From Candidatus Iainarchaeum sp. (GTDB taxonomy: Archaea; Iainarchaeota; Iainarchaeia; Iainarchaeales; JAXPJC01), in assembly GCA_016187745.1 (NCBI GenBank), contig JACPJC010000006.1, positions 115,682 to 179,681 of the forward strand: a stretch of DNA of 64,000 bases, written 5' to 3'. Below, one piece after another: positions 1-64,000 of this stretch. Made by a program: the position numbers and the translations under genes. Under the pieces are notes generated by a model. It was not told the origin of the DNA, searched no databases, and saw only the letters and a program-made list of their open reading frames with translations. How positions within the stretch are numbered: position 1 is the first letter of the stretch; every line of letters begins with the position of its first letter.

Positions 1-8
1 GAAACGAA

Positions 9-398
9 ATGTCTGTTGATGCAAGGAGACGGGCTAATGTAGAGCATATATTGAGGAAAAATGAAATAGGTGGCTGTGGTGATGCTGCTGTTATTTTTGC
101 TCAATTGGCAAGGGCAAAAGGCATTCCTGTAAGGCTTGTTGATGCTGTAATGAAAGGTTATGATGGTAGAGGCGATTTTAGGGGGCATGTTTTTGCTGAT
201 GTTTTTATAAATGATAAATGGATAACTGTTGAGCCAGTTGCAGGGCGCGTTATTGGAAAAGGATACAACAGAATAGGTAAAGACAGGACAATAATTAGTT
301 ACATCCCTTATGCAAAAGGGCTTGATTTTTCATCAATGGGCACGACAACATTAAAGGCAATAAGGAGAAAATCTTCAAAATTTCTGCAGCCAGGGTAG
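9..398 (+). CDS. Transglutaminase-like domain protein (may extend 5' beyond the window)
   Basis: GGCGDAAVIFAQLARAKGIPVRLV...GHVFADVFINDKWITVEP matches the Cys-His-acid transglutaminase core pattern. Confidence 0.8.
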   Translation: MSVDARRRANVEHILRKNEIGGCGDAAVIFAQLARAKGIPVRLVDAVMKGYDGRGDFRGHVFADVFINDKWITVEPVAGRVIGKGYNRIGKDRTIISYIPYAKGLDFSSMGTTTLKAIRRKSSKFLQPG

Positions 399-447
399 TT
401 CGGAATCCTAACTCTAAACCCTTTTATAGTTTGTGCTATGGAATTAT

Positions 448-1677
448 ATGGGAGTTCTGATTTTCTTGGGCGAGAATGTTTTTGAAAAGGAATTTGCAAG
501 GGAGAGCATATTCATTGACAGGGATGCGATTTCCCCGCACTATCTGCCGGAAAAACTTCCCTTCAGGGAAAAGCAGATTGAGGAGATAAGCAAGCTTCTG
601 GGTGTGGCATTGCACGGGAAAAGGCCGGATAATCTGTTTGTTTACGGGCCCACAGGGGTTGGGAAAACCGCAACCGTAAAGCACGTTATGCAGCAGCTGC
701 AGGATTTTGCAAAGGAGAAAAATTCAAAAATTATTTCCACTTACATAAACTGCAGGAACCATAATTCCAAGTACCGCGCGATGATAAAGTGCGTGAATGA
801 TTTTTATCCCAATAATTATTTTGTGGGCTATTCCGCATCATTTGTTCATGATAAAGTTCTGGATTTTGTGAGGGGAAATGAAGGCACATTGGTTGTAGTG
901 CTGGATGAAATTGATAAGGTTAAGGACCTTGATGATTTGGTTTATGCGCTTACGCGCGCGAATGATGAATTGCAGAAGGGCGCAATCTCAATAATAGGGA
1001 TTTCAAACAATTTGATGTTCAAGGAGCGTTTGGATCCAAGAACAAAAAGCTCCCTTTGCGAGCAGGAGCTTGTTTTTGCTCCATACAATGCCTCTGAGCT
1101 GAAGGCAATCCTTGAGCAGAGGATTGCAATTGCATTCAAGCCGAATTCTGTGGAGAATTCCGCAATAAATATTGCTGCGGCATTTGCGGCAAAGGAATCC
1201 GGGGATGCGCGGACTGCGGTAATGCTTCTTCAGAGGGCGGGGGAGCTTGCGGAAAAAAACGGGCTGCAGAAAATAACAGATGAGGAAGTGAAAAAGGCAA
1301 AATCAAAAGTGGAGGAGGAAGTAATCCTCAATATGGTTTCAGCGCTTCCCGAGCAGGAGCAGCTGGTGCTTTATGCGATTTCCGCGCTTACGCTTAGGAA
1401 AAAGGGGATAAGGAAAATTACCGGAAGCGCGGATGAGGGCGCATTGTATTCGGGGGATGTGTATGAGGAATATGCAACGCTTGCGAAACACTTCAAGGCT
1501 GAAGCCGTAACGGCGCGCTGGTATAGGGAATACATAAACGAGCTGGAAATGTACGGATTGATTTTAACAACAGCATCGGGCGCGGGAATAAGGGGCAATA
1601 CAACCCTAATAAAGCTTGGATTCGACGCGGAAAAAATTAAGCAGGTATTGGAAAAGGAACTGATGCAGGGAAGCTGA
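448..1677 (+). CDS. cdc6: Orc1/Cdc6 replication initiator (alternative TTG start at 466)
   Basis: PEKLPFRE motif, Walker A GPTGVGKT, Walker B VVLDEID, sensor GDAR, C-terminal wHTH. Confidence 0.95.
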   Translation: MGVLIFLGENVFEKEFARESIFIDRDAISPHYLPEKLPFREKQIEEISKLLGVALHGKRPDNLFVYGPTGVGKTATVKHVMQQLQDFAKEKNSKIISTYINCRNHNSKYRAMIKCVNDFYPNNYFVGYSASFVHDKVLDFVRGNEGTLVVVLDEIDKVKDLDDLVYALTRANDELQKGAISIIGISNNLMFKERLDPRTKSSLCEQELVFAPYNASELKAILEQRIAIAFKPNSVENSAINIAAAFAAKESGDARTAVMLLQRAGELAEKNGLQKITDEEVKKAKSKVEEEVILNMVSALPEQEQLVLYAISALTLRKKGIRKITGSADEGALYSGDVYEEYATLAKHFKAEAVTARWYREYINELEMYGLILTTASGAGIRGNTTLIKLGFDAEKIKQVLEKELMQGS

Positions 1678-1681
1678 TTAA

Positions 1682-2029
1682 ATGGGAATAAAAACAGAAT
1701 ATAATCCTGATTTGGCATTAATAAACATTTCAGAATTTAAGAACGGGAATAGAAAAAGAGAGGAATGCATCCCCGAAAACCTCAAAGCCGGGCAAATCTG
1801 TGAGTTTCTTAAAAAGGGCCAGAGGAATTATTGGATTGAAGGTGAAATTCCTCTTTTAGAAACAAAAGGGAATCAACTACTTTCAAAACCATTAGCGAGC
1901 GTCATAATTCTTGAAGCGACACATTTTATGTTAAATGGCGAACCTTGGACAAAGGGAAAATATAAAATTGTTGAGGCCTTTGACCCTAAAGAGCCCAAGA
2001 TTCATTTCAACGGATTTGCCAGAGCATAG
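1682..2029 (+). CDS. Hypothetical protein (possibly DUF2584-like)
   Basis: Intact 115-aa ORF directly after cdc6; the family resemblance is from memory only. Confidence 0.6.
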   Translation: MGIKTEYNPDLALINISEFKNGNRKREECIPENLKAGQICEFLKKGQRNYWIEGEIPLLETKGNQLLSKPLASVIILEATHFMLNGEPWTKGKYKIVEAFDPKEPKIHFNGFARA

Positions 2030-2057
2030 ATTAAGGCTTTTGCAAAATTTTTCAAAA

Positions 2058-4253
2058 TTAAAATTCTTTTAGTGCCTTCTGCTCCATTGATGTTTCTTTT
2101 TCATCCCTGTGTTTTTTGAATTCTTCCGGGATCTGCGCTTCCTGGCCCAGCTGCTCCTTTACTTTTGCCGCAACCGCGCTCCCGAGGATGCGCGCAATGC
2201 TCTCAAATGGCGCGCCCTTCAAATCCCCAATTCCCTTTATGTTGTTTGAGAACAATCTGCGCGCCCTTACTCTCCCAATATGGCGCACTTCGCACAACGC
2301 AATCAGCTCTTCCTTAATTCCGGCTTCCATGCGCTTTCTTAGTTTCTGCAGATTTGGGAAATGCTGCTCAGTTTGCAATAATTTTGCGAGCTCCAATGCG
2401 CTGTAGAGCAGCCAGTCCGCAATGCGCAGCTTTGAGTGCAGTATCCCTGGTTGAATGTTGTAGGATTTCGTAAGGCTCTGCTCGGAAATTTCATCAATCC
2501 AGTCCTGCAGGAGAAGGGAAGTGGAGAATTTTTTTAGGATATCAGGGTCCTGGTATTGTTCCTTATCAAAATCCACTGGCAAATGTGCTTTTTGCTCTTC
2601 TGCAAGCTCGTATAATTCAGCCTGCTTTTCCTTCTGTGCGGAAATCAGCGGAGCGAACTCGGAAGTGTTTGCAAGCGCGTAAAGATAGAACAATTCTCCG
2701 TATTTTTTCCTTTGCTGCTGCAGCGCAAGAATGATTTTATATGCGGAGATTGGGTCCAAGTACAGTTCGCTTACGCGCCTTCCCAGTTTTGTTGGTTTTA
2801 TGCTTTTTGCATCGCTTTCAACGAATCCAATTTCCTGCAGCTCTGAAATTATTTCCTGGATTTTTACGAACAGTTCTGAAAGGTTTTTGTACTGGTGCGC
2901 ATAAAAGGTTCTTGAGAAGAATTTTTCCATTGAATCAAGGTCAAAAATGAAATTGTCTGAAATTGCTGAGAGGACATGCATTCTCAGAAGGGGCGCAATG
3001 CCCAGTTTTGAAGTAATATCCTCAATTTTGCCATTAACATAATTTTCAAACAGCTCATCAACCTCATCCTCGCTCCGCGCAATAAGTATGGATTCCCCGG
3101 AAGTGTCGAATTTCGGCCTTCCGGCGCGGCCCGACATTTGCTTGTAATCCCTTACGGGAATGCGCTGCTGGCCGTAGGTTTCTTCATAGCGGTAAAGGCT
3201 TGGAATAATTACGCGGAATGCAGGCATGTTGATTCCTGCGGAAAGTGTTGGCGTGGCAGAAATAATCTTCACACAATTTGCTTTAAACAACTCCTCAATA
3301 ATCTCGCGCTGTTTCTGCAATAATCCCGCGTGGTGGAATGCAATTCCCTTCTCAATAAGCGAGGCAAGAAGATTGCACTGCTCAGTGGGCATTTCAAGCA
3401 CATTAAGCGCTTCGTTTGCCTTTCTCCTCAAATGGGCTTTTTCCCTTTCAATCAGCATCTTCTCGGTAAGCGGGGCAAGGCTTTTTGCAATTGATTCCGC
3501 GCGCTTGCGCGTGTTTGCGAAAATAAGCGCCTGCTTGTTTTTCAGCTCAAGCGTATTTTTCACAATTGAATGCAGCGGCTCCTTGTAGCTGTCAATTGTT
3601 TCCTTCTGCTTTTTCTTTTCGTCAAAAATAATTTCCTCATTGAAGTAAATGCCCTCGCGCAGCTTAACAGGCCGGAAATCGCTTTCTACAAGCTTTGCAT
3701 TGAGCCATTTGGAAATTTCCTTTGCATTTGGGATTGTGGCGGAAAGCGCAAGCAATTGCAGTTTCGGATTCAGGGAAAGCATTTTTGTTATCAGCACTTC
3801 CAATGTTGCGCCCCTGTTGGAATCAAGCTCGTGGATTTCATCAATCATCAGCAGGCCGACAGCGGAGAGCCATTCAGCCCTGTGGCGGATTAATGAATCC
3901 AATTTTTCGTAAGTTGTGAAAATCAAATCATAATCCTGAAGGTATGAGGCGCTTGAATCAAGGTCGCCCGTAGAAATAGTAATGCGAATGCCCTGCTCTT
4001 TTGCATACTTGCGCCTGAAGTCATTGTAGTGTTCGGAGGCAAGCGCACGCAAAGGGCAGGTGTAAATGACCTTGCGCCTGCTGTTCATTATTGAGTGCAG
4101 GGCGCAGAGTTCCGCAATTATTGTTTTTCCGCTTGCGGTTGGCGAGGAAATTATCAAATTGCCTTCAAATGGGTTTGCCTTCAGCGCGGCAAGCTGCATG
4201 GGATTGAATTCCGGAAAGGAATTTGCTTGCAGAACTGCTTGAGAAATGTCCAT
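2058..4253 (-). CDS. hel308: Ski2-like ATP-dependent DNA helicase Hel308/Hjm
   Basis: SPTASGKT, DEIH, LSAT, FHHAGL, TPTLSAGIN, QMSGRAGRP motifs; C-terminal HhH GRVRARRLF. Confidence 0.93.
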   Translation of the reverse strand: MDISQAVLQANSFPEFNPMQLAALKANPFEGNLIISSPTASGKTIIAELCALHSIMNSRRKVIYTCPLRALASEHYNDFRRKYAKEQGIRITISTGDLDSSASYLQDYDLIFTTYEKLDSLIRHRAEWLSAVGLLMIDEIHELDSNRGATLEVLITKMLSLNPKLQLLALSATIPNAKEISKWLNAKLVESDFRPVKLREGIYFNEEIIFDEKKKQKETIDSYKEPLHSIVKNTLELKNKQALIFANTRKRAESIAKSLAPLTEKMLIEREKAHLRRKANEALNVLEMPTEQCNLLASLIEKGIAFHHAGLLQKQREIIEELFKANCVKIISATPTLSAGINMPAFRVIIPSLYRYEETYGQQRIPVRDYKQMSGRAGRPKFDTSGESILIARSEDEVDELFENYVNGKIEDITSKLGIAPLLRMHVLSAISDNFIFDLDSMEKFFSRTFYAHQYKNLSELFVKIQEIISELQEIGFVESDAKSIKPTKLGRRVSELYLDPISAYKIILALQQQRKKYGELFYLYALANTSEFAPLISAQKEKQAELYELAEEQKAHLPVDFDKEQYQDPDILKKFSTSLLLQDWIDEISEQSLTKSYNIQPGILHSKLRIADWLLYSALELAKLLQTEQHFPNLQKLRKRMEAGIKEELIALCEVRHIGRVRARRLFSNNIKGIGDLKGAPFESIARILGSAVAAKVKEQLGQEAQIPEEFKKHRDEKETSMEQKALKEF

Positions 4254-4319
4254 TAAAGACTTTGGCTGAAGAGCCTTTTAAATGATTTCGGGGGCGGATT
4301 GCCGCTGAAATTACGGGTT

Positions 4320-4976
4320 TTACCTTATGCTCAGGCCCTGGAGGGTTTTGAACATTCTTATGTCCGCGTCAATTTCTGAGAGCTTTTCCTTCAGGCTGCC
4401 TAATTTCTTCTTTGAAACCTCAATCCTGAAATTCTGCAAATCATCGGAGTATTTTGCGAGCTTCCTGTGCTTTTTGTAAACTACCGAGTGCTGCACTGTT
4501 TCCGTAAGCTGCTTGCGGTAATCAATGTTATTCACAAACATATTCACCATGGGCTTCCAGCGCTTGTCGCTTACAAGGTGCGCAGGGAGCTTTACCGCTT
4601 CCGCATCGTTCTTGTAGTCCTTGCTTGTTGCTGCCTTCAGAAGATGCTTCCAGTAAAGCGGCTCTGAAAGCTTTTTGAAGTGCTGTGTAATTTCATAGGA
4701 TTTTGCTGAATTCTGCTTTTTCTTCCAGGAGCCGTGCTGCTTCTGCAGGCTTGATCTCATTTCCTCGAGCTCCTTTATCTGGGAATTTATCCTGCTCCTG
4801 CTTGGATATGATAATTTAGGCCAGTCGTTTTCCCTTTTTTCCGCGATTGAAATTACCCCTCCTTTGGAGAAATAGCGCCTGAAGGCTTCAGCAATCCCGC
4901 CCTTGCCGTGCCTTTTCACCATTTCCGGGAAATTGCTCTCAAAGCTTTCAAATGATGAAATTATCTCATTGGCCAT
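4320..4976 (-). CDS. Hypothetical coiled-coil protein
   Basis: 218-aa ORF upstream of hel308 on the same strand; no recognised motif. Confidence 0.7.
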   Translation of the reverse strand: MANEIISSFESFESNFPEMVKRHGKGGIAEAFRRYFSKGGVISIAEKRENDWPKLSYPSRSRINSQIKELEEMRSSLQKQHGSWKKKQNSAKSYEITQHFKKLSEPLYWKHLLKAATSKDYKNDAEAVKLPAHLVSDKRWKPMVNMFVNNIDYRKQLTETVQHSVVYKKHRKLAKYSDDLQNFRIEVSKKKLGSLKEKLSEIDADIRMFKTLQGLSIR

Positions 4977-5005
4977 CTCAACCCCGAATCCTATAAATTA
5001 GATTA

Positions 5006-5129
5006 TGTTGGAGGGAGTTTATAAGATTTTTGAAGGAGAGGAAGGTATCGGAAACCTAAGGTTTCTGATTAAGGGAGGTATCGGAACCGCAGGTTCTGAT
5101 TGTTGGAGGGAGTTTATAAGATTTTTGAA
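5006..5129. repeat. Perfect 29-bp direct repeat (5006-5034, 5101-5129) enclosing two hairpin repeat units
   Basis: TGTTGGAGGGAGTTTATAAGATTTTTGAA occurs twice; the 66 bp between contain ATCGGAAAC-CTAAG-GTTTCTGAT and ATCGGAACC-GCA-GGTTCTGAT. Confidence 0.9.
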
Positions 5130-5136
5130 TTTATAT

Positions 5137-5838
5137 ATGAGCGGAATGTGCGCGATAAAGGCAATCATATTTGACATGACCGACACAATCCTTGAGTTTG
5201 ATTTTCGGAGGATGCGGGAGGAATTCGGGAAAATAATAAAGGGGCATGAGTGCACTAGGCATCTGGCAATTGGGCAGTTCATGGACGCCTATAAAGAGGC
5301 ATATGACTCATACCAGAGGGGGGAAATTCAGAACGATAATGCTTTCTGGGAAAAGATGTTTGGACTGCTTAAAGTTAATCCGAAAAAAGGGGAATTCAGG
5401 GGCATAATGAGAAGGCATCTGGCTTCGAGAAGAAAATTCGTAAAATTGCACAGGCACGCGGGGCATATTTTCGGAAGGCTGAAGAAAAAATACAGGCTTG
5501 CAATCCTATCGAATGCAGTGAGGAATTGGGCGGATTATGACTGGAAGTTCCTGAAATTCAATCCGAAAAAATATTTTGATGTGCAGCTCTACTCTCAGGA
5601 CACACGCCTGCTTAAGCCGGAGAGAAAGGCTTTTGAACTTGCTCTGCGCAAATTAAATGTAAGCGCAAAGGAGGCGCTTATGGTCGGGGACAACGAAAGC
5701 CAGGATATTCTGGGAGGCAATAGCGCGGGACTTGTTACAGTGTTTCTTGCAAACAAGTACAGGCTTTCCGGGGCGGTAAAGCCGAGGTTTGTGGTCAATT
5801 CATTGGAAGAAATTGAAAAAATTGCGGGGGAAATGTAA
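5137..5838 (+). CDS. HAD-superfamily hydrolase
   Basis: Motif I IFDMTDT, motif II ILSN, KP motif III, motif IV GDNESQDI; start moved downstream of the repeat. Confidence 0.88.
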   Translation: MSGMCAIKAIIFDMTDTILEFDFRRMREEFGKIIKGHECTRHLAIGQFMDAYKEAYDSYQRGEIQNDNAFWEKMFGLLKVNPKKGEFRGIMRRHLASRRKFVKLHRHAGHIFGRLKKKYRLAILSNAVRNWADYDWKFLKFNPKKYFDVQLYSQDTRLLKPERKAFELALRKLNVSAKEALMVGDNESQDILGGNSAGLVTVFLANKYRLSGAVKPRFVVNSLEEIEKIAGEM

Positions 5839-6212
5839 TGGGCGCGAGGAAATATGTAATTCCAGAACAAATAACTGGCGCTGCACGCAAAAACATAGCT
5901 GTCGGCTTGAAGTATGCCAGGCCGGGGGATTACATTGATAGGCTGGCAATGGCAAAACTGCAGCAGCTTGCAAGGGGCGAGCTTGCAGGAAGGGTTATTG
6001 AAAGGCTTGAATCTTATAAAAAGGAGAATTTAAGCCCAATCAAAAAGCTTGCTGTGCTATTGCGGGTTTTGAAAAAGCTTAAGCGGAAACCGACAGGAAT
6101 CCAGCAGAAAATGGCGGATGGGATTATTGATGAATTTATGATGGACGCATTGCAGAATGCTGAATTGTCAAATGAGGAATTAAGCAGGCTTCTGAGCCAG
6201 TGGAGAAGATGA
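5838..6212 (+). CDS. Hypothetical basic helical protein
   Basis: Start overlaps the HAD stop (TAATG), so probably operonic. Confidence 0.65.
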   Translation: MGARKYVIPEQITGAARKNIAVGLKYARPGDYIDRLAMAKLQQLARGELAGRVIERLESYKKENLSPIKKLAVLLRVLKKLKRKPTGIQQKMADGIIDEFMMDALQNAELSNEELSRLLSQWRR

Positions 6213-6213
6213 G

Positions 6214-6762
6214 ATGAAAGATAATTTTTTGTTGGGGATAATCGGGCCGAGCGATAGCGGGAAAAACGCACAAATTCTTGGACACTCTTTGGAGGGAAGC
6301 GCTGCGCAGATTAGGGAAATAGCGCGCTCCGCTGCTGAAATTGGAATTAAAAGAATTGCAATAGTCCCGCATAAGGGGAGCGCAAGCGAAATGTTTGCAA
6401 AGGAATTCGGAAAAAGGGAAAAGGTAATTGGCGTTGTGCCGCTGCGGGACAGGGAGTTCGGGATTTCATATCTGAATAAGGGGGTTTGCGATGAGATTGT
6501 GGATTGCGGAACATGGAGAAATTCCGCAATTAAAATGAATGAAATATGCGATGCGTTCCTGTGCCTTGGGTTTACCTGCGGCGCGCTGAATGAGGTTGCA
6601 TTCTCAAAATGGTTCAACAAAAGCAAAAAGCGCAAGAAGAAAATCCTGGTTTGCGCGTGGCGCATTTCTTCAAAGCTCCCGAAGGAGATTGAAAAGGACG
6701 TGGATTTGGTTTATGCGGGGAGCCTTGCGCAATTGAGGCAAAGGTTAAAAGGACTTGTGTGA
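6214..6762 (+). CDS. SLOG/LOG-like Rossmann nucleotide-binding protein
   Basis: GIIG start, VIGVVP, and CDAFLCLGFTCGALNE resembling the LOG-type D...GG.GTL.E motif. Confidence 0.65.
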   Translation: MKDNFLLGIIGPSDSGKNAQILGHSLEGSAAQIREIARSAAEIGIKRIAIVPHKGSASEMFAKEFGKREKVIGVVPLRDREFGISYLNKGVCDEIVDCGTWRNSAIKMNEICDAFLCLGFTCGALNEVAFSKWFNKSKKRKKKILVCAWRISSKLPKEIEKDVDLVYAGSLAQLRQRLKGLV

Positions 6763-6781
6763 ATTAATTTGGTGTGGAAAC

Positions 6782-7126
6782 ATGATTCCGGGAATTCCAG
6801 CAGGGATAAATCCAAAGCAAGTGGAAATGCTCATGCGCCAGTTCGGCATAAAGACCGAGCAGATAAATGCGAAAAGGGTAATTTTTGAGCTTGAGGATAA
6901 AAGGCTTGTCATTGAGAATCCGCAGGTCAATTCAATCATCGCGCAGGGGCAGAAGATGTACCAAGTTGTAGGGGAAGCGAAGGAAGAGGGAAAAGAGGGG
7001 ATAAATGAGGGAGATTTGAATCTGGTTATGGAGCAGAGCGGCGCAGCAAAGGCAAAGGCGGAAAAGGCGCTGAAGGAAGCAAACGGCAACATCGCTGAAG
7101 CGATAGTTAAATTGAAGAAGCCATAA
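6782..7126 (+). CDS. nac: Nascent polypeptide-associated complex protein
   Basis: NPKQVEMLMRQFGI, IENPQV, YQVVG, and C-terminal UBA ALKEANGNIAEAI. Confidence 0.93.
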   Translation: MIPGIPAGINPKQVEMLMRQFGIKTEQINAKRVIFELEDKRLVIENPQVNSIIAQGQKMYQVVGEAKEEGKEGINEGDLNLVMEQSGAAKAKAEKALKEANGNIAEAIVKLKKP

Positions 7127-7168
7127 ACAACCTGAATTTTAATATACTACTTGTTCTATAATAGAACT

Positions 7169-10100
7169 ATGCCCAGGACTGAAAAAGGACAGGCCGCGCT
7201 TGAGTATCTGATGACCTATTCCTGGGCGCTTGTTGCAATTGCAATAGTCATTGGAGTGCTTATTTTCATGGGAATTTTGAAGGCGCCTTCTGCTGGAACT
7301 TGCACAGGGCTTGAGAAGCTTGCATATGAGGACCATACCATAGATTCCAACGGGAATTTCATTCTCTACTTAAAAAACGGGGCAGGAATGCAGATTGCCA
7401 TCAACAGCATATCGCCGGGTGAAGATTTCAGCGGAAATTGCAGCGCAAGTTCCGCAATAATAAATGCAACAAAGGATTTCAATATTGTGTGTATCAATAC
7501 AGGAATAAGCGCAGGCCAAACTTATAATGGAAAAATAACAATTGAGTATATGCGCAGGAATGCAAAGCATACCGAAAGCGCGGCATGCTCAGGAACAGCG
7601 CCCTTGAGCGGGATATTTTTGGTTGCCCCTGCCCCGCAAATCATTGAGGGCTTTTTCAACGGTTCAGGGAACAATGTTGACCTGAACAACCCTGACGAGA
7701 TGACGCTTGGGGGCGGAGGGGGTAGTTATGCATTTTTTGGCAGTTATACTTCGGATGTTTTTGATGCAAACTCAACAATGGACTGGACCGCAAGCATCTC
7801 ATGGGATGAGAACGCTCCGGCAGGAACTGACATTAATTTACAAACAAGAACTTCTGACAATAATGTTGCATTTAGCGCATGGAGCGGCTATTACACAAAT
7901 CCTTCAGGAGAAGCAATTACCTCCCCTAATGGGCGCTTCATACAATATAAAGCGAATTTGAGCACTACAAACCCGGCGCTTACGCCGAGATTATTGGAAG
8001 TGAGAATGCATGGGAACCCTCTTGCGCAGAGCTGCGGCAATCTGAAAAGGGAGGGAAGCGAACAATGCGATACAAATGACCTGGCAGGATCAAATTGTGT
8101 TTTATTGGGCTATTCTTCAGGCGCCCTTGCGTGCAAGGCAGACTGCACATTTGATACGAATGGATGCGTTGGCGCAACTACTACAATGCTTTGCCCTGGC
8201 AGCAAAACCTGGACTTCCCAATCAGATTGGCAGTCCGGGGCGCTTGCAAATATTGATGCTACTTCAAGCCCTGGCAGCATAAAGCTTTCGCAGCCATCAA
8301 CCTCAGGAACATGGAACATTGTTGTTGATTCAAATGCCGCGCCAACAGACTGGAATGCGATAAGCTGGAGCGAGGACTTGAATTATGGGGGAGAGCTTGC
8401 AGGAGATGCTAACACAAAATTGCTTTTGCATTTGAATGAGGTCTCGGGTTTAACTGCTGCAGATGCAAGCGGGAATGGGAACAATGGAACACTAACAAAC
8501 GGAGCAACATGGACTTCTTCAGGGAAGTTTGGGAATGCATTGGGCTTTGATGGAATAAATGACTACATTGATGTTTCCAATGAGTCTCTTTTTGATTTTG
8601 AAAGAACTTCTCCATTTACACTAAGTGCATGGGTTAAGTGGGCTTCAGGCACTACACAAACCTTATTATCCAAACAAACAAGTGCTGGCAACGCACCAGG
8701 ATGGTTATTGATTGTTAATGCAAATGGAACTCTGGCAATGTGGCTCGTAAATGATGCAGGTGCGGGTTGGAATCTAATACATGTCGATTCGGTGAGTTCT
8801 ATAGGGCTGGGGACATGGAATCATGTAGTAATGACTTATGATGGTTCGAGTACTGCGGCCGGAGTAAAGTTGTTTATAAATGGCAATCAAAGCGGGACAA
8901 CAATAGTAACAAATACGCTTTCAGCTTCTATTCTCAACAATGTTGATGTGTGGATAGGAAATAGGCAATTTGCTGACATACCATTCAATGGTACAATTGA
9001 TGAAGCTGCTATATGGAATAGAGCACTGGGTGCAGGTGAAATCCTTGAGCACTACAAGCGCGGCGCGCTGAATCTTCGATTTAGGACAAGAAGCGCACCA
9101 ACGCAAGGCACCTTGAGTTCTGCTTCATGGGGTGGCTATTACACAGAATCCCCTTCAGCAATAGCTTCGCCGAACAACAAGTGGATTGAGGTTCAAGCAT
9201 TGCTTGAAAATTCAGATGCAAACTATACAAATTACACGCCAGTGCTGAATGATGTAAGCATCAGTTGTGCTGGCGCTCAAGGCAATCAGGCTCCTTTTGC
9301 AGGGCTTGGCGCTTCAGCATATTCGGCAAATGCTGGAAGCTATATTGCTTTTTATGGGAATACCTCCTATGACCCTGACGGGAATATTGTGAATTATGCG
9401 TGGAATTTCGGGGACGGGAATGCAGTTGCAAGCCCGGCAAACTATCCGCTGGGCGCAAAGACATTATTGCGTTTTGATGAGGGAATTGATTCGGCAGCAG
9501 GTGATGCGAGCGGAAACAACAATGGTGGAACAATAAGCGGGGCTGCTTGGACCTCTTCAGGAAAGTTCGGGAATGCGCTCGCTTTTGACGGGGTTGATGA
9601 TTATGTTAATTTGCCGCAAAAAATTACAGATGCCGAAGGAACCATATCGGCATGGATTAAAACCGGCGGCGATGTTAGCAGCGCGCAAAGGATATATTCC
9701 CAATCCACAGGGGGCGCAAGCAGCAACAGGGTAGCAGTTACGATTTTGTCTGGGGCTTTCCGTTTTGACGCAGGATTTGCGCCAGGAGGAGTTCAGTTGG
9801 ATATTGGCAATGTCCAGCCAAATACCTGGTATCATATAGTGTGGACAAGTGATGGCTCCACGATTAAAGGATATGTAAATGGGGCAAACCAGGCTTTAAC
9901 TGTTACGGGGGGGAGCAACAGCGGCCAATGGTTCAGCGGCATAACCTCAAATTATGCCAGGATCGGCAATATGCGCTATGATGATATCTCAGGAAACATC
10001 CAATATTTCAACGGCACAATCGATGAAGTTGCAATTTATAATCGCGCATTGGGCGCAGGCGAAATACTTGCCTTATACCAGGGCGGCCCTGCAGTAGTGT

Positions 10101-12616
10101 ATCATAAGTACAATCTCGCAGGAGATTATAATGTTGTACTTACAGTAACTGATAATAATGGCGCAACTGATGCAAACACCGTGAGCGTAAGCATCACTTC
10201 AGGCCCGATAAGCTTCTGCCCGGGGACAAAAAGCTGGACAACGCAGGCTGATTTCAATTCAGGAAGCGATGTAAATGCTGACACTTATTCAGATCCCGGA
10301 AGCATAATTTTAACAAAAAGCGGGGAAATAGCGCCTGATGCAAACACAAAGCTGCTTATGCATTTTAATGCAAATCCGCAAACGCATTTGGGAACGGAAA
10401 TGGATTCTTCAGGAAACGGAAATAATGGAACGGTTTATACAAATGAGGGCGCAACAAACAAGGCAGTTGCAGGAAAATTCGGAAGCGCTTTGGGCTTTGA
10501 TGGCATTGATGACCGCGTATCCGTCCCGGACAGCGATTACTGGAATCTGGGTTTATATTTCACTATTGGCATGTGGGTTAAATTCCAGAGCGGAACAATA
10601 GACAATGAGCATTATTTGCTGGGCTATAATTACGGGAGCAATAACAGGAATTTCTGGGTGGCATACCAGGGGCAGCTTTCGCCGGATCAGCTGCATTTTA
10701 ATTTTGCCACTGACGGCTCAGGCGGCCACTTCGGGGGCATGAGCGTTGCATGGACGCCTAATGCAGGGCAGTGGTATAATATTGCAATTGTGAGAAATAG
10801 TGCTGATTTGAAGATGTTTATAGATGGCATGCAGATCGGCTCCACTTACAATATCGGCGCAACGAGCATGTGGGCCGGCTCAACAGCAGGCATAGAAATC
10901 GGTTCGGGGCACAATTCCCGCCATAGCGGCGAAATGGATGAAGTTGCAGTCTGGAACCGCGCGCTTTCTCCAAGCGAAGTCCTTGCGCTTTATCAGAGCG
11001 GCTCGGCATACCGCCCTTCAGGCACATGGAACGGAGTATTTGATTCAAATTCAATTGCAAGCGGCTGGAACACAATAAATTGGGGCGAGGATTTGAATTA
11101 CGGCGCTGAACTTGCAGGGGATTCCAATACAAAACTGCTTTTGCATCTGAATGAGGGTTCTGGAACAACTGCAAATGATTCAAGCGGCAATGGGAACAAT
11201 GGGGCATTGTTTAACGGCCCTATCTGGACTTCTTCAGGAAAGTTCAGGAATGCGCTGCAGTTTGATGGAACTGATGATTATGTGAAATTCTCGGCAGCAA
11301 ATATGCCTACAGGGGAAAGAACAGTTGAATTGTGGTTCTATAACACAGACACAACAGCGGTGGGGGCAAGGCAGATATTCGGATATGGGGGGAACAGCAA
11401 CAGCCCCGCATATTCTTCATTTTTGATTTACTCCTCCGCAGATAAGAAGGGAATTACTGCCCATATGCATTATCCCGGGGGCGGGATCCTGAATTATGCA
11501 GGAACTTCGCCGATGACCAATGCCTGGTATTACTTGGTGCTCACAACTGACGTGAGCGGAAGCAGGCTTTACATAAATGGAAGGCTGGTTGATTACAATG
11601 CAGTAACCCCTTCAACATATGTTTCGGGCAAAGATGGATTTGTGGGTGCAATGCCTTCAGGCAGCGGCACTGGAACCTATGTTGACCCGAATTATCCCTA
11701 TTGGAAGGGGAATATAGATGAAGTTGCAGTTTACAACGCAGCGCTGGACGCAAATAAGATACTTGAGCATTACAGGAAGGGCGCCGCAAATATAAGATTG
11801 AGGACAAGAACTGCCGCATCGCAGCTGGCATTGAGCAGCGCGGAATGGAGCAATGAGAATGAGATTGATGCGAATTCTGACATCAATGGATTGTGGCACT
11901 TCAATGAAGGAAGCGGCAGCATTGCAAGCGACTCAAGCGGAAATGGGAATAACGGAACATTGATGAATGGAGTGGCATGGGCTTCTTCTGGAAAGTTTAA
12001 GAATGCGCTGCAGTTTGATGGGGTTAATGATTATGTTAACATAATTAAATCTGATGAGTTTCATTTAGGAGCGGGTAGTTTTGCTGTTACAGCATGGGTT
12101 AACTTTGCGGGGTTAGCCGGAAATCAGAATATTCTTGCGTTTTATACCATTGCCAATCAGGCTTTGCAATTTGCTTGGAGTACAAACGTTTTAACTGTTT
12201 GGGGCGAAACAAGCACTGTTTTAAGCACATCAGGATTTTCCCCAACTCTTAACAGATGGTATCACGTTGCATTTGTAAGAAACGGGAATGCCTGGAATAT
12301 TTATGTTGATGGCACGTCATATGCCAGTGCAACTGATGCGAGAACTTTAAATTATCCGAAGGATAATATTGGGATAGGCGTTCTGCCTACGTCCTTGCAA
12401 TATTTCAACGGCAAGATAGATGAACTTGCAATTTGGAACAGGGGATTAAGCGCAGGCGAAGTGCTCGGGCTTTACAAGAGAGGCAAATATTACACGGCAG
12501 GCCCGAGCGCAATAACAAGCGATGCCAACAGGTTCATTGAGGTGCAGGCGCTCCTGGAAACTGAAAATTCCTCTTACACGCCGGTGCTGCAGGATTTGAA
12601 CATAAGCTGCTCTTAG
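7169..12616 (+). CDS. Giant pilin-anchored adhesin with five LamG domains and a PKD domain
   Basis: Class III signal KG|QAALEY, pilin domain, five LLHLNE/WHFNE...GKFG.AL.FDG...IDE.A..NRAL units, PKD motif WNFGDG...YNVVLTVTD. Confidence 0.88.
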   Translation: MPRTEKGQAALEYLMTYSWALVAIAIVIGVLIFMGILKAPSAGTCTGLEKLAYEDHTIDSNGNFILYLKNGAGMQIAINSISPGEDFSGNCSASSAIINATKDFNIVCINTGISAGQTYNGKITIEYMRRNAKHTESAACSGTAPLSGIFLVAPAPQIIEGFFNGSGNNVDLNNPDEMTLGGGGGSYAFFGSYTSDVFDANSTMDWTASISWDENAPAGTDINLQTRTSDNNVAFSAWSGYYTNPSGEAITSPNGRFIQYKANLSTTNPALTPRLLEVRMHGNPLAQSCGNLKREGSEQCDTNDLAGSNCVLLGYSSGALACKADCTFDTNGCVGATTTMLCPGSKTWTSQSDWQSGALANIDATSSPGSIKLSQPSTSGTWNIVVDSNAAPTDWNAISWSEDLNYGGELAGDANTKLLLHLNEVSGLTAADASGNGNNGTLTNGATWTSSGKFGNALGFDGINDYIDVSNESLFDFERTSPFTLSAWVKWASGTTQTLLSKQTSAGNAPGWLLIVNANGTLAMWLVNDAGAGWNLIHVDSVSSIGLGTWNHVVMTYDGSSTAAGVKLFINGNQSGTTIVTNTLSASILNNVDVWIGNRQFADIPFNGTIDEAAIWNRALGAGEILEHYKRGALNLRFRTRSAPTQGTLSSASWGGYYTESPSAIASPNNKWIEVQALLENSDANYTNYTPVLNDVSISCAGAQGNQAPFAGLGASAYSANAGSYIAFYGNTSYDPDGNIVNYAWNFGDGNAVASPANYPLGAKTLLRFDEGIDSAAGDASGNNNGGTISGAAWTSSGKFGNALAFDGVDDYVNLPQKITDAEGTISAWIKTGGDVSSAQRIYSQSTGGASSNRVAVTILSGAFRFDAGFAPGGVQLDIGNVQPNTWYHIVWTSDGSTIKGYVNGANQALTVTGGSNSGQWFSGITSNYARIGNMRYDDISGNIQYFNGTIDEVAIYNRALGAGEILALYQGGPAVVYHKYNLAGDYNVVLTVTDNNGATDANTVSVSITSGPISFCPGTKSWTTQADFNSGSDVNADTYSDPGSIILTKSGEIAPDANTKLLMHFNANPQTHLGTEMDSSGNGNNGTVYTNEGATNKAVAGKFGSALGFDGIDDRVSVPDSDYWNLGLYFTIGMWVKFQSGTIDNEHYLLGYNYGSNNRNFWVAYQGQLSPDQLHFNFATDGSGGHFGGMSVAWTPNAGQWYNIAIVRNSADLKMFIDGMQIGSTYNIGATSMWAGSTAGIEIGSGHNSRHSGEMDEVAVWNRALSPSEVLALYQSGSAYRPSGTWNGVFDSNSIASGWNTINWGEDLNYGAELAGDSNTKLLLHLNEGSGTTANDSSGNGNNGALFNGPIWTSSGKFRNALQFDGTDDYVKFSAANMPTGERTVELWFYNTDTTAVGARQIFGYGGNSNSPAYSSFLIYSSADKKGITAHMHYPGGGILNYAGTSPMTNAWYYLVLTTDVSGSRLYINGRLVDYNAVTPSTYVSGKDGFVGAMPSGSGTGTYVDPNYPYWKGNIDEVAVYNAALDANKILEHYRKGAANIRLRTRTAASQLALSSAEWSNENEIDANSDINGLWHFNEGSGSIASDSSGNGNNGTLMNGVAWASSGKFKNALQFDGVNDYVNIIKSDEFHLGAGSFAVTAWVNFAGLAGNQNILAFYTIANQALQFAWSTNVLTVWGETSTVLSTSGFSPTLNRWYHVAFVRNGNAWNIYVDGTSYASATDARTLNYPKDNIGIGVLPTSLQYFNGKIDELAIWNRGLSAGEVLGLYKRGKYYTAGPSAITSDANRFIEVQALLETENSSYTPVLQDLNISCS

Positions 12617-13977
12617 GTTTTTTCTACGGCGCGTATTGCAATGGCCTTATTGCGCTTCCCATAGAAGTCAATATTCAAGTAGATTTCCTCCCCGGTTGAA
12701 TGCCCCGGAACTGCAAACAGGGGCAAATAATTCGCATCAATTGTGTAGGAAGCGTTTGTGTCTGGCATTGTAAGAGTGTTGATGTTTGATTTTCCCGTTT
12801 GGTAAGTGTTTGAAGAAATGTGCTTTTGCCCAAATAATGTTTTAAGCGAAGTGTTAATTGCAGAGGTTTGCCCAGTGCCTGTGTTCAGGTCAATATTAAG
12901 GCTTGCGGAAGGCTCCTTCAATTCAATGCCGCTTATGCTTATTCCAAGCGCCGAGATTTCATTTATTATTTCCGCCTTGAGGCTTGCGAATGGCTGCGCC
13001 TCATTGAAATCTATTGCCGCATATAAGTGATTTTCATCAACAGGCACGAAGAAGAAGTTTGTAATTCCTGCAATTGAGGAAAACGCAGAATTCAAATCGC
13101 CCTGCTTTGAGGCCGCGTTCGCATCGGATATGTTGAGGCTTATTCTCTTCATGCCTGGGAAAATCTCAACATCCGCATTTTCAATCCCATCAATTGCAAG
13201 AAGTTCGGCCTCAAGGCCGTTTCCATCCGGGAGATATGAATAATTCACATCGCCGTAAATTACAATCCTTTTGTCAAGTTCAGAAAGCGCATAAATTCCT
13301 TCCAGGGAAAGCGGAACAGCCTCCGCTGTGAGATTCTTTGATTCAAATGCCAGTATGTCAATAAGCGCTTCCCCCGAGAGCGTGACGTTAAGAACTGCCT
13401 TCAGCGCATCGCCCTTTCTGCCTTCTACAGATAAATAGGCATTTGAAAACTGCCTTTCAAGACTGTGGGTTTTTGTTATATTGAGGTCCGCATTGCTCAA
13501 TTCAATTTCATTCGGAAGCGCCACAAGGCCAAGGGCCGCTGCCTCAATCGCATGGAGAGTTCCTTCAGCGGATTCTGAAATATTTTCTGCAATCTCCCCT
13601 GCGGAGTATTTGGAATTGTCATATGTTGCTTCCGCAGAATAGGCAAGGGAGAATCCGCTTCCCTGCTCAGGATTGCCGTATTTTGACCAGTTTATCCCGG
13701 TTATGCCGTTCGCATCCCGCACTTTTGCATCAATCTTGTCAATGTCCACTTCATTTGTTTTTCCTGAGAATGCGATTGTGGGGAAGATTTCAACAATGTT
13801 CGCGTCAATTTCACCTGCTGATTTGTACTGCAGGGGGCTTGGGGGAGTTACTGGCGGAGGCTCATTCCCATTCTGCTGCCCCTGCACATAGAACTCCCAC
13901 ACAAATGCGATGGTGCTCGCAATCATTATGAAAATTATGAAATAAGCGAAAAGCCTTGTTGCGTTCATTTTCATCAA
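12613..13977 (-). CDS. Membrane-anchored extracellular protein, D-x-N rich
   Basis: N-terminal hydrophobic helix, Pro linker, 12 D-x-N motifs by manual count. Confidence 0.75.
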   Translation of the reverse strand: MMKMNATRLFAYFIIFIMIASTIAFVWEFYVQGQQNGNEPPPVTPPSPLQYKSAGEIDANIVEIFPTIAFSGKTNEVDIDKIDAKVRDANGITGINWSKYGNPEQGSGFSLAYSAEATYDNSKYSAGEIAENISESAEGTLHAIEAAALGLVALPNEIELSNADLNITKTHSLERQFSNAYLSVEGRKGDALKAVLNVTLSGEALIDILAFESKNLTAEAVPLSLEGIYALSELDKRIVIYGDVNYSYLPDGNGLEAELLAIDGIENADVEIFPGMKRISLNISDANAASKQGDLNSAFSSIAGITNFFFVPVDENHLYAAIDFNEAQPFASLKAEIINEISALGISISGIELKEPSASLNIDLNTGTGQTSAINTSLKTLFGQKHISSNTYQTGKSNINTLTMPDTNASYTIDANYLPLFAVPGHSTGEEIYLNIDFYGKRNKAIAIRAVEKT

Positions 13978-14043
13978 TAGGAACTAATAATAATAAATTT
14001 TAAAATACCTCACAATTGGCAAATCCTGCATTTTTTGTTTTGC

Positions 14044-14868
14044 TCATTTCTGAATTGCCTTGTTTGCTATAATAAGCAGGGCATTTGAAAGCTTGCTGAA
14101 TTCTTCCTTTAATATCAGGTTCGTGCTGTCAAGCTTGCCTGAAACATTATCCATCTTATTTGAGAGATCTTCCTTTAATATTCTGTTTGTGTCATCCAGT
14201 TTGCCTGAAACGCTGTCCATCTTATTTGAGAGATCTTCCTTTAATATTCTGTTTGTGTCATCCAGTTTGCCTGAAACATCATCCATCTTATTTGACAAAT
14301 CTTCCCTTAATATGCGGTTTGTGCTGTCGAGCTTGCCTGAAACGCTGTCCATTTTCTTCGACAGGTCTTCCCTTAATATCTGGTTTGTGCCATCCAGCTT
14401 GCTTGAGACATTGTCCATCTTCTTTGCAAGCTTTCCTGAAAAACCGTCCATCTTATTTGACAGGCTGCCATATTTTACATCCAGCTTGCCGAAGTTCCCG
14501 TTTGTTTCTTTTCTGAAGCTATGCATCTCATCATACATTTTGTGCATATACAATGCCGCCTCATCAGCCCTCTCAGCCATTTCCCGGGTTGGCTTCCCCC
14601 TATTAATTGTAAATCTTTTAAATGTGATTTTTGTTGCAATGCTCCTCTGTTTGATATTTTCTACATTAATTGGCCAGTTTCTGATTTTGATTTTATCAAT
14701 AAATTTCTTGATTCTTGCTTTATCCCCCTGGACAACTATTTTTACGCTTTCATCAGGAAGATTCTCCGCATAGCCTTTTATGCCCAGCTCAAAGGCAGCC
14801 TGGCTCACAATGTTCCTATAGCCGACTCTCTGGACATTGCCTGTTACAATCAATTCTAGAGCGCCCAT
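14044..14868 (-). CDS. Acylphosphatase domain fused to a repetitive coiled coil
   Basis: GNVQRVGYR and GYAENLPD retain the catalytic Arg/Asn; C-terminal 22-aa repeats. Confidence 0.85.
   Translation of the reverse strand: MGALELIVTGNVQRVGYRNIVSQAAFELGIKGYAENLPDESVKIVVQGDKARIKKFIDKIKIRNWPINVENIKQRSIATKITFKRFTINRGKPTREMAERADEAALYMHKMYDEMHSFRKETNGNFGKLDVKYGSLSNKMDGFSGKLAKKMDNVSSKLDGTNQILREDLSKKMDSVSGKLDSTNRILREDLSNKMDDVSGKLDDTNRILKEDLSNKMDSVSGKLDDTNRILKEDLSNKMDNVSGKLDSTNLILKEEFSKLSNALLIIANKAIQK
14102..14431 (-). repeat. About five tandem 66-bp coding repeats
   Basis: CCATCTTATTTGA recurs at 14151, 14217 and 14283; unit SNKMDSVSGKLDDTNRILKEDL. Confidence 0.9.
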
Positions 14869-14996
14869 GGCATTATTTAATAGCCCAAATCATTATTTAA
14901 ACCTATCTGTTTTTTACGACATAAGACGAATATAGCAGGTGTGGTCCTGCATCCCCCGCTTCAACGGGACTGTTTTTAAATTCTTGTTATTTAAAT

Positions 14997-15019
14997 TAAT
15001 TAGTGGGAATCACTAATTA
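14997..15019. promoter_or_regulatory. Candidate operator palindrome upstream of the FKBP gene
   Basis: TAATTAGTG-N5-CACTAATTA is a perfect 9-bp inverted repeat in a divergent promoter region. Confidence 0.35.
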
Positions 15020-15054
15020 GCTTTTCCTGATTTTGATGAATTGATGGTGTTTCA

Positions 15055-15801
15055 ATGAAAAAAGGTTCAGTGGCAATAATAAGCTTTACGGGGAAGGATC
15101 TGGCTTCCGGAAAGGTATTTGACACAACAAGCGCAGAGGAGGCGAAGGCTTCCGGCGCATTTGATGCCAATGGAATTTACAGGCCGATTCCCATAATTGT
15201 AGGCGCGGGGGACGTAATAAAGGGGATTGATGATGCGCTTCTTGGAATGAATCCGGGAGAGCAGAAAACAATTACGCTACAGCCGAAGGACGCTTTCGGG
15301 GAGAGGAATCCCGAGCTTGTTGCGCTTGTTCCATTGCAGGAATTCAGGAACCGCAATATGAATCCCTATCCGGGCATGGTTGTGGAAGTGGATGGAAGGC
15401 AGGGAAGGGTGCAGAGCGCCTCCGGGGGAAGGGTAAGGGTTGATTTCAATCCCGAGCTTGCAGGGAGGGCGATAGAGTATAAGCTGAATGTGGAAAAGGA
15501 AATTGCGGAGAAGAAGGAGCAATTGCAGGCGCTTTTCGGGAAGTATTTCGCGTTCCTTGATGCGAAAAGCGTGAAGATAGAGCTTAATGGCGCGAGCGCG
15601 CAGATAACAATCCCGGGAGCGCAGGTAAATGAAAGCACTATTGGAAAAATAGCAATAAACAAGATCCTCTTCACAAAGGCGGTCCTCGGGAGCCTTGAGG
15701 GCTTTTCGGAAATAAACTTCGTGGAACAATTCAACAATAAAAAAACTGCTGATGAACAAAAGCCGGCCAAGAGAGAGAAAACTGCTAAAACCCCTTCTTG
15801 A
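15055..15801 (+). CDS. FKBP-type peptidyl-prolyl cis-trans isomerase (long SlyD-like)
   Basis: VFDTT, GAGDVIKGIDDAL, PKDAFGER, GGRVRVDFNPELAG. Confidence 0.92.
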   Translation: MKKGSVAIISFTGKDLASGKVFDTTSAEEAKASGAFDANGIYRPIPIIVGAGDVIKGIDDALLGMNPGEQKTITLQPKDAFGERNPELVALVPLQEFRNRNMNPYPGMVVEVDGRQGRVQSASGGRVRVDFNPELAGRAIEYKLNVEKEIAEKKEQLQALFGKYFAFLDAKSVKIELNGASAQITIPGAQVNESTIGKIAINKILFTKAVLGSLEGFSEINFVEQFNNKKTADEQKPAKREKTAKTPS

Positions 15802-15814
15802 GTGGCATGCCCAA

Positions 15815-16555
15815 TCAGCCCATTACTTTCATATCATAGAAATAGAATTTATTCCCTTCATACCTTACAAATCTTATCTCGGCACGCCCGATATAGCCGA
15901 GTTTAAGTCTGTTCAGGAGATATTCAATCATTTTGTATGCCTTACGATTGCTAATTTTACTGTTGATAAATTGTGCATCTTTCCGGCTAAATTTGCCTTT
16001 TTCCAGAATGATTCTGTTTTTTATTTTTGTATTTGCTAGAAAAATATCAAAAACATCTGTATCGCTTGGCATTGTTGTTTTATAAGCCTCTTCACGATAA
16101 ACTACCTCGCCTGCACCCTGGCCCAATCTTGTTAAAATTATTCCCCCATGGCCTTTTATCGCCTTTCTCAGCCCGACCTTTTGCACTATAAAAGGGCCTG
16201 GGGGCTTTGAAATAAAACCCTGTATTGATTCTGCAATATTAGCCATGTGTGCTTTGGTGAGGGGCTTCATGATGAATTCCTTTCGGTAACCTGAAGTTCT
16301 TACAATTATTCTCCTGGCGTCCGCAAACTCCCCAACATTAATTATGCTACTGGCCTTGTACAGTTTAGCCTGCTCAAAGGGAATCCCAAACGCATTGCAT
16401 ATCTTCTGGAGCTCCAATGTTCCGGGGATTTTTGAGAAGGCTGGAAATTTACCCGCAGGCAGGCCTGGCGGTTTTTCCTTCACTGCCGCCTGCTTCCTTC
16501 TGCGCCATAACATTTCTGTTGCCTTTCTAAACGGCATGAACAATATGCTGCTCAT
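15815..16555 (-). CDS. Hypothetical basic protein (start uncertain)
   Basis: Long ORF filling the gap between FKBP and psmB; K/R-rich N-terminus. Confidence 0.6.
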   Translation of the reverse strand: MSSILFMPFRKATEMLWRRRKQAAVKEKPPGLPAGKFPAFSKIPGTLELQKICNAFGIPFEQAKLYKASSIINVGEFADARRIIVRTSGYRKEFIMKPLTKAHMANIAESIQGFISKPPGPFIVQKVGLRKAIKGHGGIILTRLGQGAGEVVYREEAYKTTMPSDTDVFDIFLANTKIKNRIILEKGKFSRKDAQFINSKISNRKAYKMIEYLLNRLKLGYIGRAEIRFVRYEGNKFYFYDMKVMG

Positions 16556-16695
16556 GTGGTTAAAATATCTGCCGAATTTGTGCTTGCAAACTATATGCGC
16601 AAAATGCCCAAAAAACAAGCTTTATAAATATTTGTTATAAGGATTATTTCAGAAGATAGGCTTCTGGTTTTGATTTGTTTTATCGGGTGTATTGG

Positions 16696-17319
16696 ATGGA
16701 CCAAGAGAAACTGAAAACAGGCACTACCACTGTAGGCGTTAAGGCAACTGATGCGACAGTGCTTGCGGCAGACATGAAGGCGACAATGGGGAATATTGCC
16801 GCGGAGCTTACCGCAACAAAACTGTTCAGGATAAATGACAATATAGCGCTTGCAATTGCCGGCTCGCAGGGGGACTGCCAGACAATCATAAGGTTCCTTA
16901 AAAGCCAGGCAAAGTTGTATGAGATGGAAAGGGAAACGCCGCTTTCAACAAAGGCCGCAATAACTTTCCTCGCGAACATCCTGAATGCAAACCGCTATTA
17001 TCCATATCTTTCATACTTCATAATGGGCGGCTTCAACAAGGAGGCTGAGCTCTACACTACAGACATGGTCGGGGGATTCAGCGAGGTTGAGAAATTCACT
17101 TCCGTAGGCTCGGGATTTGAGCTTGCTTATGGGGTATTGGAGCAGAACTACAGGGACAACATGGACCAGGATGCGGCAATAAGGCTTGCGGTAAGTGCGG
17201 TGAAGGTTGCAAAGAAGCGCGACATTTACACAGGCGGGGAAGGAATAAAGGTATTTGTCATTGATGCGAAGGGCGCAAGGGAACTGAGCGAAAAGGAAGT
17301 GGAGAAGTATTCCCAGTAG
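16696..17319 (+). CDS. psmB: Proteasome beta subunit
   Basis: Short propeptide then KTG|TTTVG; GSG and RD motifs; conserved linkage to aCPSF1. Confidence 0.95.
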   Translation: MDQEKLKTGTTTVGVKATDATVLAADMKATMGNIAAELTATKLFRINDNIALAIAGSQGDCQTIIRFLKSQAKLYEMERETPLSTKAAITFLANILNANRYYPYLSYFIMGGFNKEAELYTTDMVGGFSEVEKFTSVGSGFELAYGVLEQNYRDNMDQDAAIRLAVSAVKVAKKRDIYTGGEGIKVFVIDAKGARELSEKEVEKYSQ

Positions 17320-17403
17320 TTTTTCCATTTAATTCTAGGATTTATATAATTTGACGGCTCATAGTTTGCCTTTTGTTATGGACTTTGGTTTGGAGTTATT
17401 CAT

Positions 17404-19308
17404 ATGGACAATGCGGTAAAGCAGATAAAGGAAATAATTGAGAAGAACCTCCCTTCGGAGGTGGAAATCACATCCATCGAGCTTGAGGGGCCGGAAGTGG
17501 CAATATACACGAAAAACCCCAGATCTTTTTTTGAGAATGAGAATTACGTTGCAAAGCTTGCGTACGAGCTGAAGAAACGCGTTAATGTGAGGAGCGACAA
17601 ATCGCTTTTAATAAATCAGGAAGAGGCGAAAAAGATTGTTGAGGGGATTGTGCCACAGGACGCGGGAATAAGGGAAATTTATTTTGATGAGGCGTTCTCC
17701 GAGGTTGTAATAGAGGCAATGAAGCCCGGACTTGTGATAGGGAAATCCGGAAGCACCTCAAAGGAAATCATACTCAAAACCGGCTGGGTGCCGAATATTC
17801 TGAGGGCGCCGACTTCGGACAGCAATACCCTGCGCGGAATAAGGCACCATCTGCACAAGTATTCTGCAGAGAGGAGAAAAATACTGCAGGCAACCGCAAA
17901 GCACATTTATAGGGAGCTTCCTGAGCAGCTGAACAACAGGGGATGGATAAAGCTTGATGCATTGGGGGGCTTCAGGGAAGTCGGAAGGAGCTGCGTTCTT
18001 ATTGCAACTGCAAACACAAAAGTAATGCTTGACTGCGGGATAAATGTAGCTTCAAACGATGACCCCTATCCTTACCTTGATTCGCTGAATTTTCCCTTAA
18101 GCGAACTGGACGCTGTAATAATAAGCCATGCACATCTTGACCACTCGGGCTTTTTGCCATATCTTTTCAAATTAGGATACAGGGGCCCTGTGTACTGCAC
18201 TGCCCCAACGCGCGATTTGATGACGCTGCTGCAGTTTGATTCCATTGATGTGCTTGTGAAGGAAGGGAGGACCCCCCCTTATTCCGAAGCAGATGTGAAG
18301 GAAATGGTAAAATACTGCATTCCCCGCGATTATAGGGAAGTAACGGACATTGCGCCGGATATGCGCCTGACTTTGCACAATGCGGCGCACATTCTCGGAA
18401 GCGCCTCAGTACATTTGCATATAGGGGAGGGGGCGCACAACTTTGTTTATAGCGCTGACATGAAATACGGCTTCACAAGGCTGTTTGACAATCTGGACAT
18501 GCATTACCCGAGGCTTGAGACCCTGCTTATTGAAAGCACATACGGGGGAAGAAACGACATTCATCCCCTGAGGCAGGAATCCGAGGAAAGGATTGTGAAA
18601 ATCATAAGGGAAACTGTCCTCAATAAGGGAAATGTCCTCATTCCAGTATTTGCAGTTGGGCGCGGGCAGGAAATAATGCTTGTGCTTGAGGACGCATACA
18701 GGAGAGGAATGCTCGAGGCGAAGGTCTATATTGATGGCATGACAAAGGAGGCAAGCGCAATCCATACAGCGTATCCGGAGTATTTGCGCAATACTGTGCA
18801 GAGAAGAGTGCTGCAGAATGATTCGCCGTTTACCTCGCAGCTTTTCCAAGTGGCTCCGGAAGCAAGCGAGAGGGCGGCCCTTCTTGCGGAGGGCGGCGCG
18901 ATAATTGTCGCTTCAAGCGGAATGCTTACAGGAGGGCCTTCGCTGAGATATTTCTACCAGATGGCCGAGGACCCGAAAAACTGCATGATTTTCGTTGGAT
19001 ACCAGGGGGAGGGCGCCTTGGGAAGGAAACTGCAGGGGGGGATAAAAATGCTGCCTGTTCCCGCGGGAAACGGAAGGGTAAAGGCACTCAATGTAAATAT
19101 GCGCGTTGAGACTGTTGAGGGGTTTTCAGGGCATTCGGACAGGCTGCAGCTGATGAATTACATCCGCATGCTCAAGCCGATGCCCAAGCGCATACTTGTT
19201 GACCACGGGGAAAAGGAAACCACGATTGATTTTTCAAGGAGCGTTGCAATGAAATTCAGGATCAACACAACCGCTCCGCGCAATCTGGACAGCGTTAGGC
19301 TGAGATGA
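17404..19308 (+). CDS. fttA: Beta-CASP ribonuclease aCPSF1 (FttA) with KH domains
   Basis: EGPEVAIY, KPGLVIGK, GGFREVGRS, SHAHLDHSG, ESTYG, GFSGHSD. Confidence 0.95.
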   Translation: MDNAVKQIKEIIEKNLPSEVEITSIELEGPEVAIYTKNPRSFFENENYVAKLAYELKKRVNVRSDKSLLINQEEAKKIVEGIVPQDAGIREIYFDEAFSEVVIEAMKPGLVIGKSGSTSKEIILKTGWVPNILRAPTSDSNTLRGIRHHLHKYSAERRKILQATAKHIYRELPEQLNNRGWIKLDALGGFREVGRSCVLIATANTKVMLDCGINVASNDDPYPYLDSLNFPLSELDAVIISHAHLDHSGFLPYLFKLGYRGPVYCTAPTRDLMTLLQFDSIDVLVKEGRTPPYSEADVKEMVKYCIPRDYREVTDIAPDMRLTLHNAAHILGSASVHLHIGEGAHNFVYSADMKYGFTRLFDNLDMHYPRLETLLIESTYGGRNDIHPLRQESEERIVKIIRETVLNKGNVLIPVFAVGRGQEIMLVLEDAYRRGMLEAKVYIDGMTKEASAIHTAYPEYLRNTVQRRVLQNDSPFTSQLFQVAPEASERAALLAEGGAIIVASSGMLTGGPSLRYFYQMAEDPKNCMIFVGYQGEGALGRKLQGGIKMLPVPAGNGRVKALNVNMRVETVEGFSGHSDRLQLMNYIRMLKPMPKRILVDHGEKETTIDFSRSVAMKFRINTTAPRNLDSVRLR

Positions 19309-19368
19309 TTAGTTATTTCCCTAACAAAAAGGAAAGTTAATTAATGAGGTTGCGCTAATTAATCCTGT

Positions 19369-21321
19369 ATGAAAAGGCGCGGATTTGCCCTTGGGGAAAT
19401 TGCATTTGTCGTACTGATAGTCCTGGGGGTGCTGTTTGTGGCTTTTTTGGTCGCGCCGGAGCCGGAGGAAGGGCCATCGGTTCCAATTGCCAAATTTGAA
19501 TCCTGCGGCGCAATAACCGCGGCATTCAAGGAAAATGCGCAGAACTTCAGGGGCGGCATAATTTATGAAATGGGCGGAGTAATGCCCGTGATGAGTTCCG
19601 CAACAGGGGGCGCAAAGGACCAGGGCGCTGCGAGCTACTCAACAACAAATGTGCAGGTGGCAGGCGTTGATGAGGCGGACATTGTGAAAAATGACGGGAA
19701 ATATATCTATGTGGTTTCGGGAAACAAACTGATTATTGCAGATGCATATCCTGCTGAAAGCGCGGAAATTCTTTCCTCAACAGAACTGGGGGAAAACATA
19801 ACCCCGCAGGAGATGTTCATTGGAGAGGATAGCGTGCTGGTTTTTGCAAATAATTATGTGCAGCAATACACCAGGCAGATGGAAATTGGGGGGGATGTTA
19901 TAATGCCCGGCTTCAGCACAACAATCGCGCAGCTGTGGGACGTTTCAGACAGGGAAAACCCGATATTGGAGAAGAGCGCGGAATTCGAGGGAAGCTACTT
20001 GACTTCAAGGAAAATAGGCAGCAATGCTTACTTTGTAATAAACAGCAATCCATATTATTACTGGCTTTATGAGGAAACTGTCAATGATGAAATTACCATC
20101 CCTAAGTACAGGGAACTGGGCGCGGAAGAGCTGGATTCCGGGAAGGAAATTGAATTTGAGCCGGTTGCAAAATGCGGGGAAATTGCGTATTTCGAGCCAA
20201 TACAGGCAAGCGCATTCATAACAATCGCATCAATGAACATTGATGATTTTGATGCCGAAGTGAAAAAGCAGACAATTGTGGGATCGGGGCAGAATGTTTA
20301 TGCCTCGCTTGATGCGCTTTACCTTGCAGAAGTGAATTACAATTATGGCTTTGCAATCCCCTTCATAGGGGATGTTATGCCCCCTGAGAACCCTGAGGAG
20401 ACAATTATACATAAGTTTGCATTGAAGGACGGCGATGCGTCATATTCCGGCTTTATGGAAGCCCCAGGGCATATTCTGAACCAGTTCTCGATGGACGAAT
20501 TCAATGGGTATTTCAGGATTGCAACAACAAAGGGCGAAGTGTGGAGCGGAAACTCAACAAACAATATTTATGTGTTTAACAGCGACTTGAACATGGCGGG
20601 AAAGCTTGAAGAGCTTGCGCCGGGGGAGAAAATCTATTCGGCGCGCTTCATGGGGGAAAAGGCATATCTGGTAACTTTCAAGAAGGTTGACCCGTTATTT
20701 GTAATAGATTTGAGCAATCCGGAGAAGCCTGAAGTTCTGGGCAAGCTGAAGATTCCGGGGTATTCGGATTATTTGCATCCGATTGATGAAACGCACATAA
20801 TAGGATTGGGGAAGGAGGCTCTTGAGGCGGATGAGGGGGATTTCGCATGGTACCAGGGGATTAAGATTGCGATATTTGATGTTTCAGATGTGGAAAACCC
20901 TAAGGAAATGTATAAAACAGCCATTGGGGACCGGGGAACAGATTCCTATGCGCTTCATGACCATAAGGCATTCCTCTATGATAGGGGAAAGAATCTGCTT
21001 GTAATTCCAATTCTCCTTGCTGAAATAAACGAGGCGCAGTATCCTGAGGGGGTGGAAAAAAACACATATGGGGATTACACGTTCCAGGGCGCTTATGTGT
21101 ATAACCTGACGCTTGAGAACGGCTTTGAGCTTAAGGGAAGGATAACGCACCTGGATGCGGATGATGAAAGCCTGCAAAAGTCTGGCTACTATTATGACAG
21201 CACAAACTCGATAAAAAGGGCGCTTTACATTGATGATGCGCTCTACACAATCTCAGATGCGAAGATACTTGCAAATTCATTGAATGACCTTTCACAGATA
21301 AGCGAGCTGAAGATTGCATAA
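19369..21321 (+). CDS. Secreted beta-propeller protein (Beta_propel/COG4880 type)
   Basis: YSTTNVQVAGVDEADIVKNDG, LNQFSMDE, VTFKKVDPLFVIDL, LKIPGYSDYLHP. Confidence 0.9.
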   Translation: MKRRGFALGEIAFVVLIVLGVLFVAFLVAPEPEEGPSVPIAKFESCGAITAAFKENAQNFRGGIIYEMGGVMPVMSSATGGAKDQGAASYSTTNVQVAGVDEADIVKNDGKYIYVVSGNKLIIADAYPAESAEILSSTELGENITPQEMFIGEDSVLVFANNYVQQYTRQMEIGGDVIMPGFSTTIAQLWDVSDRENPILEKSAEFEGSYLTSRKIGSNAYFVINSNPYYYWLYEETVNDEITIPKYRELGAEELDSGKEIEFEPVAKCGEIAYFEPIQASAFITIASMNIDDFDAEVKKQTIVGSGQNVYASLDALYLAEVNYNYGFAIPFIGDVMPPENPEETIIHKFALKDGDASYSGFMEAPGHILNQFSMDEFNGYFRIATTKGEVWSGNSTNNIYVFNSDLNMAGKLEELAPGEKIYSARFMGEKAYLVTFKKVDPLFVIDLSNPEKPEVLGKLKIPGYSDYLHPIDETHIIGLGKEALEADEGDFAWYQGIKIAIFDVSDVENPKEMYKTAIGDRGTDSYALHDHKAFLYDRGKNLLVIPILLAEINEAQYPEGVEKNTYGDYTFQGAYVYNLTLENGFELKGRITHLDADDESLQKSGYYYDSTNSIKRALYIDDALYTISDAKILANSLNDLSQISELKIA

Positions 21322-21352
21322 TCTTTTATTATGCCTCCCCTGTTTTATTTTC

Positions 21353-21538
21353 ATGGCCAAGGTATGCCCTGTTTGCGGCTCCAGGAAATTGACCGTTGAC
21401 AAGTCAAATATTTTCCTGAATTCCATCGGCGCTAATGTGAATTATGCGTGCGAAAGATGCGGCAGCACATTTCCCTTCCCGATTGAAATTGAAGAGAAGG
21501 CAACTGAAGCGAAGCTTCATTCCAAAAAGGGCAAATAA
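21353..21538 (+). CDS. Small zinc-ribbon protein
   Basis: CPVCGS...CERCG. Confidence 0.7.
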   Translation: MAKVCPVCGSRKLTVDKSNIFLNSIGANVNYACERCGSTFPFPIEIEEKATEAKLHSKKGK

Positions 21539-21579
21539 ATTGCATAATCTTTTATTCTGCTTATGGCAATATAATTCAT

Positions 21580-22305
21580 ATGAAGGGCTTTCCGCGCAGA
21601 AAAAGAACTGAAGAGGGACATGTTCCCAGAAGCATAAGAAGGACTTTGAATCCTGAAACAAGGCAGGGGAAGCGCAGGGCAAGGCGCATTTCACTTAATA
21701 GATTTGCATCTATATTTGGCTTTTATGAGAGGGGCAGGGGTCTGTCTTATTATAGCCAATTGGAGCGGCATTTTAATTTTAACATTGTTGGATTCCTTAG
21801 AAGAAAGGCCTCAATAGGGAAAGCGGTTGTTACAGAAATTGGTGGCAGTGGAAAAACCCTTTTGAAATTAAGGCGCAAAATGGGAAAAAACAAAGCCAAT
21901 CTCAAAGCATTCAATATTGATTTAGTCGGATGGCAGTTTGCCCAGGCCCTGAGGGGGATAAAACTTTTGAAGGGCGATGTGTTAAAGACTCAAGTTCCCA
22001 AATCAGACCTCATTCTTTCACTCTGGGGCCTTGGATATTTTGGGCATCCTGATTATATGACAAGAAAAATTGCCGGCGCTTTAGTGCCGGGCGGGGTTGC
22101 GCTGCTGCATTTTAACAGCTACAATGTTCTTTCAGTAGGATTTATCGGCCTTAAGAATTGGTCATCTTTTTTAGATAGCTTGGGAAGCGGAAGGGAAAAA
22201 ATAAGTGGTTGCGAAGCAAAGATCCACAAAGTTAGCAAAGATGGAATAAACTTCCCTGCGGGCGACTACTTTGTAATGCTGCACAAGCACCCTATGGCAC
22301 AATAG
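21580..22305 (+). CDS. Divergent class I SAM methyltransferase-like protein with a basic N-terminus
   Basis: VVTEIGGSG, NIDL, KGDVL, DLILS, ALVPGGVALL follow the methyltransferase strand order. Confidence 0.6.
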   Translation: MKGFPRRKRTEEGHVPRSIRRTLNPETRQGKRRARRISLNRFASIFGFYERGRGLSYYSQLERHFNFNIVGFLRRKASIGKAVVTEIGGSGKTLLKLRRKMGKNKANLKAFNIDLVGWQFAQALRGIKLLKGDVLKTQVPKSDLILSLWGLGYFGHPDYMTRKIAGALVPGGVALLHFNSYNVLSVGFIGLKNWSSFLDSLGSGREKISGCEAKIHKVSKDGINFPAGDYFVMLHKHPMAQ

Positions 22306-22870
22306 GCATTATGTTAAGCCTGCCAAATGCGCTCCGGAATTGCCGCGCTCCTGCTGCGGGTTGTTGTCCGGGCGCGGCTTCGGCGCCAAAATGCAAGGAG
22401 GCGGATTCTTCCTTCCCTGCGCAAAAGAAGGCAGAAAACATATAATCTACATAACGCGATTTTTTTCATTTTTTTGAAATTTTAAAAAACCGCATTTTTT
22501 TCCACATATACATAAGAAAAGGGGGTTAATTCAGCCTCCATTCGTTGAAAGACGTGTGCTGCTTTCTATTGGGGAAAAAAGGGGCAAAAATCAACCGAAA
22601 TGATTAAAAAGGAGTTAGTTTATAGTATAAACCGATGCGATATGCATATGCAGCAGGAACTTTCTAAAGGAAACTGCCTCCTGGAAAGCAGGGTTGCAGT
22701 ACTTTGCTCTGCGCTTGAAAAAGGCGGGCGCAAGGTCGGCAATGACTGTGCTGCATTCAGAAAAGCTAATCGCATTACCTTGGGCAAATCACAGTAATAC
22801 TTTTTCACTCACCCCGACTGTGTTTTGCCTTTTCTTTTTATTTTTAATCTTAATGCTACAGCTATTTCCT

Positions 22871-23359
22871 ATGCGCATTATCATTACCGGAAGCCCGGGA
22901 ACCGGGAAAACGGCAGTTGCGAAACTGCTCGGGAAGAGGCTGAAATGCGCTGTCCTTAATGAGCATGATTTCTGCATGCGCAAAGGGATAGGGAAATTTG
23001 AGGGAAGCGAACTTATTGTCCCTTTGGGAAAATTGCGGAAAGCGCTGAATGCTGAGCTGAAAAGGCGCAGGAACATAATTGCTGAGGGGCATCTGCTATG
23101 CGAAATTAAGCTTGGGGCTGATGCTGCAGTCCTATTGAGGCTGCATCCTGAATTGCTTGAGGCGCGGCTTGAAAAGCGCGGGTACAATGCGGAAAAGATA
23201 CAGGACAATGTGTTCTGCGAGGGAATTGATTACTGCAAAAAGCATTTGCACAGGAATTTCGGGAAAGGAAAAATAATTGAGGTTTCTGCCCATGGAACTG
23301 CAAAGGAAACCGCAAACATTATCCTTAATAAATTAAAGGAGAAAAGTGATATTGGGTGA
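22871..23359 (+). CDS. Adenylate kinase AK6/Fap7 family
   Basis: IIITGSPGTGKT, IIAEGHL, RLEKRGY..EKIQDN. Confidence 0.9.
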   Translation: MRIIITGSPGTGKTAVAKLLGKRLKCAVLNEHDFCMRKGIGKFEGSELIVPLGKLRKALNAELKRRRNIIAEGHLLCEIKLGADAAVLLRLHPELLEARLEKRGYNAEKIQDNVFCEGIDYCKKHLHRNFGKGKIIEVSAHGTAKETANIILNKLKEKSDIG

Positions 23360-23365
23360 GTTGCT

Positions 23366-24574
23366 ATGGGCGCAAGGGTTTACGCATTTTACGCATTATT
23401 GCTGTTTGCCATTATCGGCCTTTCTTTTGCATATTCAGCAACGGTTGAGGAGAAAACCTTCGCGCAGATGGTTTATGATGATTTTGTTGTTTCGGGCGCG
23501 AACAGGGAGAAATGCGAGGAAATCGCCTTCGTGAGGGCAAACGATGAGAACTACACAATACTCAGCGTGCACGCTGATTTCATGCCGAATGCAACAGGCA
23601 GGATTGCAGGAATAAGCGTTTATGTGAATGACGCGAATTCCGCGCTTACAACGCTGCTTGCGGGAAACTTCCTGGAGGACTGGGCAAGGGTAATTCTCCC
23701 CAAATGGGAGCTGAAGGAAAAAAACAAGATCAAGCTCTGCGCAAAAACCTCGGATGTTGTAACCGAAATAAAAATACTGAACGATTCTAAGATTGGGACT
23801 TATAGAATTGCAGATTTTTCAAAGGAAGGGGCATTCACAAAAACTGCAAGCAATGCTTCCCCCGAAGTCGGGGAGGAAGTGAAAGTTACAGTAACACTGC
23901 ACAATTACGGGAATGAGGAAACATTCGTAACGATTAAGCACATTGCGGAGAATGTGGAGATGCCTGAAATTGAGATAACGCGCGGGGAAACGGAAAAGAA
24001 CGGATGGGTTGCCCCGGGGAATGAGATTGCAATGGAATATTACATGAGGCCCAAGGTTGCGATAAGGATGTCGCTCCCATATGCAATTGCGGAATACACA
24101 AACACTTTCGGGGAAACGGTAAAGCTGGCATCAGCAATGCCGGATTTGGACGTAAAGGCAATTGAGCAGAGGCTTTTTGCAATAGTGCTTCCAGAAAGCA
24201 ATGTGAAAAAGACAGGGGAAAGGGCGAAAATCGCAATAGCGGTAAAGAACCAGAGCACGGAAACAATAAAGGATGTGTTTGTTTCAATTTCACTGCCTGA
24301 GGGAATTGAACTCGAGGGCTCAAGCTCAAGTAACATTCCGTTAATAGAGGCAGGGGAAACTGTGAGCCTTGCGTTTTATGTTTCCGCGCAAGAGCCGGGA
24401 ACTTACAGGGTGGGGTGCAACGTAACCTATGATTCTGTGCCTTTGGCGTGCGACAGGGTAGCGATTGCCTATGAGGCGCAGGGGATAAACTATGCAATAG
24501 TCGCAGGCGCGGTTCTGCTCGCAATAGGGCTTGCAATCTACATGTATCTCTATTTCTCCTCGGAGAAGAAGTAG
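23366..24574 (+). CDS. Membrane-anchored Ig-like (DUF11/BatD-type) protein
   Basis: Signal peptide, GEEVKVTVTLHNYG and IAIAVKNQ...LPEGIE repeats, C-terminal TM helix. Confidence 0.75.
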   Translation: MGARVYAFYALLLFAIIGLSFAYSATVEEKTFAQMVYDDFVVSGANREKCEEIAFVRANDENYTILSVHADFMPNATGRIAGISVYVNDANSALTTLLAGNFLEDWARVILPKWELKEKNKIKLCAKTSDVVTEIKILNDSKIGTYRIADFSKEGAFTKTASNASPEVGEEVKVTVTLHNYGNEETFVTIKHIAENVEMPEIEITRGETEKNGWVAPGNEIAMEYYMRPKVAIRMSLPYAIAEYTNTFGETVKLASAMPDLDVKAIEQRLFAIVLPESNVKKTGERAKIAIAVKNQSTETIKDVFVSISLPEGIELEGSSSSNIPLIEAGETVSLAFYVSAQEPGTYRVGCNVTYDSVPLACDRVAIAYEAQGINYAIVAGAVLLAIGLAIYMYLYFSSEKK

Positions 24575-24663
24575 AATTTTTTCTGCCGGTTTTGCATTGC
24601 CATACTTTATTATACATAACATTTCTTAGGAAATAATCTTTTTCCTTTAGAAATATATTATTT

Positions 24664-27600
24664 TTAATCGTTTTTCAGCACTTTTTGGAACCTTATCTGC
24701 TGCTTGGCGCCCCTTCCCCTGTGGCGCATGTAGAAAATGAATCCTATGAGCGCAAACAGGGGGAGCGCGGCAAGGGGAAGAAGCGGAATTTGCTGCTGAC
24801 CGTCCTGGAGGGAAAGGAGCAGCATTGCGCTGCCTGAAAGCGCTATCGATTTCAGGTAATTGGATTTTGCAATTTCCGATTTGGAGCTTTTCATGAGCTC
24901 AGGGATGCGCGAGTCCGCAAGCATTGCGCTGTTGAGCTTGGAGTTTGTTTTTGTATAGTTTGCAATTGCATCCTCCCTCAAGCGCCGCTCAGCATTCTCA
25001 AGCTCTGCGGAAATTGCTTCCGCCTCCTGCAGGCGGGTTTCAAATTCCGGGGAAATTCCCTCATAGCCTGAAAGCGCTTCTTCAAAGCCCTGGGATGTGC
25101 TCTTCTTGATGAATTCATTGAGGCTCGCGCCCAATTTAAGGGAATCCAGGCGCGTTATCTCAAGCAGGATTTTTTCAATCCTCTCCCTTGTTATCGGGGG
25201 GATATAATCAAGCCTGTTTATTATTCCTTGGGTGATTTCATTGAAATTCTCCGCAAGCCTTGAGGCGCGCGCCTTCAATCCGGTTTCGGAGAGCAGGGAG
25301 GAAAACCTGCTGATTTTTTCCGATATTGATTCTGTTTTCTGCATCAGCTGGCTTTTTATGGCATTTTCATACTCGTCTGTTTTTTCGGCAAGCGCATCCA
25401 ATGCGGATTTCGCATCGGCATAATTCCCGCCCATTATTGAGCTTTCAATTCTTGAGCTTAAATCAAGCGCGGCTTCCTTTAGCTGCAGGGAGTTGTAATC
25501 CCGGATCTTGAAGCGGAGCATGCGCTCAATCGCGCTGTTCGCCTTCTGCATAAGCGCGCTCTTGTCGTTTGAAAGGAGCATTGCAAGGTTCTTGCTGCTG
25601 CGCTCGTTCAGGAGCGCTTTTGCCCTGAACAATGCGCCCAATGCTGAATCGTAATCCGGAATGGATTTGCTTGTTTGCGCATCTTCCGCATACTGCCGGG
25701 CCTTCTGCACATTTGAATTTAGCGCGCCTGCCTGCTCCGCATATCCGAATGAAGTGAGCTTTGCAATTTCCCCTTCTGCCTCATTTACCTCATCGGAAAC
25801 CTGCGAGCTCAGCTGCGCGTACTGCGAAGATTGCTGCAGGAGCGTTTGTTCCCTTTCAAGCAGCTTTTCTGCTTCCTTCGCAATTGCACTTATTGAATTT
25901 ATGTGCCTGCTTTCAGTGAAATCCGAAGTGCTGCCAATTTCTGAAAGCTCTTCCGCAAGCGATGCCGAGTAACCAGCTATTTCCCCGCTTTCGGAACTTG
26001 CAAGCGATGAAAGCCTGCTTTGCAGCCCATCAATGACTCTTTGCCAATAATCCAGATAATTCCGCACTTCATAGGAAAAATAAAACTGCATTGATTGCTG
26101 CGGGTAAAGCTCTGGAACAACAAATGAAATTTTGCCCGCATCAATTATCTCAAATCCGATTTCCTTCCCGGAGGAATCAAAGAGCTCCCCGTTCCTTATT
26201 TCCCCTGCGGAAATTGCAATTGGGACTGCGACCCTTGTTTTGAGGATGGGAATTTCAAGGTTGTTTTTCATTGAAATCAGGAAATCATAGGCCGTTGCGT
26301 TCTCATCAATTTTCTCTGAATTCAGCAGCCCAACATTCGCATCAACCGGATTTGCAATGGAAAAATAAATTTCAATCTGCTGCCTATCGCGCGCGTTCTG
26401 CAGGATGAATTCTATTGAATTGCCGTTTACCGCGCTTTCAATTTGCCTGCTGTCGGAATAGACAAAAGCGTCGCTTATGGGGTAATTCCCCGCGGGCGAG
26501 GAAATTTTAAGCACCGGAAGGTCAGCATTAGCCTTTATCGTGATGGTGCGCCTCACTGCGGCCTTGCCAACATCAACAAACAGCAGCTTGTCTTCCTGTT
26601 CCGAACTTGCGGCAACCGCATTCACATCAAAAAGCGCAAGGGTTTTTCCCGGGGGAAGGGAAGAAAGCGCAAAAGAAATTTTTCCCTGCGAATATTCTGC
26701 CGAGATTATATTGGGGGCTGCGTATGCAAGCCTCAGGCCTGAAAGGCCCTCAAGGGGGATTTCAAACTTGATTTCATCGTAAAGCGCCTCATTGAGGGGA
26801 TTTTCAAATGAAATTCGCAATTGCGAGGCGTACAGGGAATCAAGTAGCGGAACTTCCCCTGCAATGAGCTCCTTTGCGTAGGAGTTCCGGAGGTATTTTG
26901 AAATTGCATCCTTGAGAAGGGAGCGCAGTTCCGCCGAAAATTCTTCAAGGTTTGCATTCAGCTCGGGCGCGAGCGGCATTACCGCTGGCAGGTCAATCTC
27001 ATTCTCAGGGAAGAATTTCCGGAATGAGGAGAACTTTGAATTTATTTTGCCCATTTCCGAATCTGAAACAAATCCTGCGTAATTTGAATTGGCGCCTTTT
27101 ATGGCCTCAATTATCCTGCCTGTTTCTGAGAATTTCCCTGAAATTTCCTGAATTTCCGGATTGTTGGAGAGATAGGCATAGGCATCCTGCTTCAATTGGG
27201 TGCAGGCCTGCAGAAGCTGCTCAGGATTCTCGCTTTCCGGGAGAAGGGCCTGCAGCTTGAAGAACCTTGGCTGGAAGTCCTTCAGTTCTTCCGCGCCTTC
27301 AGAGAATAATCTTTGCAGATAGCCCGCGCAATTGCGCAGCCCATTCTCATTTGCCTCCTCGAACTCCGCAAAATCGGTTTTTGCGCCAGCATAGGAATTG
27401 TACATTTCAATAACCGGCTTGCATGCAATGAGCTTCTGCCTTTGGGAGTTTGAGTCAAGGTAGCCTGCAATATTGTATGCGAGCCTTGCCCTGAGGTCTG
27501 AAAGCTTACTGCTCTCAATATCAATATTCAGGCCCTCCCTTATTGCATTTATGCGCGAATCGCAAAGCACTTCCAAACCCTGCAGCACCTCGCTGCTGAA

Positions 27601-28908
27601 ATAATCAAGCCCTGAATTCAGGTGCTTAATTCCGCCGAGAATTCCCTTGAGCCCTGAAACGCTTTCCCCTGAAGAGGCTTTTCCAAGAGCCTCCAGCTCC
27701 AAAAGGGAATTGAATTTCTGCGATAATTCATACAGCTTTCCTGAGCTTGCCTCCTTGAAAAGCGCGATGTCGCTGATGCTCTGGGTCTGCGTTGCAATCT
27801 CGCTCTTCTGGCCAAGGAGCGCATACAATCCCGAAAGGAAATTGGAATCAAACGGGGAATATGCCTCGGAATCAATATCCGCAATCCTTGAGTTTGAGGA
27901 TGCAAGGAGCTTCTGTATTTCCTGCTTCAGCGATGCGCTTCTTTGCGAGAGGGAATCCCTTGCCCAGTAATCCTTGCGCATCAGCTCCGCAAATTCCTTC
28001 GCGACTGAATTTTCAGCCCCGGAAAAGTCATTGAAGAAATTCAGCACCTCAAATGCCGGAAACTTCAAAAGCGCATTGAGGGAGGGGTCGACCTTGCTCC
28101 GCATCGTAATGTAATTTATAATTCCCGAAATCGCATCCGTTATGAGCGGAATATAAAATTTGTTCTTTTCATTTTTTGCTGCTTCCTTGAGGAGCGGCCC
28201 GTCATAGTAGGAGATGAAATCCCATATGTTTGATTCTTTTGTTGTTATTTTGCTGAATCCGTATGCATCCGCAAGCCTGTTGAAGGCATTTAGGCGTGAA
28301 AAATAGAATTTCACATAGCTTTCCGGGAATTTTTCATTTGCGCTTGACTGTATTGCCTCTGGGTTTTTCAGCTCATTGAGGTTGTTGTTAAGCAGTATGT
28401 AGAACGTGTAGAGCTCCTCCTCCTTTATTTTCCTGATCTCCTGCCTTTCCAAATCTGCCGCTTCCAGAAGAAGGATTTCAAAGCTTGCAGTGTTTGCAAA
28501 TTCAGCGCTCCTGAATTCCTCATTCAAGTTGCTGTTCAGTTCGTTCACATTCCTCGGAAGGAGCGCAAGATCCGAATCCGAGGCGCAGAGCTGGTAAATC
28601 CTTTTTATGTTCGCAATCGCGCGGTTGTGGAAAAGCCACGCCCTTGCAAGGTAATTTTTGTAGAGGTTCAGTTTTTGGGAAGTGGATGCTGAGAACTGCG
28701 CATCGGGGAAATTGAAGAGGCCTGCATTGACCTGCTGGAAGCAGGCTTCCTGCGTTTCGCATTTCGGGATTGAGGTTTTTGAGTGCGAGGCTAGCTGCAG
28801 GCACTGCTCCCTTTGTTCCGGGGCAAGCTTCTGCTGCAGGCAGCCCGAAGTGAGAATAAGAAATGCGAGCAGAAGCGCGAGAATTGCGAAAATTTTTTTG
28901 TTCGGCAA
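24664..28908 (-). CDS. Large lipoprotein-like surface protein with a C-terminal TM anchor
   Basis: Lipobox LTSGC, helical regions around a central beta region, C-terminal hydrophobic helix plus basic tail. Confidence 0.75.
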   Translation of the reverse strand: MPNKKIFAILALLLAFLILTSGCLQQKLAPEQREQCLQLASHSKTSIPKCETQEACFQQVNAGLFNFPDAQFSASTSQKLNLYKNYLARAWLFHNRAIANIKRIYQLCASDSDLALLPRNVNELNSNLNEEFRSAEFANTASFEILLLEAADLERQEIRKIKEEELYTFYILLNNNLNELKNPEAIQSSANEKFPESYVKFYFSRLNAFNRLADAYGFSKITTKESNIWDFISYYDGPLLKEAAKNEKNKFYIPLITDAISGIINYITMRSKVDPSLNALLKFPAFEVLNFFNDFSGAENSVAKEFAELMRKDYWARDSLSQRSASLKQEIQKLLASSNSRIADIDSEAYSPFDSNFLSGLYALLGQKSEIATQTQSISDIALFKEASSGKLYELSQKFNSLLELEALGKASSGESVSGLKGILGGIKHLNSGLDYFSSEVLQGLEVLCDSRINAIREGLNIDIESSKLSDLRARLAYNIAGYLDSNSQRQKLIACKPVIEMYNSYAGAKTDFAEFEEANENGLRNCAGYLQRLFSEGAEELKDFQPRFFKLQALLPESENPEQLLQACTQLKQDAYAYLSNNPEIQEISGKFSETGRIIEAIKGANSNYAGFVSDSEMGKINSKFSSFRKFFPENEIDLPAVMPLAPELNANLEEFSAELRSLLKDAISKYLRNSYAKELIAGEVPLLDSLYASQLRISFENPLNEALYDEIKFEIPLEGLSGLRLAYAAPNIISAEYSQGKISFALSSLPPGKTLALFDVNAVAASSEQEDKLLFVDVGKAAVRRTITIKANADLPVLKISSPAGNYPISDAFVYSDSRQIESAVNGNSIEFILQNARDRQQIEIYFSIANPVDANVGLLNSEKIDENATAYDFLISMKNNLEIPILKTRVAVPIAISAGEIRNGELFDSSGKEIGFEIIDAGKISFVVPELYPQQSMQFYFSYEVRNYLDYWQRVIDGLQSRLSSLASSESGEIAGYSASLAEELSEIGSTSDFTESRHINSISAIAKEAEKLLEREQTLLQQSSQYAQLSSQVSDEVNEAEGEIAKLTSFGYAEQAGALNSNVQKARQYAEDAQTSKSIPDYDSALGALFRAKALLNERSSKNLAMLLSNDKSALMQKANSAIERMLRFKIRDYNSLQLKEAALDLSSRIESSIMGGNYADAKSALDALAEKTDEYENAIKSQLMQKTESISEKISRFSSLLSETGLKARASRLAENFNEITQGIINRLDYIPPITRERIEKILLEITRLDSLKLGASLNEFIKKSTSQGFEEALSGYEGISPEFETRLQEAEAISAELENAERRLREDAIANYTKTNSKLNSAMLADSRIPELMKSSKSEIAKSNYLKSIALSGSAMLLLSLQDGQQQIPLLPLAALPLFALIGFIFYMRHRGRGAKQQIRFQKVLKND

Positions 28909-28985
28909 GCTTGTCCCACAAATTCCTGCACCGAAGGATTTATAATTATTTCGTTGATTGTCGTATAGATATAAGGTGTGTTTTT

Positions 28986-29246
28986 GTGGGAATTTATTTC
29001 ATTGAGCACGCGGAAAGGCGCTTTATCGAGCGCAATATCCCGGTCAATAAAATCAGGAAGATGCTGGATGAAGGAATTACAATTGATGATATTGGAGAAA
29101 AAGCCGGCAGAAAGATATGTATTTATAAGGAAGGGAACAGTTATTTTACCGTAGTTTTCCAGCCGTGCGGGGAGCATAAGTTCATAATTACCGGCTATCC
29201 ATCAAAGGAATGGGAAAAGAAAATATGCAGGGAGATTAAAAGATGA
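28986..29246 (+). CDS. DUF4258-like putative toxin
   Basis: FIEHAERRFIERNI...IITGY; GTG start after AGGTG; coupled to the Zn-finger gene. Confidence 0.7.
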   Translation: MGIYFIEHAERRFIERNIPVNKIRKMLDEGITIDDIGEKAGRKICIYKEGNSYFTVVFQPCGEHKFIITGYPSKEWEKKICREIKR

Positions 29247-29458
29247 AATGCATCAAGTGCAACGGCAGCACAAAAATTGTTGAGACGGGAAGGGTTTTTT
29301 TTGGCAAGGTTGTGGTTAGCCCGGTCAGGGCTGAAAAATGCCTGAAGTGCGGGGAAGAATACTTGGATGAAAAAGAATATGAGAGTGTAAGGAAAAAATT
29401 GGAAAAAATTAAAGTCTGCACGCCGGAATTCCAAAAAATCCAATTGCTAGTTGTTTAA
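29243..29458 (+). CDS. YgiT-type zinc finger protein (putative antitoxin)
   Basis: MKCIKCNG...AEKCLKCGEEYLD; ATGA overlap with the upstream gene. Confidence 0.8.
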   Translation: MKCIKCNGSTKIVETGRVFFGKVVVSPVRAEKCLKCGEEYLDEKEYESVRKKLEKIKVCTPEFQKIQLLVV

Positions 29459-29459
29459 T

Positions 29460-30083
29460 ATGCGCAGAACTTTGTCTGTTGTTGTTTTGCTTGCGTTCTT
29501 TATTGTATTCTTATCAACAGGCGCTTTTGCGCAGAACAAGGCAGTTGCAAAATATGCCATTGATGTTGCGCAGTTTTCCGATACCCTGAGGATAACGCTT
29601 GATGCGCTTGTGGGGGAGAACGATTCAATAATAATACTGGGCGCGGAAAACAGGTCCTCATATGCAATTTACGACACTGGAATAATCGAGGAATTCCCTA
29701 AAGAGATTGTTTCAAGTGCGGGCGGGATTTCCAGCGCTCACAAATTCGCTGTGCTGCAGGAGGAGCCCGCAATAATTGAATGGGTTATTCCTTCCCTTAT
29801 GCCAGGGGAGAAGGTTGAATTCGCATATGAACTTAAAATTAGGGTTGATGAGAACGCGCTCAAAAGCATTTCAACCTACCCGAAAATGGGCAGAATCACC
29901 AAAAGCGCAGTTCCCAATATTTTTTCCCCGCTGAGGAGCAATTTCACGACAGCATTTGCTGCGCTTAAGGAAACGGACCCGCAGGCGGCAGCTGCGGTAA
30001 TTGCGGTATTTGCCATATTGTTCGCACTGGCACACATGCATAATCCGAAAGGGAAGGGAAGGCGCAAACAGAAATTCTTTTAA
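29460..30083 (+). CDS. Membrane-anchored exported protein
   Basis: Signal peptide, EEFPKEI...WVIPSLMPGE, C-terminal TM helix. Confidence 0.7.
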   Translation: MRRTLSVVVLLAFFIVFLSTGAFAQNKAVAKYAIDVAQFSDTLRITLDALVGENDSIIILGAENRSSYAIYDTGIIEEFPKEIVSSAGGISSAHKFAVLQEEPAIIEWVIPSLMPGEKVEFAYELKIRVDENALKSISTYPKMGRITKSAVPNIFSPLRSNFTTAFAALKETDPQAAAAVIAVFAILFALAHMHNPKGKGRRKQKFF

Positions 30084-30127
30084 ATGCGTTAGGATGTAAT
30101 TAATCAGGAATTTGGAGTTGGAAAATA

Positions 30128-33007
30128 TTGCACAACAAAGATAGCAGATTCCCATTATTTTGCTTGCTGGTTGCGCTGTTTGCAATTGTTCTATTCCAGG
30201 GCGTTTCCGCTGTTTATTCCTGGAACCTGCAGTCAAGCACTGGAACTGCAACGGCATGGAGCAACCACAAATACTTGGCAAGGGCCGATGAGAATACGCT
30301 CTATGCAATATTTGTAAGCGACAACAATGTTTATTTCACCCGCTCAACAAATGACGGGATTGACTGGAATGCGCCTGTACTGATCAGTACACTAAAGAAG
30401 GGGGTTAGGGAGCCTTCTGTTAATCCCTCAATTTTGCTGGATTCAAGCAATGTGCTGCATGTTGTGTGGCAGGACTGGTATTACAGTGACCAAAGTAAAA
30501 ATTGGGAGATTTTCTACAGGAGCTGCGACACAGCGCTTGCTGATTGCACCAATGCAGGCAACTGGAGCGCAATAACAGACATAAGCAATGATGCTGCTGA
30601 AAATAATTATCCGCTGATGGCAATTGATTCAGGCAATGCCAAGCATGTGATATGGCAGCAGAATAGGGAAATTTATTACACAAAGTGCTCATCAAACTGC
30701 AATGTTGCGGGCAATTGGAGCGCTGCGGTAAATGTGAGCAATACGGCAACAGAATCATACAATCCCTCAATAGTTGTAACATCCGACAGGAACGTTGGGA
30801 TTGTCTGGGAAGAAGTGACAACTCCTGAAGAGATTTATTACAAGACCTGCGCCTCTGCAACAGCAGATTGCTCAAGCTTCTCTAACTGGAGCGCTGCGGT
30901 AAATGTGAGCAATGATGCAAACGAATCCTTCTACGCAAGGGCCGTTGTTGATTCCGCGGACAGGACGCATATTGTATGGAGCGAAACCGGCGATGATTTC
31001 TCTAGCTCTTATACGCTTTACAAATCCTGCGCGGGCGCCTGCGGAAACGCAGCAAAATGGAAAAACAAGGCGCTGGTGAGCGACTGGAACTCCGGGAAAT
31101 TGAATGAGGATGCGTTTATCATTACGGATTCCAGCAACAGGGCGCACATATTCTGGCTTGAGACTGCAAATGGCATTGGGAACATAAGATACAGGACAAG
31201 AACTTCTGCAGGCACTTGGGGCGCAATAACAGAGCTTACAAATGATTTGAGCATTGGCTATTTGGGAATCACATGCAATTACGCTGATTTCAATCCTGCT
31301 GCGAATTACGAGAAGCTTGATTGCGTGTGGACAAACAAATCAAACAGCAAGCTAGTGTATTTTGCAATAACAAAGGAGCCTGTTCCGATAAGCGTTCCGG
31401 GCGACCAGGGAAAGCTGCTGCCAACGCATACATATCTGACAGTAAATCCCACAAACCTTTCAAGCGCAACCCCGGCAGGCGCAAACACCATAACCGTAAC
31501 TGAATTCAGCATTTACTCCCCCTATACATTCGGTGCCGGAACCCTGCTCCCGTGGTATTACGTAATCAACAGCACCCTTAACAACTACACATTCACAATA
31601 CGGCTTGTTGTTTCATATTTGGACAGGGACAATGACGGCTATGAGGACATAACAGGAAGGGATGAGAATACGCTTGCGGTTGCGTATTGGGACAATGGCC
31701 AATGGACAACAGTAAGCGGCTCTGTGAACCAAACAAACAACTATATCCTTATAACAACAGACCATTTCTCAACATTTTCGCTGGTTTCGCTTGACAATCC
31801 TGAGCCGCAGCTGGCTGTTGCAACCCTGAGTGTCACTCCAAAGAAGAAAAATATCAGGGAGGACAGTAAATTTGATTTTGTTGTGCATGTTACGGGCGCC
31901 GGGGATTTGAGTGCATTTGCAAACGCAACAAGCGCAACATTCAGCAATGGCGCTTATGCGCTTACTGGAATAAATTATGATGCTGCAAATAACCAGCTTG
32001 ACATGAAGATTGATGCGGGAGTACTGGAAGAAAACATTTATGAATTTGAGCTGCTCTCAATAGATGGCACAAAGTTCAGCACAAATCTGGATTCTGCAAC
32101 AGTCTTCAGGCCAGGGCCTGGCCTTTCCTCTGCAAAAAAAAAACTAATTTCCCCGGGGATAACCCCTGATATGCTGTTCTACCCCTTCAAAAGGCTCTTT
32201 GAGAACTTGGACCTTCTTTTCACATTTGAAAAGGCGCAAAGGATAGAGAAGCATGCGCACTATGCGGAACTCAGGCTGAGCGAGGCTGTTGCCATGGTCG
32301 AGGCGGATAAGCCCGAATATGTCGATGCCCTGCTTGAGCAGTACGTATATAACATGTCCGCATCAAACAAGGAGTTCAAGGAGGTTGAGGATCTCGCAGA
32401 CATGTATCCGGATCTGAGCGAGCTGCTTGCTGAAGCAACTGCAATACATTTGCGTGTCATTGGGGAAGTTTCAGGAAATGTTTCCAAAGCAGCACAGGAC
32501 ACATTGGATAGGGTTGAGGACATCTCATCAATCGGGCATGAGCAGGCGGTAAAAACCCTTGCAAAAGAAAATCCTGCAAAGGCCGCGGATATTGTAATAG
32601 GCGCCGGCATTGATGCCCTTGACAAGGCAGTTTCTGCCACCGGAGAGATGAAAGAGGGCGAGGCCAAAAAGAACATTGAATCATTTGAGAGGCATCTGCA
32701 AACAGCGGGTGAAATAATCCAGGCCGCAGGAGAATCCGGGAAGGAAACAACAAGTGCAGAGAGGGCAATTGCTGTTGTGGCAGCAGAGAGCATTGAAAAG
32801 CTGCTTCAGATACATGATGAAAGTTCCTCTGGCACAACAAGGGAAGCGGCGGAAAACGCAATAATAAACGCGCTTGAAGAGCACAGCAGGGCTGTTACTG
32901 CACTTGAGGACAAGAGCGAAGAGGCAAAGGAGAAATCAGCAATCCCAAGCGAGATTAGGGAAAAAATTGAAAGGATAAAAGAAGAAGTGGGAAATAGGGC
33001 AAAATAG
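30128..33007 (+). CDS. Secreted BNR/sialidase-like propeller with a DUF5667-like helical C-terminus
   Basis: Asp-box TRSTNDGIDW, repeated HVVW...EIYY...W motifs, DHFSTF, PGITPD..FYPFKR..E..DL and AELRLSEA. Confidence 0.75.
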   Translation: MHNKDSRFPLFCLLVALFAIVLFQGVSAVYSWNLQSSTGTATAWSNHKYLARADENTLYAIFVSDNNVYFTRSTNDGIDWNAPVLISTLKKGVREPSVNPSILLDSSNVLHVVWQDWYYSDQSKNWEIFYRSCDTALADCTNAGNWSAITDISNDAAENNYPLMAIDSGNAKHVIWQQNREIYYTKCSSNCNVAGNWSAAVNVSNTATESYNPSIVVTSDRNVGIVWEEVTTPEEIYYKTCASATADCSSFSNWSAAVNVSNDANESFYARAVVDSADRTHIVWSETGDDFSSSYTLYKSCAGACGNAAKWKNKALVSDWNSGKLNEDAFIITDSSNRAHIFWLETANGIGNIRYRTRTSAGTWGAITELTNDLSIGYLGITCNYADFNPAANYEKLDCVWTNKSNSKLVYFAITKEPVPISVPGDQGKLLPTHTYLTVNPTNLSSATPAGANTITVTEFSIYSPYTFGAGTLLPWYYVINSTLNNYTFTIRLVVSYLDRDNDGYEDITGRDENTLAVAYWDNGQWTTVSGSVNQTNNYILITTDHFSTFSLVSLDNPEPQLAVATLSVTPKKKNIREDSKFDFVVHVTGAGDLSAFANATSATFSNGAYALTGINYDAANNQLDMKIDAGVLEENIYEFELLSIDGTKFSTNLDSATVFRPGPGLSSAKKKLISPGITPDMLFYPFKRLFENLDLLFTFEKAQRIEKHAHYAELRLSEAVAMVEADKPEYVDALLEQYVYNMSASNKEFKEVEDLADMYPDLSELLAEATAIHLRVIGEVSGNVSKAAQDTLDRVEDISSIGHEQAVKTLAKENPAKAADIVIGAGIDALDKAVSATGEMKEGEAKKNIESFERHLQTAGEIIQAAGESGKETTSAERAIAVVAAESIEKLLQIHDESSSGTTREAAENAIINALEEHSRAVTALEDKSEEAKEKSAIPSEIREKIERIKEEVGNRAK

Positions 33008-33042
33008 GAAAGAAATTAAGATTATCCTGTAATAGTGTAAAT

Positions 33043-33633
33043 ATGCTTTCTGCTGCAGACGGCAAGGAATTTGTGAGAGTTGCGCGGAAGAGCGTTGCAT
33101 ATTATCTGCATACTGGCGCACTGCTTAAAGAGGCAAGCCCTGATGCACGCTATAATGAGAAGCGCGGTGTTTTTGTAACGCTGCATTCCTTTCCTGAAAG
33201 GGAATTGCGCGGGTGCATTGGATACCCTGAACCCGTTGCTCCTCTTTGGCGCGCAATAATCGAGAATGCGGTGAATGCTGCATTTTCTGACCCGAGGTTT
33301 GCGCCATTGCAGGCGAATGAGCTTGAGAAAATCATAATTGAGGTTTCAGTGCTTACAAAGCCAGTTGCAATGCGCTGTGAGAGGAATGTGCTCCCAAAAA
33401 AAATAAAAATCGGGAAGGACGGGCTGATTATAAGGAAGGGCTTTAATTCCGGATTGCTGCTTCCCCAAGTGGCAAGCGAATTGAAATGGAATTCAGAGCA
33501 GTTCCTGTGCGCGCTCTGCGGAAAGGCAGGATTGAATGAAAGCGCGTGGAAGGATGAGAAGGCGGAAATATGCACATTCCAATCGCAGATATTTGCAGAG
33601 GAAAGGCCTAATGGGAGGATTATAAAATATTAA
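33043..33633 (+). CDS. AMMECR1-domain protein
   Basis: GVFVT, LRGCIG, AAFSDPRF, GLLLPQVA, LCGKAG. Confidence 0.93.
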   Translation: MLSAADGKEFVRVARKSVAYYLHTGALLKEASPDARYNEKRGVFVTLHSFPERELRGCIGYPEPVAPLWRAIIENAVNAAFSDPRFAPLQANELEKIIIEVSVLTKPVAMRCERNVLPKKIKIGKDGLIIRKGFNSGLLLPQVASELKWNSEQFLCALCGKAGLNESAWKDEKAEICTFQSQIFAEERPNGRIIKY

Positions 33634-33643
33634 TGATTTTATT

Positions 33644-34768
33644 TCAGCCAAGCATTGACTGCCCCTTCGACCATCTCTCGGATATTTCGCTTGCGGACAA
33701 GGCCCTGTTGTGCACTGCAAGCTCATCAACCTTGCCGTCGAAATTTGTTGAGGTTCCGCCTCCGCCGGAGCCGATGTAAAGGTTCTTGGTCAGCGCGGGG
33801 TTTATTGGGCCTGTGTAAGCCTGTGCCGTTCCTTCAGCGCCATCAACATAAATTCTGATATAGTTGCCATCATAAGTGCCAACAATATAGCTCCACTTTC
33901 CAATATAAGTGGAAGAGGGGAACTGCTTGTACGCGCTGCTCAGGTTGTTTTCAACGCTGAATCTTATTTTCTCAGGCCCGAACCACACCCCATAGCCCTC
34001 AAACAGCCCGCCGAGGAATTTGCCAACGGGGGACCTATCTTGGACTATGGCATCAGGATTTATCCATGCCTCAACCGTGATTTTATCCGTAATGTTAAGG
34101 CTTGCGCCATTGCCGCAATCGGCCTGGCTATATAGATTGCCACCAGGATCAGAAATGAATTCCAGACCGCCGCCAAATGCCCCGCTGACCCAGAATACAT
34201 TAGCAGGATTCCATAGCAGGCAGTCATTGTGATTTGAAGTTGCATCAAACAGATTATCCCCCGAGCCCTCATTGAAGTGCCATAATGCAACCGTATTCGC
34301 ATCAGGCTGCATTAGTTCAGTTCCTGCAGCCCTCTGGCTTGCCTTCCCCACACATGTGATTTTCTCATAATGCCTTCCATACCTGCCCCGCTTATAGCTT
34401 ACTGTTATTTCCCCCTTGTACGTGTCTCCTGCCTTTTTTGTTGTCTGGCCTGAAACCTTGAAGAAATTCCCTTCCAGGACTGTGTTTGCGCTTATTGCCC
34501 CCTGCCCTGAGAAATCCCCGCTGAAGCTTGCTTCAAGCTCTGTTATCCTATAGCCTGTGCCATTTGCGAGATATAGCGAGAAATAGCCGTTGTGGTCCAT
34601 TGTATGGTCATTATATGCGAGAAACTGCGAGCCCGTGCAATATTCTGCGCTTGGCGCATTCAATATGCCCATAAAAACAAGCACTCCAACCACTATCGCT
34701 ATTATGACCAATGCAAAGCCATAGGTTGTTAAGTATTCCAGGGCCGCCTGCCCTTTGTTTTTGCGCAT
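33644..34768 (-). CDS. Pilin-LamG fusion
   Basis: KG|QAALEY class III signal, shared pilin domain, one LamG (WHFNEG...VDELAVHNRAL). Confidence 0.87.
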   Translation of the reverse strand: MRKNKGQAALEYLTTYGFALVIIAIVVGVLVFMGILNAPSAEYCTGSQFLAYNDHTMDHNGYFSLYLANGTGYRITELEASFSGDFSGQGAISANTVLEGNFFKVSGQTTKKAGDTYKGEITVSYKRGRYGRHYEKITCVGKASQRAAGTELMQPDANTVALWHFNEGSGDNLFDATSNHNDCLLWNPANVFWVSGAFGGGLEFISDPGGNLYSQADCGNGASLNITDKITVEAWINPDAIVQDRSPVGKFLGGLFEGYGVWFGPEKIRFSVENNLSSAYKQFPSSTYIGKWSYIVGTYDGNYIRIYVDGAEGTAQAYTGPINPALTKNLYIGSGGGGTSTNFDGKVDELAVHNRALSASEISERWSKGQSMLG

Positions 34769-34860
34769 TTGCGGAATATATGGAAATTGGGCTATATTAA
34801 GATATTGATGCTGCCGGCAGGGGAAAATAATTTAATGCCCGTAGCTTTAATGTGATGCAG

Positions 34861-35442
34861 CTATTCGCCTGATACGCATTTTCCTGAAACGCATTTGGGA
34901 TTTGGACCCGGGGCGCATAAATCTATTATTGTTGAGCACTGCCGGGTGTATGTGTCCATCTTATTATAGAACGGCTCTTTATCAATGGCTTTATTTATGA
35001 AATGGTAGCAGCCGAATTCAATGTAGCTGCCGCCCAGAATAAGGACATCGCAGTCAGCATCTTCAGAGCAATAGTTTGATTCATCAATATCATTCTCTAT
35101 CTCATCATGCATGCTCTGGCATGAGCTTTCAACATTCAAATCAATTCCTTCCCTGCAGGCATTCAAATCTATTAAGAGCTTGTCATTCTGCTCATTGAGG
35201 AGTTTTGTGAGTGTTTGAAGGGAATCGTTTTCCGCAATGAACTGCTTGTTGAGAAGCGGCTCAACATACTGGTGCTGGACGAAGCTGCCGATTACAATCC
35301 CGATAATGAGAAGGAACAGCATGAAGATTCTTGTTGCGCTGAAAAGTCCAGGGGAGGATTTGCGCCTGAACCTGCGCGCATCCCCTTCAGAATCGTCATC
35401 CTCATATTTGCTTGAAACATCGCGCAGGTCCATTTTGCTCAT
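34861..35442 (-). CDS. Single-TM protein with a Cys-rich C-terminal domain
   Basis: One TM helix, short coiled coil, CSEDADC...CVSGKC. Confidence 0.7.
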   Translation of the reverse strand: MSKMDLRDVSSKYEDDDSEGDARRFRRKSSPGLFSATRIFMLFLLIIGIVIGSFVQHQYVEPLLNKQFIAENDSLQTLTKLLNEQNDKLLIDLNACREGIDLNVESSCQSMHDEIENDIDESNYCSEDADCDVLILGGSYIEFGCYHFINKAIDKEPFYNKMDTYTRQCSTIIDLCAPGPNPKCVSGKCVSGE

Positions 35443-36392
35443 TCCTCAAATTTTATTTTCCTTTTGGTTTTGCCGTTCCAGAGCAGCGCTACCCTGCTCT
35501 TTTCATCGGCATCTGCAAATTTATAGCCAAGGTGCTTATTAAGTTTTTCTGAGAACTCCTTCACTTCGGCGAATGTTGGCATGTTCTCCCGCTGCAGGCG
35601 CAGCCTTGAGAAGCCCACATGCATATAGCTCTTCAGCTCAACAAAATCCGGATTCGCTTTTTCAATCAGCGCGGCGTATTCCTTTTCCGAATGCATGTTC
35701 ATCCCCTTAATGAGGGTTATGCGCACTGCCTTGCGGGTTTTCAGCTCCGGGAAAAGCTCAAGGGTCTCATTGAATCTTTTCCAGGAATCCCTTATTATGG
35801 GCTGGTTTATTTTTTTGTGCAGCGCCTCATCCGGGGCGGAAAGCGAAACATACAACTGAGTGGGCAGCTTCATTTTTTCAAGCACTTGCGGATTTGCGCC
35901 GTTTGTAACAAGGAATGTGGAAAGGCCTGATTTTTTGCATTCTGAAACCAGTTCCGAGATTTTTGGATAGGCTGTTGGCTCTCCTGCAAGGGAAATTGCA
36001 ACGTGCCTGGGGTTCTGCGCCTCCAATAATTTTTTCTTTCCAATGCTTTCAATCAGGCTGCCGAAGCCCGAGAGGAGAATGCGCTGCTGCTTTATGGTTT
36101 CCTGTACAATTTCCTTCGGGGAATCGAATCCATCCATTGCGCTCCCTGTTGTATTGAGCGGGCGCCAGCAGTAAAGGCATTTCTGCGTGCAGAAGGCGAC
36201 CGCAGGGCTGAACTGAATGCAGCGATGGCTTTCAATTCCGTAGAATTTGTTCTTGTAGCAGTACTGGTTTTTTGTCAGCGCTGCCTTAGTCCAGTGGCAG
36301 AGCTTCACAGCGGAGTGCCCGAAGAGCGCATAATGCTGCTTCCGCAGGGTTGAAATCAAATCATCCGGCATATAATGCGAAGGGGCTTTCAT
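35439..36392 (-). CDS. taw1: 4-demethylwyosine synthase (radical SAM)
   Basis: HSAVKLCHW, CYKNKFYGIESHRC, CTQKCLYCWR, SLAGEP, ELKSYMHVG. Confidence 0.95.
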   Translation of the reverse strand: MKAPSHYMPDDLISTLRKQHYALFGHSAVKLCHWTKAALTKNQYCYKNKFYGIESHRCIQFSPAVAFCTQKCLYCWRPLNTTGSAMDGFDSPKEIVQETIKQQRILLSGFGSLIESIGKKKLLEAQNPRHVAISLAGEPTAYPKISELVSECKKSGLSTFLVTNGANPQVLEKMKLPTQLYVSLSAPDEALHKKINQPIIRDSWKRFNETLELFPELKTRKAVRITLIKGMNMHSEKEYAALIEKANPDFVELKSYMHVGFSRLRLQRENMPTFAEVKEFSEKLNKHLGYKFADADEKSRVALLWNGKTKRKIKFEE

Positions 36393-36538
36393 AATGAATT
36401 TGGGCAGGGAAACATTAAAACCCTTATGTATAATCGTGAATTTGCGCATTTTTCGGAGCAATTTCCTGAAAAGAGAGAAAACTTTATAAATATGTTATTA
36501 GATTATAGGTATGAATTATAAATTCGGGGTGAAATTCA

Positions 36539-36802
36539 ATGTACAAATACACAATTGCAAGGCAGCTTGCAACAAAGCGCGTCATTACCAACAGGGGAGA
36601 TGAGGTTGGAAAACTGGTGGATCTTCTCGTGAATGAGACAACAGGTGAAATTGAATACCTGCTTGTTGAGATAGACAGGGAGAGCAAGGTAATAAAGCGC
36701 ATAGGCGCGCACGAGAGGCAGCTGCAAATCCCATACTCTGCGGTAACAGCAGTAAGCGACGTTTTCATAGTGGATGAGCGCGAGCTTGCAAAAGCAGAAT
36801 GA
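36539..36802 (+). CDS. PRC-barrel protein (CdpB-like)
   Basis: KRVITNRGDEVGKLVDL.VNETTGEIEYLLV...IPYSAVTAVSDVFIV. Confidence 0.85.
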   Translation: MYKYTIARQLATKRVITNRGDEVGKLVDLLVNETTGEIEYLLVEIDRESKVIKRIGAHERQLQIPYSAVTAVSDVFIVDERELAKAE

Positions 36803-36889
36803 ACTGGAATGCAAAAAGCGTTATATTTATAAGTCCTACCCTTTATCTACTTACTAATTATTATTTTGCTTGCGTGCGGAGGAATATCC

Positions 36890-37186
36890 ATGGCGAAGAA
36901 AAAGAAGGCCAAACCTGCAAAGCCCAGGAAAACAAAGAAGAAGGGCAAGGTTGCAAGGAAAACCAGGAAAGCGGTTAAGAAGAGGGCTAAGCCCGGGAAG
37001 GCAAAAAATGCCTCTAAGAAGGCCGGGAAGAGGGCAAGGAAGATTGCTGTTGTTGAGGTGCCTGCCGAAGGAAAGGCCCAGGAAGAGGAGGATTATGCCG
37101 GAGCCCCCGAAGAGGAGCTTCCAGGGGGGGCAACAGGGGAAAGCTACGAGCAGCCGGATTATGAGGAATGGGAAGAAGAGGAATAG
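36890..37186 (+). CDS. Small protein with a Lys/Ala-rich N-half and an acidic C-half
   Basis: GGAGG RBS, purine-rich ORF, followed by a hairpin and T-run. Confidence 0.7.
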   Translation: MAKKKKAKPAKPRKTKKKGKVARKTRKAVKKRAKPGKAKNASKKAGKRARKIAVVEVPAEGKAQEEEDYAGAPEEELPGGATGESYEQPDYEEWEEEE

Positions 37187-37228
37187 GCGCCTTCTGCCCT
37201 TTTTTGTTTTTCCTGTTTTATTTTTTTA
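37187..37228 (+). terminator. Probable T-rich terminator
   Basis: Runs of T directly after the stop codon, between convergent genes. Confidence 0.45.
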
Positions 37229-37234
37229 ATATTA

Positions 37235-38380
37235 TTATTCCAGTTCCACAACAAGCCTTTTGTCCTTGAGATTCAGCTTTGGGGAGAGTTTTGCTATCTT
37301 AGGATTGGATTTTGCCAGATTATACATAACATCTTCCGGATTCCTTTTTTCAGAAATCGCGCGCTTAATTTCCTCAGCAATGCTGTTAAGGAGCGCATAA
37401 TTCCTGTAAATCAGCTCTGCCGCCATCCTGCTGGATTCAATCTCAGCCTCATAAGACTTTTGCGCAGCCCCCTGCCGCCCTATGCTGAATTCAATCTGGG
37501 CAAGCGCCTTTCCTGTTCTCTCATTCTGCTGCCTTTCCGCAGCAGCAACAGGGATTTTGTTGAAGCGCTCGTCAAAGAACTTATTAAGCGAGGGAACTCC
37601 TGCGGAATTGGAAGGGGGAACTGATTTTAGGGGAAAGGGAACTATTAGGGAATGCTCTGCGGTTTTTATTGCAGCCGGGGCAAGTTTTTTTGCATCTATT
37701 GCGTGGAGGGAACGAATCTCCGCATACAGCGCGGTTATTTCTTTAGCGCTTAGCGAGCCTCCCGTTCTGTCCACTGAAAGCCCCGCCCTGAAGCAGGCTT
37801 CTCCGGCGATGATTGGGGAAATGTTCATTTTCGGAACAAGGGTTTTTATAATCCCTGAAGCGCTTCCCTTAAGCAGCGCGGCAAGCCCGGATTCTGAAAT
37901 TGCCTCGGCCCCCAACCCCTTTGCCTTGGGAAATTCATAGGGGGCATTCCTTTCAGTTCTCCTGTCCTTCAGCAATTCCCTCCTGTAGGGCAGGAGGATT
38001 TTGTTGCTTTTGTCTGTAAGGATCATATTTCCCTTTGCAAAAAGCTCAAGTATCAGATTGCAGCCCGCGAATTCCATTATGCATAGCCTGTCCAGATTGT
38101 GCTGCCTGAAGGAAATGATGCGCCTGTTCAGCAGATGCTTCTTCAGGAACTGCGCATAGGGGCTTTCCTTCTGGGGGGCATTGAACTTATAGGAGGTAAG
38201 GTAGAAAATTTCCGGCCTTATTATGAGATCGGCGCTGCCCTTTTCCTTAATGTGCAGGCGGAAGCGGAACACTCCCCTGTCAATCTCCTGGATTTTATTT
38301 ATGAAGGCGCCGCTTATTGAGGCGCCTATCTCAAGGAGCAAGTATGCGATTGTCAAGTTTGGAATCTGGATTTCCGGCAT
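37235..38380 (-). CDS. NFACT/Rqc2 family protein, N-terminal part only
   Basis: LKKHL, LDR, LILELFAKGNMIL, HhH and coiled coil; no NFACT-R domain visible. Confidence 0.82.
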   Translation of the reverse strand: MPEIQIPNLTIAYLLLEIGASISGAFINKIQEIDRGVFRFRLHIKEKGSADLIIRPEIFYLTSYKFNAPQKESPYAQFLKKHLLNRRIISFRQHNLDRLCIMEFAGCNLILELFAKGNMILTDKSNKILLPYRRELLKDRRTERNAPYEFPKAKGLGAEAISESGLAALLKGSASGIIKTLVPKMNISPIIAGEACFRAGLSVDRTGGSLSAKEITALYAEIRSLHAIDAKKLAPAAIKTAEHSLIVPFPLKSVPPSNSAGVPSLNKFFDERFNKIPVAAAERQQNERTGKALAQIEFSIGRQGAAQKSYEAEIESSRMAAELIYRNYALLNSIAEEIKRAISEKRNPEDVMYNLAKSNPKIAKLSPKLNLKDKRLVVELE

Positions 38381-38402
38381 AGAATAAGTATGCACAACGC
38401 AG

Positions 38403-39257
38403 TTAATATATTTTGTTTATTTGGTGCAGTACCGCGACTTTAATCAGTTTTGCAAGGGTTTTGTTTAGTGTTTTAAAATTGGCATTTGTGTTTTTGTTTA
38501 ATGTGGATAGCGCATTTGATGTTTTTGCCTGCGAGGACTTTGAATTTGTGGTTATGCTTCTGCCTATTTGTTTCATTTCTGCAGAGATTTTCCCATAAGT
38601 CCTATCCAATCTGTTGAAATTGGTTTTTGTGTCATCTTTGAGCTCTTCAATATTGCGGTCAATCCGGTCAAGCTTGTCAAGCTTGCTGTTTGTTGAATCT
38701 GCCTTGCAAATCAGGCCGTCCAGTTTTGAGTTTGTCATATCTGCTTTTGAAATCAGTCCGCCTAACTTGTCCAGTTTTGAGTTTGTTGCATCTGCTTTTG
38801 CAGCCAATTCATCAAGCATATTCAGCTTTTCAAGCTTTTGGTTTGTCAGCTCAGTTTTTGCATCAACCCCCTTCAGGGTTTTATTCATGCTGTTCAGGAT
38901 GCGTGATGCAATTTCAGTCCTTTCCAGCATTTCCCCGGAAAAGTTTTTTTCTGCCCCATAATCCACTTCAAAAAAATCAGGCCAGAATTCCGGCTCTGAA
39001 TAGCCTTTCTGGTTTTCAAAAAATACAGCGGTCTTTTCAACATGCAGGCTCAGCGGGTCTTCCCTGCCTTCCTTTACATCAATCTTTTCCGCAAATTTTT
39101 CTATTGCTGGTTTGCGCGCTTTGCAGTATATTTCAACATTCCCGCCAGGCAGATTCCTTACAAGCCCGGAAATTTGCATGTTCCTTGCTGTCTGCCTTGC
39201 ATAGGCGCGGAACCCAACTCCCTGCACATTCCCATAAACAAGGATTCTTGCTTTCAT
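38403..39257 (-). CDS. Second acylphosphatase-coiled-coil fusion
   Basis: GNVQGVGFR, GLVRNLPGGNV; KAD.TNSKLD repeats. Confidence 0.85.
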   Translation of the reverse strand: MKARILVYGNVQGVGFRAYARQTARNMQISGLVRNLPGGNVEIYCKARKPAIEKFAEKIDVKEGREDPLSLHVEKTAVFFENQKGYSEPEFWPDFFEVDYGAEKNFSGEMLERTEIASRILNSMNKTLKGVDAKTELTNQKLEKLNMLDELAAKADATNSKLDKLGGLISKADMTNSKLDGLICKADSTNSKLDKLDRIDRNIEELKDDTKTNFNRLDRTYGKISAEMKQIGRSITTNSKSSQAKTSNALSTLNKNTNANFKTLNKTLAKLIKVAVLHQINKIY

Positions 39258-39326
39258 TGCAAATAATAAGAAGTGAAGCTTATTTAAATACTTGCTTATT
39301 TTACGATTATTGACGATTTATATAAA

Positions 39327-40520
39327 TCAGAGGTATTTCATCATTATCTTAACAAGGCCCGGCCTTTTCACAAGCTTCTTTGCGAACAATATGAATTTTG
39401 CCTTCTTGTCCAAATCCCCCGAGGCAATTTTCAAAACATCGTCTGCAGTAATGGAATCTGCAAGATATTCAAAATCCGCATCAGAAAGCTTCTCAAGGAG
39501 ATGCCTGCCCTTAAGGCGCTTTTTCAATTGATTTCCGCGCAATGCATACCATTTTTGGGTGTATTTCCCGAGGAATTTTTCTGAAAAATCGTTTTTTGCA
39601 ACTGCTTCCGAGGCGACTTCCGCTGCAAGCGCGCCTGCCTCCATTGAAATCCCTATTCCTCCCCCGTGGATCGGGTCAACCTGGTGCGCGGCATCCCCTG
39701 CGATTAGCAAATTATCAGAATGCATTTTTTCAAGGAATCCCCCTACTGGAATCCCGCCTGAATTGACTTCAATAATGCTGCCCTTCGAAAGATTGGGATG
39801 GGAGGCAATGAATTTATCCAAATAGTATTTTGCTGTTTTTTCAGCATAGCCGGCAATCCCTATTCCGACGTTTGCTGTGCCCCTGCGCTTCGGGAAGATC
39901 CAGCAGTATCCCCTGGGTGAGATTTCATTCCCGAAATAAAGGTGCAGCAATTTCTCATCATAGCCGTCAATTCCTGTAAGCTCATACTGGAAGCCCGAAT
40001 CAACATCCGGCAATTTGTTTGTAGTATCAAGGCCCAGCATGCGCGCAATGCGCGAATCAATCCCGTCGCATGCAATTATGAGCGGAGCGGAATACTGCTT
40101 AATTTCGCCCAATTCATTCACATCAATGACAACATTCCCGTTTTCCCTGCGCGCGCTTTTCACATTGCTCTTCAGCCTTATTTTTGCGCCCTTTTTTACA
40201 GCATCAATTGCGAGCGCCTTCTCAAACATCTTTCTTTCAAGCACATAGCCCGCTACTTTCTTTGCCTTCAGCACAACACTCTTTCCCAAAGGGGAATAAA
40301 GCGCGGCGCCGTAAATCGGCATAACTGCCCATTCCTTGCTTGGCTTCAAACCAAGGCGCCTGAACCATCCTAGCCCAAGGCCTTCGGCGCAGCGCTTCGG
40401 GCAGCCAATCTCCTGCTTCCTGTCAAGGACAAGGGCATTGATTTTCCGCTCGGCAAGCTTTGCTGCTGCGCTCAGCCCCGCGGGACCCGCGCCAATAATT
40501 ATCACACCGTATTCTTCCAT
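39327..40520 (-). CDS. Geranylgeranyl reductase family (DGGGPL reductase-like)
   Basis: IIGAGPAG, RCAEG, PRGYCWIFP (PxGYxWxFP), GDAA, GGGI. Confidence 0.9.
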   Translation of the reverse strand: MEEYGVIIIGAGPAGLSAAAKLAERKINALVLDRKQEIGCPKRCAEGLGLGWFRRLGLKPSKEWAVMPIYGAALYSPLGKSVVLKAKKVAGYVLERKMFEKALAIDAVKKGAKIRLKSNVKSARRENGNVVIDVNELGEIKQYSAPLIIACDGIDSRIARMLGLDTTNKLPDVDSGFQYELTGIDGYDEKLLHLYFGNEISPRGYCWIFPKRRGTANVGIGIAGYAEKTAKYYLDKFIASHPNLSKGSIIEVNSGGIPVGGFLEKMHSDNLLIAGDAAHQVDPIHGGGIGISMEAGALAAEVASEAVAKNDFSEKFLGKYTQKWYALRGNQLKKRLKGRHLLEKLSDADFEYLADSITADDVLKIASGDLDKKAKFILFAKKLVKRPGLVKIMMKYL

Positions 40521-40524
40521 TCTC

Positions 40525-40707
40525 TCACTTCTTCTCAATTTTGCCCAACGCGCCCACAGGGCACATGCGGATGCACGCAAGGCAGTCAATGCACTTGCTG
40601 TTGTCAATCTCAATGCGCACTTCGTCCAGCCCTATGCAGTTTTTCGGGCAGACCGCTACGCATGCGCCGCAGTAGCAGCATTTCTCCCTGTTCACTTTAA
40701 CCCCCAT
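40525..40707 (-). CDS. 2x[4Fe-4S] ferredoxin
   Basis: CCYCGACVAVCP and CIDCLACIRMCP. Confidence 0.93.
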   Translation of the reverse strand: MGVKVNREKCCYCGACVAVCPKNCIGLDEVRIEIDNSKCIDCLACIRMCPVGALGKIEKK

Positions 40708-40759
40708 ATCACATCACAAAAGCATAAAAATAGGGGAAACAAAGCAATAAAAACATAAT

Positions 40760-41167
40760 TCAATGCTGTCTGCCTGAAATTAATTCCTCAGGAGTTTTTG
40801 TTTCAACATATTTGGCTGCTTCTTTGCGCAATCTTCTGTCCTCAGTTATAAGAATGCAATTAAGCTTCATTGCGGAGCATACAATCGGCTTGTCTGCCTT
40901 GTCGGTAAGTTCTACTCTGGAAGTTTCTTCTCTTGATGGGTCTGCGACAATTAGGCACGCTTCTTTGATTATATCAACAGAATAATTGATTGCTGTTTCA
41001 TCTGCATGAGATTTTTCTTTCAATATTTTTCTAAGCTCTTTGATTGCAAATTCATTTGTATATTTTTGTGTGCGATGCTCAAGGAGAATTTTATGGCTTA
41101 TGCCATACTGAAATGAAAGCCCTGAGAATAAAACAGTGGTGTCTAGGAACAGCGGCTTATTCGCCAT
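40760..41167 (-). CDS. PIN-domain (VapC-like) toxin
   Basis: FLDTTVL, E, DKAD, ILITED acidic residues. Confidence 0.85.
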   Translation of the reverse strand: MANKPLFLDTTVLFSGLSFQYGISHKILLEHRTQKYTNEFAIKELRKILKEKSHADETAINYSVDIIKEACLIVADPSREETSRVELTDKADKPIVCSAMKLNCILITEDRRLRKEAAKYVETKTPEELISGRQH

Positions 41168-41420
41168 ATTGCTCAGCATAAACCTTTCTTCCAATCTCTC
41201 TGCATATCTTCACAACATCTTTTTGCGTTATGTGCCTTTGCTTTGCAAGCGCCTCTAGTTCTTTCAGAACATCTTCTTTGACGAATGCTGCCTTTCTTAG
41301 AATTATCTCGCTATCCCTCTCGGCGACCTCCAAAACCGTGCTTGTGCCTATTCTGTGCTTCTTTCTTATGAAAGCAGGCAGTGTTATTTGCCCATGGATA
41401 TTCACATTTACGTGGGTCAT
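41157..41420 (-). CDS. AbrB/MazE-type antitoxin
   Basis: VNIHGQITLPAFIRKKHRI...IILRK; overlaps the PIN gene. Confidence 0.88.
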   Translation of the reverse strand: MTHVNVNIHGQITLPAFIRKKHRIGTSTVLEVAERDSEIILRKAAFVKEDVLKELEALAKQRHITQKDVVKICREIGRKVYAEQYGE

Positions 41421-41481
41421 ATTCTTGCCTCCTGTATTAATTTATTAAAGTATTAATTTATTAAATCTATTGATTGCAGCG

Positions 41482-42072
41482 CTATACGAACTGCTCATAA
41501 TTCTGCGCGTTGAACTTGTAGAGGAAGCGCCTGATTTTCGCGCCATTGAATGAATAATTTGCAAGAACTTTCTCCCTTTCCCCCGAGAATTCCATAAATG
41601 GCTTTTTCTGCGCAGCATCCAGCAGAATGAACTTTCCCCCGAACTCCGTAATTGCAAATGCATGCGTATCTGCATTCTCAAGCTCCGCCACAACGACTTC
41701 CGCCTTCTCATCCCCGAGCGCATAAAGCACGCTGCACATAAGGACTGCAAGGTCAGAATCGTCCGCAACTTTTGCTGAAAGTATTTCCTTCGGGGCAAGC
41801 CAGATGTCAAGGCCCAATTCGCTCGGGATATAGGAGATTTCGGCGCAAATGAAATTGTATGCGCCTTCCGCTGCCTGCAGGTAATGCGCGCCGAATTCAT
41901 AATTTTCAGGCATTTGCGCGGAAGCAATCCCCTGGATTGTAAGGTCCTCGGAATTGACAAGCGCCTTTATTTCCCCCACTGTCTTTGTTTCCTTCTCGTT
42001 TATCAAAGAGGAATATTTATCCAGAAGCAGGCGGTAAAGCCTAAGGCGCAGCCCGGTTTCAGTTTCAGCCAT
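41482..42072 (-). CDS. Transglutaminase-like fold protein lacking the catalytic Cys
   Basis: PKEIL...ADDSDLAVLMCS...HAF...LLD, where the canonical motif is GDCxD. Confidence 0.65.
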   Translation of the reverse strand: MAETETGLRLRLYRLLLDKYSSLINEKETKTVGEIKALVNSEDLTIQGIASAQMPENYEFGAHYLQAAEGAYNFICAEISYIPSELGLDIWLAPKEILSAKVADDSDLAVLMCSVLYALGDEKAEVVVAELENADTHAFAITEFGGKFILLDAAQKKPFMEFSGEREKVLANYSFNGAKIRRFLYKFNAQNYEQFV

Positions 42073-42152
42073 CAGATGAAATATATGGGAAAGAAAGGGG
42101 TATAAATGATATAGTATTTATAATAGAAGCGCATTCTTATATTGGAAATAAC

Positions 42153-43574
42153 ATGCGGCAGAAAGGGCAGGAAGCGGTTGAATACCTTGCGGTAATAATA
42201 GTGATGCTGCTTATTGTCGGGATTATTTTTGTGTATTCGCTTGACCTTTCCCAGCGCACCGTAATAACGGAGCAGGCAAGGAATGCCGTAAAAACCCTCG
42301 CGAATTCCGCGGACCTTGTTTATGCCTCCGGCCCGGGAAGCAAGATATATGCGGAAATAGAGCTGCCTGCAAACCTTGAGGGGGAAATCCTCGGGGACAA
42401 TGAAATAGGCTATAAGGTCAGAATAGGGGATGCACTTACCGACATATATGAGGTGACAAAGGCGCAGGTTACCGGGGAGCTTCCAATAGAGGCGGGAAAG
42501 CATTCAGTTGCGCTTGAGATGCTTGACAGCGGGTTTGTTAGGATAGGCGCAGGATTGATATTGAGCCCGAACAAGATTGCAAAAACAATTCTTCCGGGAA
42601 ACAGCTCAAGCGAAACCCTTACCGCATGGAATTCAACTTCCGCTTCCCTTTCCGGAATAACAAACTCGAAATCCGGGGGCATTGATGCGTTTACAAGCTT
42701 GGGGGCAATATCCTCAACGCTTGATGCAAATGCCTCGGACAGCTTTGACGCGCTATTTAACATTCCCTCGGGAACCTCCTCATCCACTTACTCCGGATAT
42801 GTTGCTGTCGATTCAAATTCCGGGCAGGGGGACAGGGCCCTGGTGCAGATATTCGTGCCGCAGGTCCTTACAAACATCAATGTGAAGGCCTATTCCGACT
42901 CAAATTATTCCTCGCATTCAGTCAATTTCGGAATCGGCTCAACTGTTTATTTTGAGGTTCTTGCCTATGACCAGGGCGCTTCGCCTGTTTCGCTTTCAGA
43001 CCTTAATGTTTTTGTGAAAAACCCTTCCGGAAGCGATGTGAATGTGTTCAGGAACTTAAGCGCGCCGAACGGGAGATACCTGGGGACTTTCAAGGTTCCG
43101 TGCGATGGCGCTTCCGGAAGCTGGACAATACTCGCAAACGGAAAGGCGTATTCCGCAGTGAGCGACTCAAATAATTTCAATGTAACAACAGTGGAGCAGC
43201 AGAGCTTCTTCGAGTTTGACTGGCTTACCGCGAGCTTTGCCTCCGCAGGGAAACATCTCAATGATTGGACTATCCGCAATATTGGCTGCGGAAGCATAAC
43301 AATAACAGACATGAATGTCGCGTGGTTCAATGATGCGGACAATGCAAAGCTGAAGAAAATAAGATTCAGCAATTCGGAAGTGTGGAGCGGCACATCTTCA
43401 GGAAACAGCTTCCTGAACATAGATGATTATTCCATAGGCGCCGGCATAGAGATAAGCACAAACAACAAGCTTGAATTTGATGATGAAGTGAATGACAATT
43501 CAGAGCAGTTCATCCTTACATTCAAATTCGGGGACGGAAGCACATACAAGACCCCAACATACTCTGCAGGCTGA
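42153..43574 (+). CDS. Large minor pilin-like protein
   Basis: KG|QEAVEY class III signal, ADLVYASGPGS motif, beta-rich C-terminus. Confidence 0.82.
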   Translation: MRQKGQEAVEYLAVIIVMLLIVGIIFVYSLDLSQRTVITEQARNAVKTLANSADLVYASGPGSKIYAEIELPANLEGEILGDNEIGYKVRIGDALTDIYEVTKAQVTGELPIEAGKHSVALEMLDSGFVRIGAGLILSPNKIAKTILPGNSSSETLTAWNSTSASLSGITNSKSGGIDAFTSLGAISSTLDANASDSFDALFNIPSGTSSSTYSGYVAVDSNSGQGDRALVQIFVPQVLTNINVKAYSDSNYSSHSVNFGIGSTVYFEVLAYDQGASPVSLSDLNVFVKNPSGSDVNVFRNLSAPNGRYLGTFKVPCDGASGSWTILANGKAYSAVSDSNNFNVTTVEQQSFFEFDWLTASFASAGKHLNDWTIRNIGCGSITITDMNVAWFNDADNAKLKKIRFSNSEVWSGTSSGNSFLNIDDYSIGAGIEISTNNKLEFDDEVNDNSEQFILTFKFGDGSTYKTPTYSAG

Positions 43575-43584
43575 TGGGAATTTT

Positions 43585-43977
43585 ATGAAGGGCAGCATAG
43601 GGATTGAAACTATTGCGGTTGTAATGCTCCTGCTTGCGATGTTCGTAATCATAAATCTTTCAATAATAAACAACACGGATTTGGTAAATGCGCTGTCCGA
43701 GCAGTTCAGGCTGCAGGCAGAATGCAAGAAGGTTGCGGGCATAATAAGCGGAATTTACAGCGCGGGGGACGGCGCAAAATGGCAGGGGGAAATTGACAGG
43801 AATGCCGCAGTTTATTCCGATTACATTGACTTGTGGGATGGGAATTCCGGGTTCCCTGAACTTAAAAGCGTTTACTGCGCATTTTATGCGGATCTTAATG
43901 AAAGCGATTTCAATCTGGCAAGCGGGGGCATAATTGTTGAAAACAGCAGCGGGAAGGTTGTGATAAAAAATGCCTGA
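43585..43977 (+). CDS. Minor pilin-like protein
   Basis: MKG|SIGIE plus hydrophobic helix. Confidence 0.75.
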   Translation: MKGSIGIETIAVVMLLLAMFVIINLSIINNTDLVNALSEQFRLQAECKKVAGIISGIYSAGDGAKWQGEIDRNAAVYSDYIDLWDGNSGFPELKSVYCAFYADLNESDFNLASGGIIVENSSGKVVIKNA

Positions 43978-44458
43978 ATTCGGGAATTCCAGAGGGCAGG
44001 TGGTTTCATATGACCTGATGATTGCAATATTCATATTCCTGCTTGTTTTTGCATTTGCGCTGAGCGTTTGGCAGAATTCCATTGGCGCAATTGCAGGGGA
44101 GAAAATCCTTTATGAAATGAAGAATTCCGCAGTGCAGATTTCAAACCAGCTTGTAATGACCCCGGGAGTTCCGAGCAACTGGCATCTTAGCGGGGATGCG
44201 AACCTTTATGGCTTCGCATTGTCAAGGCGCGCGCTTTCGCTGCAGAAGCTAAATGCATTCAAGGCGCTGGATTACAATTCAGCAAAGGGCAGAATGGGAA
44301 TTGCCGATTATGACTTCTACATAAAGATTGAGCAGGACCTGAACAAGGCCTATGAGGCAGGAAGCATAAAAAGCGGCGCAGAGATTGCAATAAATTCATC
44401 AAGGGTTGTGAGCTACAATGGAAAAAATGCGATATTTTATTTCACGCTCTACAAATAA
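43970..44458 (+). CDS. Minor pilin-like protein
   Basis: RG|QVVSYD plus hydrophobic helix; TPGVPSNW motif. Confidence 0.78.
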   Translation: MPEFGNSRGQVVSYDLMIAIFIFLLVFAFALSVWQNSIGAIAGEKILYEMKNSAVQISNQLVMTPGVPSNWHLSGDANLYGFALSRRALSLQKLNAFKALDYNSAKGRMGIADYDFYIKIEQDLNKAYEAGSIKSGAEIAINSSRVVSYNGKNAIFYFTLYK

Positions 44459-44462
44459 CGGG

Positions 44463-44894
44463 ATGCGGAAGGGGCACATGCTGACCCTCGATGCCGCATT
44501 CTCAATAGTCATACTTATGGCCCTTGTGGGGATCATGGGCTATGTGCCATTGATGGGGAGCAACGACCCCTACTCCGGGCTCAATATGCAGAGGAGCATG
44601 AATGATGCGCTTGACCTGCTTGATGCGCAGGGGGTCCTGCAGCAGTTTGATTCGAATAAAATTTCCACGGAGATAGATTCAGCAATGCCCGTGCAGTATT
44701 CGTGGAGGATGCGCATTGAGAAATTCTCCTATGCGAATGACTCATTTACGGAAAGGGATGAGATAAATTTCGGCGCGGGCGATGCAAACCTCTCGGGAAA
44801 GGATTTGATGCACGGGAGAAGGCTTTTCCTTACATTTAAGGACAATGAAATTGAGTATTTCTATGATGCGCAGTACTGGGTATGGGTGAAATGA
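44463..44894 (+). CDS. Minor pilin-like protein
   Basis: RKG|HMLTLDA plus hydrophobic helix. Confidence 0.75.
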   Translation: MRKGHMLTLDAAFSIVILMALVGIMGYVPLMGSNDPYSGLNMQRSMNDALDLLDAQGVLQQFDSNKISTEIDSAMPVQYSWRMRIEKFSYANDSFTERDEINFGAGDANLSGKDLMHGRRLFLTFKDNEIEYFYDAQYWVWVK

Positions 44895-44901
44895 TGGGGC
44901 A

Positions 44902-45004
44902 GAAGGAAGGGGTCAGGATTAACCTCAAAACTAAGGAAGGTATCGGAAACGTAGTTTCTGATGGAAAACTGGTGGAAACCTTGGTTTCCCGCGGTTTGGT
45001 GCGG
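44902..45004 (+). repeat. ~100-bp hairpin-containing dispersed repeat, copy A
   Basis: Near-identical to the reverse complement of 54837-54937. Confidence 0.95.
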
Positions 45005-45012
45005 GTGAAATA

Positions 45013-45861
45013 ATGGGGGGCAGGGGAATTATATTAACGCTGACAATACTGCTGTTCAGCCTTGCGGTTATAGGGCTGAGCTCGCAATTGAGGGAAAACA
45101 CAAGGCTGCTTGAGCAGAATGCGCAGTTTGTTTCCGCAATAGACAGGGTCGCATACAAATTTGAGAATGTGCAGGACAACATATATGACATAATGCTCAA
45201 CGTAGGGAACATGGATTTTGATTCAAATGCCGAAGCGATATGGTTTTATGAGAGGCTGCCCGAGAAAACAAAGAAGGACACTTACCAGATTGACCTGGAT
45301 GCGTACAGGGAATTTGTCTTCCTGCATTCTGATGCGCTTGATGTGAACATAAATTCAGCAACTGTGGACGTGAGGGATTTGCTCGTTTCCCCCTATGACA
45401 TAAACTACACGCACTCGAAGGACAAGGGGAAATACTACAATGAAATTTCATATTCCCCTGAAAGCCTTAATTTTGAGGGCTATTTCATTGACATTACCCT
45501 GCAGAACCAGGATTACAACGGGATAATAAAAAACATGAAAACGTCTCCAACCAACAACATAAATCTTGATTTGGTAATAAGGAACAGCACAAAAATTACT
45601 GAGAATGAGCTGCACTACACTGATGTGGACCCTACAAAAACCAGCACAATAACAGTAAAGACCTCCGGCGTGGCGCAGAAGGACATTGAGATAACAATAA
45701 CTCCCACAGGAGTCCTTACAATAACCAACAACAATCAGGTCCCAATAGACATAAATTCGGGAATAAATTTCGGGGCGCTTGCGACTGAAATGCCAATAGT
45801 GGAGCTTCCTGACAATATGGTTGTGGTGGGGAGCGCGGACTATAATGTAGAAAAGAGGTAG
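45013..45861 (+). CDS. Pilus-associated exported protein
   Basis: RG|IIL plus hydrophobic helix, within the pilin operon. Confidence 0.72.
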   Translation: MGGRGIILTLTILLFSLAVIGLSSQLRENTRLLEQNAQFVSAIDRVAYKFENVQDNIYDIMLNVGNMDFDSNAEAIWFYERLPEKTKKDTYQIDLDAYREFVFLHSDALDVNINSATVDVRDLLVSPYDINYTHSKDKGKYYNEISYSPESLNFEGYFIDITLQNQDYNGIIKNMKTSPTNNINLDLVIRNSTKITENELHYTDVDPTKTSTITVKTSGVAQKDIEITITPTGVLTITNNNQVPIDINSGINFGALATEMPIVELPDNMVVVGSADYNVEKR

Positions 45862-45900
45862 GATTAATAATTAATAAAATATAATATTCTTGGTGCAAAA

Positions 45901-47547
45901 ATGGCCGGGGAAGAAAAAAGGGGCTTGGAGCAGGGCTCTGCGGAATCTGGAAAGAAAAGCGGGCATTTCGACATAGTGGATTTCATTCTGGGGCTTTTGG
46001 GGCTGAAAAAGCGCGGCGGGGAAATTGGGATAAAGCCCGAAGCGCCCGGGAAAAAGCCCGCAACCCTGCCGGCAATCAAAAGGCCTGCCCGCAGGAAGGC
46101 AGGGCAAAAAAAGAAAAAAACAGGGAAAATCGCGCGCGGGAAAAAGGCAAAAAAAAGAAGGGCTGAAAAATTAATACCGGAAAGGGAAGAGCACAAAACA
46201 AGCAGAATTGCAAAGCCGGCTGCAGGAAGGGAAAAAGCCGGGGGGGTGCCGAAGCTTCCGGAAGCGATAAGGGTCGTTTATGAAAGCGCCGCAAGGGATG
46301 AGGGCGCAATTGAGGGGGACATCTCAACAACAAAAAAGCTGCTTGAGAGGATTGAAAACCAGTTCTTCCGGAGGGAAATAAGCGAGGAGGAATACAGGAA
46401 AAGGAAATCCGAACTGGAGGAAAAACTTTTCGTGCTTGAGGAAAAGCGCAAGGGCCTGCAGAAGAACAGGCTGCAGCTTGCGAAGTATGCGCAGACGCAA
46501 AAGGAGGAGGGCAGGGCAAAAACCGAAATTGCGCAGATAACCGCAAAAATGCAGGGGCTTGAGCAGGATTTTTCTTCGGGAAAGATAAGCGAGGAAGCTT
46601 ACGGCGGCACAAAGGCGGCATATGAATCAAGGCTTTTTGAGCTGAAGAGAAAGGCCAGGAAAGTTGAGGGGCAGAGAATTTCCGCAGAGAAGGAAGTTCT
46701 TGGAGGTTCAGGGAAAAAAGAAGGGCCAGGCGGGATAATAGCAAAGCCGGGGAAGGGGGCAGGGGCGGAAGAAGGGCCGGCGGGGATGGTTGAGCTTCCG
46801 AAGGGAATAACAGCAAAGCCCGGAGGGAAAATAGAAGTTCCGGAAATGAGGCGCAAGCCGGCGGAGAAGAGACAAAAGCCCGCTGAAAAGGCAGTTCCTG
46901 AAACTGAAAAGCCAATTATTGAAAAGCTCATGGAGGCAAAGGCCTCAGGCACAATAGATGAGGGCAAATTAAAGGAGCTTGAGGGGCACATAAGGGAGCT
47001 GATGAAAACTTACAACATCCCTGAAGGGGAGATTGAAAAGGAAATCGGGGGGATAAGGGCTGACCATGCGCTTGAGGACGCGGAAAAGCTGATTGATTTG
47101 ATGGAATTGGAGCACAGGGCGCAGGGGTTGGAGGGAACTGAGCATGAAGAAGCCAAGCGTGAGGAGGCAAAGGCAGTAATAAAGGAAATAAAGAAGCACA
47201 GGATTGTAACGGATTTTGACAGGATATTGCAGCTTGTGAATGAAAGGGGAAAAATAAAAACTAATGATGCGATCAAGGAACTCGGCATACAGCCGAAGAG
47301 GATGGATGAGGTTGTGGAAATACTGGAGAGGGAAGGGCTTGTGAAGATTGAGTATTCTGCAGTTGGGAGCGCATGGATTTTCTCCCCGGAATACAAAAAG
47401 CCCGTGCAGGAAAAGGGAAAGAAAAAGGCTGTTGGAGCCGAAGCAAAGCCCGGGGCCGCAAAACCAGAAGTCCAGAAAAAGAAATTCAGCTTTATTGAGG
47501 CGCTCAAAATAAGGCGCCCGGAAAACAAGGAAAGCAAAAAAGCATAA
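45901..47547 (+). CDS. Low-complexity protein with SHOCT-like motifs and a C-terminal wHTH-like domain
   Basis: REISEEEY and GKISEEAY motifs; TDFDRILQLV...ILEREGLVKIEY; precedes the ATPase. Confidence 0.7.
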   Translation: MAGEEKRGLEQGSAESGKKSGHFDIVDFILGLLGLKKRGGEIGIKPEAPGKKPATLPAIKRPARRKAGQKKKKTGKIARGKKAKKRRAEKLIPEREEHKTSRIAKPAAGREKAGGVPKLPEAIRVVYESAARDEGAIEGDISTTKKLLERIENQFFRREISEEEYRKRKSELEEKLFVLEEKRKGLQKNRLQLAKYAQTQKEEGRAKTEIAQITAKMQGLEQDFSSGKISEEAYGGTKAAYESRLFELKRKARKVEGQRISAEKEVLGGSGKKEGPGGIIAKPGKGAGAEEGPAGMVELPKGITAKPGGKIEVPEMRRKPAEKRQKPAEKAVPETEKPIIEKLMEAKASGTIDEGKLKELEGHIRELMKTYNIPEGEIEKEIGGIRADHALEDAEKLIDLMELEHRAQGLEGTEHEEAKREEAKAVIKEIKKHRIVTDFDRILQLVNERGKIKTNDAIKELGIQPKRMDEVVEILEREGLVKIEYSAVGSAWIFSPEYKKPVQEKGKKKAVGAEAKPGAAKPEVQKKKFSFIEALKIRRPENKESKKA

Positions 47548-47576
47548 AAGGGAATGACTTAATATTGGGGGATACA

Positions 47577-49139
47577 ATGCCGGGAAAATTCGCATCAAAG
47601 AAGCAGAAGGAAAAGCCTGAAAGGGCAACCGACGGCTTCAGGCGCGTTCTTGAGAGCTACAAGGTTGAAGCGGACAATGTGAAAGTTGAAGTGGACATAG
47701 CGGATGACAAGGATTCGTTTGTGAAGATGTATCTCCTTAACATTCCCGAGTATGGCCCCGGGACGCGCGCGCTGCTTGACAGCCTGAAGGGGAGCATAAT
47801 CTCCGAGGCAACCATTGAGGCGGAGAAAATGTTTGATGTGAAGTTTGTTTCCGCGCTTAAGGAAAGGTTCAGCAGGCGCGCTGAATCAATACTGCAGAAG
47901 GAGCTCCCCAACATAACCCCCGAAATAAAAAACACGCTCATAGGGATGCTGCTCCAGGAGATGCTGGGGCTGGGGAGAATTGAGTTCCTTCTCAACGATG
48001 CGAATTTGGAGGAAATCGTAATAAATTCCTCAACAGAGCCCATGTGGGTATACCACAGGAAATACGGCTGGCTCAAAACTAACATCAACATAGACAAGGA
48101 AAACGACATCCAGAATTATGCGAGCATAATCGCAAGAAGGGTTGGAAAGCAGATTACAATCCTTGATCCATTGCTTGATGCGCATCTGATAACAGGGGAC
48201 AGGGCAAATGCAACGCTCTTCCCGATATCCGGGAAGGGAAACACGCTTACAATAAGGCGCTTCAGGAGGGAGCCCTGGACAGTTACGGATTTCATAGAAA
48301 ATGGGACTGCAACAGCGGAGATAATGGCGCTTGTATGGACCGCAATGGAGTATGAGCTTAACATGATTGTAAGCGGAGGGACTGCTTCAGGAAAAACCTC
48401 ATTCCTAAATGTGTGCATGCCTTTCATACAGCCGAACCACAGGATAATAAGTATCGAGGACACTAGGGAATTAGTTATGCCGGAATTCCTGCACTGGGTC
48501 CCATTAACCACAAGGGAGCCTAATCCGGAAGGAAAGGGCGGCGTTGCAATGCTTGACCTTCTTGTAAATTCCCTGAGGATGCGCCCGGACAGGATAATTG
48601 TCGGGGAGGTAAGAAGGCAGAGGGAAGCCGAGGTAATGTTCGAGGGAATGCACACAGGGCACAGCGTTTATACTACTGTTCATGCGGACACTGCGGAAGA
48701 AACAATACACAGGCTAACAAACCCCCCGATTTCAATTCCCCCATCAATGCTAACGACAGTGCATTTGAATGTTGTAATGTTCAGGAACAGGAGGCTGGGG
48801 GTAAGGCGCATCCTGCAAGTGGCTGAATATGTTCCCGAAAAGCGCACCGAGGACATTGAAATAGTGAAGCCCAACATACTCTACCGCTGGAAGGCCGCGA
48901 ATGACATAATTTCCAAGCACTCGGAGAGCATAAGGCTTTATGACGAGCTTGGCCTCTACACGGGAATGAGCCAGGATGAAATCAACCGCGAGCTGAAGGT
49001 GAAGCAGGCGATACTGCGCTGGATGGTTGAAAAGAAAATAAATGCGATAGATGATGTGGGGAAGCTTATGGCGCTTTATTACAAGAACCGCGATGAAGTG
49101 ATAGGCATGGTAAAGGAAAACAAGAGGCCGGAGCTGTAA
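47577..49139 (+). CDS. Type IV pilus assembly ATPase (TadA/VirB11 family)
   Basis: EEIVIN, GGTASGKT, SIEDTREL, LRMRPDRIIVGEVR, HTGH...TVHA. Confidence 0.95.
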   Translation: MPGKFASKKQKEKPERATDGFRRVLESYKVEADNVKVEVDIADDKDSFVKMYLLNIPEYGPGTRALLDSLKGSIISEATIEAEKMFDVKFVSALKERFSRRAESILQKELPNITPEIKNTLIGMLLQEMLGLGRIEFLLNDANLEEIVINSSTEPMWVYHRKYGWLKTNINIDKENDIQNYASIIARRVGKQITILDPLLDAHLITGDRANATLFPISGKGNTLTIRRFRREPWTVTDFIENGTATAEIMALVWTAMEYELNMIVSGGTASGKTSFLNVCMPFIQPNHRIISIEDTRELVMPEFLHWVPLTTREPNPEGKGGVAMLDLLVNSLRMRPDRIIVGEVRRQREAEVMFEGMHTGHSVYTTVHADTAEETIHRLTNPPISIPPSMLTTVHLNVVMFRNRRLGVRRILQVAEYVPEKRTEDIEIVKPNILYRWKAANDIISKHSESIRLYDELGLYTGMSQDEINRELKVKQAILRWMVEKKINAIDDVGKLMALYYKNRDEVIGMVKENKRPEL

Positions 49140-49141
49140 AA

Positions 49142-50029
49142 ATGGCTATGAGGATGGTTCCGTTCAGCCCTGTTCCTGTTGGCGCCCTGAAAAAAATCTC
49201 AAGGCCGCTTATGGGCATTGGGGCGGTATTTGCAAGGGCCTTCCCCTACCTGGAACTGGAGCTTGAGCAGGCCGAAGCCGGAATAGACATTGACGAGTAT
49301 GGCGCGATAATGATTTTCCTCTTCTCATTTTATTTCCTGTTCATGGCATTCATCATCTTTGCAGTAGGCACGAAAATGGGGGCGCAGAATGTTCCCATAC
49401 TTTCGATTACTGCAGGAATGCTGATCGCATTTCTTGTGATGATGCAGCTTTCCATCTATCCCAAAATGCTAGTGAGAAAGAAAGTAAGGGACATCGAGAG
49501 GAATCTGGTATTTGCGCTGCGCACTGTGCTTATTGAAATAAAGTCCGGGGTTTCGCTGTTTGATGCGCTTGTTATGATTGCAAACGGCGAGTATGGGGCA
49601 TTAAGCTCTGAATTCAAGAGGGCGGTTGATGAAATTAACACAGGGACAAAAGAGGAGGACGCTTTGCAAAAGCTGGCAATGAACAATCCCTCGCTTTTTT
49701 TCAGGCGCTCCCTGTGGCAGATAGTGAATGGGATGAAGGCCGGGGTTGATGTGAGCAGGGTATTGGCTGAGCTTGTTGCAACAATGACAAAGGAGCAGCG
49801 CATACAAATCAACCGCTATGGCTCGCAGCTCAGGCTCTTTTCCCTGATGTACATGATGCTTGGAGTAATAGTGCCGTCTTTGGGACTGACTTTCCTGATA
49901 ATACTCTCAAGCTTCCCGCAGATTCAGATTACTGAAATTCTCTTCTGGATACTGCTTGTGGTAATTATTTTCGGGCAGCTCATGTATGTGGGGCTTATAA
50001 AATCAAGGAGGCCCAATCTCCTGGGATGA
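49142..50029 (+). CDS. TadC/T2SSF membrane platform protein
   Basis: Multi-TM; IKSGVSL...YGALSSEF; follows the ATPase. Confidence 0.9.
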   Translation: MAMRMVPFSPVPVGALKKISRPLMGIGAVFARAFPYLELELEQAEAGIDIDEYGAIMIFLFSFYFLFMAFIIFAVGTKMGAQNVPILSITAGMLIAFLVMMQLSIYPKMLVRKKVRDIERNLVFALRTVLIEIKSGVSLFDALVMIANGEYGALSSEFKRAVDEINTGTKEEDALQKLAMNNPSLFFRRSLWQIVNGMKAGVDVSRVLAELVATMTKEQRIQINRYGSQLRLFSLMYMMLGVIVPSLGLTFLIILSSFPQIQITEILFWILLVVIIFGQLMYVGLIKSRRPNLLG

Positions 50030-50035
50030 TGAAGA

Positions 50036-51016
50036 ATGTATAAGAGATTCTCGGCCTTGCTGCCGAAAAGGGTCATTGAGGGGCTGCGCTCCCAGCTGGA
50101 GTATCTGAACATAAGCATAAATGAGAGGAGGTTTGCGGGCTTCCTTATAATTTACTCGCTTGCTCTTAGCTTCGGGATTGCATTCAACCTTGCATTGTTC
50201 CTGAGGATTCCGCTCTGGATAGGGTTTTCTGCCTGCCTTGGCTTTATCATATTGTGCACATATCTCTGGCTGAGCATTGCCGCGGAGGGCAAGGGCAAAT
50301 TTGTTGAGCGCATACTTCCTGATGCGCTGCAGCTGATTGCGAGCAACATGAAATCAGGGCTTACTGCGGAAAGGGCATTGTTCATAAGCGCAAGGCCCGA
50401 GTTCGGCCCTTTGGAAAGGGAGCTGAAAAGGGCAAGCGCGAAAATAATGTCCGGGGAGAGGGTTGAACTTGCCCTTATGGAATTGCCCAAGCGCATAAAA
50501 TCAAAAGTTCTGGAGCGCACAGTATGGCTGATTTCTGAGGGGGTTACCTCAGGCGGGCAGGTTGCGGATTTGCTCCTGCAGCTTTCCGATGACATCCGCG
50601 AGCAGAATGCGGTTGAGGAGGAGATAAAGGCGAACATAAGCATGTATATTATGCTGATATTCTTCTCAAGCGCGATTGGGGCTCCCGCGCTTTTCGGAAT
50701 TTCAACATTCATTGTGGAAATACTCTCAAAGCACATGACGGGCCTTGCATCGATTCCCTCGGGGGTTAACCTCGGGGTTGCAGGGCAGTTTGTTGGCGGC
50801 GGAGGGGGAGGCGCGCTTAACCCGGAATTCGTCCTGCTGTTTGCCTATATTGCGCTGTTCTTTTCATGCATATTTGCGGGAATGACAATCGGGGTTATAA
50901 ATTCCGGGAAGGAGAAGAACGGCGTTAAGTTCATACCATTGCTTCTTGCCATTGCATTCATTGTATTGTTTGCAATAAGAACCCTGCTGCTGTCCTTCTT
51001 CGGCGGGATTATGTAA
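50036..51016 (+). CDS. TadC/T2SSF membrane platform protein
   Basis: LPDALQLIASNMKSG...ARPEFGPL; multi-TM. Confidence 0.9.
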   Translation: MYKRFSALLPKRVIEGLRSQLEYLNISINERRFAGFLIIYSLALSFGIAFNLALFLRIPLWIGFSACLGFIILCTYLWLSIAAEGKGKFVERILPDALQLIASNMKSGLTAERALFISARPEFGPLERELKRASAKIMSGERVELALMELPKRIKSKVLERTVWLISEGVTSGGQVADLLLQLSDDIREQNAVEEEIKANISMYIMLIFFSSAIGAPALFGISTFIVEILSKHMTGLASIPSGVNLGVAGQFVGGGGGGALNPEFVLLFAYIALFFSCIFAGMTIGVINSGKEKNGVKFIPLLLAIAFIVLFAIRTLLLSFFGGIM

Positions 51017-51045
51017 TTTGCGCGGATTGCCAATAAAACACACCA

Positions 51046-51324
51046 TCATTGCTCACTGTACCAATTTTCATACTGCTTATGATTTCCGACAAAGTGTATG
51101 TGTTTTGTTCTTGTTTCTTCTTCCCGCATAAATGCGATTCTGTACTGCCCCACCTCTTCCACCTGATAACTTGAAGAATGCAATCCTCTTGCAGCCAATG
51201 GCTGCTTCATTTTTTCGATTTTTTTAATAATCTGCTGCCTGATTGGTTTGTCAAATTTTCTGAAGTGCATATCCCATCCCGGCTTGAACTTAAGTTTCCA
51301 TTGCGTCAGGTTCAATGGGCTCAC
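51046..51324 (-). CDS. RelE/ParE-like toxin
   Basis: F.KFDK.IRQQIIKKI...VGQYRI.F...FVGNH. Confidence 0.8.
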   Translation of the reverse strand: MSPLNLTQWKLKFKPGWDMHFRKFDKPIRQQIIKKIEKMKQPLAARGLHSSSYQVEEVGQYRIAFMREEETRTKHIHFVGNHKQYENWYSEQ

Positions 51325-51569
51325 CTGTACTTTGCCAGTGCTTGCTCTTCCGAGAGATATTTTGTGCCCTTGTTTTTCATTTCTGCTTCTTCTTTTTTAA
51401 TTCTACGCTCCACTAATTCCAGTTCAATGTCCTTAATCAGGTTATACTCCTTGTTCAATGCAAAAATGCCCATCCTCAATGCATCTGTCTTAGACCTTGC
51501 TAGGCCAAATTCTACAGCCTTTTCCAGAATCAATTCTGCAATTCCGCTAAATGCGAGTGTCGTCCTCAT
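51321..51569 (-). CDS. RHH-type antitoxin
   Basis: GLARSKTDALRMG; overlaps the toxin start. Confidence 0.75.
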   Translation of the reverse strand: MRTTLAFSGIAELILEKAVEFGLARSKTDALRMGIFALNKEYNLIKDIELELVERRIKKEEAEMKNKGTKYLSEEQALAKYR

Positions 51570-51665
51570 AATTAACCCTCCAATTATGCATTAATTATGC
51601 ATCAAACACTATATAAAAATATGTTTGGCATTTGTGCATACCGCTATGCGGCAAATTGCGCATAT

Positions 51666-53450
51666 TCACGAATAGGTGATTACAACGCTGTTTATTGTTG
51701 GGGTTGAGGCTGCGGCATTCGTGTCCAGGAAGGCCCTGTACTGCGCCCATTGCTTATTGTCAAGGGCTGAATTTATTGCGCTGTTCTGCGTTGTGTAGTA
51801 GTCCCCTGCGCCTGTCGGGCCGAGCCATTGCGCGGAATTCAGGTCCTGCAGGGAATTCCCGGAACGCATCTGGAATTTCAATCCTGTTCCTGTTGGAAGC
51901 GAAGCATTCCAGGTTATTGTGCGCAAATCCCTTGGAGAGGCCAAATCAAACGGCGCTGAAGCAAAGGTGCCTGATGGGGAATAGGTTGGAACGTCCATAT
52001 GGATATTGTCAAGCCATATTTTGCTGTAGCCTCCCGAACAGGCATATGCGAAGAAATAAAGCTTAAGCGTGCTTCCAAGGGTTATGCCTGTGGGATTTCC
52101 CTGATAGTCAAATGCGGGATTCAGTGAAACTGAATTGAAAGAAGGAAAATCAACATCCTGCTGCCTGTAGAGAAGCGAGCTCCCTGCCTGAACATAAATT
52201 GAGCCGTTCGCATTGTTGTCTGCCTTTATGTCAAATGTAATGCTGCCTGTTATTTCCTTGTCCATGCTTGCAATGCTCCCCGCGCAGTGGCTTTGCGGCG
52301 TGCAGCAGTTTGTGTACAAATACAAAGAGCCCAGGGGATTGCCCTGCGCGTTCTCATAAGCGCATGCATGCTGGGGGGCATAGCCATCGTAAATGTAATT
52401 GCAGCTGCTTGCCCAGTAATTATTGAAATCCGCAGTGGAACTGAAGTCCCCTCCCGGAAGCGCTATTGAAACAGGGGATGAGGCTGAAAGCTTAAGCGAA
52501 TTGCCCTGGATCTGCATATTCTGCAGGGTTCCTGAATTGAATTCCGCATAGGTGTCATCGCTTATGCTGAAGGCGCCCGCAGCCGGAGCCTGCTGCCCGG
52601 TCCCCTCTATTGAAATGTCATAAAGCACGGGGGTGTTGTTTGAATTGAATGTTGTAAGGTTTATCCTGTATTGTATGTATCTTCCATTTGGGGAGGTTAT
52701 TGCGCTTCCTGAGGGATTTGAATATGCCCCTGACCATGCGCTCCAGTTCACATTGTCATCTGAGGTGCGCGTTTGCAGGGTTATTGATGTTCCCTCCGAA
52801 AGCAGGGAATTCCATGAGGCCCTGCTCCAGCTGATTTTTTTATTCGCATCATATATGTTTGAGGTAAGCGTTCCGTATGCGGGATAGCTTGCAATCGTAA
52901 GAAGGCGCAGCTCCCCCGGAACTGCTGCATTCACATCGGCTGCGGAGCTGTAATCCCCTGAGCTCCAGTCGCTTGAAAGCCATATTGTAAGGGGCAGCAC
53001 TGCAACCTCGGAGGCGGTTCCCGTGCAGGTTATTTTTTCTATGTGCCTTGCATATTTTCCCCTCACATAGCTTACTGTGATTTCGCCTTTGTACTGTTCC
53101 CCTTTTTTTATGTTCGTCTGGCCGAAAATTATGAAATCATTCCCTGCGGCAACAACATCCGCGGAAGTTGCAGCAGTTCCCCCGAGCTCATCTGAAAAGG
53201 CCACTGAAATGCCCTTTATTGCGAGCCCTGTTCCGTTGGAGAGATAAAGCGCGAAATTGCCGTTTGAATCCATCGTATGATCGGCATAGCCCAACTTCTC
53301 ATAGCCGGTGCAGATTCCCGCAATTGGCGCGCGCAGAATCCCCATGAAAATCAGTACGCCTACAACTATCGCTATTACGACCAGTGCCCAGGAATAGGTC
53401 ATCATGTACTCTAGCGCTGCTTGCCCTTTTTCCATTGACATGTTTGCCAT
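51666..53450 (-). CDS. Pilin fused to extracellular beta domains
   Basis: KG|QAALEY, shared pilin domain, and the LQTRTSDDN..WSAWS...YIQY domain also seen in the 7169 gene. Confidence 0.85.
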   Translation of the reverse strand: MANMSMEKGQAALEYMMTYSWALVVIAIVVGVLIFMGILRAPIAGICTGYEKLGYADHTMDSNGNFALYLSNGTGLAIKGISVAFSDELGGTAATSADVVAAGNDFIIFGQTNIKKGEQYKGEITVSYVRGKYARHIEKITCTGTASEVAVLPLTIWLSSDWSSGDYSSAADVNAAVPGELRLLTIASYPAYGTLTSNIYDANKKISWSRASWNSLLSEGTSITLQTRTSDDNVNWSAWSGAYSNPSGSAITSPNGRYIQYRINLTTFNSNNTPVLYDISIEGTGQQAPAAGAFSISDDTYAEFNSGTLQNMQIQGNSLKLSASSPVSIALPGGDFSSTADFNNYWASSCNYIYDGYAPQHACAYENAQGNPLGSLYLYTNCCTPQSHCAGSIASMDKEITGSITFDIKADNNANGSIYVQAGSSLLYRQQDVDFPSFNSVSLNPAFDYQGNPTGITLGSTLKLYFFAYACSGGYSKIWLDNIHMDVPTYSPSGTFASAPFDLASPRDLRTITWNASLPTGTGLKFQMRSGNSLQDLNSAQWLGPTGAGDYYTTQNSAINSALDNKQWAQYRAFLDTNAAASTPTINSVVITYS

Positions 53451-53566
53451 TTAACCATTTAAATTAGACAAAGGATATTATTAATTCTTATTGTGGGGAT
53501 ATTGCGCAGGGGTTCCGCTAAAGGGGATTAAAATTAAAAGAAAAATAATAAAGAATTAGAAAATCA

Positions 53567-54013
53567 TTAAGGCGCTGTGCCAGTGCATGTTGCTGTTTCC
53601 GTGTGTGAGCCTTTGCCGCCCCTTATATAGGTTATTGTTGCGCTTCCTTGGTAGGTCTGGCCTGATGTTACGCCCGTGCTCGCGCATACGACATTGAAGT
53701 CCTTTGTCGCATTTACTGTTGCGCTTGCAGCGTCATTTACTGTGCAGGTTCCGCTGAAATCTCCTCCGGTTGTCGCAGCAACGCTTGTTATCTGCGCGCC
53801 TGTGCCGTTTGAGACATACAATGCGAATTTGCCTGTGTTGTCTATTGTGTGGTCTGCGTATGCGAGCTTGTCAAGGCCTGTGCAGGTTCCCGCGCTTGGC
53901 GCTTTCAGGATTCCCATGAAGATGAGCACTCCGATAACTATTGCTATTACAACAAGTGCCCAGCCGTATGTCATCAGGTATTCCAAAGCAGCCTGTCCTT
54001 TTTTGTTTAGCAT
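53567..54013 (-). CDS. Probable major pilin
   Basis: KKG|QAALEY, 148 aa, strong GGAGG RBS, pilin domain only. Confidence 0.85.
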   Translation of the reverse strand: MLNKKGQAALEYLMTYGWALVVIAIVIGVLIFMGILKAPSAGTCTGLDKLAYADHTIDNTGKFALYVSNGTGAQITSVAATTGGDFSGTCTVNDAASATVNATKDFNVVCASTGVTSGQTYQGSATITYIRGGKGSHTETATCTGTAP

Positions 54014-54196
54014 CTTTATCCTCCTTTTAATTTGCATTAATTGTTTGGAAAATTGCCCGAATTGACATAAATAAATGCCCTTTCCCTATATAAATGTTTC
54101 TGATTTTGGTTTTGGGGCGCCCCTGCTTATGCCGCTCCGGAATTTCCAGGGATATAAAAATAACAAAGAAAAAGAATCAGGCAAGAATCCAAGGAT

Positions 54197-54547
54197 TCAC
54201 TTGCCTGATGCTATGTTATAGATGTCCTTCAGCGCCACTATTAGTGCTGCCGGCATTACGAACACTGCCACTTGGCCGACTATTGCTACCAGGTAGTTCC
54301 CTATGTATGGGATTGTTACCAGCCCGCCCGCAGTTATGCTCAGCGCCAATAGCGCTATCGCCGCAACAAGGAAGTTTGTAACTTGCTTGTCCTTAATGTT
54401 GAGCAACCCTACAATTAATCCGAGGATTACCAGCACCAAGGCGATTGTCCCTGCGTATGCCGCGACCTGCGATGCCGCTATGCCTGCTATAACTGCTATG
54501 ATAACACCGAGCAGAAACGCGTAGCCGCCTATCTTTTCAAGGTCCAT
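54197..54547 (-). CDS. Small 4-TM membrane protein
   Basis: Almost entirely hydrophobic; GGAGGT RBS. Confidence 0.8.
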   Translation of the reverse strand: MDLEKIGGYAFLLGVIIAVIAGIAASQVAAYAGTIALVLVILGLIVGLLNIKDKQVTNFLVAAIALLALSITAGGLVTIPYIGNYLVAIVGQVAVFVMPAALIVALKDIYNIASGK

Positions 54548-54690
54548 ATTCAGTACCTCCGTGTTCTTATATCCTTCAAACTCATATTTAAACCTTTGTG
54601 CTGAGCATAAGGATTTTCAAGGAAAAGGCGGAAAATTGTTCGGAAAGCGAAATGGGAAACAATAAAAGCATGCAAAGAAACAATTAATTC

Positions 54691-54824
54691 GGCAAGCGGG
54701 CAGGGGTTTCATGCAAATTCTTCGGAATTTGTAAGACTCTGATGTCTGCATTGCCAAAAAAAGAATGCCGGCGGGGCTACCTCTTTGTTCCTTCGGGAGC
54801 ATTTGGGCTTTGACGCCGGCGTTC
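54691..54824 (+). ncRNA. Candidate structured RNA (two long cUUCGg-capped hairpins)
   Basis: Stems 54691-54755 and 54763-54824 pair using several G-U wobbles on the + strand, each with a C-UUCG-G loop. Confidence 0.45.
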
Positions 54825-54836
54825 CCTGACGCCGAA

Positions 54837-54937
54837 CCGCACCAAACCGCGGGAACCAAGGTTCCCCCAGTTTTCCATCAGAAACTACGTTTCCGATACC
54901 TTCCTTAGTTTTGAGGCTAATCCTGACCCCTCCTTTC
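54837..54937 (-). repeat. ~100-bp hairpin-containing dispersed repeat, copy B (inverted)
   Basis: Its reverse complement matches 44902-45004 with few differences. Confidence 0.95.
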
Positions 54938-55133
54938 AGTTTGAGGTTCCTCCTGCACAAAGTTTGAACACTTAGTTGGCAAACCTTGCGTTCAAACTTT
55001 GTGGATTCCCTTCCTTTCAGAAGCTCCAAATGAAGATTGTTTTCTTTTGGGGTAAGACCTAGACCTTTTCTTTTTCCAAAAGAAAAGGGATTGGTTGCGC
55101 AAGTGATTTAAAGGTGTTCGGATAATAATTATT

Positions 55134-55748
55134 ATGGAGAGGACAATGGGCGATGAAAAAGGCATGCGGGGGGGAATGAGCAAGAGATTGAAGGCGCTCA
55201 TAAGAAAGGAATTCACAAACCTGAAGGACGATTTTGTTGCGCTGCTTATTGTGGATGCTGAAAAATTCGCGGAAACAAACATAGAGCTTGTGAGAATACT
55301 CAAGCACGAGAATAAGCTCCCTGGAGTATACATAACTGGAAATGTGCCCTACAAAAACCTCAAGGACCATTTTGATTCGCACAAAGTGGATTTGAAGGAT
55401 TTAACTTTCATTGACATGGTTACGCAGATGTCCGGGGAGGAGGCGCAGAAAGAGGAGAACTGCGTATTTGTTGATTCGCCCGACAGCCTTACAGAACTGA
55501 GCGTAACGCTTGACAGGGCAATGGATAAAATAAAGGGCAGGGAGAAATTCCTTATACTTGATTCAGTAAGCACTTTGCTGATTTACAACAAGGATAGGGC
55601 TGTGGAGAAATTCACGCACTTCCTTGCGAACAATTTAAGGGAAACCCCGGGAACAAAGGGAATCCTGCTTGCTGTCCAGACCAATGAGAACAAGAACGCA
55701 TTGGAGATGCTTGCGCAGTTCTGCGACAAGGTTGTAAAGCTCGTGTAA
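55134..55748 (+). CDS. Inactive RecA/KaiC-fold protein
   Basis: GVYIT...FIDMVT...FLILDSVSTLLIY; no Walker A; start uncertain. Confidence 0.75.
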   Translation: MERTMGDEKGMRGGMSKRLKALIRKEFTNLKDDFVALLIVDAEKFAETNIELVRILKHENKLPGVYITGNVPYKNLKDHFDSHKVDLKDLTFIDMVTQMSGEEAQKEENCVFVDSPDSLTELSVTLDRAMDKIKGREKFLILDSVSTLLIYNKDRAVEKFTHFLANNLRETPGTKGILLAVQTNENKNALEMLAQFCDKVVKLV

Positions 55749-55814
55749 CTGCCTATTTAATCCCCAAATCCCCAACCTTTTTATATTGGTGCTGAATAAT
55801 ATTTACTGATTGGA

Positions 55815-56513
55815 ATGGCGGCTGACCTTGAGCGAACTAAAACAGGGCTTGTGGGGCTGGACAAGCTGATAGGGGGCGGAATCCCGAAAGGAAACCTTGT
55901 TGTTATGTCAGGAGACCCGGGAAGCGGAAAAACGTGCCTGTGCCTGCAGTTCCTTTATGAGGGCGCGACAAAATTCAACGAGAATGGCGTTTTCATAAGC
56001 CTTGAGGAGGATGTGGAGGAGCTTGAGAAGTTCTCAACTCTCTTTGACTGGGATTTCAAGGAGTTGATTGCAAAAAAGAAAATAAAGATTGTAAACGTTG
56101 AGCTATATGATTTTGACAAGCTGCTGACAACAATTGAGGATACCGTCTCCTCAATCAACGCGGAAAGGCTTGTCATTGACCCCGGAGTTGTTTTCAGGCT
56201 CTATTTCAAGACAGAGCTTGAGGCAAGGAAAAGGATTCTTGGCCTTGGGAAAATGCTGAAAAGGATGAATGTTACAACAGTAATAACGAACGAGCTTTCA
56301 ATGGAGCGCGCAAAAAGCCTTTATGGGCTGGAGGAATATGTTGCGGACGGGGTAATACTCCTTTATCACACAAAGCTGGAGAACAGGTTTGTGAGGAGCA
56401 TAGGCATACTGAAGATGCGCGGAACCAAAATTTCCGAGAAGCTGCATCCGCTTGAAATAAGCAAGGAAGGGGTAAAAGTCCTCTCGGAGCAGGAGCTCTT
56501 CGAGGAGATATAA
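55815..56513 (+). CDS. KaiC/RAD55-like single-domain ATPase
   Basis: TGLVGLDKLIGGGIP, GDPGSGKT, SLEE, ADGVILL, KMRG. Confidence 0.92.
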   Translation: MAADLERTKTGLVGLDKLIGGGIPKGNLVVMSGDPGSGKTCLCLQFLYEGATKFNENGVFISLEEDVEELEKFSTLFDWDFKELIAKKKIKIVNVELYDFDKLLTTIEDTVSSINAERLVIDPGVVFRLYFKTELEARKRILGLGKMLKRMNVTTVITNELSMERAKSLYGLEEYVADGVILLYHTKLENRFVRSIGILKMRGTKISEKLHPLEISKEGVKVLSEQELFEEI

Positions 56514-56515
56514 TC

Positions 56516-57226
56516 ATGCCCAAAAAGAAGCAGCAGACAAAGGGCGAAGAGGAAGTTGAAAGGGCGATAAAGCTTGCAAAGCCCTCAGGCGAAATGGAAA
56601 CATACGGGGTCAGCAAGGAGATTTCTGACATTTTAAGCCCGAAGCACAGGATTGCATTGCAGCTGCAGGGCGAGCTTGATGGGAGCCTTGAAAGCTACAT
56701 GGTGCTGATGCTCATAAAGCCTGAGCTTTACACAACAACAAGCATAGAGCTTGTGAAATACTACACGCAGAATCTCAGGCTTCCGGGGATTTACCTCACG
56801 CTGAACAAGCCCTATGAGGATTTGGTTAAAAACCTTGAGGATGAGGGAATTGACACGGAAAAGATTTATTTCATTGACTGCATAAGCAAATTAACGGGAA
56901 GGCGGACGGAAGGATTGGGGAAGAACTGCATATTTGTTGATTCGCCGCAGGCGCTTGCGCAGATTACGACAGCGCTCCAGAAGCTTCTCAGCATCGGAAA
57001 TGAGGAGGAGCAGAGATTCATGATTTTTGATTCAATAAGCACGCTGCTTGTTTATTATGACAAGGAGCCCGTGGGGAAATTCACGCACTTCATGATAGGG
57101 ATGATAAGGAAATGGAAACTGAAGGGTGTGCTTCTCATGGTGGAAGAGGGCGACAAGAGGGGCGCAACAGAGATGATGAGCCTTTTCTGCGACAAGGTTG
57201 TCAATATCAACCATTCGGAGCTTTAG
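56516..57226 (+). CDS. Inactive RecA/KaiC-fold protein, paralog of the 55134 gene
   Basis: GIYLTLNKPY...FIDCIS...FDSISTLLVY...FCDKVV; no Walker A. Confidence 0.78.
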   Translation: MPKKKQQTKGEEEVERAIKLAKPSGEMETYGVSKEISDILSPKHRIALQLQGELDGSLESYMVLMLIKPELYTTTSIELVKYYTQNLRLPGIYLTLNKPYEDLVKNLEDEGIDTEKIYFIDCISKLTGRRTEGLGKNCIFVDSPQALAQITTALQKLLSIGNEEEQRFMIFDSISTLLVYYDKEPVGKFTHFMIGMIRKWKLKGVLLMVEEGDKRGATEMMSLFCDKVVNINHSEL

Positions 57227-58554
57227 GGTTTCTGCGCAATAACCCTGACATTCGCATTTGCCGCCTTTGAGGCAAGCCCGGAAAGATGCGAAAGCATTGC
57301 GGAAATTTCCTGCTCCTTTTTATTAAGCGAATTCTGCCCCCTTGCAAGCGCGGCATTCATTTCCTGTATGTTCCTTTCAATCCGCCTTGCACTTTCCTCT
57401 GCATCGGAAATGCGCCCCGCTATGCTGCTCTTCTGCAGCTCCTTTTCAGCGCTTGCTATCTGCTCATTAAGCCCGAGATATTCTTGGATTTCCTGCCAGA
57501 GTGAGGCGCTTTGCAGAAGCTCGGAAACCGCCAGGGATTTTTTTTCCTTTTCCCTGGCATCCTTGAAATCAATAAGGCCGGAGCCCATTGCCTGCTGCAC
57601 GGAGCTGAGAAGCGCCTTCAGAATTTTTGCTTCAGAATCCTCGGCAATTGCAAGAAGCGGATTCATGAGATATTGGCTAAGCGCATTCTCCTCCTGCTTG
57701 TCTGCAAGCGCGAATTGCCTGTTTGCGGAAAGGTTCTGCAATTTTCTCAAGGGTTTTTCAATCGGCGCGAACATCTGCAGTATTTTCTCCTTTAAGGCCT
57801 GCTTTTGCGAAAGAAGTTTTGCGCGCCCTTCCTGCAGCTCCTGCAGCTCCTCATAATCATCTGAAACCCTGAGCGCATTTGTGCTTTTTACCGCATCCTC
57901 CTTTCCGGATTCCAGGAGGGCAATCTCCTGCTCAATCTTGGGGAGGGAATCCTGAAGCGCCTTTTTTGCCGAAATTTCCGCCTCAATTTCACTGATTTTC
58001 TGCCTGATTTGCGGAATATACATAACGCCGCTTTCAGCAAAAATCTTCTGAATTTCAGAGAACTCCCCCGCAAGCGCATTTATCAGCTCCCCGATCTTTT
58101 TCACTTCCACCTGCAGGAGAATTCCTGTGTATGCGATGTTCTTCCCGAAGGCTGAAATCTCCGCCTGAAGGAGGGAGCTTGAATTATTGCAGTAATCGCT
58201 CAGCGCCCTGTAATCCTGTGTCTTTGGGGGCTCAAGCTTCTCAAGGAGAGTGCGCATCCCCCTCAGCATGCCCTGCTTGCTCGTATCAACTATTTTCCTT
58301 AATCTTTTATTCCCTTCCTCCGTGGAAATTTCCTTGCCTGAAATTTCATCCAGCTGGTTTTTGATTTCCTGCACCGTCCCCTTTATTTCCGCGAACTTGC
58401 CCATTATCTTCCTGTCAAATCCATTCCGCTGCGCGGATGTTTTCTCATCAATCCATTTCTCAAGGCCCTGAAAAGAAATTTCAACTGCCTTTTCCTCATG
58501 GAATTCGGCTTCCTTTGCGCCCCTCTTACCGAAAATTTTCCCGAAAAAGCCCAT
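57223..58554 (-). CDS. Hypothetical coiled-coil protein
   Basis: 443-aa helical ORF with an MGFFGKIFG amphipathic start. Confidence 0.75.
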   Translation of the reverse strand: MGFFGKIFGKRGAKEAEFHEEKAVEISFQGLEKWIDEKTSAQRNGFDRKIMGKFAEIKGTVQEIKNQLDEISGKEISTEEGNKRLRKIVDTSKQGMLRGMRTLLEKLEPPKTQDYRALSDYCNNSSSLLQAEISAFGKNIAYTGILLQVEVKKIGELINALAGEFSEIQKIFAESGVMYIPQIRQKISEIEAEISAKKALQDSLPKIEQEIALLESGKEDAVKSTNALRVSDDYEELQELQEGRAKLLSQKQALKEKILQMFAPIEKPLRKLQNLSANRQFALADKQEENALSQYLMNPLLAIAEDSEAKILKALLSSVQQAMGSGLIDFKDAREKEKKSLAVSELLQSASLWQEIQEYLGLNEQIASAEKELQKSSIAGRISDAEESARRIERNIQEMNAALARGQNSLNKKEQEISAMLSHLSGLASKAANANVRVIAQKP

Positions 58555-58642
58555 TTTTGAACACCTTTATTATCTATGCTGGACAACCTTATAAACCATT
58601 TATGCCGGATTCCGCCCTGCAAAGGAAAAGCTTTTAAACTGT

Positions 58643-58667
58643 AGTTAATATTAACTTTAATATTAAA
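58643..58667. promoter_or_regulatory. Tandem palindromic operator candidates upstream of the RHH gene
   Basis: AGTTAATATTAACT followed by TTTAATATTAAA. Confidence 0.45.
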
Positions 58668-58685
58668 TTAAGGGGGTTTATTCAT

Positions 58686-58964
58686 ATGCGGCAGTATGTG
58701 ATGAATGTCGAGCCTGCTCTCATAAAGGAAGTTGATGAGATAATCAGGAAGGAGAAGCTCTACAGCTCAAGGAACGAATTCATAAGGGATGCGGTAAGAA
58801 GCAAGGTGATGGGCTTCAGGGTGCTTAAGATGCGCAGGCTTGCAAAGGAAATAAGGGAAAACGCAATAAAAAAAGGCTGGAATGGAGAATTCCCTTCGCA
58901 AGAAGAAAGGGATAAGTTTGTCAGGGACTTCCTTAAGGAAAAGGGTTTGCCTTCAATCCATTAA
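58686..58964 (+). CDS. Ribbon-helix-helix regulator/antitoxin
   Basis: LIKEVDEII...YSSRNEFIRDAVR. Confidence 0.85.
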   Translation: MRQYVMNVEPALIKEVDEIIRKEKLYSSRNEFIRDAVRSKVMGFRVLKMRRLAKEIRENAIKKGWNGEFPSQEERDKFVRDFLKEKGLPSIH

Positions 58965-59064
58965 TTCTTTTGGCTCTTTTTTTATACATCAATTTGAACG
59001 GCTTTCCCATGTCGCTCTTTATGTAAGCGATGAAAACATTCGCATCAAGGTAAATCCGCATCAT
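58933..59064 (-). pseudogene. Truncated PIN-domain gene
   Basis: MRIYLDANVFIAYIK is a typical PIN start, but the frame ends after about 43 codons inside the RHH gene. Confidence 0.65.
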
Positions 59065-59122
59065 TCCAGAATTCGCCTGCAAACCGGATTTAAATGCTTT
59101 CGGGGGCATTCCGCCGGTGAAT

Positions 59123-59401
59123 CTAAACAGCCATTGCCAAGAGGCCTTCAACTTGGAATATTCCCTCATTGGTCAGGAAAAGATTGCTACCTTCCTCTTT
59201 TATAAGGCTAATATTTTTCAATTCCCTAAGGCCTTTGAGGGCATCTTTTCCGAACTTCTTTTCCAGCTCTTGTTCGCTGACCTTAGGATTGTACTTTGCA
59301 AGGTATAGCAGAATCTCAATATTTTTGTTTTCCAGAATGATATTTTTTAGCCGCAGCGCATCATAATAAATTCTTTTAAGTTCTTCGCCCATATCCATCA
59401 C
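59123..59401 (-). CDS. Small wHTH-like protein
   Basis: EILLYL...L.ELKNISLIKE...LFLTNEG. Confidence 0.65.
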   Translation of the reverse strand: MMDMGEELKRIYYDALRLKNIILENKNIEILLYLAKYNPKVSEQELEKKFGKDALKGLRELKNISLIKEEGSNLFLTNEGIFQVEGLLAMAV

Positions 59402-59445
59402 CCAAGTACTATGCTTTATAGGTAAAGCAATATATTAATTTATCC

Positions 59446-60099
59446 TTACCTCTCCCGCCCTTTCAGCCTCCATTTCCAGGATTTGTAGTCAGGGCGCCTT
59501 AACCCCAACTGCCTCCGGGACTGATACTCTATTATTTCCGCCAATCTGTGTATCCTGAATCTGGAATACACTAGGATTTTATCCAATAATTCTGATTCTT
59601 TATAAGGTATTATGGTTGGAAAATTTTTAAAGTATTGGCTTGGGTCATCTTTAAACTTGTTGAATTTTGATTCTTCTATAAAGAAAAGGATTTTTCCGTG
59701 AAACATATAATTTTTGGCCAGATAATTCTGTTCAGTTATTGTGCCAGCCCCTTCGCCGTCAATAAAAATTATCAGCTGATGGGTTATGCAGCAGGCTTCC
59801 AAAACTTGCATTTGGCTAAGGCGCCCTTTTTTGCTGTAGTAGTTATCAATTGTTTCAGCGTATAATCCGTTTTTCAGCAACAGGTTCTTTATGCTACATA
59901 ATCGTTGTTTTTGCTCATTTTTGTGCCAATCCCCCAAAATGAGGCTTTTTAAGCTCCGCAAAAGCAGAAAATAATCCTGCTCTCTTTTTTGCAATTGCCT
60001 GCGGATATTGTCTCCAATTTTCTTAAATTCCGGAGAACTGTATTCTGGAATCTGCTTTTCGAGATTTTCTTTCGCTTCTTTGAAATAATCTTGCAGCAT
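59446..60099 (-). CDS. Hypothetical protein, possibly NDT-like Rossmann fold
   Basis: LILG...LIIFIDGEGAGTITE; AT-rich. Confidence 0.6.
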   Translation of the reverse strand: MLQDYFKEAKENLEKQIPEYSSPEFKKIGDNIRRQLQKREQDYFLLLRSLKSLILGDWHKNEQKQRLCSIKNLLLKNGLYAETIDNYYSKKGRLSQMQVLEACCITHQLIIFIDGEGAGTITEQNYLAKNYMFHGKILFFIEESKFNKFKDDPSQYFKNFPTIIPYKESELLDKILVYSRFRIHRLAEIIEYQSRRQLGLRRPDYKSWKWRLKGRER

Positions 60100-60376
60100 A
60101 AATTCAACTCTGTACGGGGCGCCTGAACCACAAAGACCAAATGTTGTTTGGCGCAAGTTTTGGAAGAATTGGGATTGGAGCATTTATATAGGCTTTCGGG
60201 ACCAAACCGCCGGTGAAACATTTGAGAATTTATCCTAATTTATCTCTTAACTTAAAAAAGTTAATATTAATAACCCCCTAAACCACTATATAGTATTAGT
60301 GAGTAAGTATAAAAACCATATTAGTTTTATATTTACTCAGATTCGGGAAATAAAGGATTGTGAGGGTAAGGCCTTG

Positions 60377-63300
60377 ATGCAGATGGGCACGGAGTGGCCA
60401 GTTGCTTTGGTTCTTATAGCGGTCAGCATAATTGCGGTTTTTGCATTTGTCCTTTCCCCTAATGCTTTTGTCGCGCTTTTTTCCGGAGGGGCGCAGCAGG
60501 CCGAAGGCCTTGCCTTCAATGTGCAAGGCGGAATCGCCTCTGACAGGATTGCTTCCGGGCAGAACGTAAAAGAGCAGATTCTGCACGCTGACGGCATCTA
60601 TGCCTCTCTTGCGCTGGATGCTTCCGCAAATGCAATTTTGGACATGAATTATTCCGCAGTGCTGCCCGAAGGCTCCGCGCCCATTTCGGTTTTTGTCAGG
60701 CTGCAGGGATTTGCGGTGCGCAATATTCTCCCAAGCACCGAGAAAGACCCGAGCAACCTCTCATTTGAGTGGGGTGATTTCAGCTACTGGAATTTGGCAA
60801 AGGAGGGAAAGAAAAGCGATGCGGGCATATGGAGCTATAACCAAGGGGCATATGATGCATATGTTTCCGCGTTTTTAATAACTTCCGGCGGCGCGAAAAA
60901 CAGGGCAGAACTGAAGCACAAGTTCATAACCGTAAATAAAAACGATAAAATAAGATTCTACTGGAATTCCTACCACTATGATTCCGGCTGCGGGCTTTTT
61001 GTCAATGGAACGCAGATATATCCGCCTAAGGAAAACTCATACGGCTTTGGATACATTGCAATCAGCCCGAAAATTGCCGGCGCGCTTGCAATCAGCGCCG
61101 AAGGGACAGGGAAGGATGATACAGGATACTGCACCTTCTATGCGGATGACTTTTCAATAAATGGAACGAAGGAAATAAGGCAGGCGTTCAAGACACTTGC
61201 GGACATTGAAGTTTGGAACGGCCTTGAGTACAAAGAAATCCCTGCGTGCAGGAACCTTGAATTGAAAGAAGAAGCAAGCACGCTTTCATGCGATGTTTCC
61301 TCTGCCCTTAAAACCGCTGAGAGTCTGCAGAATGCGCAAATAAGGGCAGTTATACATAATGGGTATGAGAATATTACCGCAAAAATAGATTATGTATATT
61401 TGGATTTGAACTACTCCAAGGAAGCGGAAATAACCCCGAAAAAGCCTGAAAAGCCGGTTCAGGAAAAGCGCCTTGGCCTGAAGCTGAAAAAGCACAAGGA
61501 TGTCTTCAGGCATGATGAGAATATACTCATTGACGCAAATTTCGGGGACCTGGACACTGGGGAGAAGCTGGAAGCTGCAATTTCCGCGCAGCTCATAACC
61601 CCCGAAAACAGGATTGAGGATCTGAATGCCGATGAGATTGAAGTGGAGGGAATAGGAAAATACAGGCTCAAATTGGATTCGAAGCGCTATTTCGCCCCCG
61701 GGCTTTATGTGCTTAGGGTAAAGGCAAAATACGGGATTTCAAACTACACATCAGAGGAGCGCTTTTATTGGGGCGTGCTTGCAATAAACACAGGCAAGAG
61801 CATTTATCTTCCCAACGAAACCGCAAGGCTCTCAATTGGCGTTCTGGATGAGAACGGAAGCGTTGAGTGTAATGCCGAACTGGAGCTTGCAATCACTTCC
61901 CCCTCCGGGGAAACAACACTCCTCAGGACAGCCGATGGGACAATAAGCAAATCCGCGGAATGCAGCGAGAAGCTTGAGCAGACATATGCTCCTGATTATT
62001 ATGCGGAATACAATGCGAAAGGCATTGGCACATATGCAATGGCGCTTACTGCAACAACGCCTGATGGGACATATGCCATTGAGGACTCATTTGAAGTAAA
62101 GGCTGCAGTTGATTTTGAAGTTGAACGGAGAACAGCAACAAGGATTCTCCCAATATTTGCATATGATGTGAATCTGCATATCAAGGCTAATGCAGCATAT
62201 TCGGGGGAGATTGCTGAATTTGTTCCGGCAGAATTTGAGATTCTGCCTCAGGAAGGATTGCTTGTTACAAAACAGGGAAATGAGAAAAGGATTGCATGGA
62301 ATGTTGCGCTTGCAAAGGATGAGGAAATTGATTTGCATTACGCATATGATGCGCCAGACATATGGCCAAGGGTAGCTGAAATTGGAGAATTGCAGGTGGG
62401 AAGCTTCAGGGAAGCAAGGCGCTGGATGATAGCGATTGATGCTGTGAAGGATGTAACCGGATGCACTCTCAACGCGCCCTCTTCCGACCCAAATGTTGCG
62501 GAAGGCGCTACATTCTCATGGCAGGCAACTGCGGTAACCTCAGGCTCAGGCAGCAATCCTGATGTAACATACACTGCGCAGTCCTGCAACAATTCAGGCT
62601 GTTCTGCTGATGTGAATACAATTCCAACTGATACGACCGTTACTTCAATGGACTGGGTTTCCGCTTCCTCCCCTGATGCAAATCCTGTTACGCTTGCTGC
62701 AAACGTATCTCAGGATGGAACAGTTAAGGGAAGGAGCGGGGGAACCTACTATGTCAGGTGCAAGATTGTGGGAGGAACAACATGCTCCGGAGGCTGCTAT
62801 TCCACAGCACAGGTGGTTACAGTTACAGCGCCTCCTTCAAACAGGCCTGTTGATGCGAATACTGTGAAAATTGACGGCAATCCCGACAATGCCGCACTGC
62901 CTTCATTCAATTATGATACTGATGGGAACCTCACAATTGATTTCAATGTGTTTGATTTGGATTATAACGGAATTTTCAGGGGCAGTGGGAGGCTTGATGC
63001 GAATGTTGATTACAGGGATACAAATGCAAACGGCAAATCATACCGCATAATTACTGACCTGAATCTTACAAGAAGCAAGACAAATGGCAGCAATGCGGGG
63101 TTGTACTGCGATGACCTGAACTTTGCGGGGGGAAAGGACAAGAACCGCTATGGGGTTACATGCCACTGGGACTGGAATACCTATCGCATAACAGACAGGA
63201 ATGTTTTCATTGATGTGAATGTAACTGACAATAACGGGAGCACTGACATAAATTCAAGCGATTATAATTTCAGGGTTCTGACTGCTGCACAGCCTGTTGA

Positions 63301-64000
63301 GAACAGAACTATTGATGTTAATATTGCAAGGCCAAACGGCGGGGAGATTGTCGGAGTGAGGGATGGAAATTACCGCATTGATTTCAATGTGAGCGACAAG
63401 GACTGTAACGGGATATTCTGGTGCAGGGGAAGATTGGATGCGAATATTGACTATAATGTAAGCGGCGGTTGGGCAAGGGTTGTTACGGATTTGAATTTGC
63501 TGGCAACTGCAACTGCGGGAAGCAATAAGGGAATATATTGTGATGACTTGAATTTTGCTGGCTCAAAGGACCAGAATAAGCAAGTAACATGCCATTATGA
63601 TTGGAACCTTGCAGTGTGGAGGGAGCCGAGCGTGGATAGCAGGGTTGATGTGAATGTTACTGACAATAATGGAAGCACTGATGCAAACAGAAGTGCGAAT
63701 TTCTTCAGGCTGCATAACTGGCTGGTTTCAAATTCTGCAACAGCAATTGCCTACAACAATCAAAGGAATCTAGTGAGGAATGCTGATGGGAACATTTATC
63801 TTGTTTATGAGGCGAACCCGCCAGATGATAGCTCAAAAAAAGAAATATGGTTTGCCAAGAGCGATAACAATGGAAGCACCTGGAGCACGCCAGCAAATGT
63901 AAGCGATACCAATAACAGAAGCTCAACAAGCCCTGCAATTGACATAAATTCAACTGGCGGATTGCAAATGGTGTGGATAGAGGAAATCATTGCAAGCGGA
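60377..64000 (+). CDS. Giant surface protein, 3'-truncated by the window edge (absent from the ORF track)
   Basis: Manual translation from ATG 60377 (MQMGTEWPVALVLIAVSII...) appears open to the end; TM anchor, WGVLAINTGKSIYLP motif, two D-x-N-rich repeats, Asp-box AKSDNNGSTW. Confidence 0.85.
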   Translation, partial: MQMGTEWPVALVLIAVSIIAVFAFVLSPNAFVALFSGGAQQAEGLAFNVQGGIASDRIASGQNVKEQILHADGIYASLALDASANAILDMNYSAVLPEGSAPISVFVRLQGFAVRNILPSTEKDPSNLSFEWGDFSYWNLAKEGKKSDAGIWSYNQGAYDAYVSAFLITSGGAKNRAELKHKFITVNKNDKIRFYWNSYHYDSGCGLFVNGTQIYPPKENSYGFGYIAISPKIAGALAISAEGTGKDDTGYCTFYADDFSINGTKEIRQAFKTLADIEVWNGLEYKEIPACRNLELKEEASTLSCDVSSALKTAESLQNAQIRAVIHNGYENITAKIDYVYLDLNYSKEAEITPKKPEKPVQEKRLGLKLKKHKDVFRHDENILIDANFGDLDTGEKLEAAISAQLITPENRIEDLNADEIEVEGIGKYRLKLDSKRYFAPGLYVLRVKAKYGISNYTSEERFYWGVLAINTGKSIYLPNETARLSIGVLDENGSVECNAELELAITSPSGETTLLRTADGTISKSAECSEKLEQTYAPDYYAEYNAKGIGTYAMALTATTPDGTYAIEDSFEVKAAVDFEVERRTATRILPIFAYDVNLHIKANAAYSGEIAEFVPAEFEILPQEGLLVTKQGNEKRIAWNVALAKDEEIDLHYAYDAPDIWPRVAEIGELQVGSFREARRWMIAIDAVKDVTGCTLNAPSSDPNVAEGATFSWQATAVTSGSGSNPDVTYTAQSCNNSGCSADVNTIPTDTTVTSMDWVSASSPDANPVTLAANVSQDGTVKGRSGGTYYVRCKIVGGTTCSGGCYSTAQVVTVTAPPSNRPVDANTVKIDGNPDNAALPSFNYDTDGNLTIDFNVFDLDYNGIFRGSGRLDANVDYRDTNANGKSYRIITDLNLTRSKTNGSNAGLYCDDLNFAGGKDKNRYGVTCHWDWNTYRITDRNVFIDVNVTDNNGSTDINSSDYNFRVLTAAQPVENRTIDVNIARPNGGEIVGVRDGNYRIDFNVSDKDCNGIFWCRGRLDANIDYNVSGGWARVVTDLNLLATATAGSNKGIYCDDLNFAGSKDQNKQVTCHYDWNLAVWREPSVDSRVDVNVTDNNGSTDANRSANFFRLHNWLVSNSATAIAYNNQRNLVRNADGNIYLVYEANPPDDSSKKEIWFAKSDNNGSTWSTPANVSDTNNRSSTSPAIDINSTGGLQMVWIEEIIASG

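Follow-up and report, generated by a model that had tools for sequence, protein, structure and literature searches.

To our knowledge, Ser or Thr at position +2 from the acceptor Asn is needed by every described N-glycosylation system. The sequon of Campylobacter PglB, D/E-X-N-X-S/T, additionally carries an acidic residue at -2 of the acceptor Asn (PMC4894442); it excludes Pro next to the Asn and is served by a single-subunit STT3-family enzyme on exported proteins of any fold. The archaeal counterpart, AglB, recognizes N-X-S/T (PMC8342417, PMC8241124), and in the solved AglB the Ser/Thr pocket is reported to be formed by the WWDxG, DK-type and TIXE-type motifs (PMC8342417). In Haloferax volcanii, glycosylation that depends on AglB has been reported for three sites outside the canonical sequon (PMC8241124), and the only related experiment that we found describes a PAS-positive S-layer protein in a cultured Micrarchaeon (bioRxiv 10.1101/2021.04.28.441871). 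In the O-glycosylation system of Bacteroidetes, an Asp-led motif of three residues, D-(S/T)-(A/I/L/V/M/T), marks many exported proteins, the acceptor being the Ser/Thr right after the Asp (PMC8550257).

The D-x-N motif described here resembles each of these systems in part. It shares with PglB the acidic residue two positions before Asn, the occurrence in exported proteins of any fold, and the presence of a single-subunit STT3-family enzyme; Pro at x is absent from the order-wide set (0 of 1034 sites), though only weakly depleted over the exported sites of this genome. Unlike the PglB sequon, it shows enrichment in exported proteins with Asp and not with Glu, and does not require Ser/Thr at +2 in this genome; the candidate enzyme here is of the archaeal type, an AglB with a DK-type Lys and not a PglB, and the glycan is proposed from sequence. 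With the archaeal system it has in common a single AglB that carries WWDxG, the Lys of the DK type and a TIXE-like motif, and typical targets (S-layer protein, pilin-like proteins, lipoproteins), but D-x-N is enriched (2.39-fold) where N-x-S/T is not (1.03), and most D-x-N sites lack the +2 hydroxyl. As in the Bacteroidetes motif, Asp leads three residues found in many exported proteins; a further likeness lies in the residues after the candidate modified position, where Tyr, Val, Ala, Ile and Phe are the most strongly enriched in the 15 richest proteins (1.35- to 2.1-fold). Here, however, the third residue is an Asn two positions after the Asp, and no PglL/Wzy_C-type transferase was found.

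Genes of the 964-kb genome of this Iainarchaeota-type DPANN archaeon were called, crudely, as the longest non-overlapping ORFs. Exported proteins, defined by an N-terminal anchor or signal, were separated from cytoplasmic ones by a crude in-house method based on hydrophobicity windows, and expected D-x-N counts were computed from each protein's own composition. With this split, the 155 exported proteins of the whole genome contain 378 D-x-N against 158.0 expected (2.39-fold), and the 667 cytoplasmic proteins 307 against 323.9, which confirms the export restriction that the earlier note on this DNA had proposed from a few proteins. The excess persists after correction for the composition of each protein: 300 per-protein shuffles of the exported class gave a mean of 159.7 D-x-N (sd 12) and a maximum of 203. 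Asn stands at +2 of 14.3% of the Asp residues in exported proteins and of 4.2% in cytoplasmic ones, and D-x-N ranks first among 378 spaced residue pairs in the exported class, the runner-up reaching 1.49. Neither the control pairs (N-x-D 0.97, D-x-D 0.92, N-x-N 0.89, E-x-N 0.77) nor the other Asp-to-Asn spacings (adjacent DN 0.78, D-xx-N 1.07, spacing 3 1.07) behave in this way, and N-x-S/T shows no enrichment in the exported class of this genome (421/408, 1.03). Local D/N-rich composition is ruled out by these pairs, spacings and shuffles. Such direction and exact spacing are expected from a reader of the polypeptide chain and not from a symmetric side-chain dyad. We conclude that the D-x-N bias is real, export-restricted, directional, spacing-specific and independent of fold.

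In frame, the underlying DNA pattern, GAYNNNAAY, is found 323 times; the other two frames have 3 and 20 copies and the reverse strand 30, and codon use inside the motif equals that of the genes. The excess is thus confined to the reading frame, which rules out a DNA-level motif such as a methylation or restriction site and indicates selection at the protein level. Taken one by one, 12 of 350 non-cytoplasmic proteins were significant for D-x-N (p<0.001) compared with 1 of 667 cytoplasmic ones; at the same threshold, no protein was significant for N-x-D, S-x-N or N-x-S/T, and one per class was for D-x-S. The excess is concentrated: 21 of the 155 exported proteins are D-x-N-rich, three proteins account for about half of it, and the exported class deprived of its top 25 proteins holds 62 D-x-N for 67.9 expected (0.91). 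Horizontal transfer of the non-rich exported genes was ruled out, no GC difference being found (0.455 vs 0.467).

In the window, that is, the whole stretch of 64,000 nucleotides analysed, 21 exported proteins hold 95 D-x-N against 33.8 expected, and 36 cytoplasmic proteins 11 against 17.5 (Table 1). The manual counts from which the earlier note started were all reproduced, including those of the adhesin, of the first Ig-like module and of the three cytoplasmic controls; in the 12613..13977 protein, Asn is found at +2 of 12 of the 22 Asp, and 3 of these 12 motifs continue as N-x-S/T. The minor pilins of the window carry several D-x-N as well, the tabulated ORFs being joined by a further pilin-like ORF with 2 for 0.8 expected. 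In the adhesin, a PKD strand reads GDYNV where the solved ColH/ColG PKD domains have GTYTV, GEYTV or GTYNV. The bias is not universal among exported proteins, since the Beta_propel protein of the window is unbiased; further clearly exported proteins without bias are a 2827-aa macroglobulin-like protein (17/13.2) and a 1358-aa protein (1/2.8).

Table 1. Proteins and modules of the window, with observed and expected D-x-N counts.
Coordinates	Strand	Feature	D-x-N observed	D-x-N expected
433..1677	+	Cdc6/Orc1, cytoplasmic control	0	1.0
2058..4253	-	Hel308-type helicase, cytoplasmic control	1	1.2
7151..12616	+	1821-aa pilin-signal adhesin, 5 Laminin_G_3 and 2 PKD	32	9.3
12613..13977	-	exported protein, 454 aa, N-terminal anchor, no Pfam family	12	1.7
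17404..19308	+	aCPSF1/FttA, cytoplasmic control	1	1.5
19369..21321	+	exported Beta_propel (PF09826) protein, unbiased	1	2.2
42153..43574	+	pilin-like exported protein, MG2-like domain	7	2.2
43492..43977	+	small pilin-like exported ORF	5	0.7
43970..44458	+	small pilin-like exported ORF	3	0.4
45013..45861	+	exported 282-aa ORF, adjoins type IV pilus-like ATPase and platform genes	6	2.2
51666..53450	-	594-aa pilin-signal protein, shared N-terminal D-H-T-x-D-S-N-G-N-F stretch	8	2.2
60299..64000	+	large exported protein, runs off contig end	43 (in 1234 aa covered)	7.3
62837..63298	+	D-x-N-rich Ig-like module, copy 1	16 (in 154 aa)	
63299..63745	+	D-x-N-rich Ig-like module, copy 2		

Surface proteins rich in D-x-N were detected in 112 of 196 genomes of the order and in 0 of 19 other genomes of the phylum. 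An AT-rich family lacks the bias and is enriched in canonical N-x-S/T instead, as seen in G002 (family f3), whose exported proteins have 263 D-x-N for 258.8 expected (1.02) and 794 N-x-S/T for 658.9 (1.20). In the 400-kb samples of G015 and G016, the exported classes reach only 1.11 and 1.03, and individual D-x-N-rich proteins are present despite the absence of class-wide enrichment. The bias is therefore lineage-restricted, as had been suspected from the window, and, as a trait of part of the exported proteins, extends across the order instead of being peculiar to this genome.

The folds that carry the motif are unrelated, another point on which the first impression held: LamG, PKD, Ig-like, S-layer, thioredoxin/DsbA and pilin-like, to which lipoprotein linkers are added. 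Homologs of the same folds outside the lineage (P0039, P0041, P0042) gave ratios of 0.84-1.17, compared with at least 3.0 for 31 of 34 matches. Lipoproteins carry the motif in low-complexity linkers, the 60 residues that follow the lipobox Cys containing 26 D-x-N for 3.4 expected, and in the densest case 72 D-x-N fall in the first 1020 aa of one protein, about one per 14 residues. The richest proteins have one Ig-like module in common, with six conserved D-x-N columns. In the proteins that contain it, D-x-N is enriched 4.64-fold within the module and 3.66-fold outside (931/254.4); a single shared domain as the source is ruled out by this excess outside the module and by that in unrelated families. 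A fold search with the module at 62837..63298 returned generic Ig-like folds only, a search with the S-layer protein the DUF1608 S-layer domain only, and no sequence relatives of the richest proteins were found in the PDB. With secondary structure taken from models, D-x-N sites fall in the middle and at the start of strands, in hairpins and in loops of low confidence.

Homolog families differ in how far they keep their sites. Five homologs of the protein at 12613..13977, with identities of 79% or more, keep D and N invariant at 11 of the 12 D-x-N sites, and the x residue varies at 5 sites. By contrast, the exported DsbA-like thioredoxin-fold protein of 19 relatives carries 65 D-x-N for 24.4 expected (2.7-fold; maximum of 2000 shuffles, 41), and in the alignment of 20 sequences, this genome's own copy included, the 75 sites are spread over 52 columns, 43 of them singletons. 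Density is thus kept while positions change, which is sequon-like behavior. In the S-layer family, 18 conserved columns carry 340 of 637 D-x-N sites and the rest is near chance; these columns would fit fixed structural sites and conserved glycosites equally. The earlier note had proposed, as a check, to map D-x-N onto N-x-S/T positions of homologs; the three low-D-x-N S-layer members have no consistent N-x-S/T at the conserved columns, and a sequon swap at these positions was rejected.

Our preferred reading, held tentatively and with slightly less than even confidence, is that D-x-N would be a linear motif read after export, most likely as an N-glycosylation acceptor with Asp at -2. The motif, short and under protein-level selection in a subset of the extracytoplasmic proteins of the order, would be overlaid on solvent-exposed positions of older, unrelated folds and on unstructured linkers. 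As its likeliest reader we favor an enzyme that would encounter exported chains before they fold. The chemistry would most likely be N-glycosylation, with the single AglB acting on the Asn and the Asp at -2 serving as a binding determinant, reminiscent of the 'minus-two rule' of PglB, whereas Ser/Thr at +2 would matter little or not at all. We infer each of these steps from sequence statistics: that the motif may be read as a linear tag, that its Asn may be modified, that the modification may be a glycan and that AglB may be the enzyme.

The main rival explanation, unlikely in our judgment, holds that Asp at i and Asn at i+2, on the same face of a strand or loop, hold Ca2+, Mg2+, another ion or water, which would stiffen and cross-link the envelope proteins of these S-layer-bearing cells. 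Tandem beta-sandwich adhesins contain Ca2+ motifs of comparable spacing, cadherin DxNDN and EF-hand/dockerin DxNxDG; D-x-N likewise places Asp at i and Asn at i+2 in extracellular beta-sandwich domains, and three lipoproteins begin with the dockerin/EF-hand-like DLNKDGKVS. In agreement with a cation dyad, D and N occur as a unit in alignment columns, either alone being rare (odds ratios 20-1300), and the three best-conserved of the 18 S-layer columns that hold the excess sit in loops poorly modelled by AlphaFold2, as ion sites often are. In the AlphaFold2 model of the module at 62837..63298 (pLDDT 88), 7 of the 16 sites are mid-strand, 3 lie where a strand begins and 6 fall in loops; the mid-strand sites, with their hydrophobic flanks, would lie on an exposed face of the sheet. 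However, Asp is depleted after the motif, 0.13-fold at N+1 and 0.41-fold at N+2 over the 1034 sites of the order-wide set, and 0.35-fold and 0.68-fold in the S-layer set, so that neither the cadherin nor the EF-hand motif fits. Pairs expected to bind ions equally or better, D-x-D, N-x-D and E-x-N, are not enriched in the exported class, E-x-N reaching 1.36 in the DsbA-like family. A dyad also leaves the strict direction over unrelated folds unexplained. It is at odds with the D-x-N runs of low-complexity linkers and with the free turnover of sites in the thioredoxin-fold family, where positions shift between orthologs. Where a site has been lost, moreover, Y, K, R, V or T takes its place and not a ligand-like residue. 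The fold search found no ion-binding analogue of the Ig-like module.

For N-glycosylation, the residues next to the Asn are informative. The earlier note had asked whether Pro is depleted at x: this is the case order-wide (0 of 1034 sites, with Pro at N+1 0.51-fold) and in the 21 rich proteins of this genome (0.22-fold at x, 0.33-fold at N+1), whereas the full set of 378 exported sites shows a weak depletion (8 Pro at x for 14.2 expected, p 0.1; 7 at N+1, p 0.057), and the S-layer family contains one conserved D-P-N column. Ser/Thr at N+2 follows 29.1% of the D-x-N in the order-wide family compared with 19.2% of other Asn (OR 1.73), a signal to which one conserved D-L-N-Y-S column and the periodicity of beta-strands contribute, Ser and Thr together being also 1.24-fold at N-4. 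In the rich proteins of this genome, it follows 59 of 323 D-x-N (18.3%) compared with 17.9% of other Asn.

One PF02516 match above the cut-off, at C6:16108-18396, represents STT3/AglB in the genome, with a profile match to A. fulgidus AglB-L at E 1e-21. AglB/STT3 paralogs, whose inspection for altered motifs the earlier note had proposed, were not found: this single AglB keeps WWDEG, the TIXE-like motif (TVGE) and the DK-type Lys, which aligns with the K of A. fulgidus AglB-S1. In an alignment of 30 AglB sequences of the order, of which the G040 fragment stops short of the position, a Lys that lies 11 residues past the GE of the TIXE-like motif is present in all 29 that cover the region, and also in D-x-N-negative G002. 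An adaptation of AglB is unsupported, the x of WWDxG varying (E/Y/Q/K/V/N) without relation to the bias and none of the residues examined separating D-x-N-rich genomes from G002; the match to PglB (3rce, 5ogl) was too weak to align ClPglB R331, the basic residue with which that transferase pairs the -2 Asp. We found no second oligosaccharyltransferase: STT3 is single, Wzy_C is absent and no OST-like gene co-occurs with the motif. A PMT_2 GT-C gene was rejected as the reader, as the 40 of 196 genomes that have it are distributed otherwise than the motif (0/13 in f27, 0/23 in f23). Thus, of the surface modification by an oligosaccharyltransferase initially proposed, the sequon-like statistics stand, but neither a paralog, nor an altered AglB, nor a co-occurring candidate gene came to light. 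That D-x-N may be the main acceptor tag of the order for surface modification and, most boldly, that AglB could read the -2 Asp instead of the +2 hydroxyl is a possibility that we advance with somewhat less confidence than the N-glycosylation reading itself. A D-x-N bias or sequon is not described in the literature found on archaeal AglB sequons, D-X-N N-glycosylation, Diapherotrites S-layer glycosylation and PglB R331.

The unadapted AglB and the lack of a requirement for Ser/Thr at +2 in this genome would also suit a reader other than an oligosaccharyltransferase, which the sequon-like statistics fit equally. The motif could then direct another extracytoplasmic modification of Asn or Asp, such as hydroxylation, deamidation-driven cross-linking or methylation; it could also be bound by a chaperone or a sorting factor, or shield the protein from a host or environmental protease. 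We regard this as improbable: no candidate enzyme or partner emerged, the comparison of gene presence and absence between this genome and G002 being noisy (matches for only 354 of 1017 proteins), and the literature searched yielded no known modification that uses D-x-N. Finally, that the excess has no function and reflects composition, internal repeats or the descent of a few paralogous domains would suit its concentration in few proteins and the module shared by the richest of them, but is very improbable and already largely refuted by the controls, since per-protein shuffles never attain the observed count, control pairs stay near 1, individually significant proteins are nearly all non-cytoplasmic, and the excess extends outside the module to unrelated families and to single-copy proteins such as that at 12613..13977.

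If AglB does read the -2 Asp instead of the +2 hydroxyl, D-x-N would join N-x-S/T and D/E-x-N-x-S/T as a third type of sequon for N-glycosylation, and the surfaces of S-layer, pilin-like, adhesin and lipoprotein molecules would be coated at up to one site per 14 residues. Sequons of a large uncultured group would then have to be predicted differently, the way in which these tiny symbionts build a dense surface coat would be explained, and glyco-engineering would gain a new acceptor tag and a new enzyme. If D-x-N binds ions instead, it would represent a general, directional metal-stapling of unrelated folds, likewise without precedent. On either reading, the statistic is simple, strong and testable, and offers a computational marker of the truly surface-exposed proteome of the order.

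The exported proteins of the Candidatus Iainarchaeum genome under study (G000; 964 kb, 10 contigs, 91% complete) carry a marked excess of the D-x-N motif. All the manual counts of the earlier note were reproduced: Asn stands at +2 of 12 of the 22 Asp residues of the 12613-13977 protein (1.7 expected), with an N-x-S/T continuation in three of the 12, the 154-aa region 62837-63298 has 16 motifs, the 1821-aa adhesin 32 (9.3 expected), and the pilin-like ORFs of the window reach 7/2.2, 5/0.7, 3/0.4, 2/0.8 and 6/2.2 (observed/expected), versus counts of 0, 1 and 1 for the cytoplasmic controls Cdc6, Hel308 and aCPSF1. Genome-wide, 1017 longest non-overlapping ORFs (91% coding) were classed on the basis of their hydrophobic segments: 667 count as cytoplasmic, 155 as 'exported' (with an anchor or signal at the N-terminus) and 142 as multi-pass, which leaves 53 others. 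Expected pair counts were derived from each protein's own composition. The claimed enrichment persists after this correction, the exported class containing 378 D-x-N against 158.0 expected (2.39-fold), first among 378 spaced pairs (runner-up 1.49), and the cytoplasmic class 307 against 323.9. In 300 per-protein shuffles of the exported class, the mean was 159.7 (sd 12) and the maximum 203. Both direction and spacing of the bias are strict, as N-x-D (0.97), D-x-D (0.92), N-x-N (0.89), E-x-N (0.77), adjacent D-N (0.78), D-xx-N (1.07) and D-xxx-N (1.07) show in the same class, where canonical N-x-S/T reaches just 1.03. In the DNA, in-frame copies of GAYNNNAAY number 323, with 3 and 20 in the other frames and 30 on the opposite strand, and codons within the motif are used as in genes at large. 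Confinement to the reading frame with normal codon choice therefore indicates selection on the protein.

The excess is concentrated in few proteins. Of the 155 exported proteins, 21 are rich in the motif, and removal of the top 25 proteins leaves 62 sites in the remaining exported set against 67.9 expected. Individual significance (p<0.001) was reached by 12 of 350 non-cytoplasmic versus 1 of 667 cytoplasmic proteins; the same test returned no protein for N-x-D, S-x-N or N-x-S/T, and one per class for D-x-S. As the earlier note had proposed, the folds are unrelated (Pfam Laminin_G_3 with PKD, Ig-like Big_3/Y_Y_Y, S_layer_C, thioredoxin/DsbA, MG2, BNR, or none), and the export signals vary between Sec-type, pilin-type and lipobox. 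The bias is missing from some proteins that are clearly exported, including a Beta_propel protein (1/2.2), a macroglobulin-like protein of 2827 aa (17/13.2) and another protein of 1358 aa (1/2.8); the GC content of such bias-free genes does not differ from that of rich genes. The richest protein (1424 aa) has 72 irregularly spaced sites in its membrane-distal 1020 residues and three in the membrane-proximal 400. In lipoproteins, the low-complexity stretch straight after the lipobox Cys carries D-x-N runs (26 versus 3.4 expected in 60-residue segments); three of these lipoproteins instead start with the dockerin/EF-hand-like DLNKDGKVS, and one of these three paralogs has a GH39-like domain.

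A 1989-aa protein with four copies from the same Ig-like module family is D-x-N depleted (none in the modules, 6 versus 12.3 elsewhere) and is an internal negative example to its rich paralogs. For an exported protein, a 1414-aa lipobox protein without a Pfam family is unusually poor in both motifs, with just two N-x-S/T and no D-x-N excess (6/3.8). The only cytoplasmic-looking proteins with an excess carry an acylphosphatase domain followed by 4-6 tandem units containing K-[MT]-D-[GRK]-N-F-K-x-L, and the repeat unit, not scattered sites, is the source.

Coordinates of the features discussed (window, which spans G000:C5:115682-179681, or contigs C2 to C6 of G000)
Feature	Coordinates	Strand	Remarks
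D-x-N-rich protein	window 12613-13977		
D-x-N-rich Ig-like module	window 62837-63298		
Paralogous lipoprotein	G000:C2:81011-82777	-	after lipobox Cys V-T-Y-D-[EK]-C-D-L-N-K-D-G-K-V-S (dockerin/EF-hand-like loop), then Cys-rich G-K-C-G-D-G-[IV]-C-G
Paralogous lipoprotein	G000:C6:11301-12908	-	same motifs
Paralogous lipoprotein	G000:C5:93924-95705	+	same motifs
Four-module Ig-like protein	G000:C2:69979-75948	+	1989 aa
Lipobox protein	window 24664-28908	-	1414 aa
Acylphosphatase-domain protein	G000:C3:96450-97136	-	D-x-N excess
Acylphosphatase-domain protein	G000:C2:65649-66254	+	D-x-N excess
Related ORF	window 14044-14868	-	related to acylphosphatase-domain proteins
Related ORF	window 38403-39257	-	related to acylphosphatase-domain proteins
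Type IV pilus-like locus	window 42153-51016 and 51666-53450		
KaiC/DUF7504-type ATPase genes	window 55134-57226	+	three neighbouring genes, adjoin pilus-like locus
AglB	L001:424-2715 (= G000:C6:16108-18396)	-	763 aa

Among homologs of the 12613-13977 protein (all at least 79% identical), Asp and Asn are kept at 11 of 12 sites, and x differs at five. D-x-N is 3.0- to 8.5-fold enriched in 31 of 34 homologs of the 955-aa Ig-like protein L003; the three most distant hits, bacterial-looking with identical Pfam domains, stand at 0.84-1.17. The supposed lineage restriction was borne out, L003-like proteins being present in 112 of the order's 196 genomes (just 1 of 22 in family f3) and in 0 of 19 other genomes of the phylum. 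The best 29 L003-like ORFs (11 families) contain 755 D-x-N where 179.7 are expected; N-x-D is near or below 1 in most of them. Six D-x-N columns lie in the shared Ig-like module, and outside it the excess is still 3.66-fold (931/254.4). Where the Asp or Asn is missing from a module member, its place is taken by T, S, Q, R, E, Y, K or A, all of them common on exposed strands, and a PKD strand reading GDYNV in the window adhesin reads GTYTV, GEYTV or GTYNV in solved PKD domains. Because of these replacements, the motif looks like an overlay on pre-existing folds.

Two families differ in how sites are kept. Among the 112 S-layer hits with a length of 500 aa or more, the ratio exceeds 1.3 in 91 and does not exceed 0.7 in 10. 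When 56 sequences are aligned, D-x-N is the spaced pair with the highest positional conservation: 340 of 637 sites fall in 18 columns with unconserved flanks, the remaining sites are near chance, and Asp and Asn are gained or lost as a pair. The external parts of an exported DsbA-like thioredoxin-fold protein contain 65 D-x-N in 19 relatives (24.4 expected; none of 2000 shuffles above 41), with controls N-x-D 1.23, D-x-D 0.58 and N-x-N 0.65. Across the 20 aligned sequences, including the G000 copy, 75 sites occupy 52 columns, 43 of them single-genome, although at a mean identity of 23% some singletons may be misalignments. This pattern of maintained density with positional turnover, as in glycosylation sequons, is opposite to that of the S-layer family and more telling.

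G000 is the sole representative of its family in the species collection, and all 40 nearest genomes belong to the same order; the named relatives of its proteins come from MAGs labelled 'Candidatus Diapherotrites', 'Iainarchaeum' and 'Micrarchaeota', which makes it a DPANN archaeon. The order is very deep, as G+C spans 24.6% (G002) to 51.8% (G015) and only 354 of 1017 G000 proteins have tblastn matches in G002. The exported class is unbiased in G016 (44/42.8) and G015, the closest S-layer relative (57/51.5), each sampled over 400 kb, and in G002 of family f3 (263/258.8; 800 of 840 kb, GC 24.6%). Since other parts of the G015 and G016 genomes encode rich proteins of the S-layer, DsbA-like or L003-like kinds, the trait is order-wide, with G000 at its strong end and not as its only carrier. 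The S-layer ortholog of G002 lacks the bias (2/4.9), and G002 exported proteins enrich canonical N-x-S/T (794/658.9; cytoplasmic 1.02), unlike those of G000.

Residues flanking the sites are not conserved. The Pro depletion put forward as a check held in the 21 rich proteins (0.22-fold at x, 0.33-fold at N+1) and was weak across all 378 exported sites (8 versus 14.2, p 0.1; 7 at N+1, p 0.057); N-P-S/T is not depleted in the rich proteins (0.93). Over the 1034 sites of the order-wide L003-like set, Pro never occurs at x, and Asp falls to 0.13-fold (N+1) and 0.41-fold (N+2). This Asp depletion rules out the calcium forms of cadherins (DxNDN) and EF-hands (DxNxDG). Ser/Thr at N+2 follows 29.1% of D-x-N versus 19.2% of other Asn in the L003-like set (OR 1.73), 23.3% versus 20.0% in the S-layer set and 18.3% versus 17.9% in G000 rich proteins. 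Since S+T at N-4 is also raised 1.24-fold, part of this signal comes from one conserved D-L-N-Y-S column and strand periodicity. AlphaFold2 (40-sequence alignment, pLDDT 88) predicts the 154-aa module to be an Ig-like sandwich with seven sites mid-strand, three at strand starts and six in loops; Foldseek returned generic Ig-like matches, nothing more specific. In the S-layer model (pLDDT 78.6), closest to the Methanosarcina DUF1608 S-layer domain, sites would lie where strands begin and in hairpin turns, and the three with the best conservation fall in low-confidence loops.

These sequence patterns suggest that D-x-N may be a modification tag read on the extended chain, most likely through N-glycosylation of the Asn with Asp at -2, a reading whose chances we place a little short of even. 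A chain reader predicts the strict direction and spacing, the lack of excess for Glu, D-x-D and N-x-D, the superposition on folds of different kinds, the sites in linkers, the thioredoxin-fold turnover and the exclusion of Pro, whereas a symmetric side-chain dyad does not. A cation-binding dyad is unlikely, and the sites fit the known calcium motifs poorly. An Asn-centred, export-specific motif with Asp at -2 points to N-glycosylation of the PglB 'minus-two' kind, which uses an acidic residue at -2 (excerpt of PMC4894442), and archaeal AglB modifies a few non-canonical sites (excerpt of PMC8241124). Against the tag count the canonical-looking AglB, the absence of a +2 Ser/Thr preference in G000, the conserved S-layer columns and the exported proteins without bias. 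A reader of another kind is more doubtful still, and an artefact is very improbable. Full-text searches of the literature turned up no account of a D-x-N bias or sequon.

No enzyme correlate was found among STT3/AglB, Wzy_C and PMT_2. The earlier note proposed inspecting AglB/STT3 paralogs for altered motifs; the genome has a single STT3/AglB homolog, in which WWDEG, TVGE (TIXE-like) and a Lys that aligns with the DK-motif Lys of A. fulgidus AglB-S1 are present. A profile built from the AglBs of the order hits A. fulgidus AglB-L (E 1e-21). WWDYG and DK/MI build the Ser/Thr pocket of AglB (excerpt of PMC8342417), and with WWDxG and the DK-type Lys kept, the G000 enzyme has a canonical appearance. 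Across the order, the residue at x of WWDxG differs independently of the bias, and a Lys 11 residues past the GE of the TIXE-like motif is present in all 29 covering AglBs (30 aligned), but in G002 too. No Wzy_C-type transferase was found, and the single PMT_2 GT-C gene, considered as a second oligosaccharyltransferase, was rejected because its distribution (40 of 196 genomes) is unlike that of the motif. G000 AglB contains an internally duplicated membrane segment of ~55 residues, with two near-identical G-I-Y-N-L-I...R-G-I-E-A-Q-x-I-K stretches, and AglBs of relatives align in two pieces flanking it (query 123-308 and 365-763).

Besides archaeal genes (Cdc6, Hel308-type helicase, aCPSF1/FttA, proteasome, NAC) and many exported proteins, the window contains a type IV pilus-like locus, in which several pilin-like ORFs accompany genes for a T2SSE ATPase and two T2SSF platform proteins. 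Four or more pilin-signal proteins of G000 have a common K-G-Q-A-A-L-E-Y, followed ~40 residues on by D-H-T-x-D-S-N-G-N-F and then a conserved N-G-T sequon.
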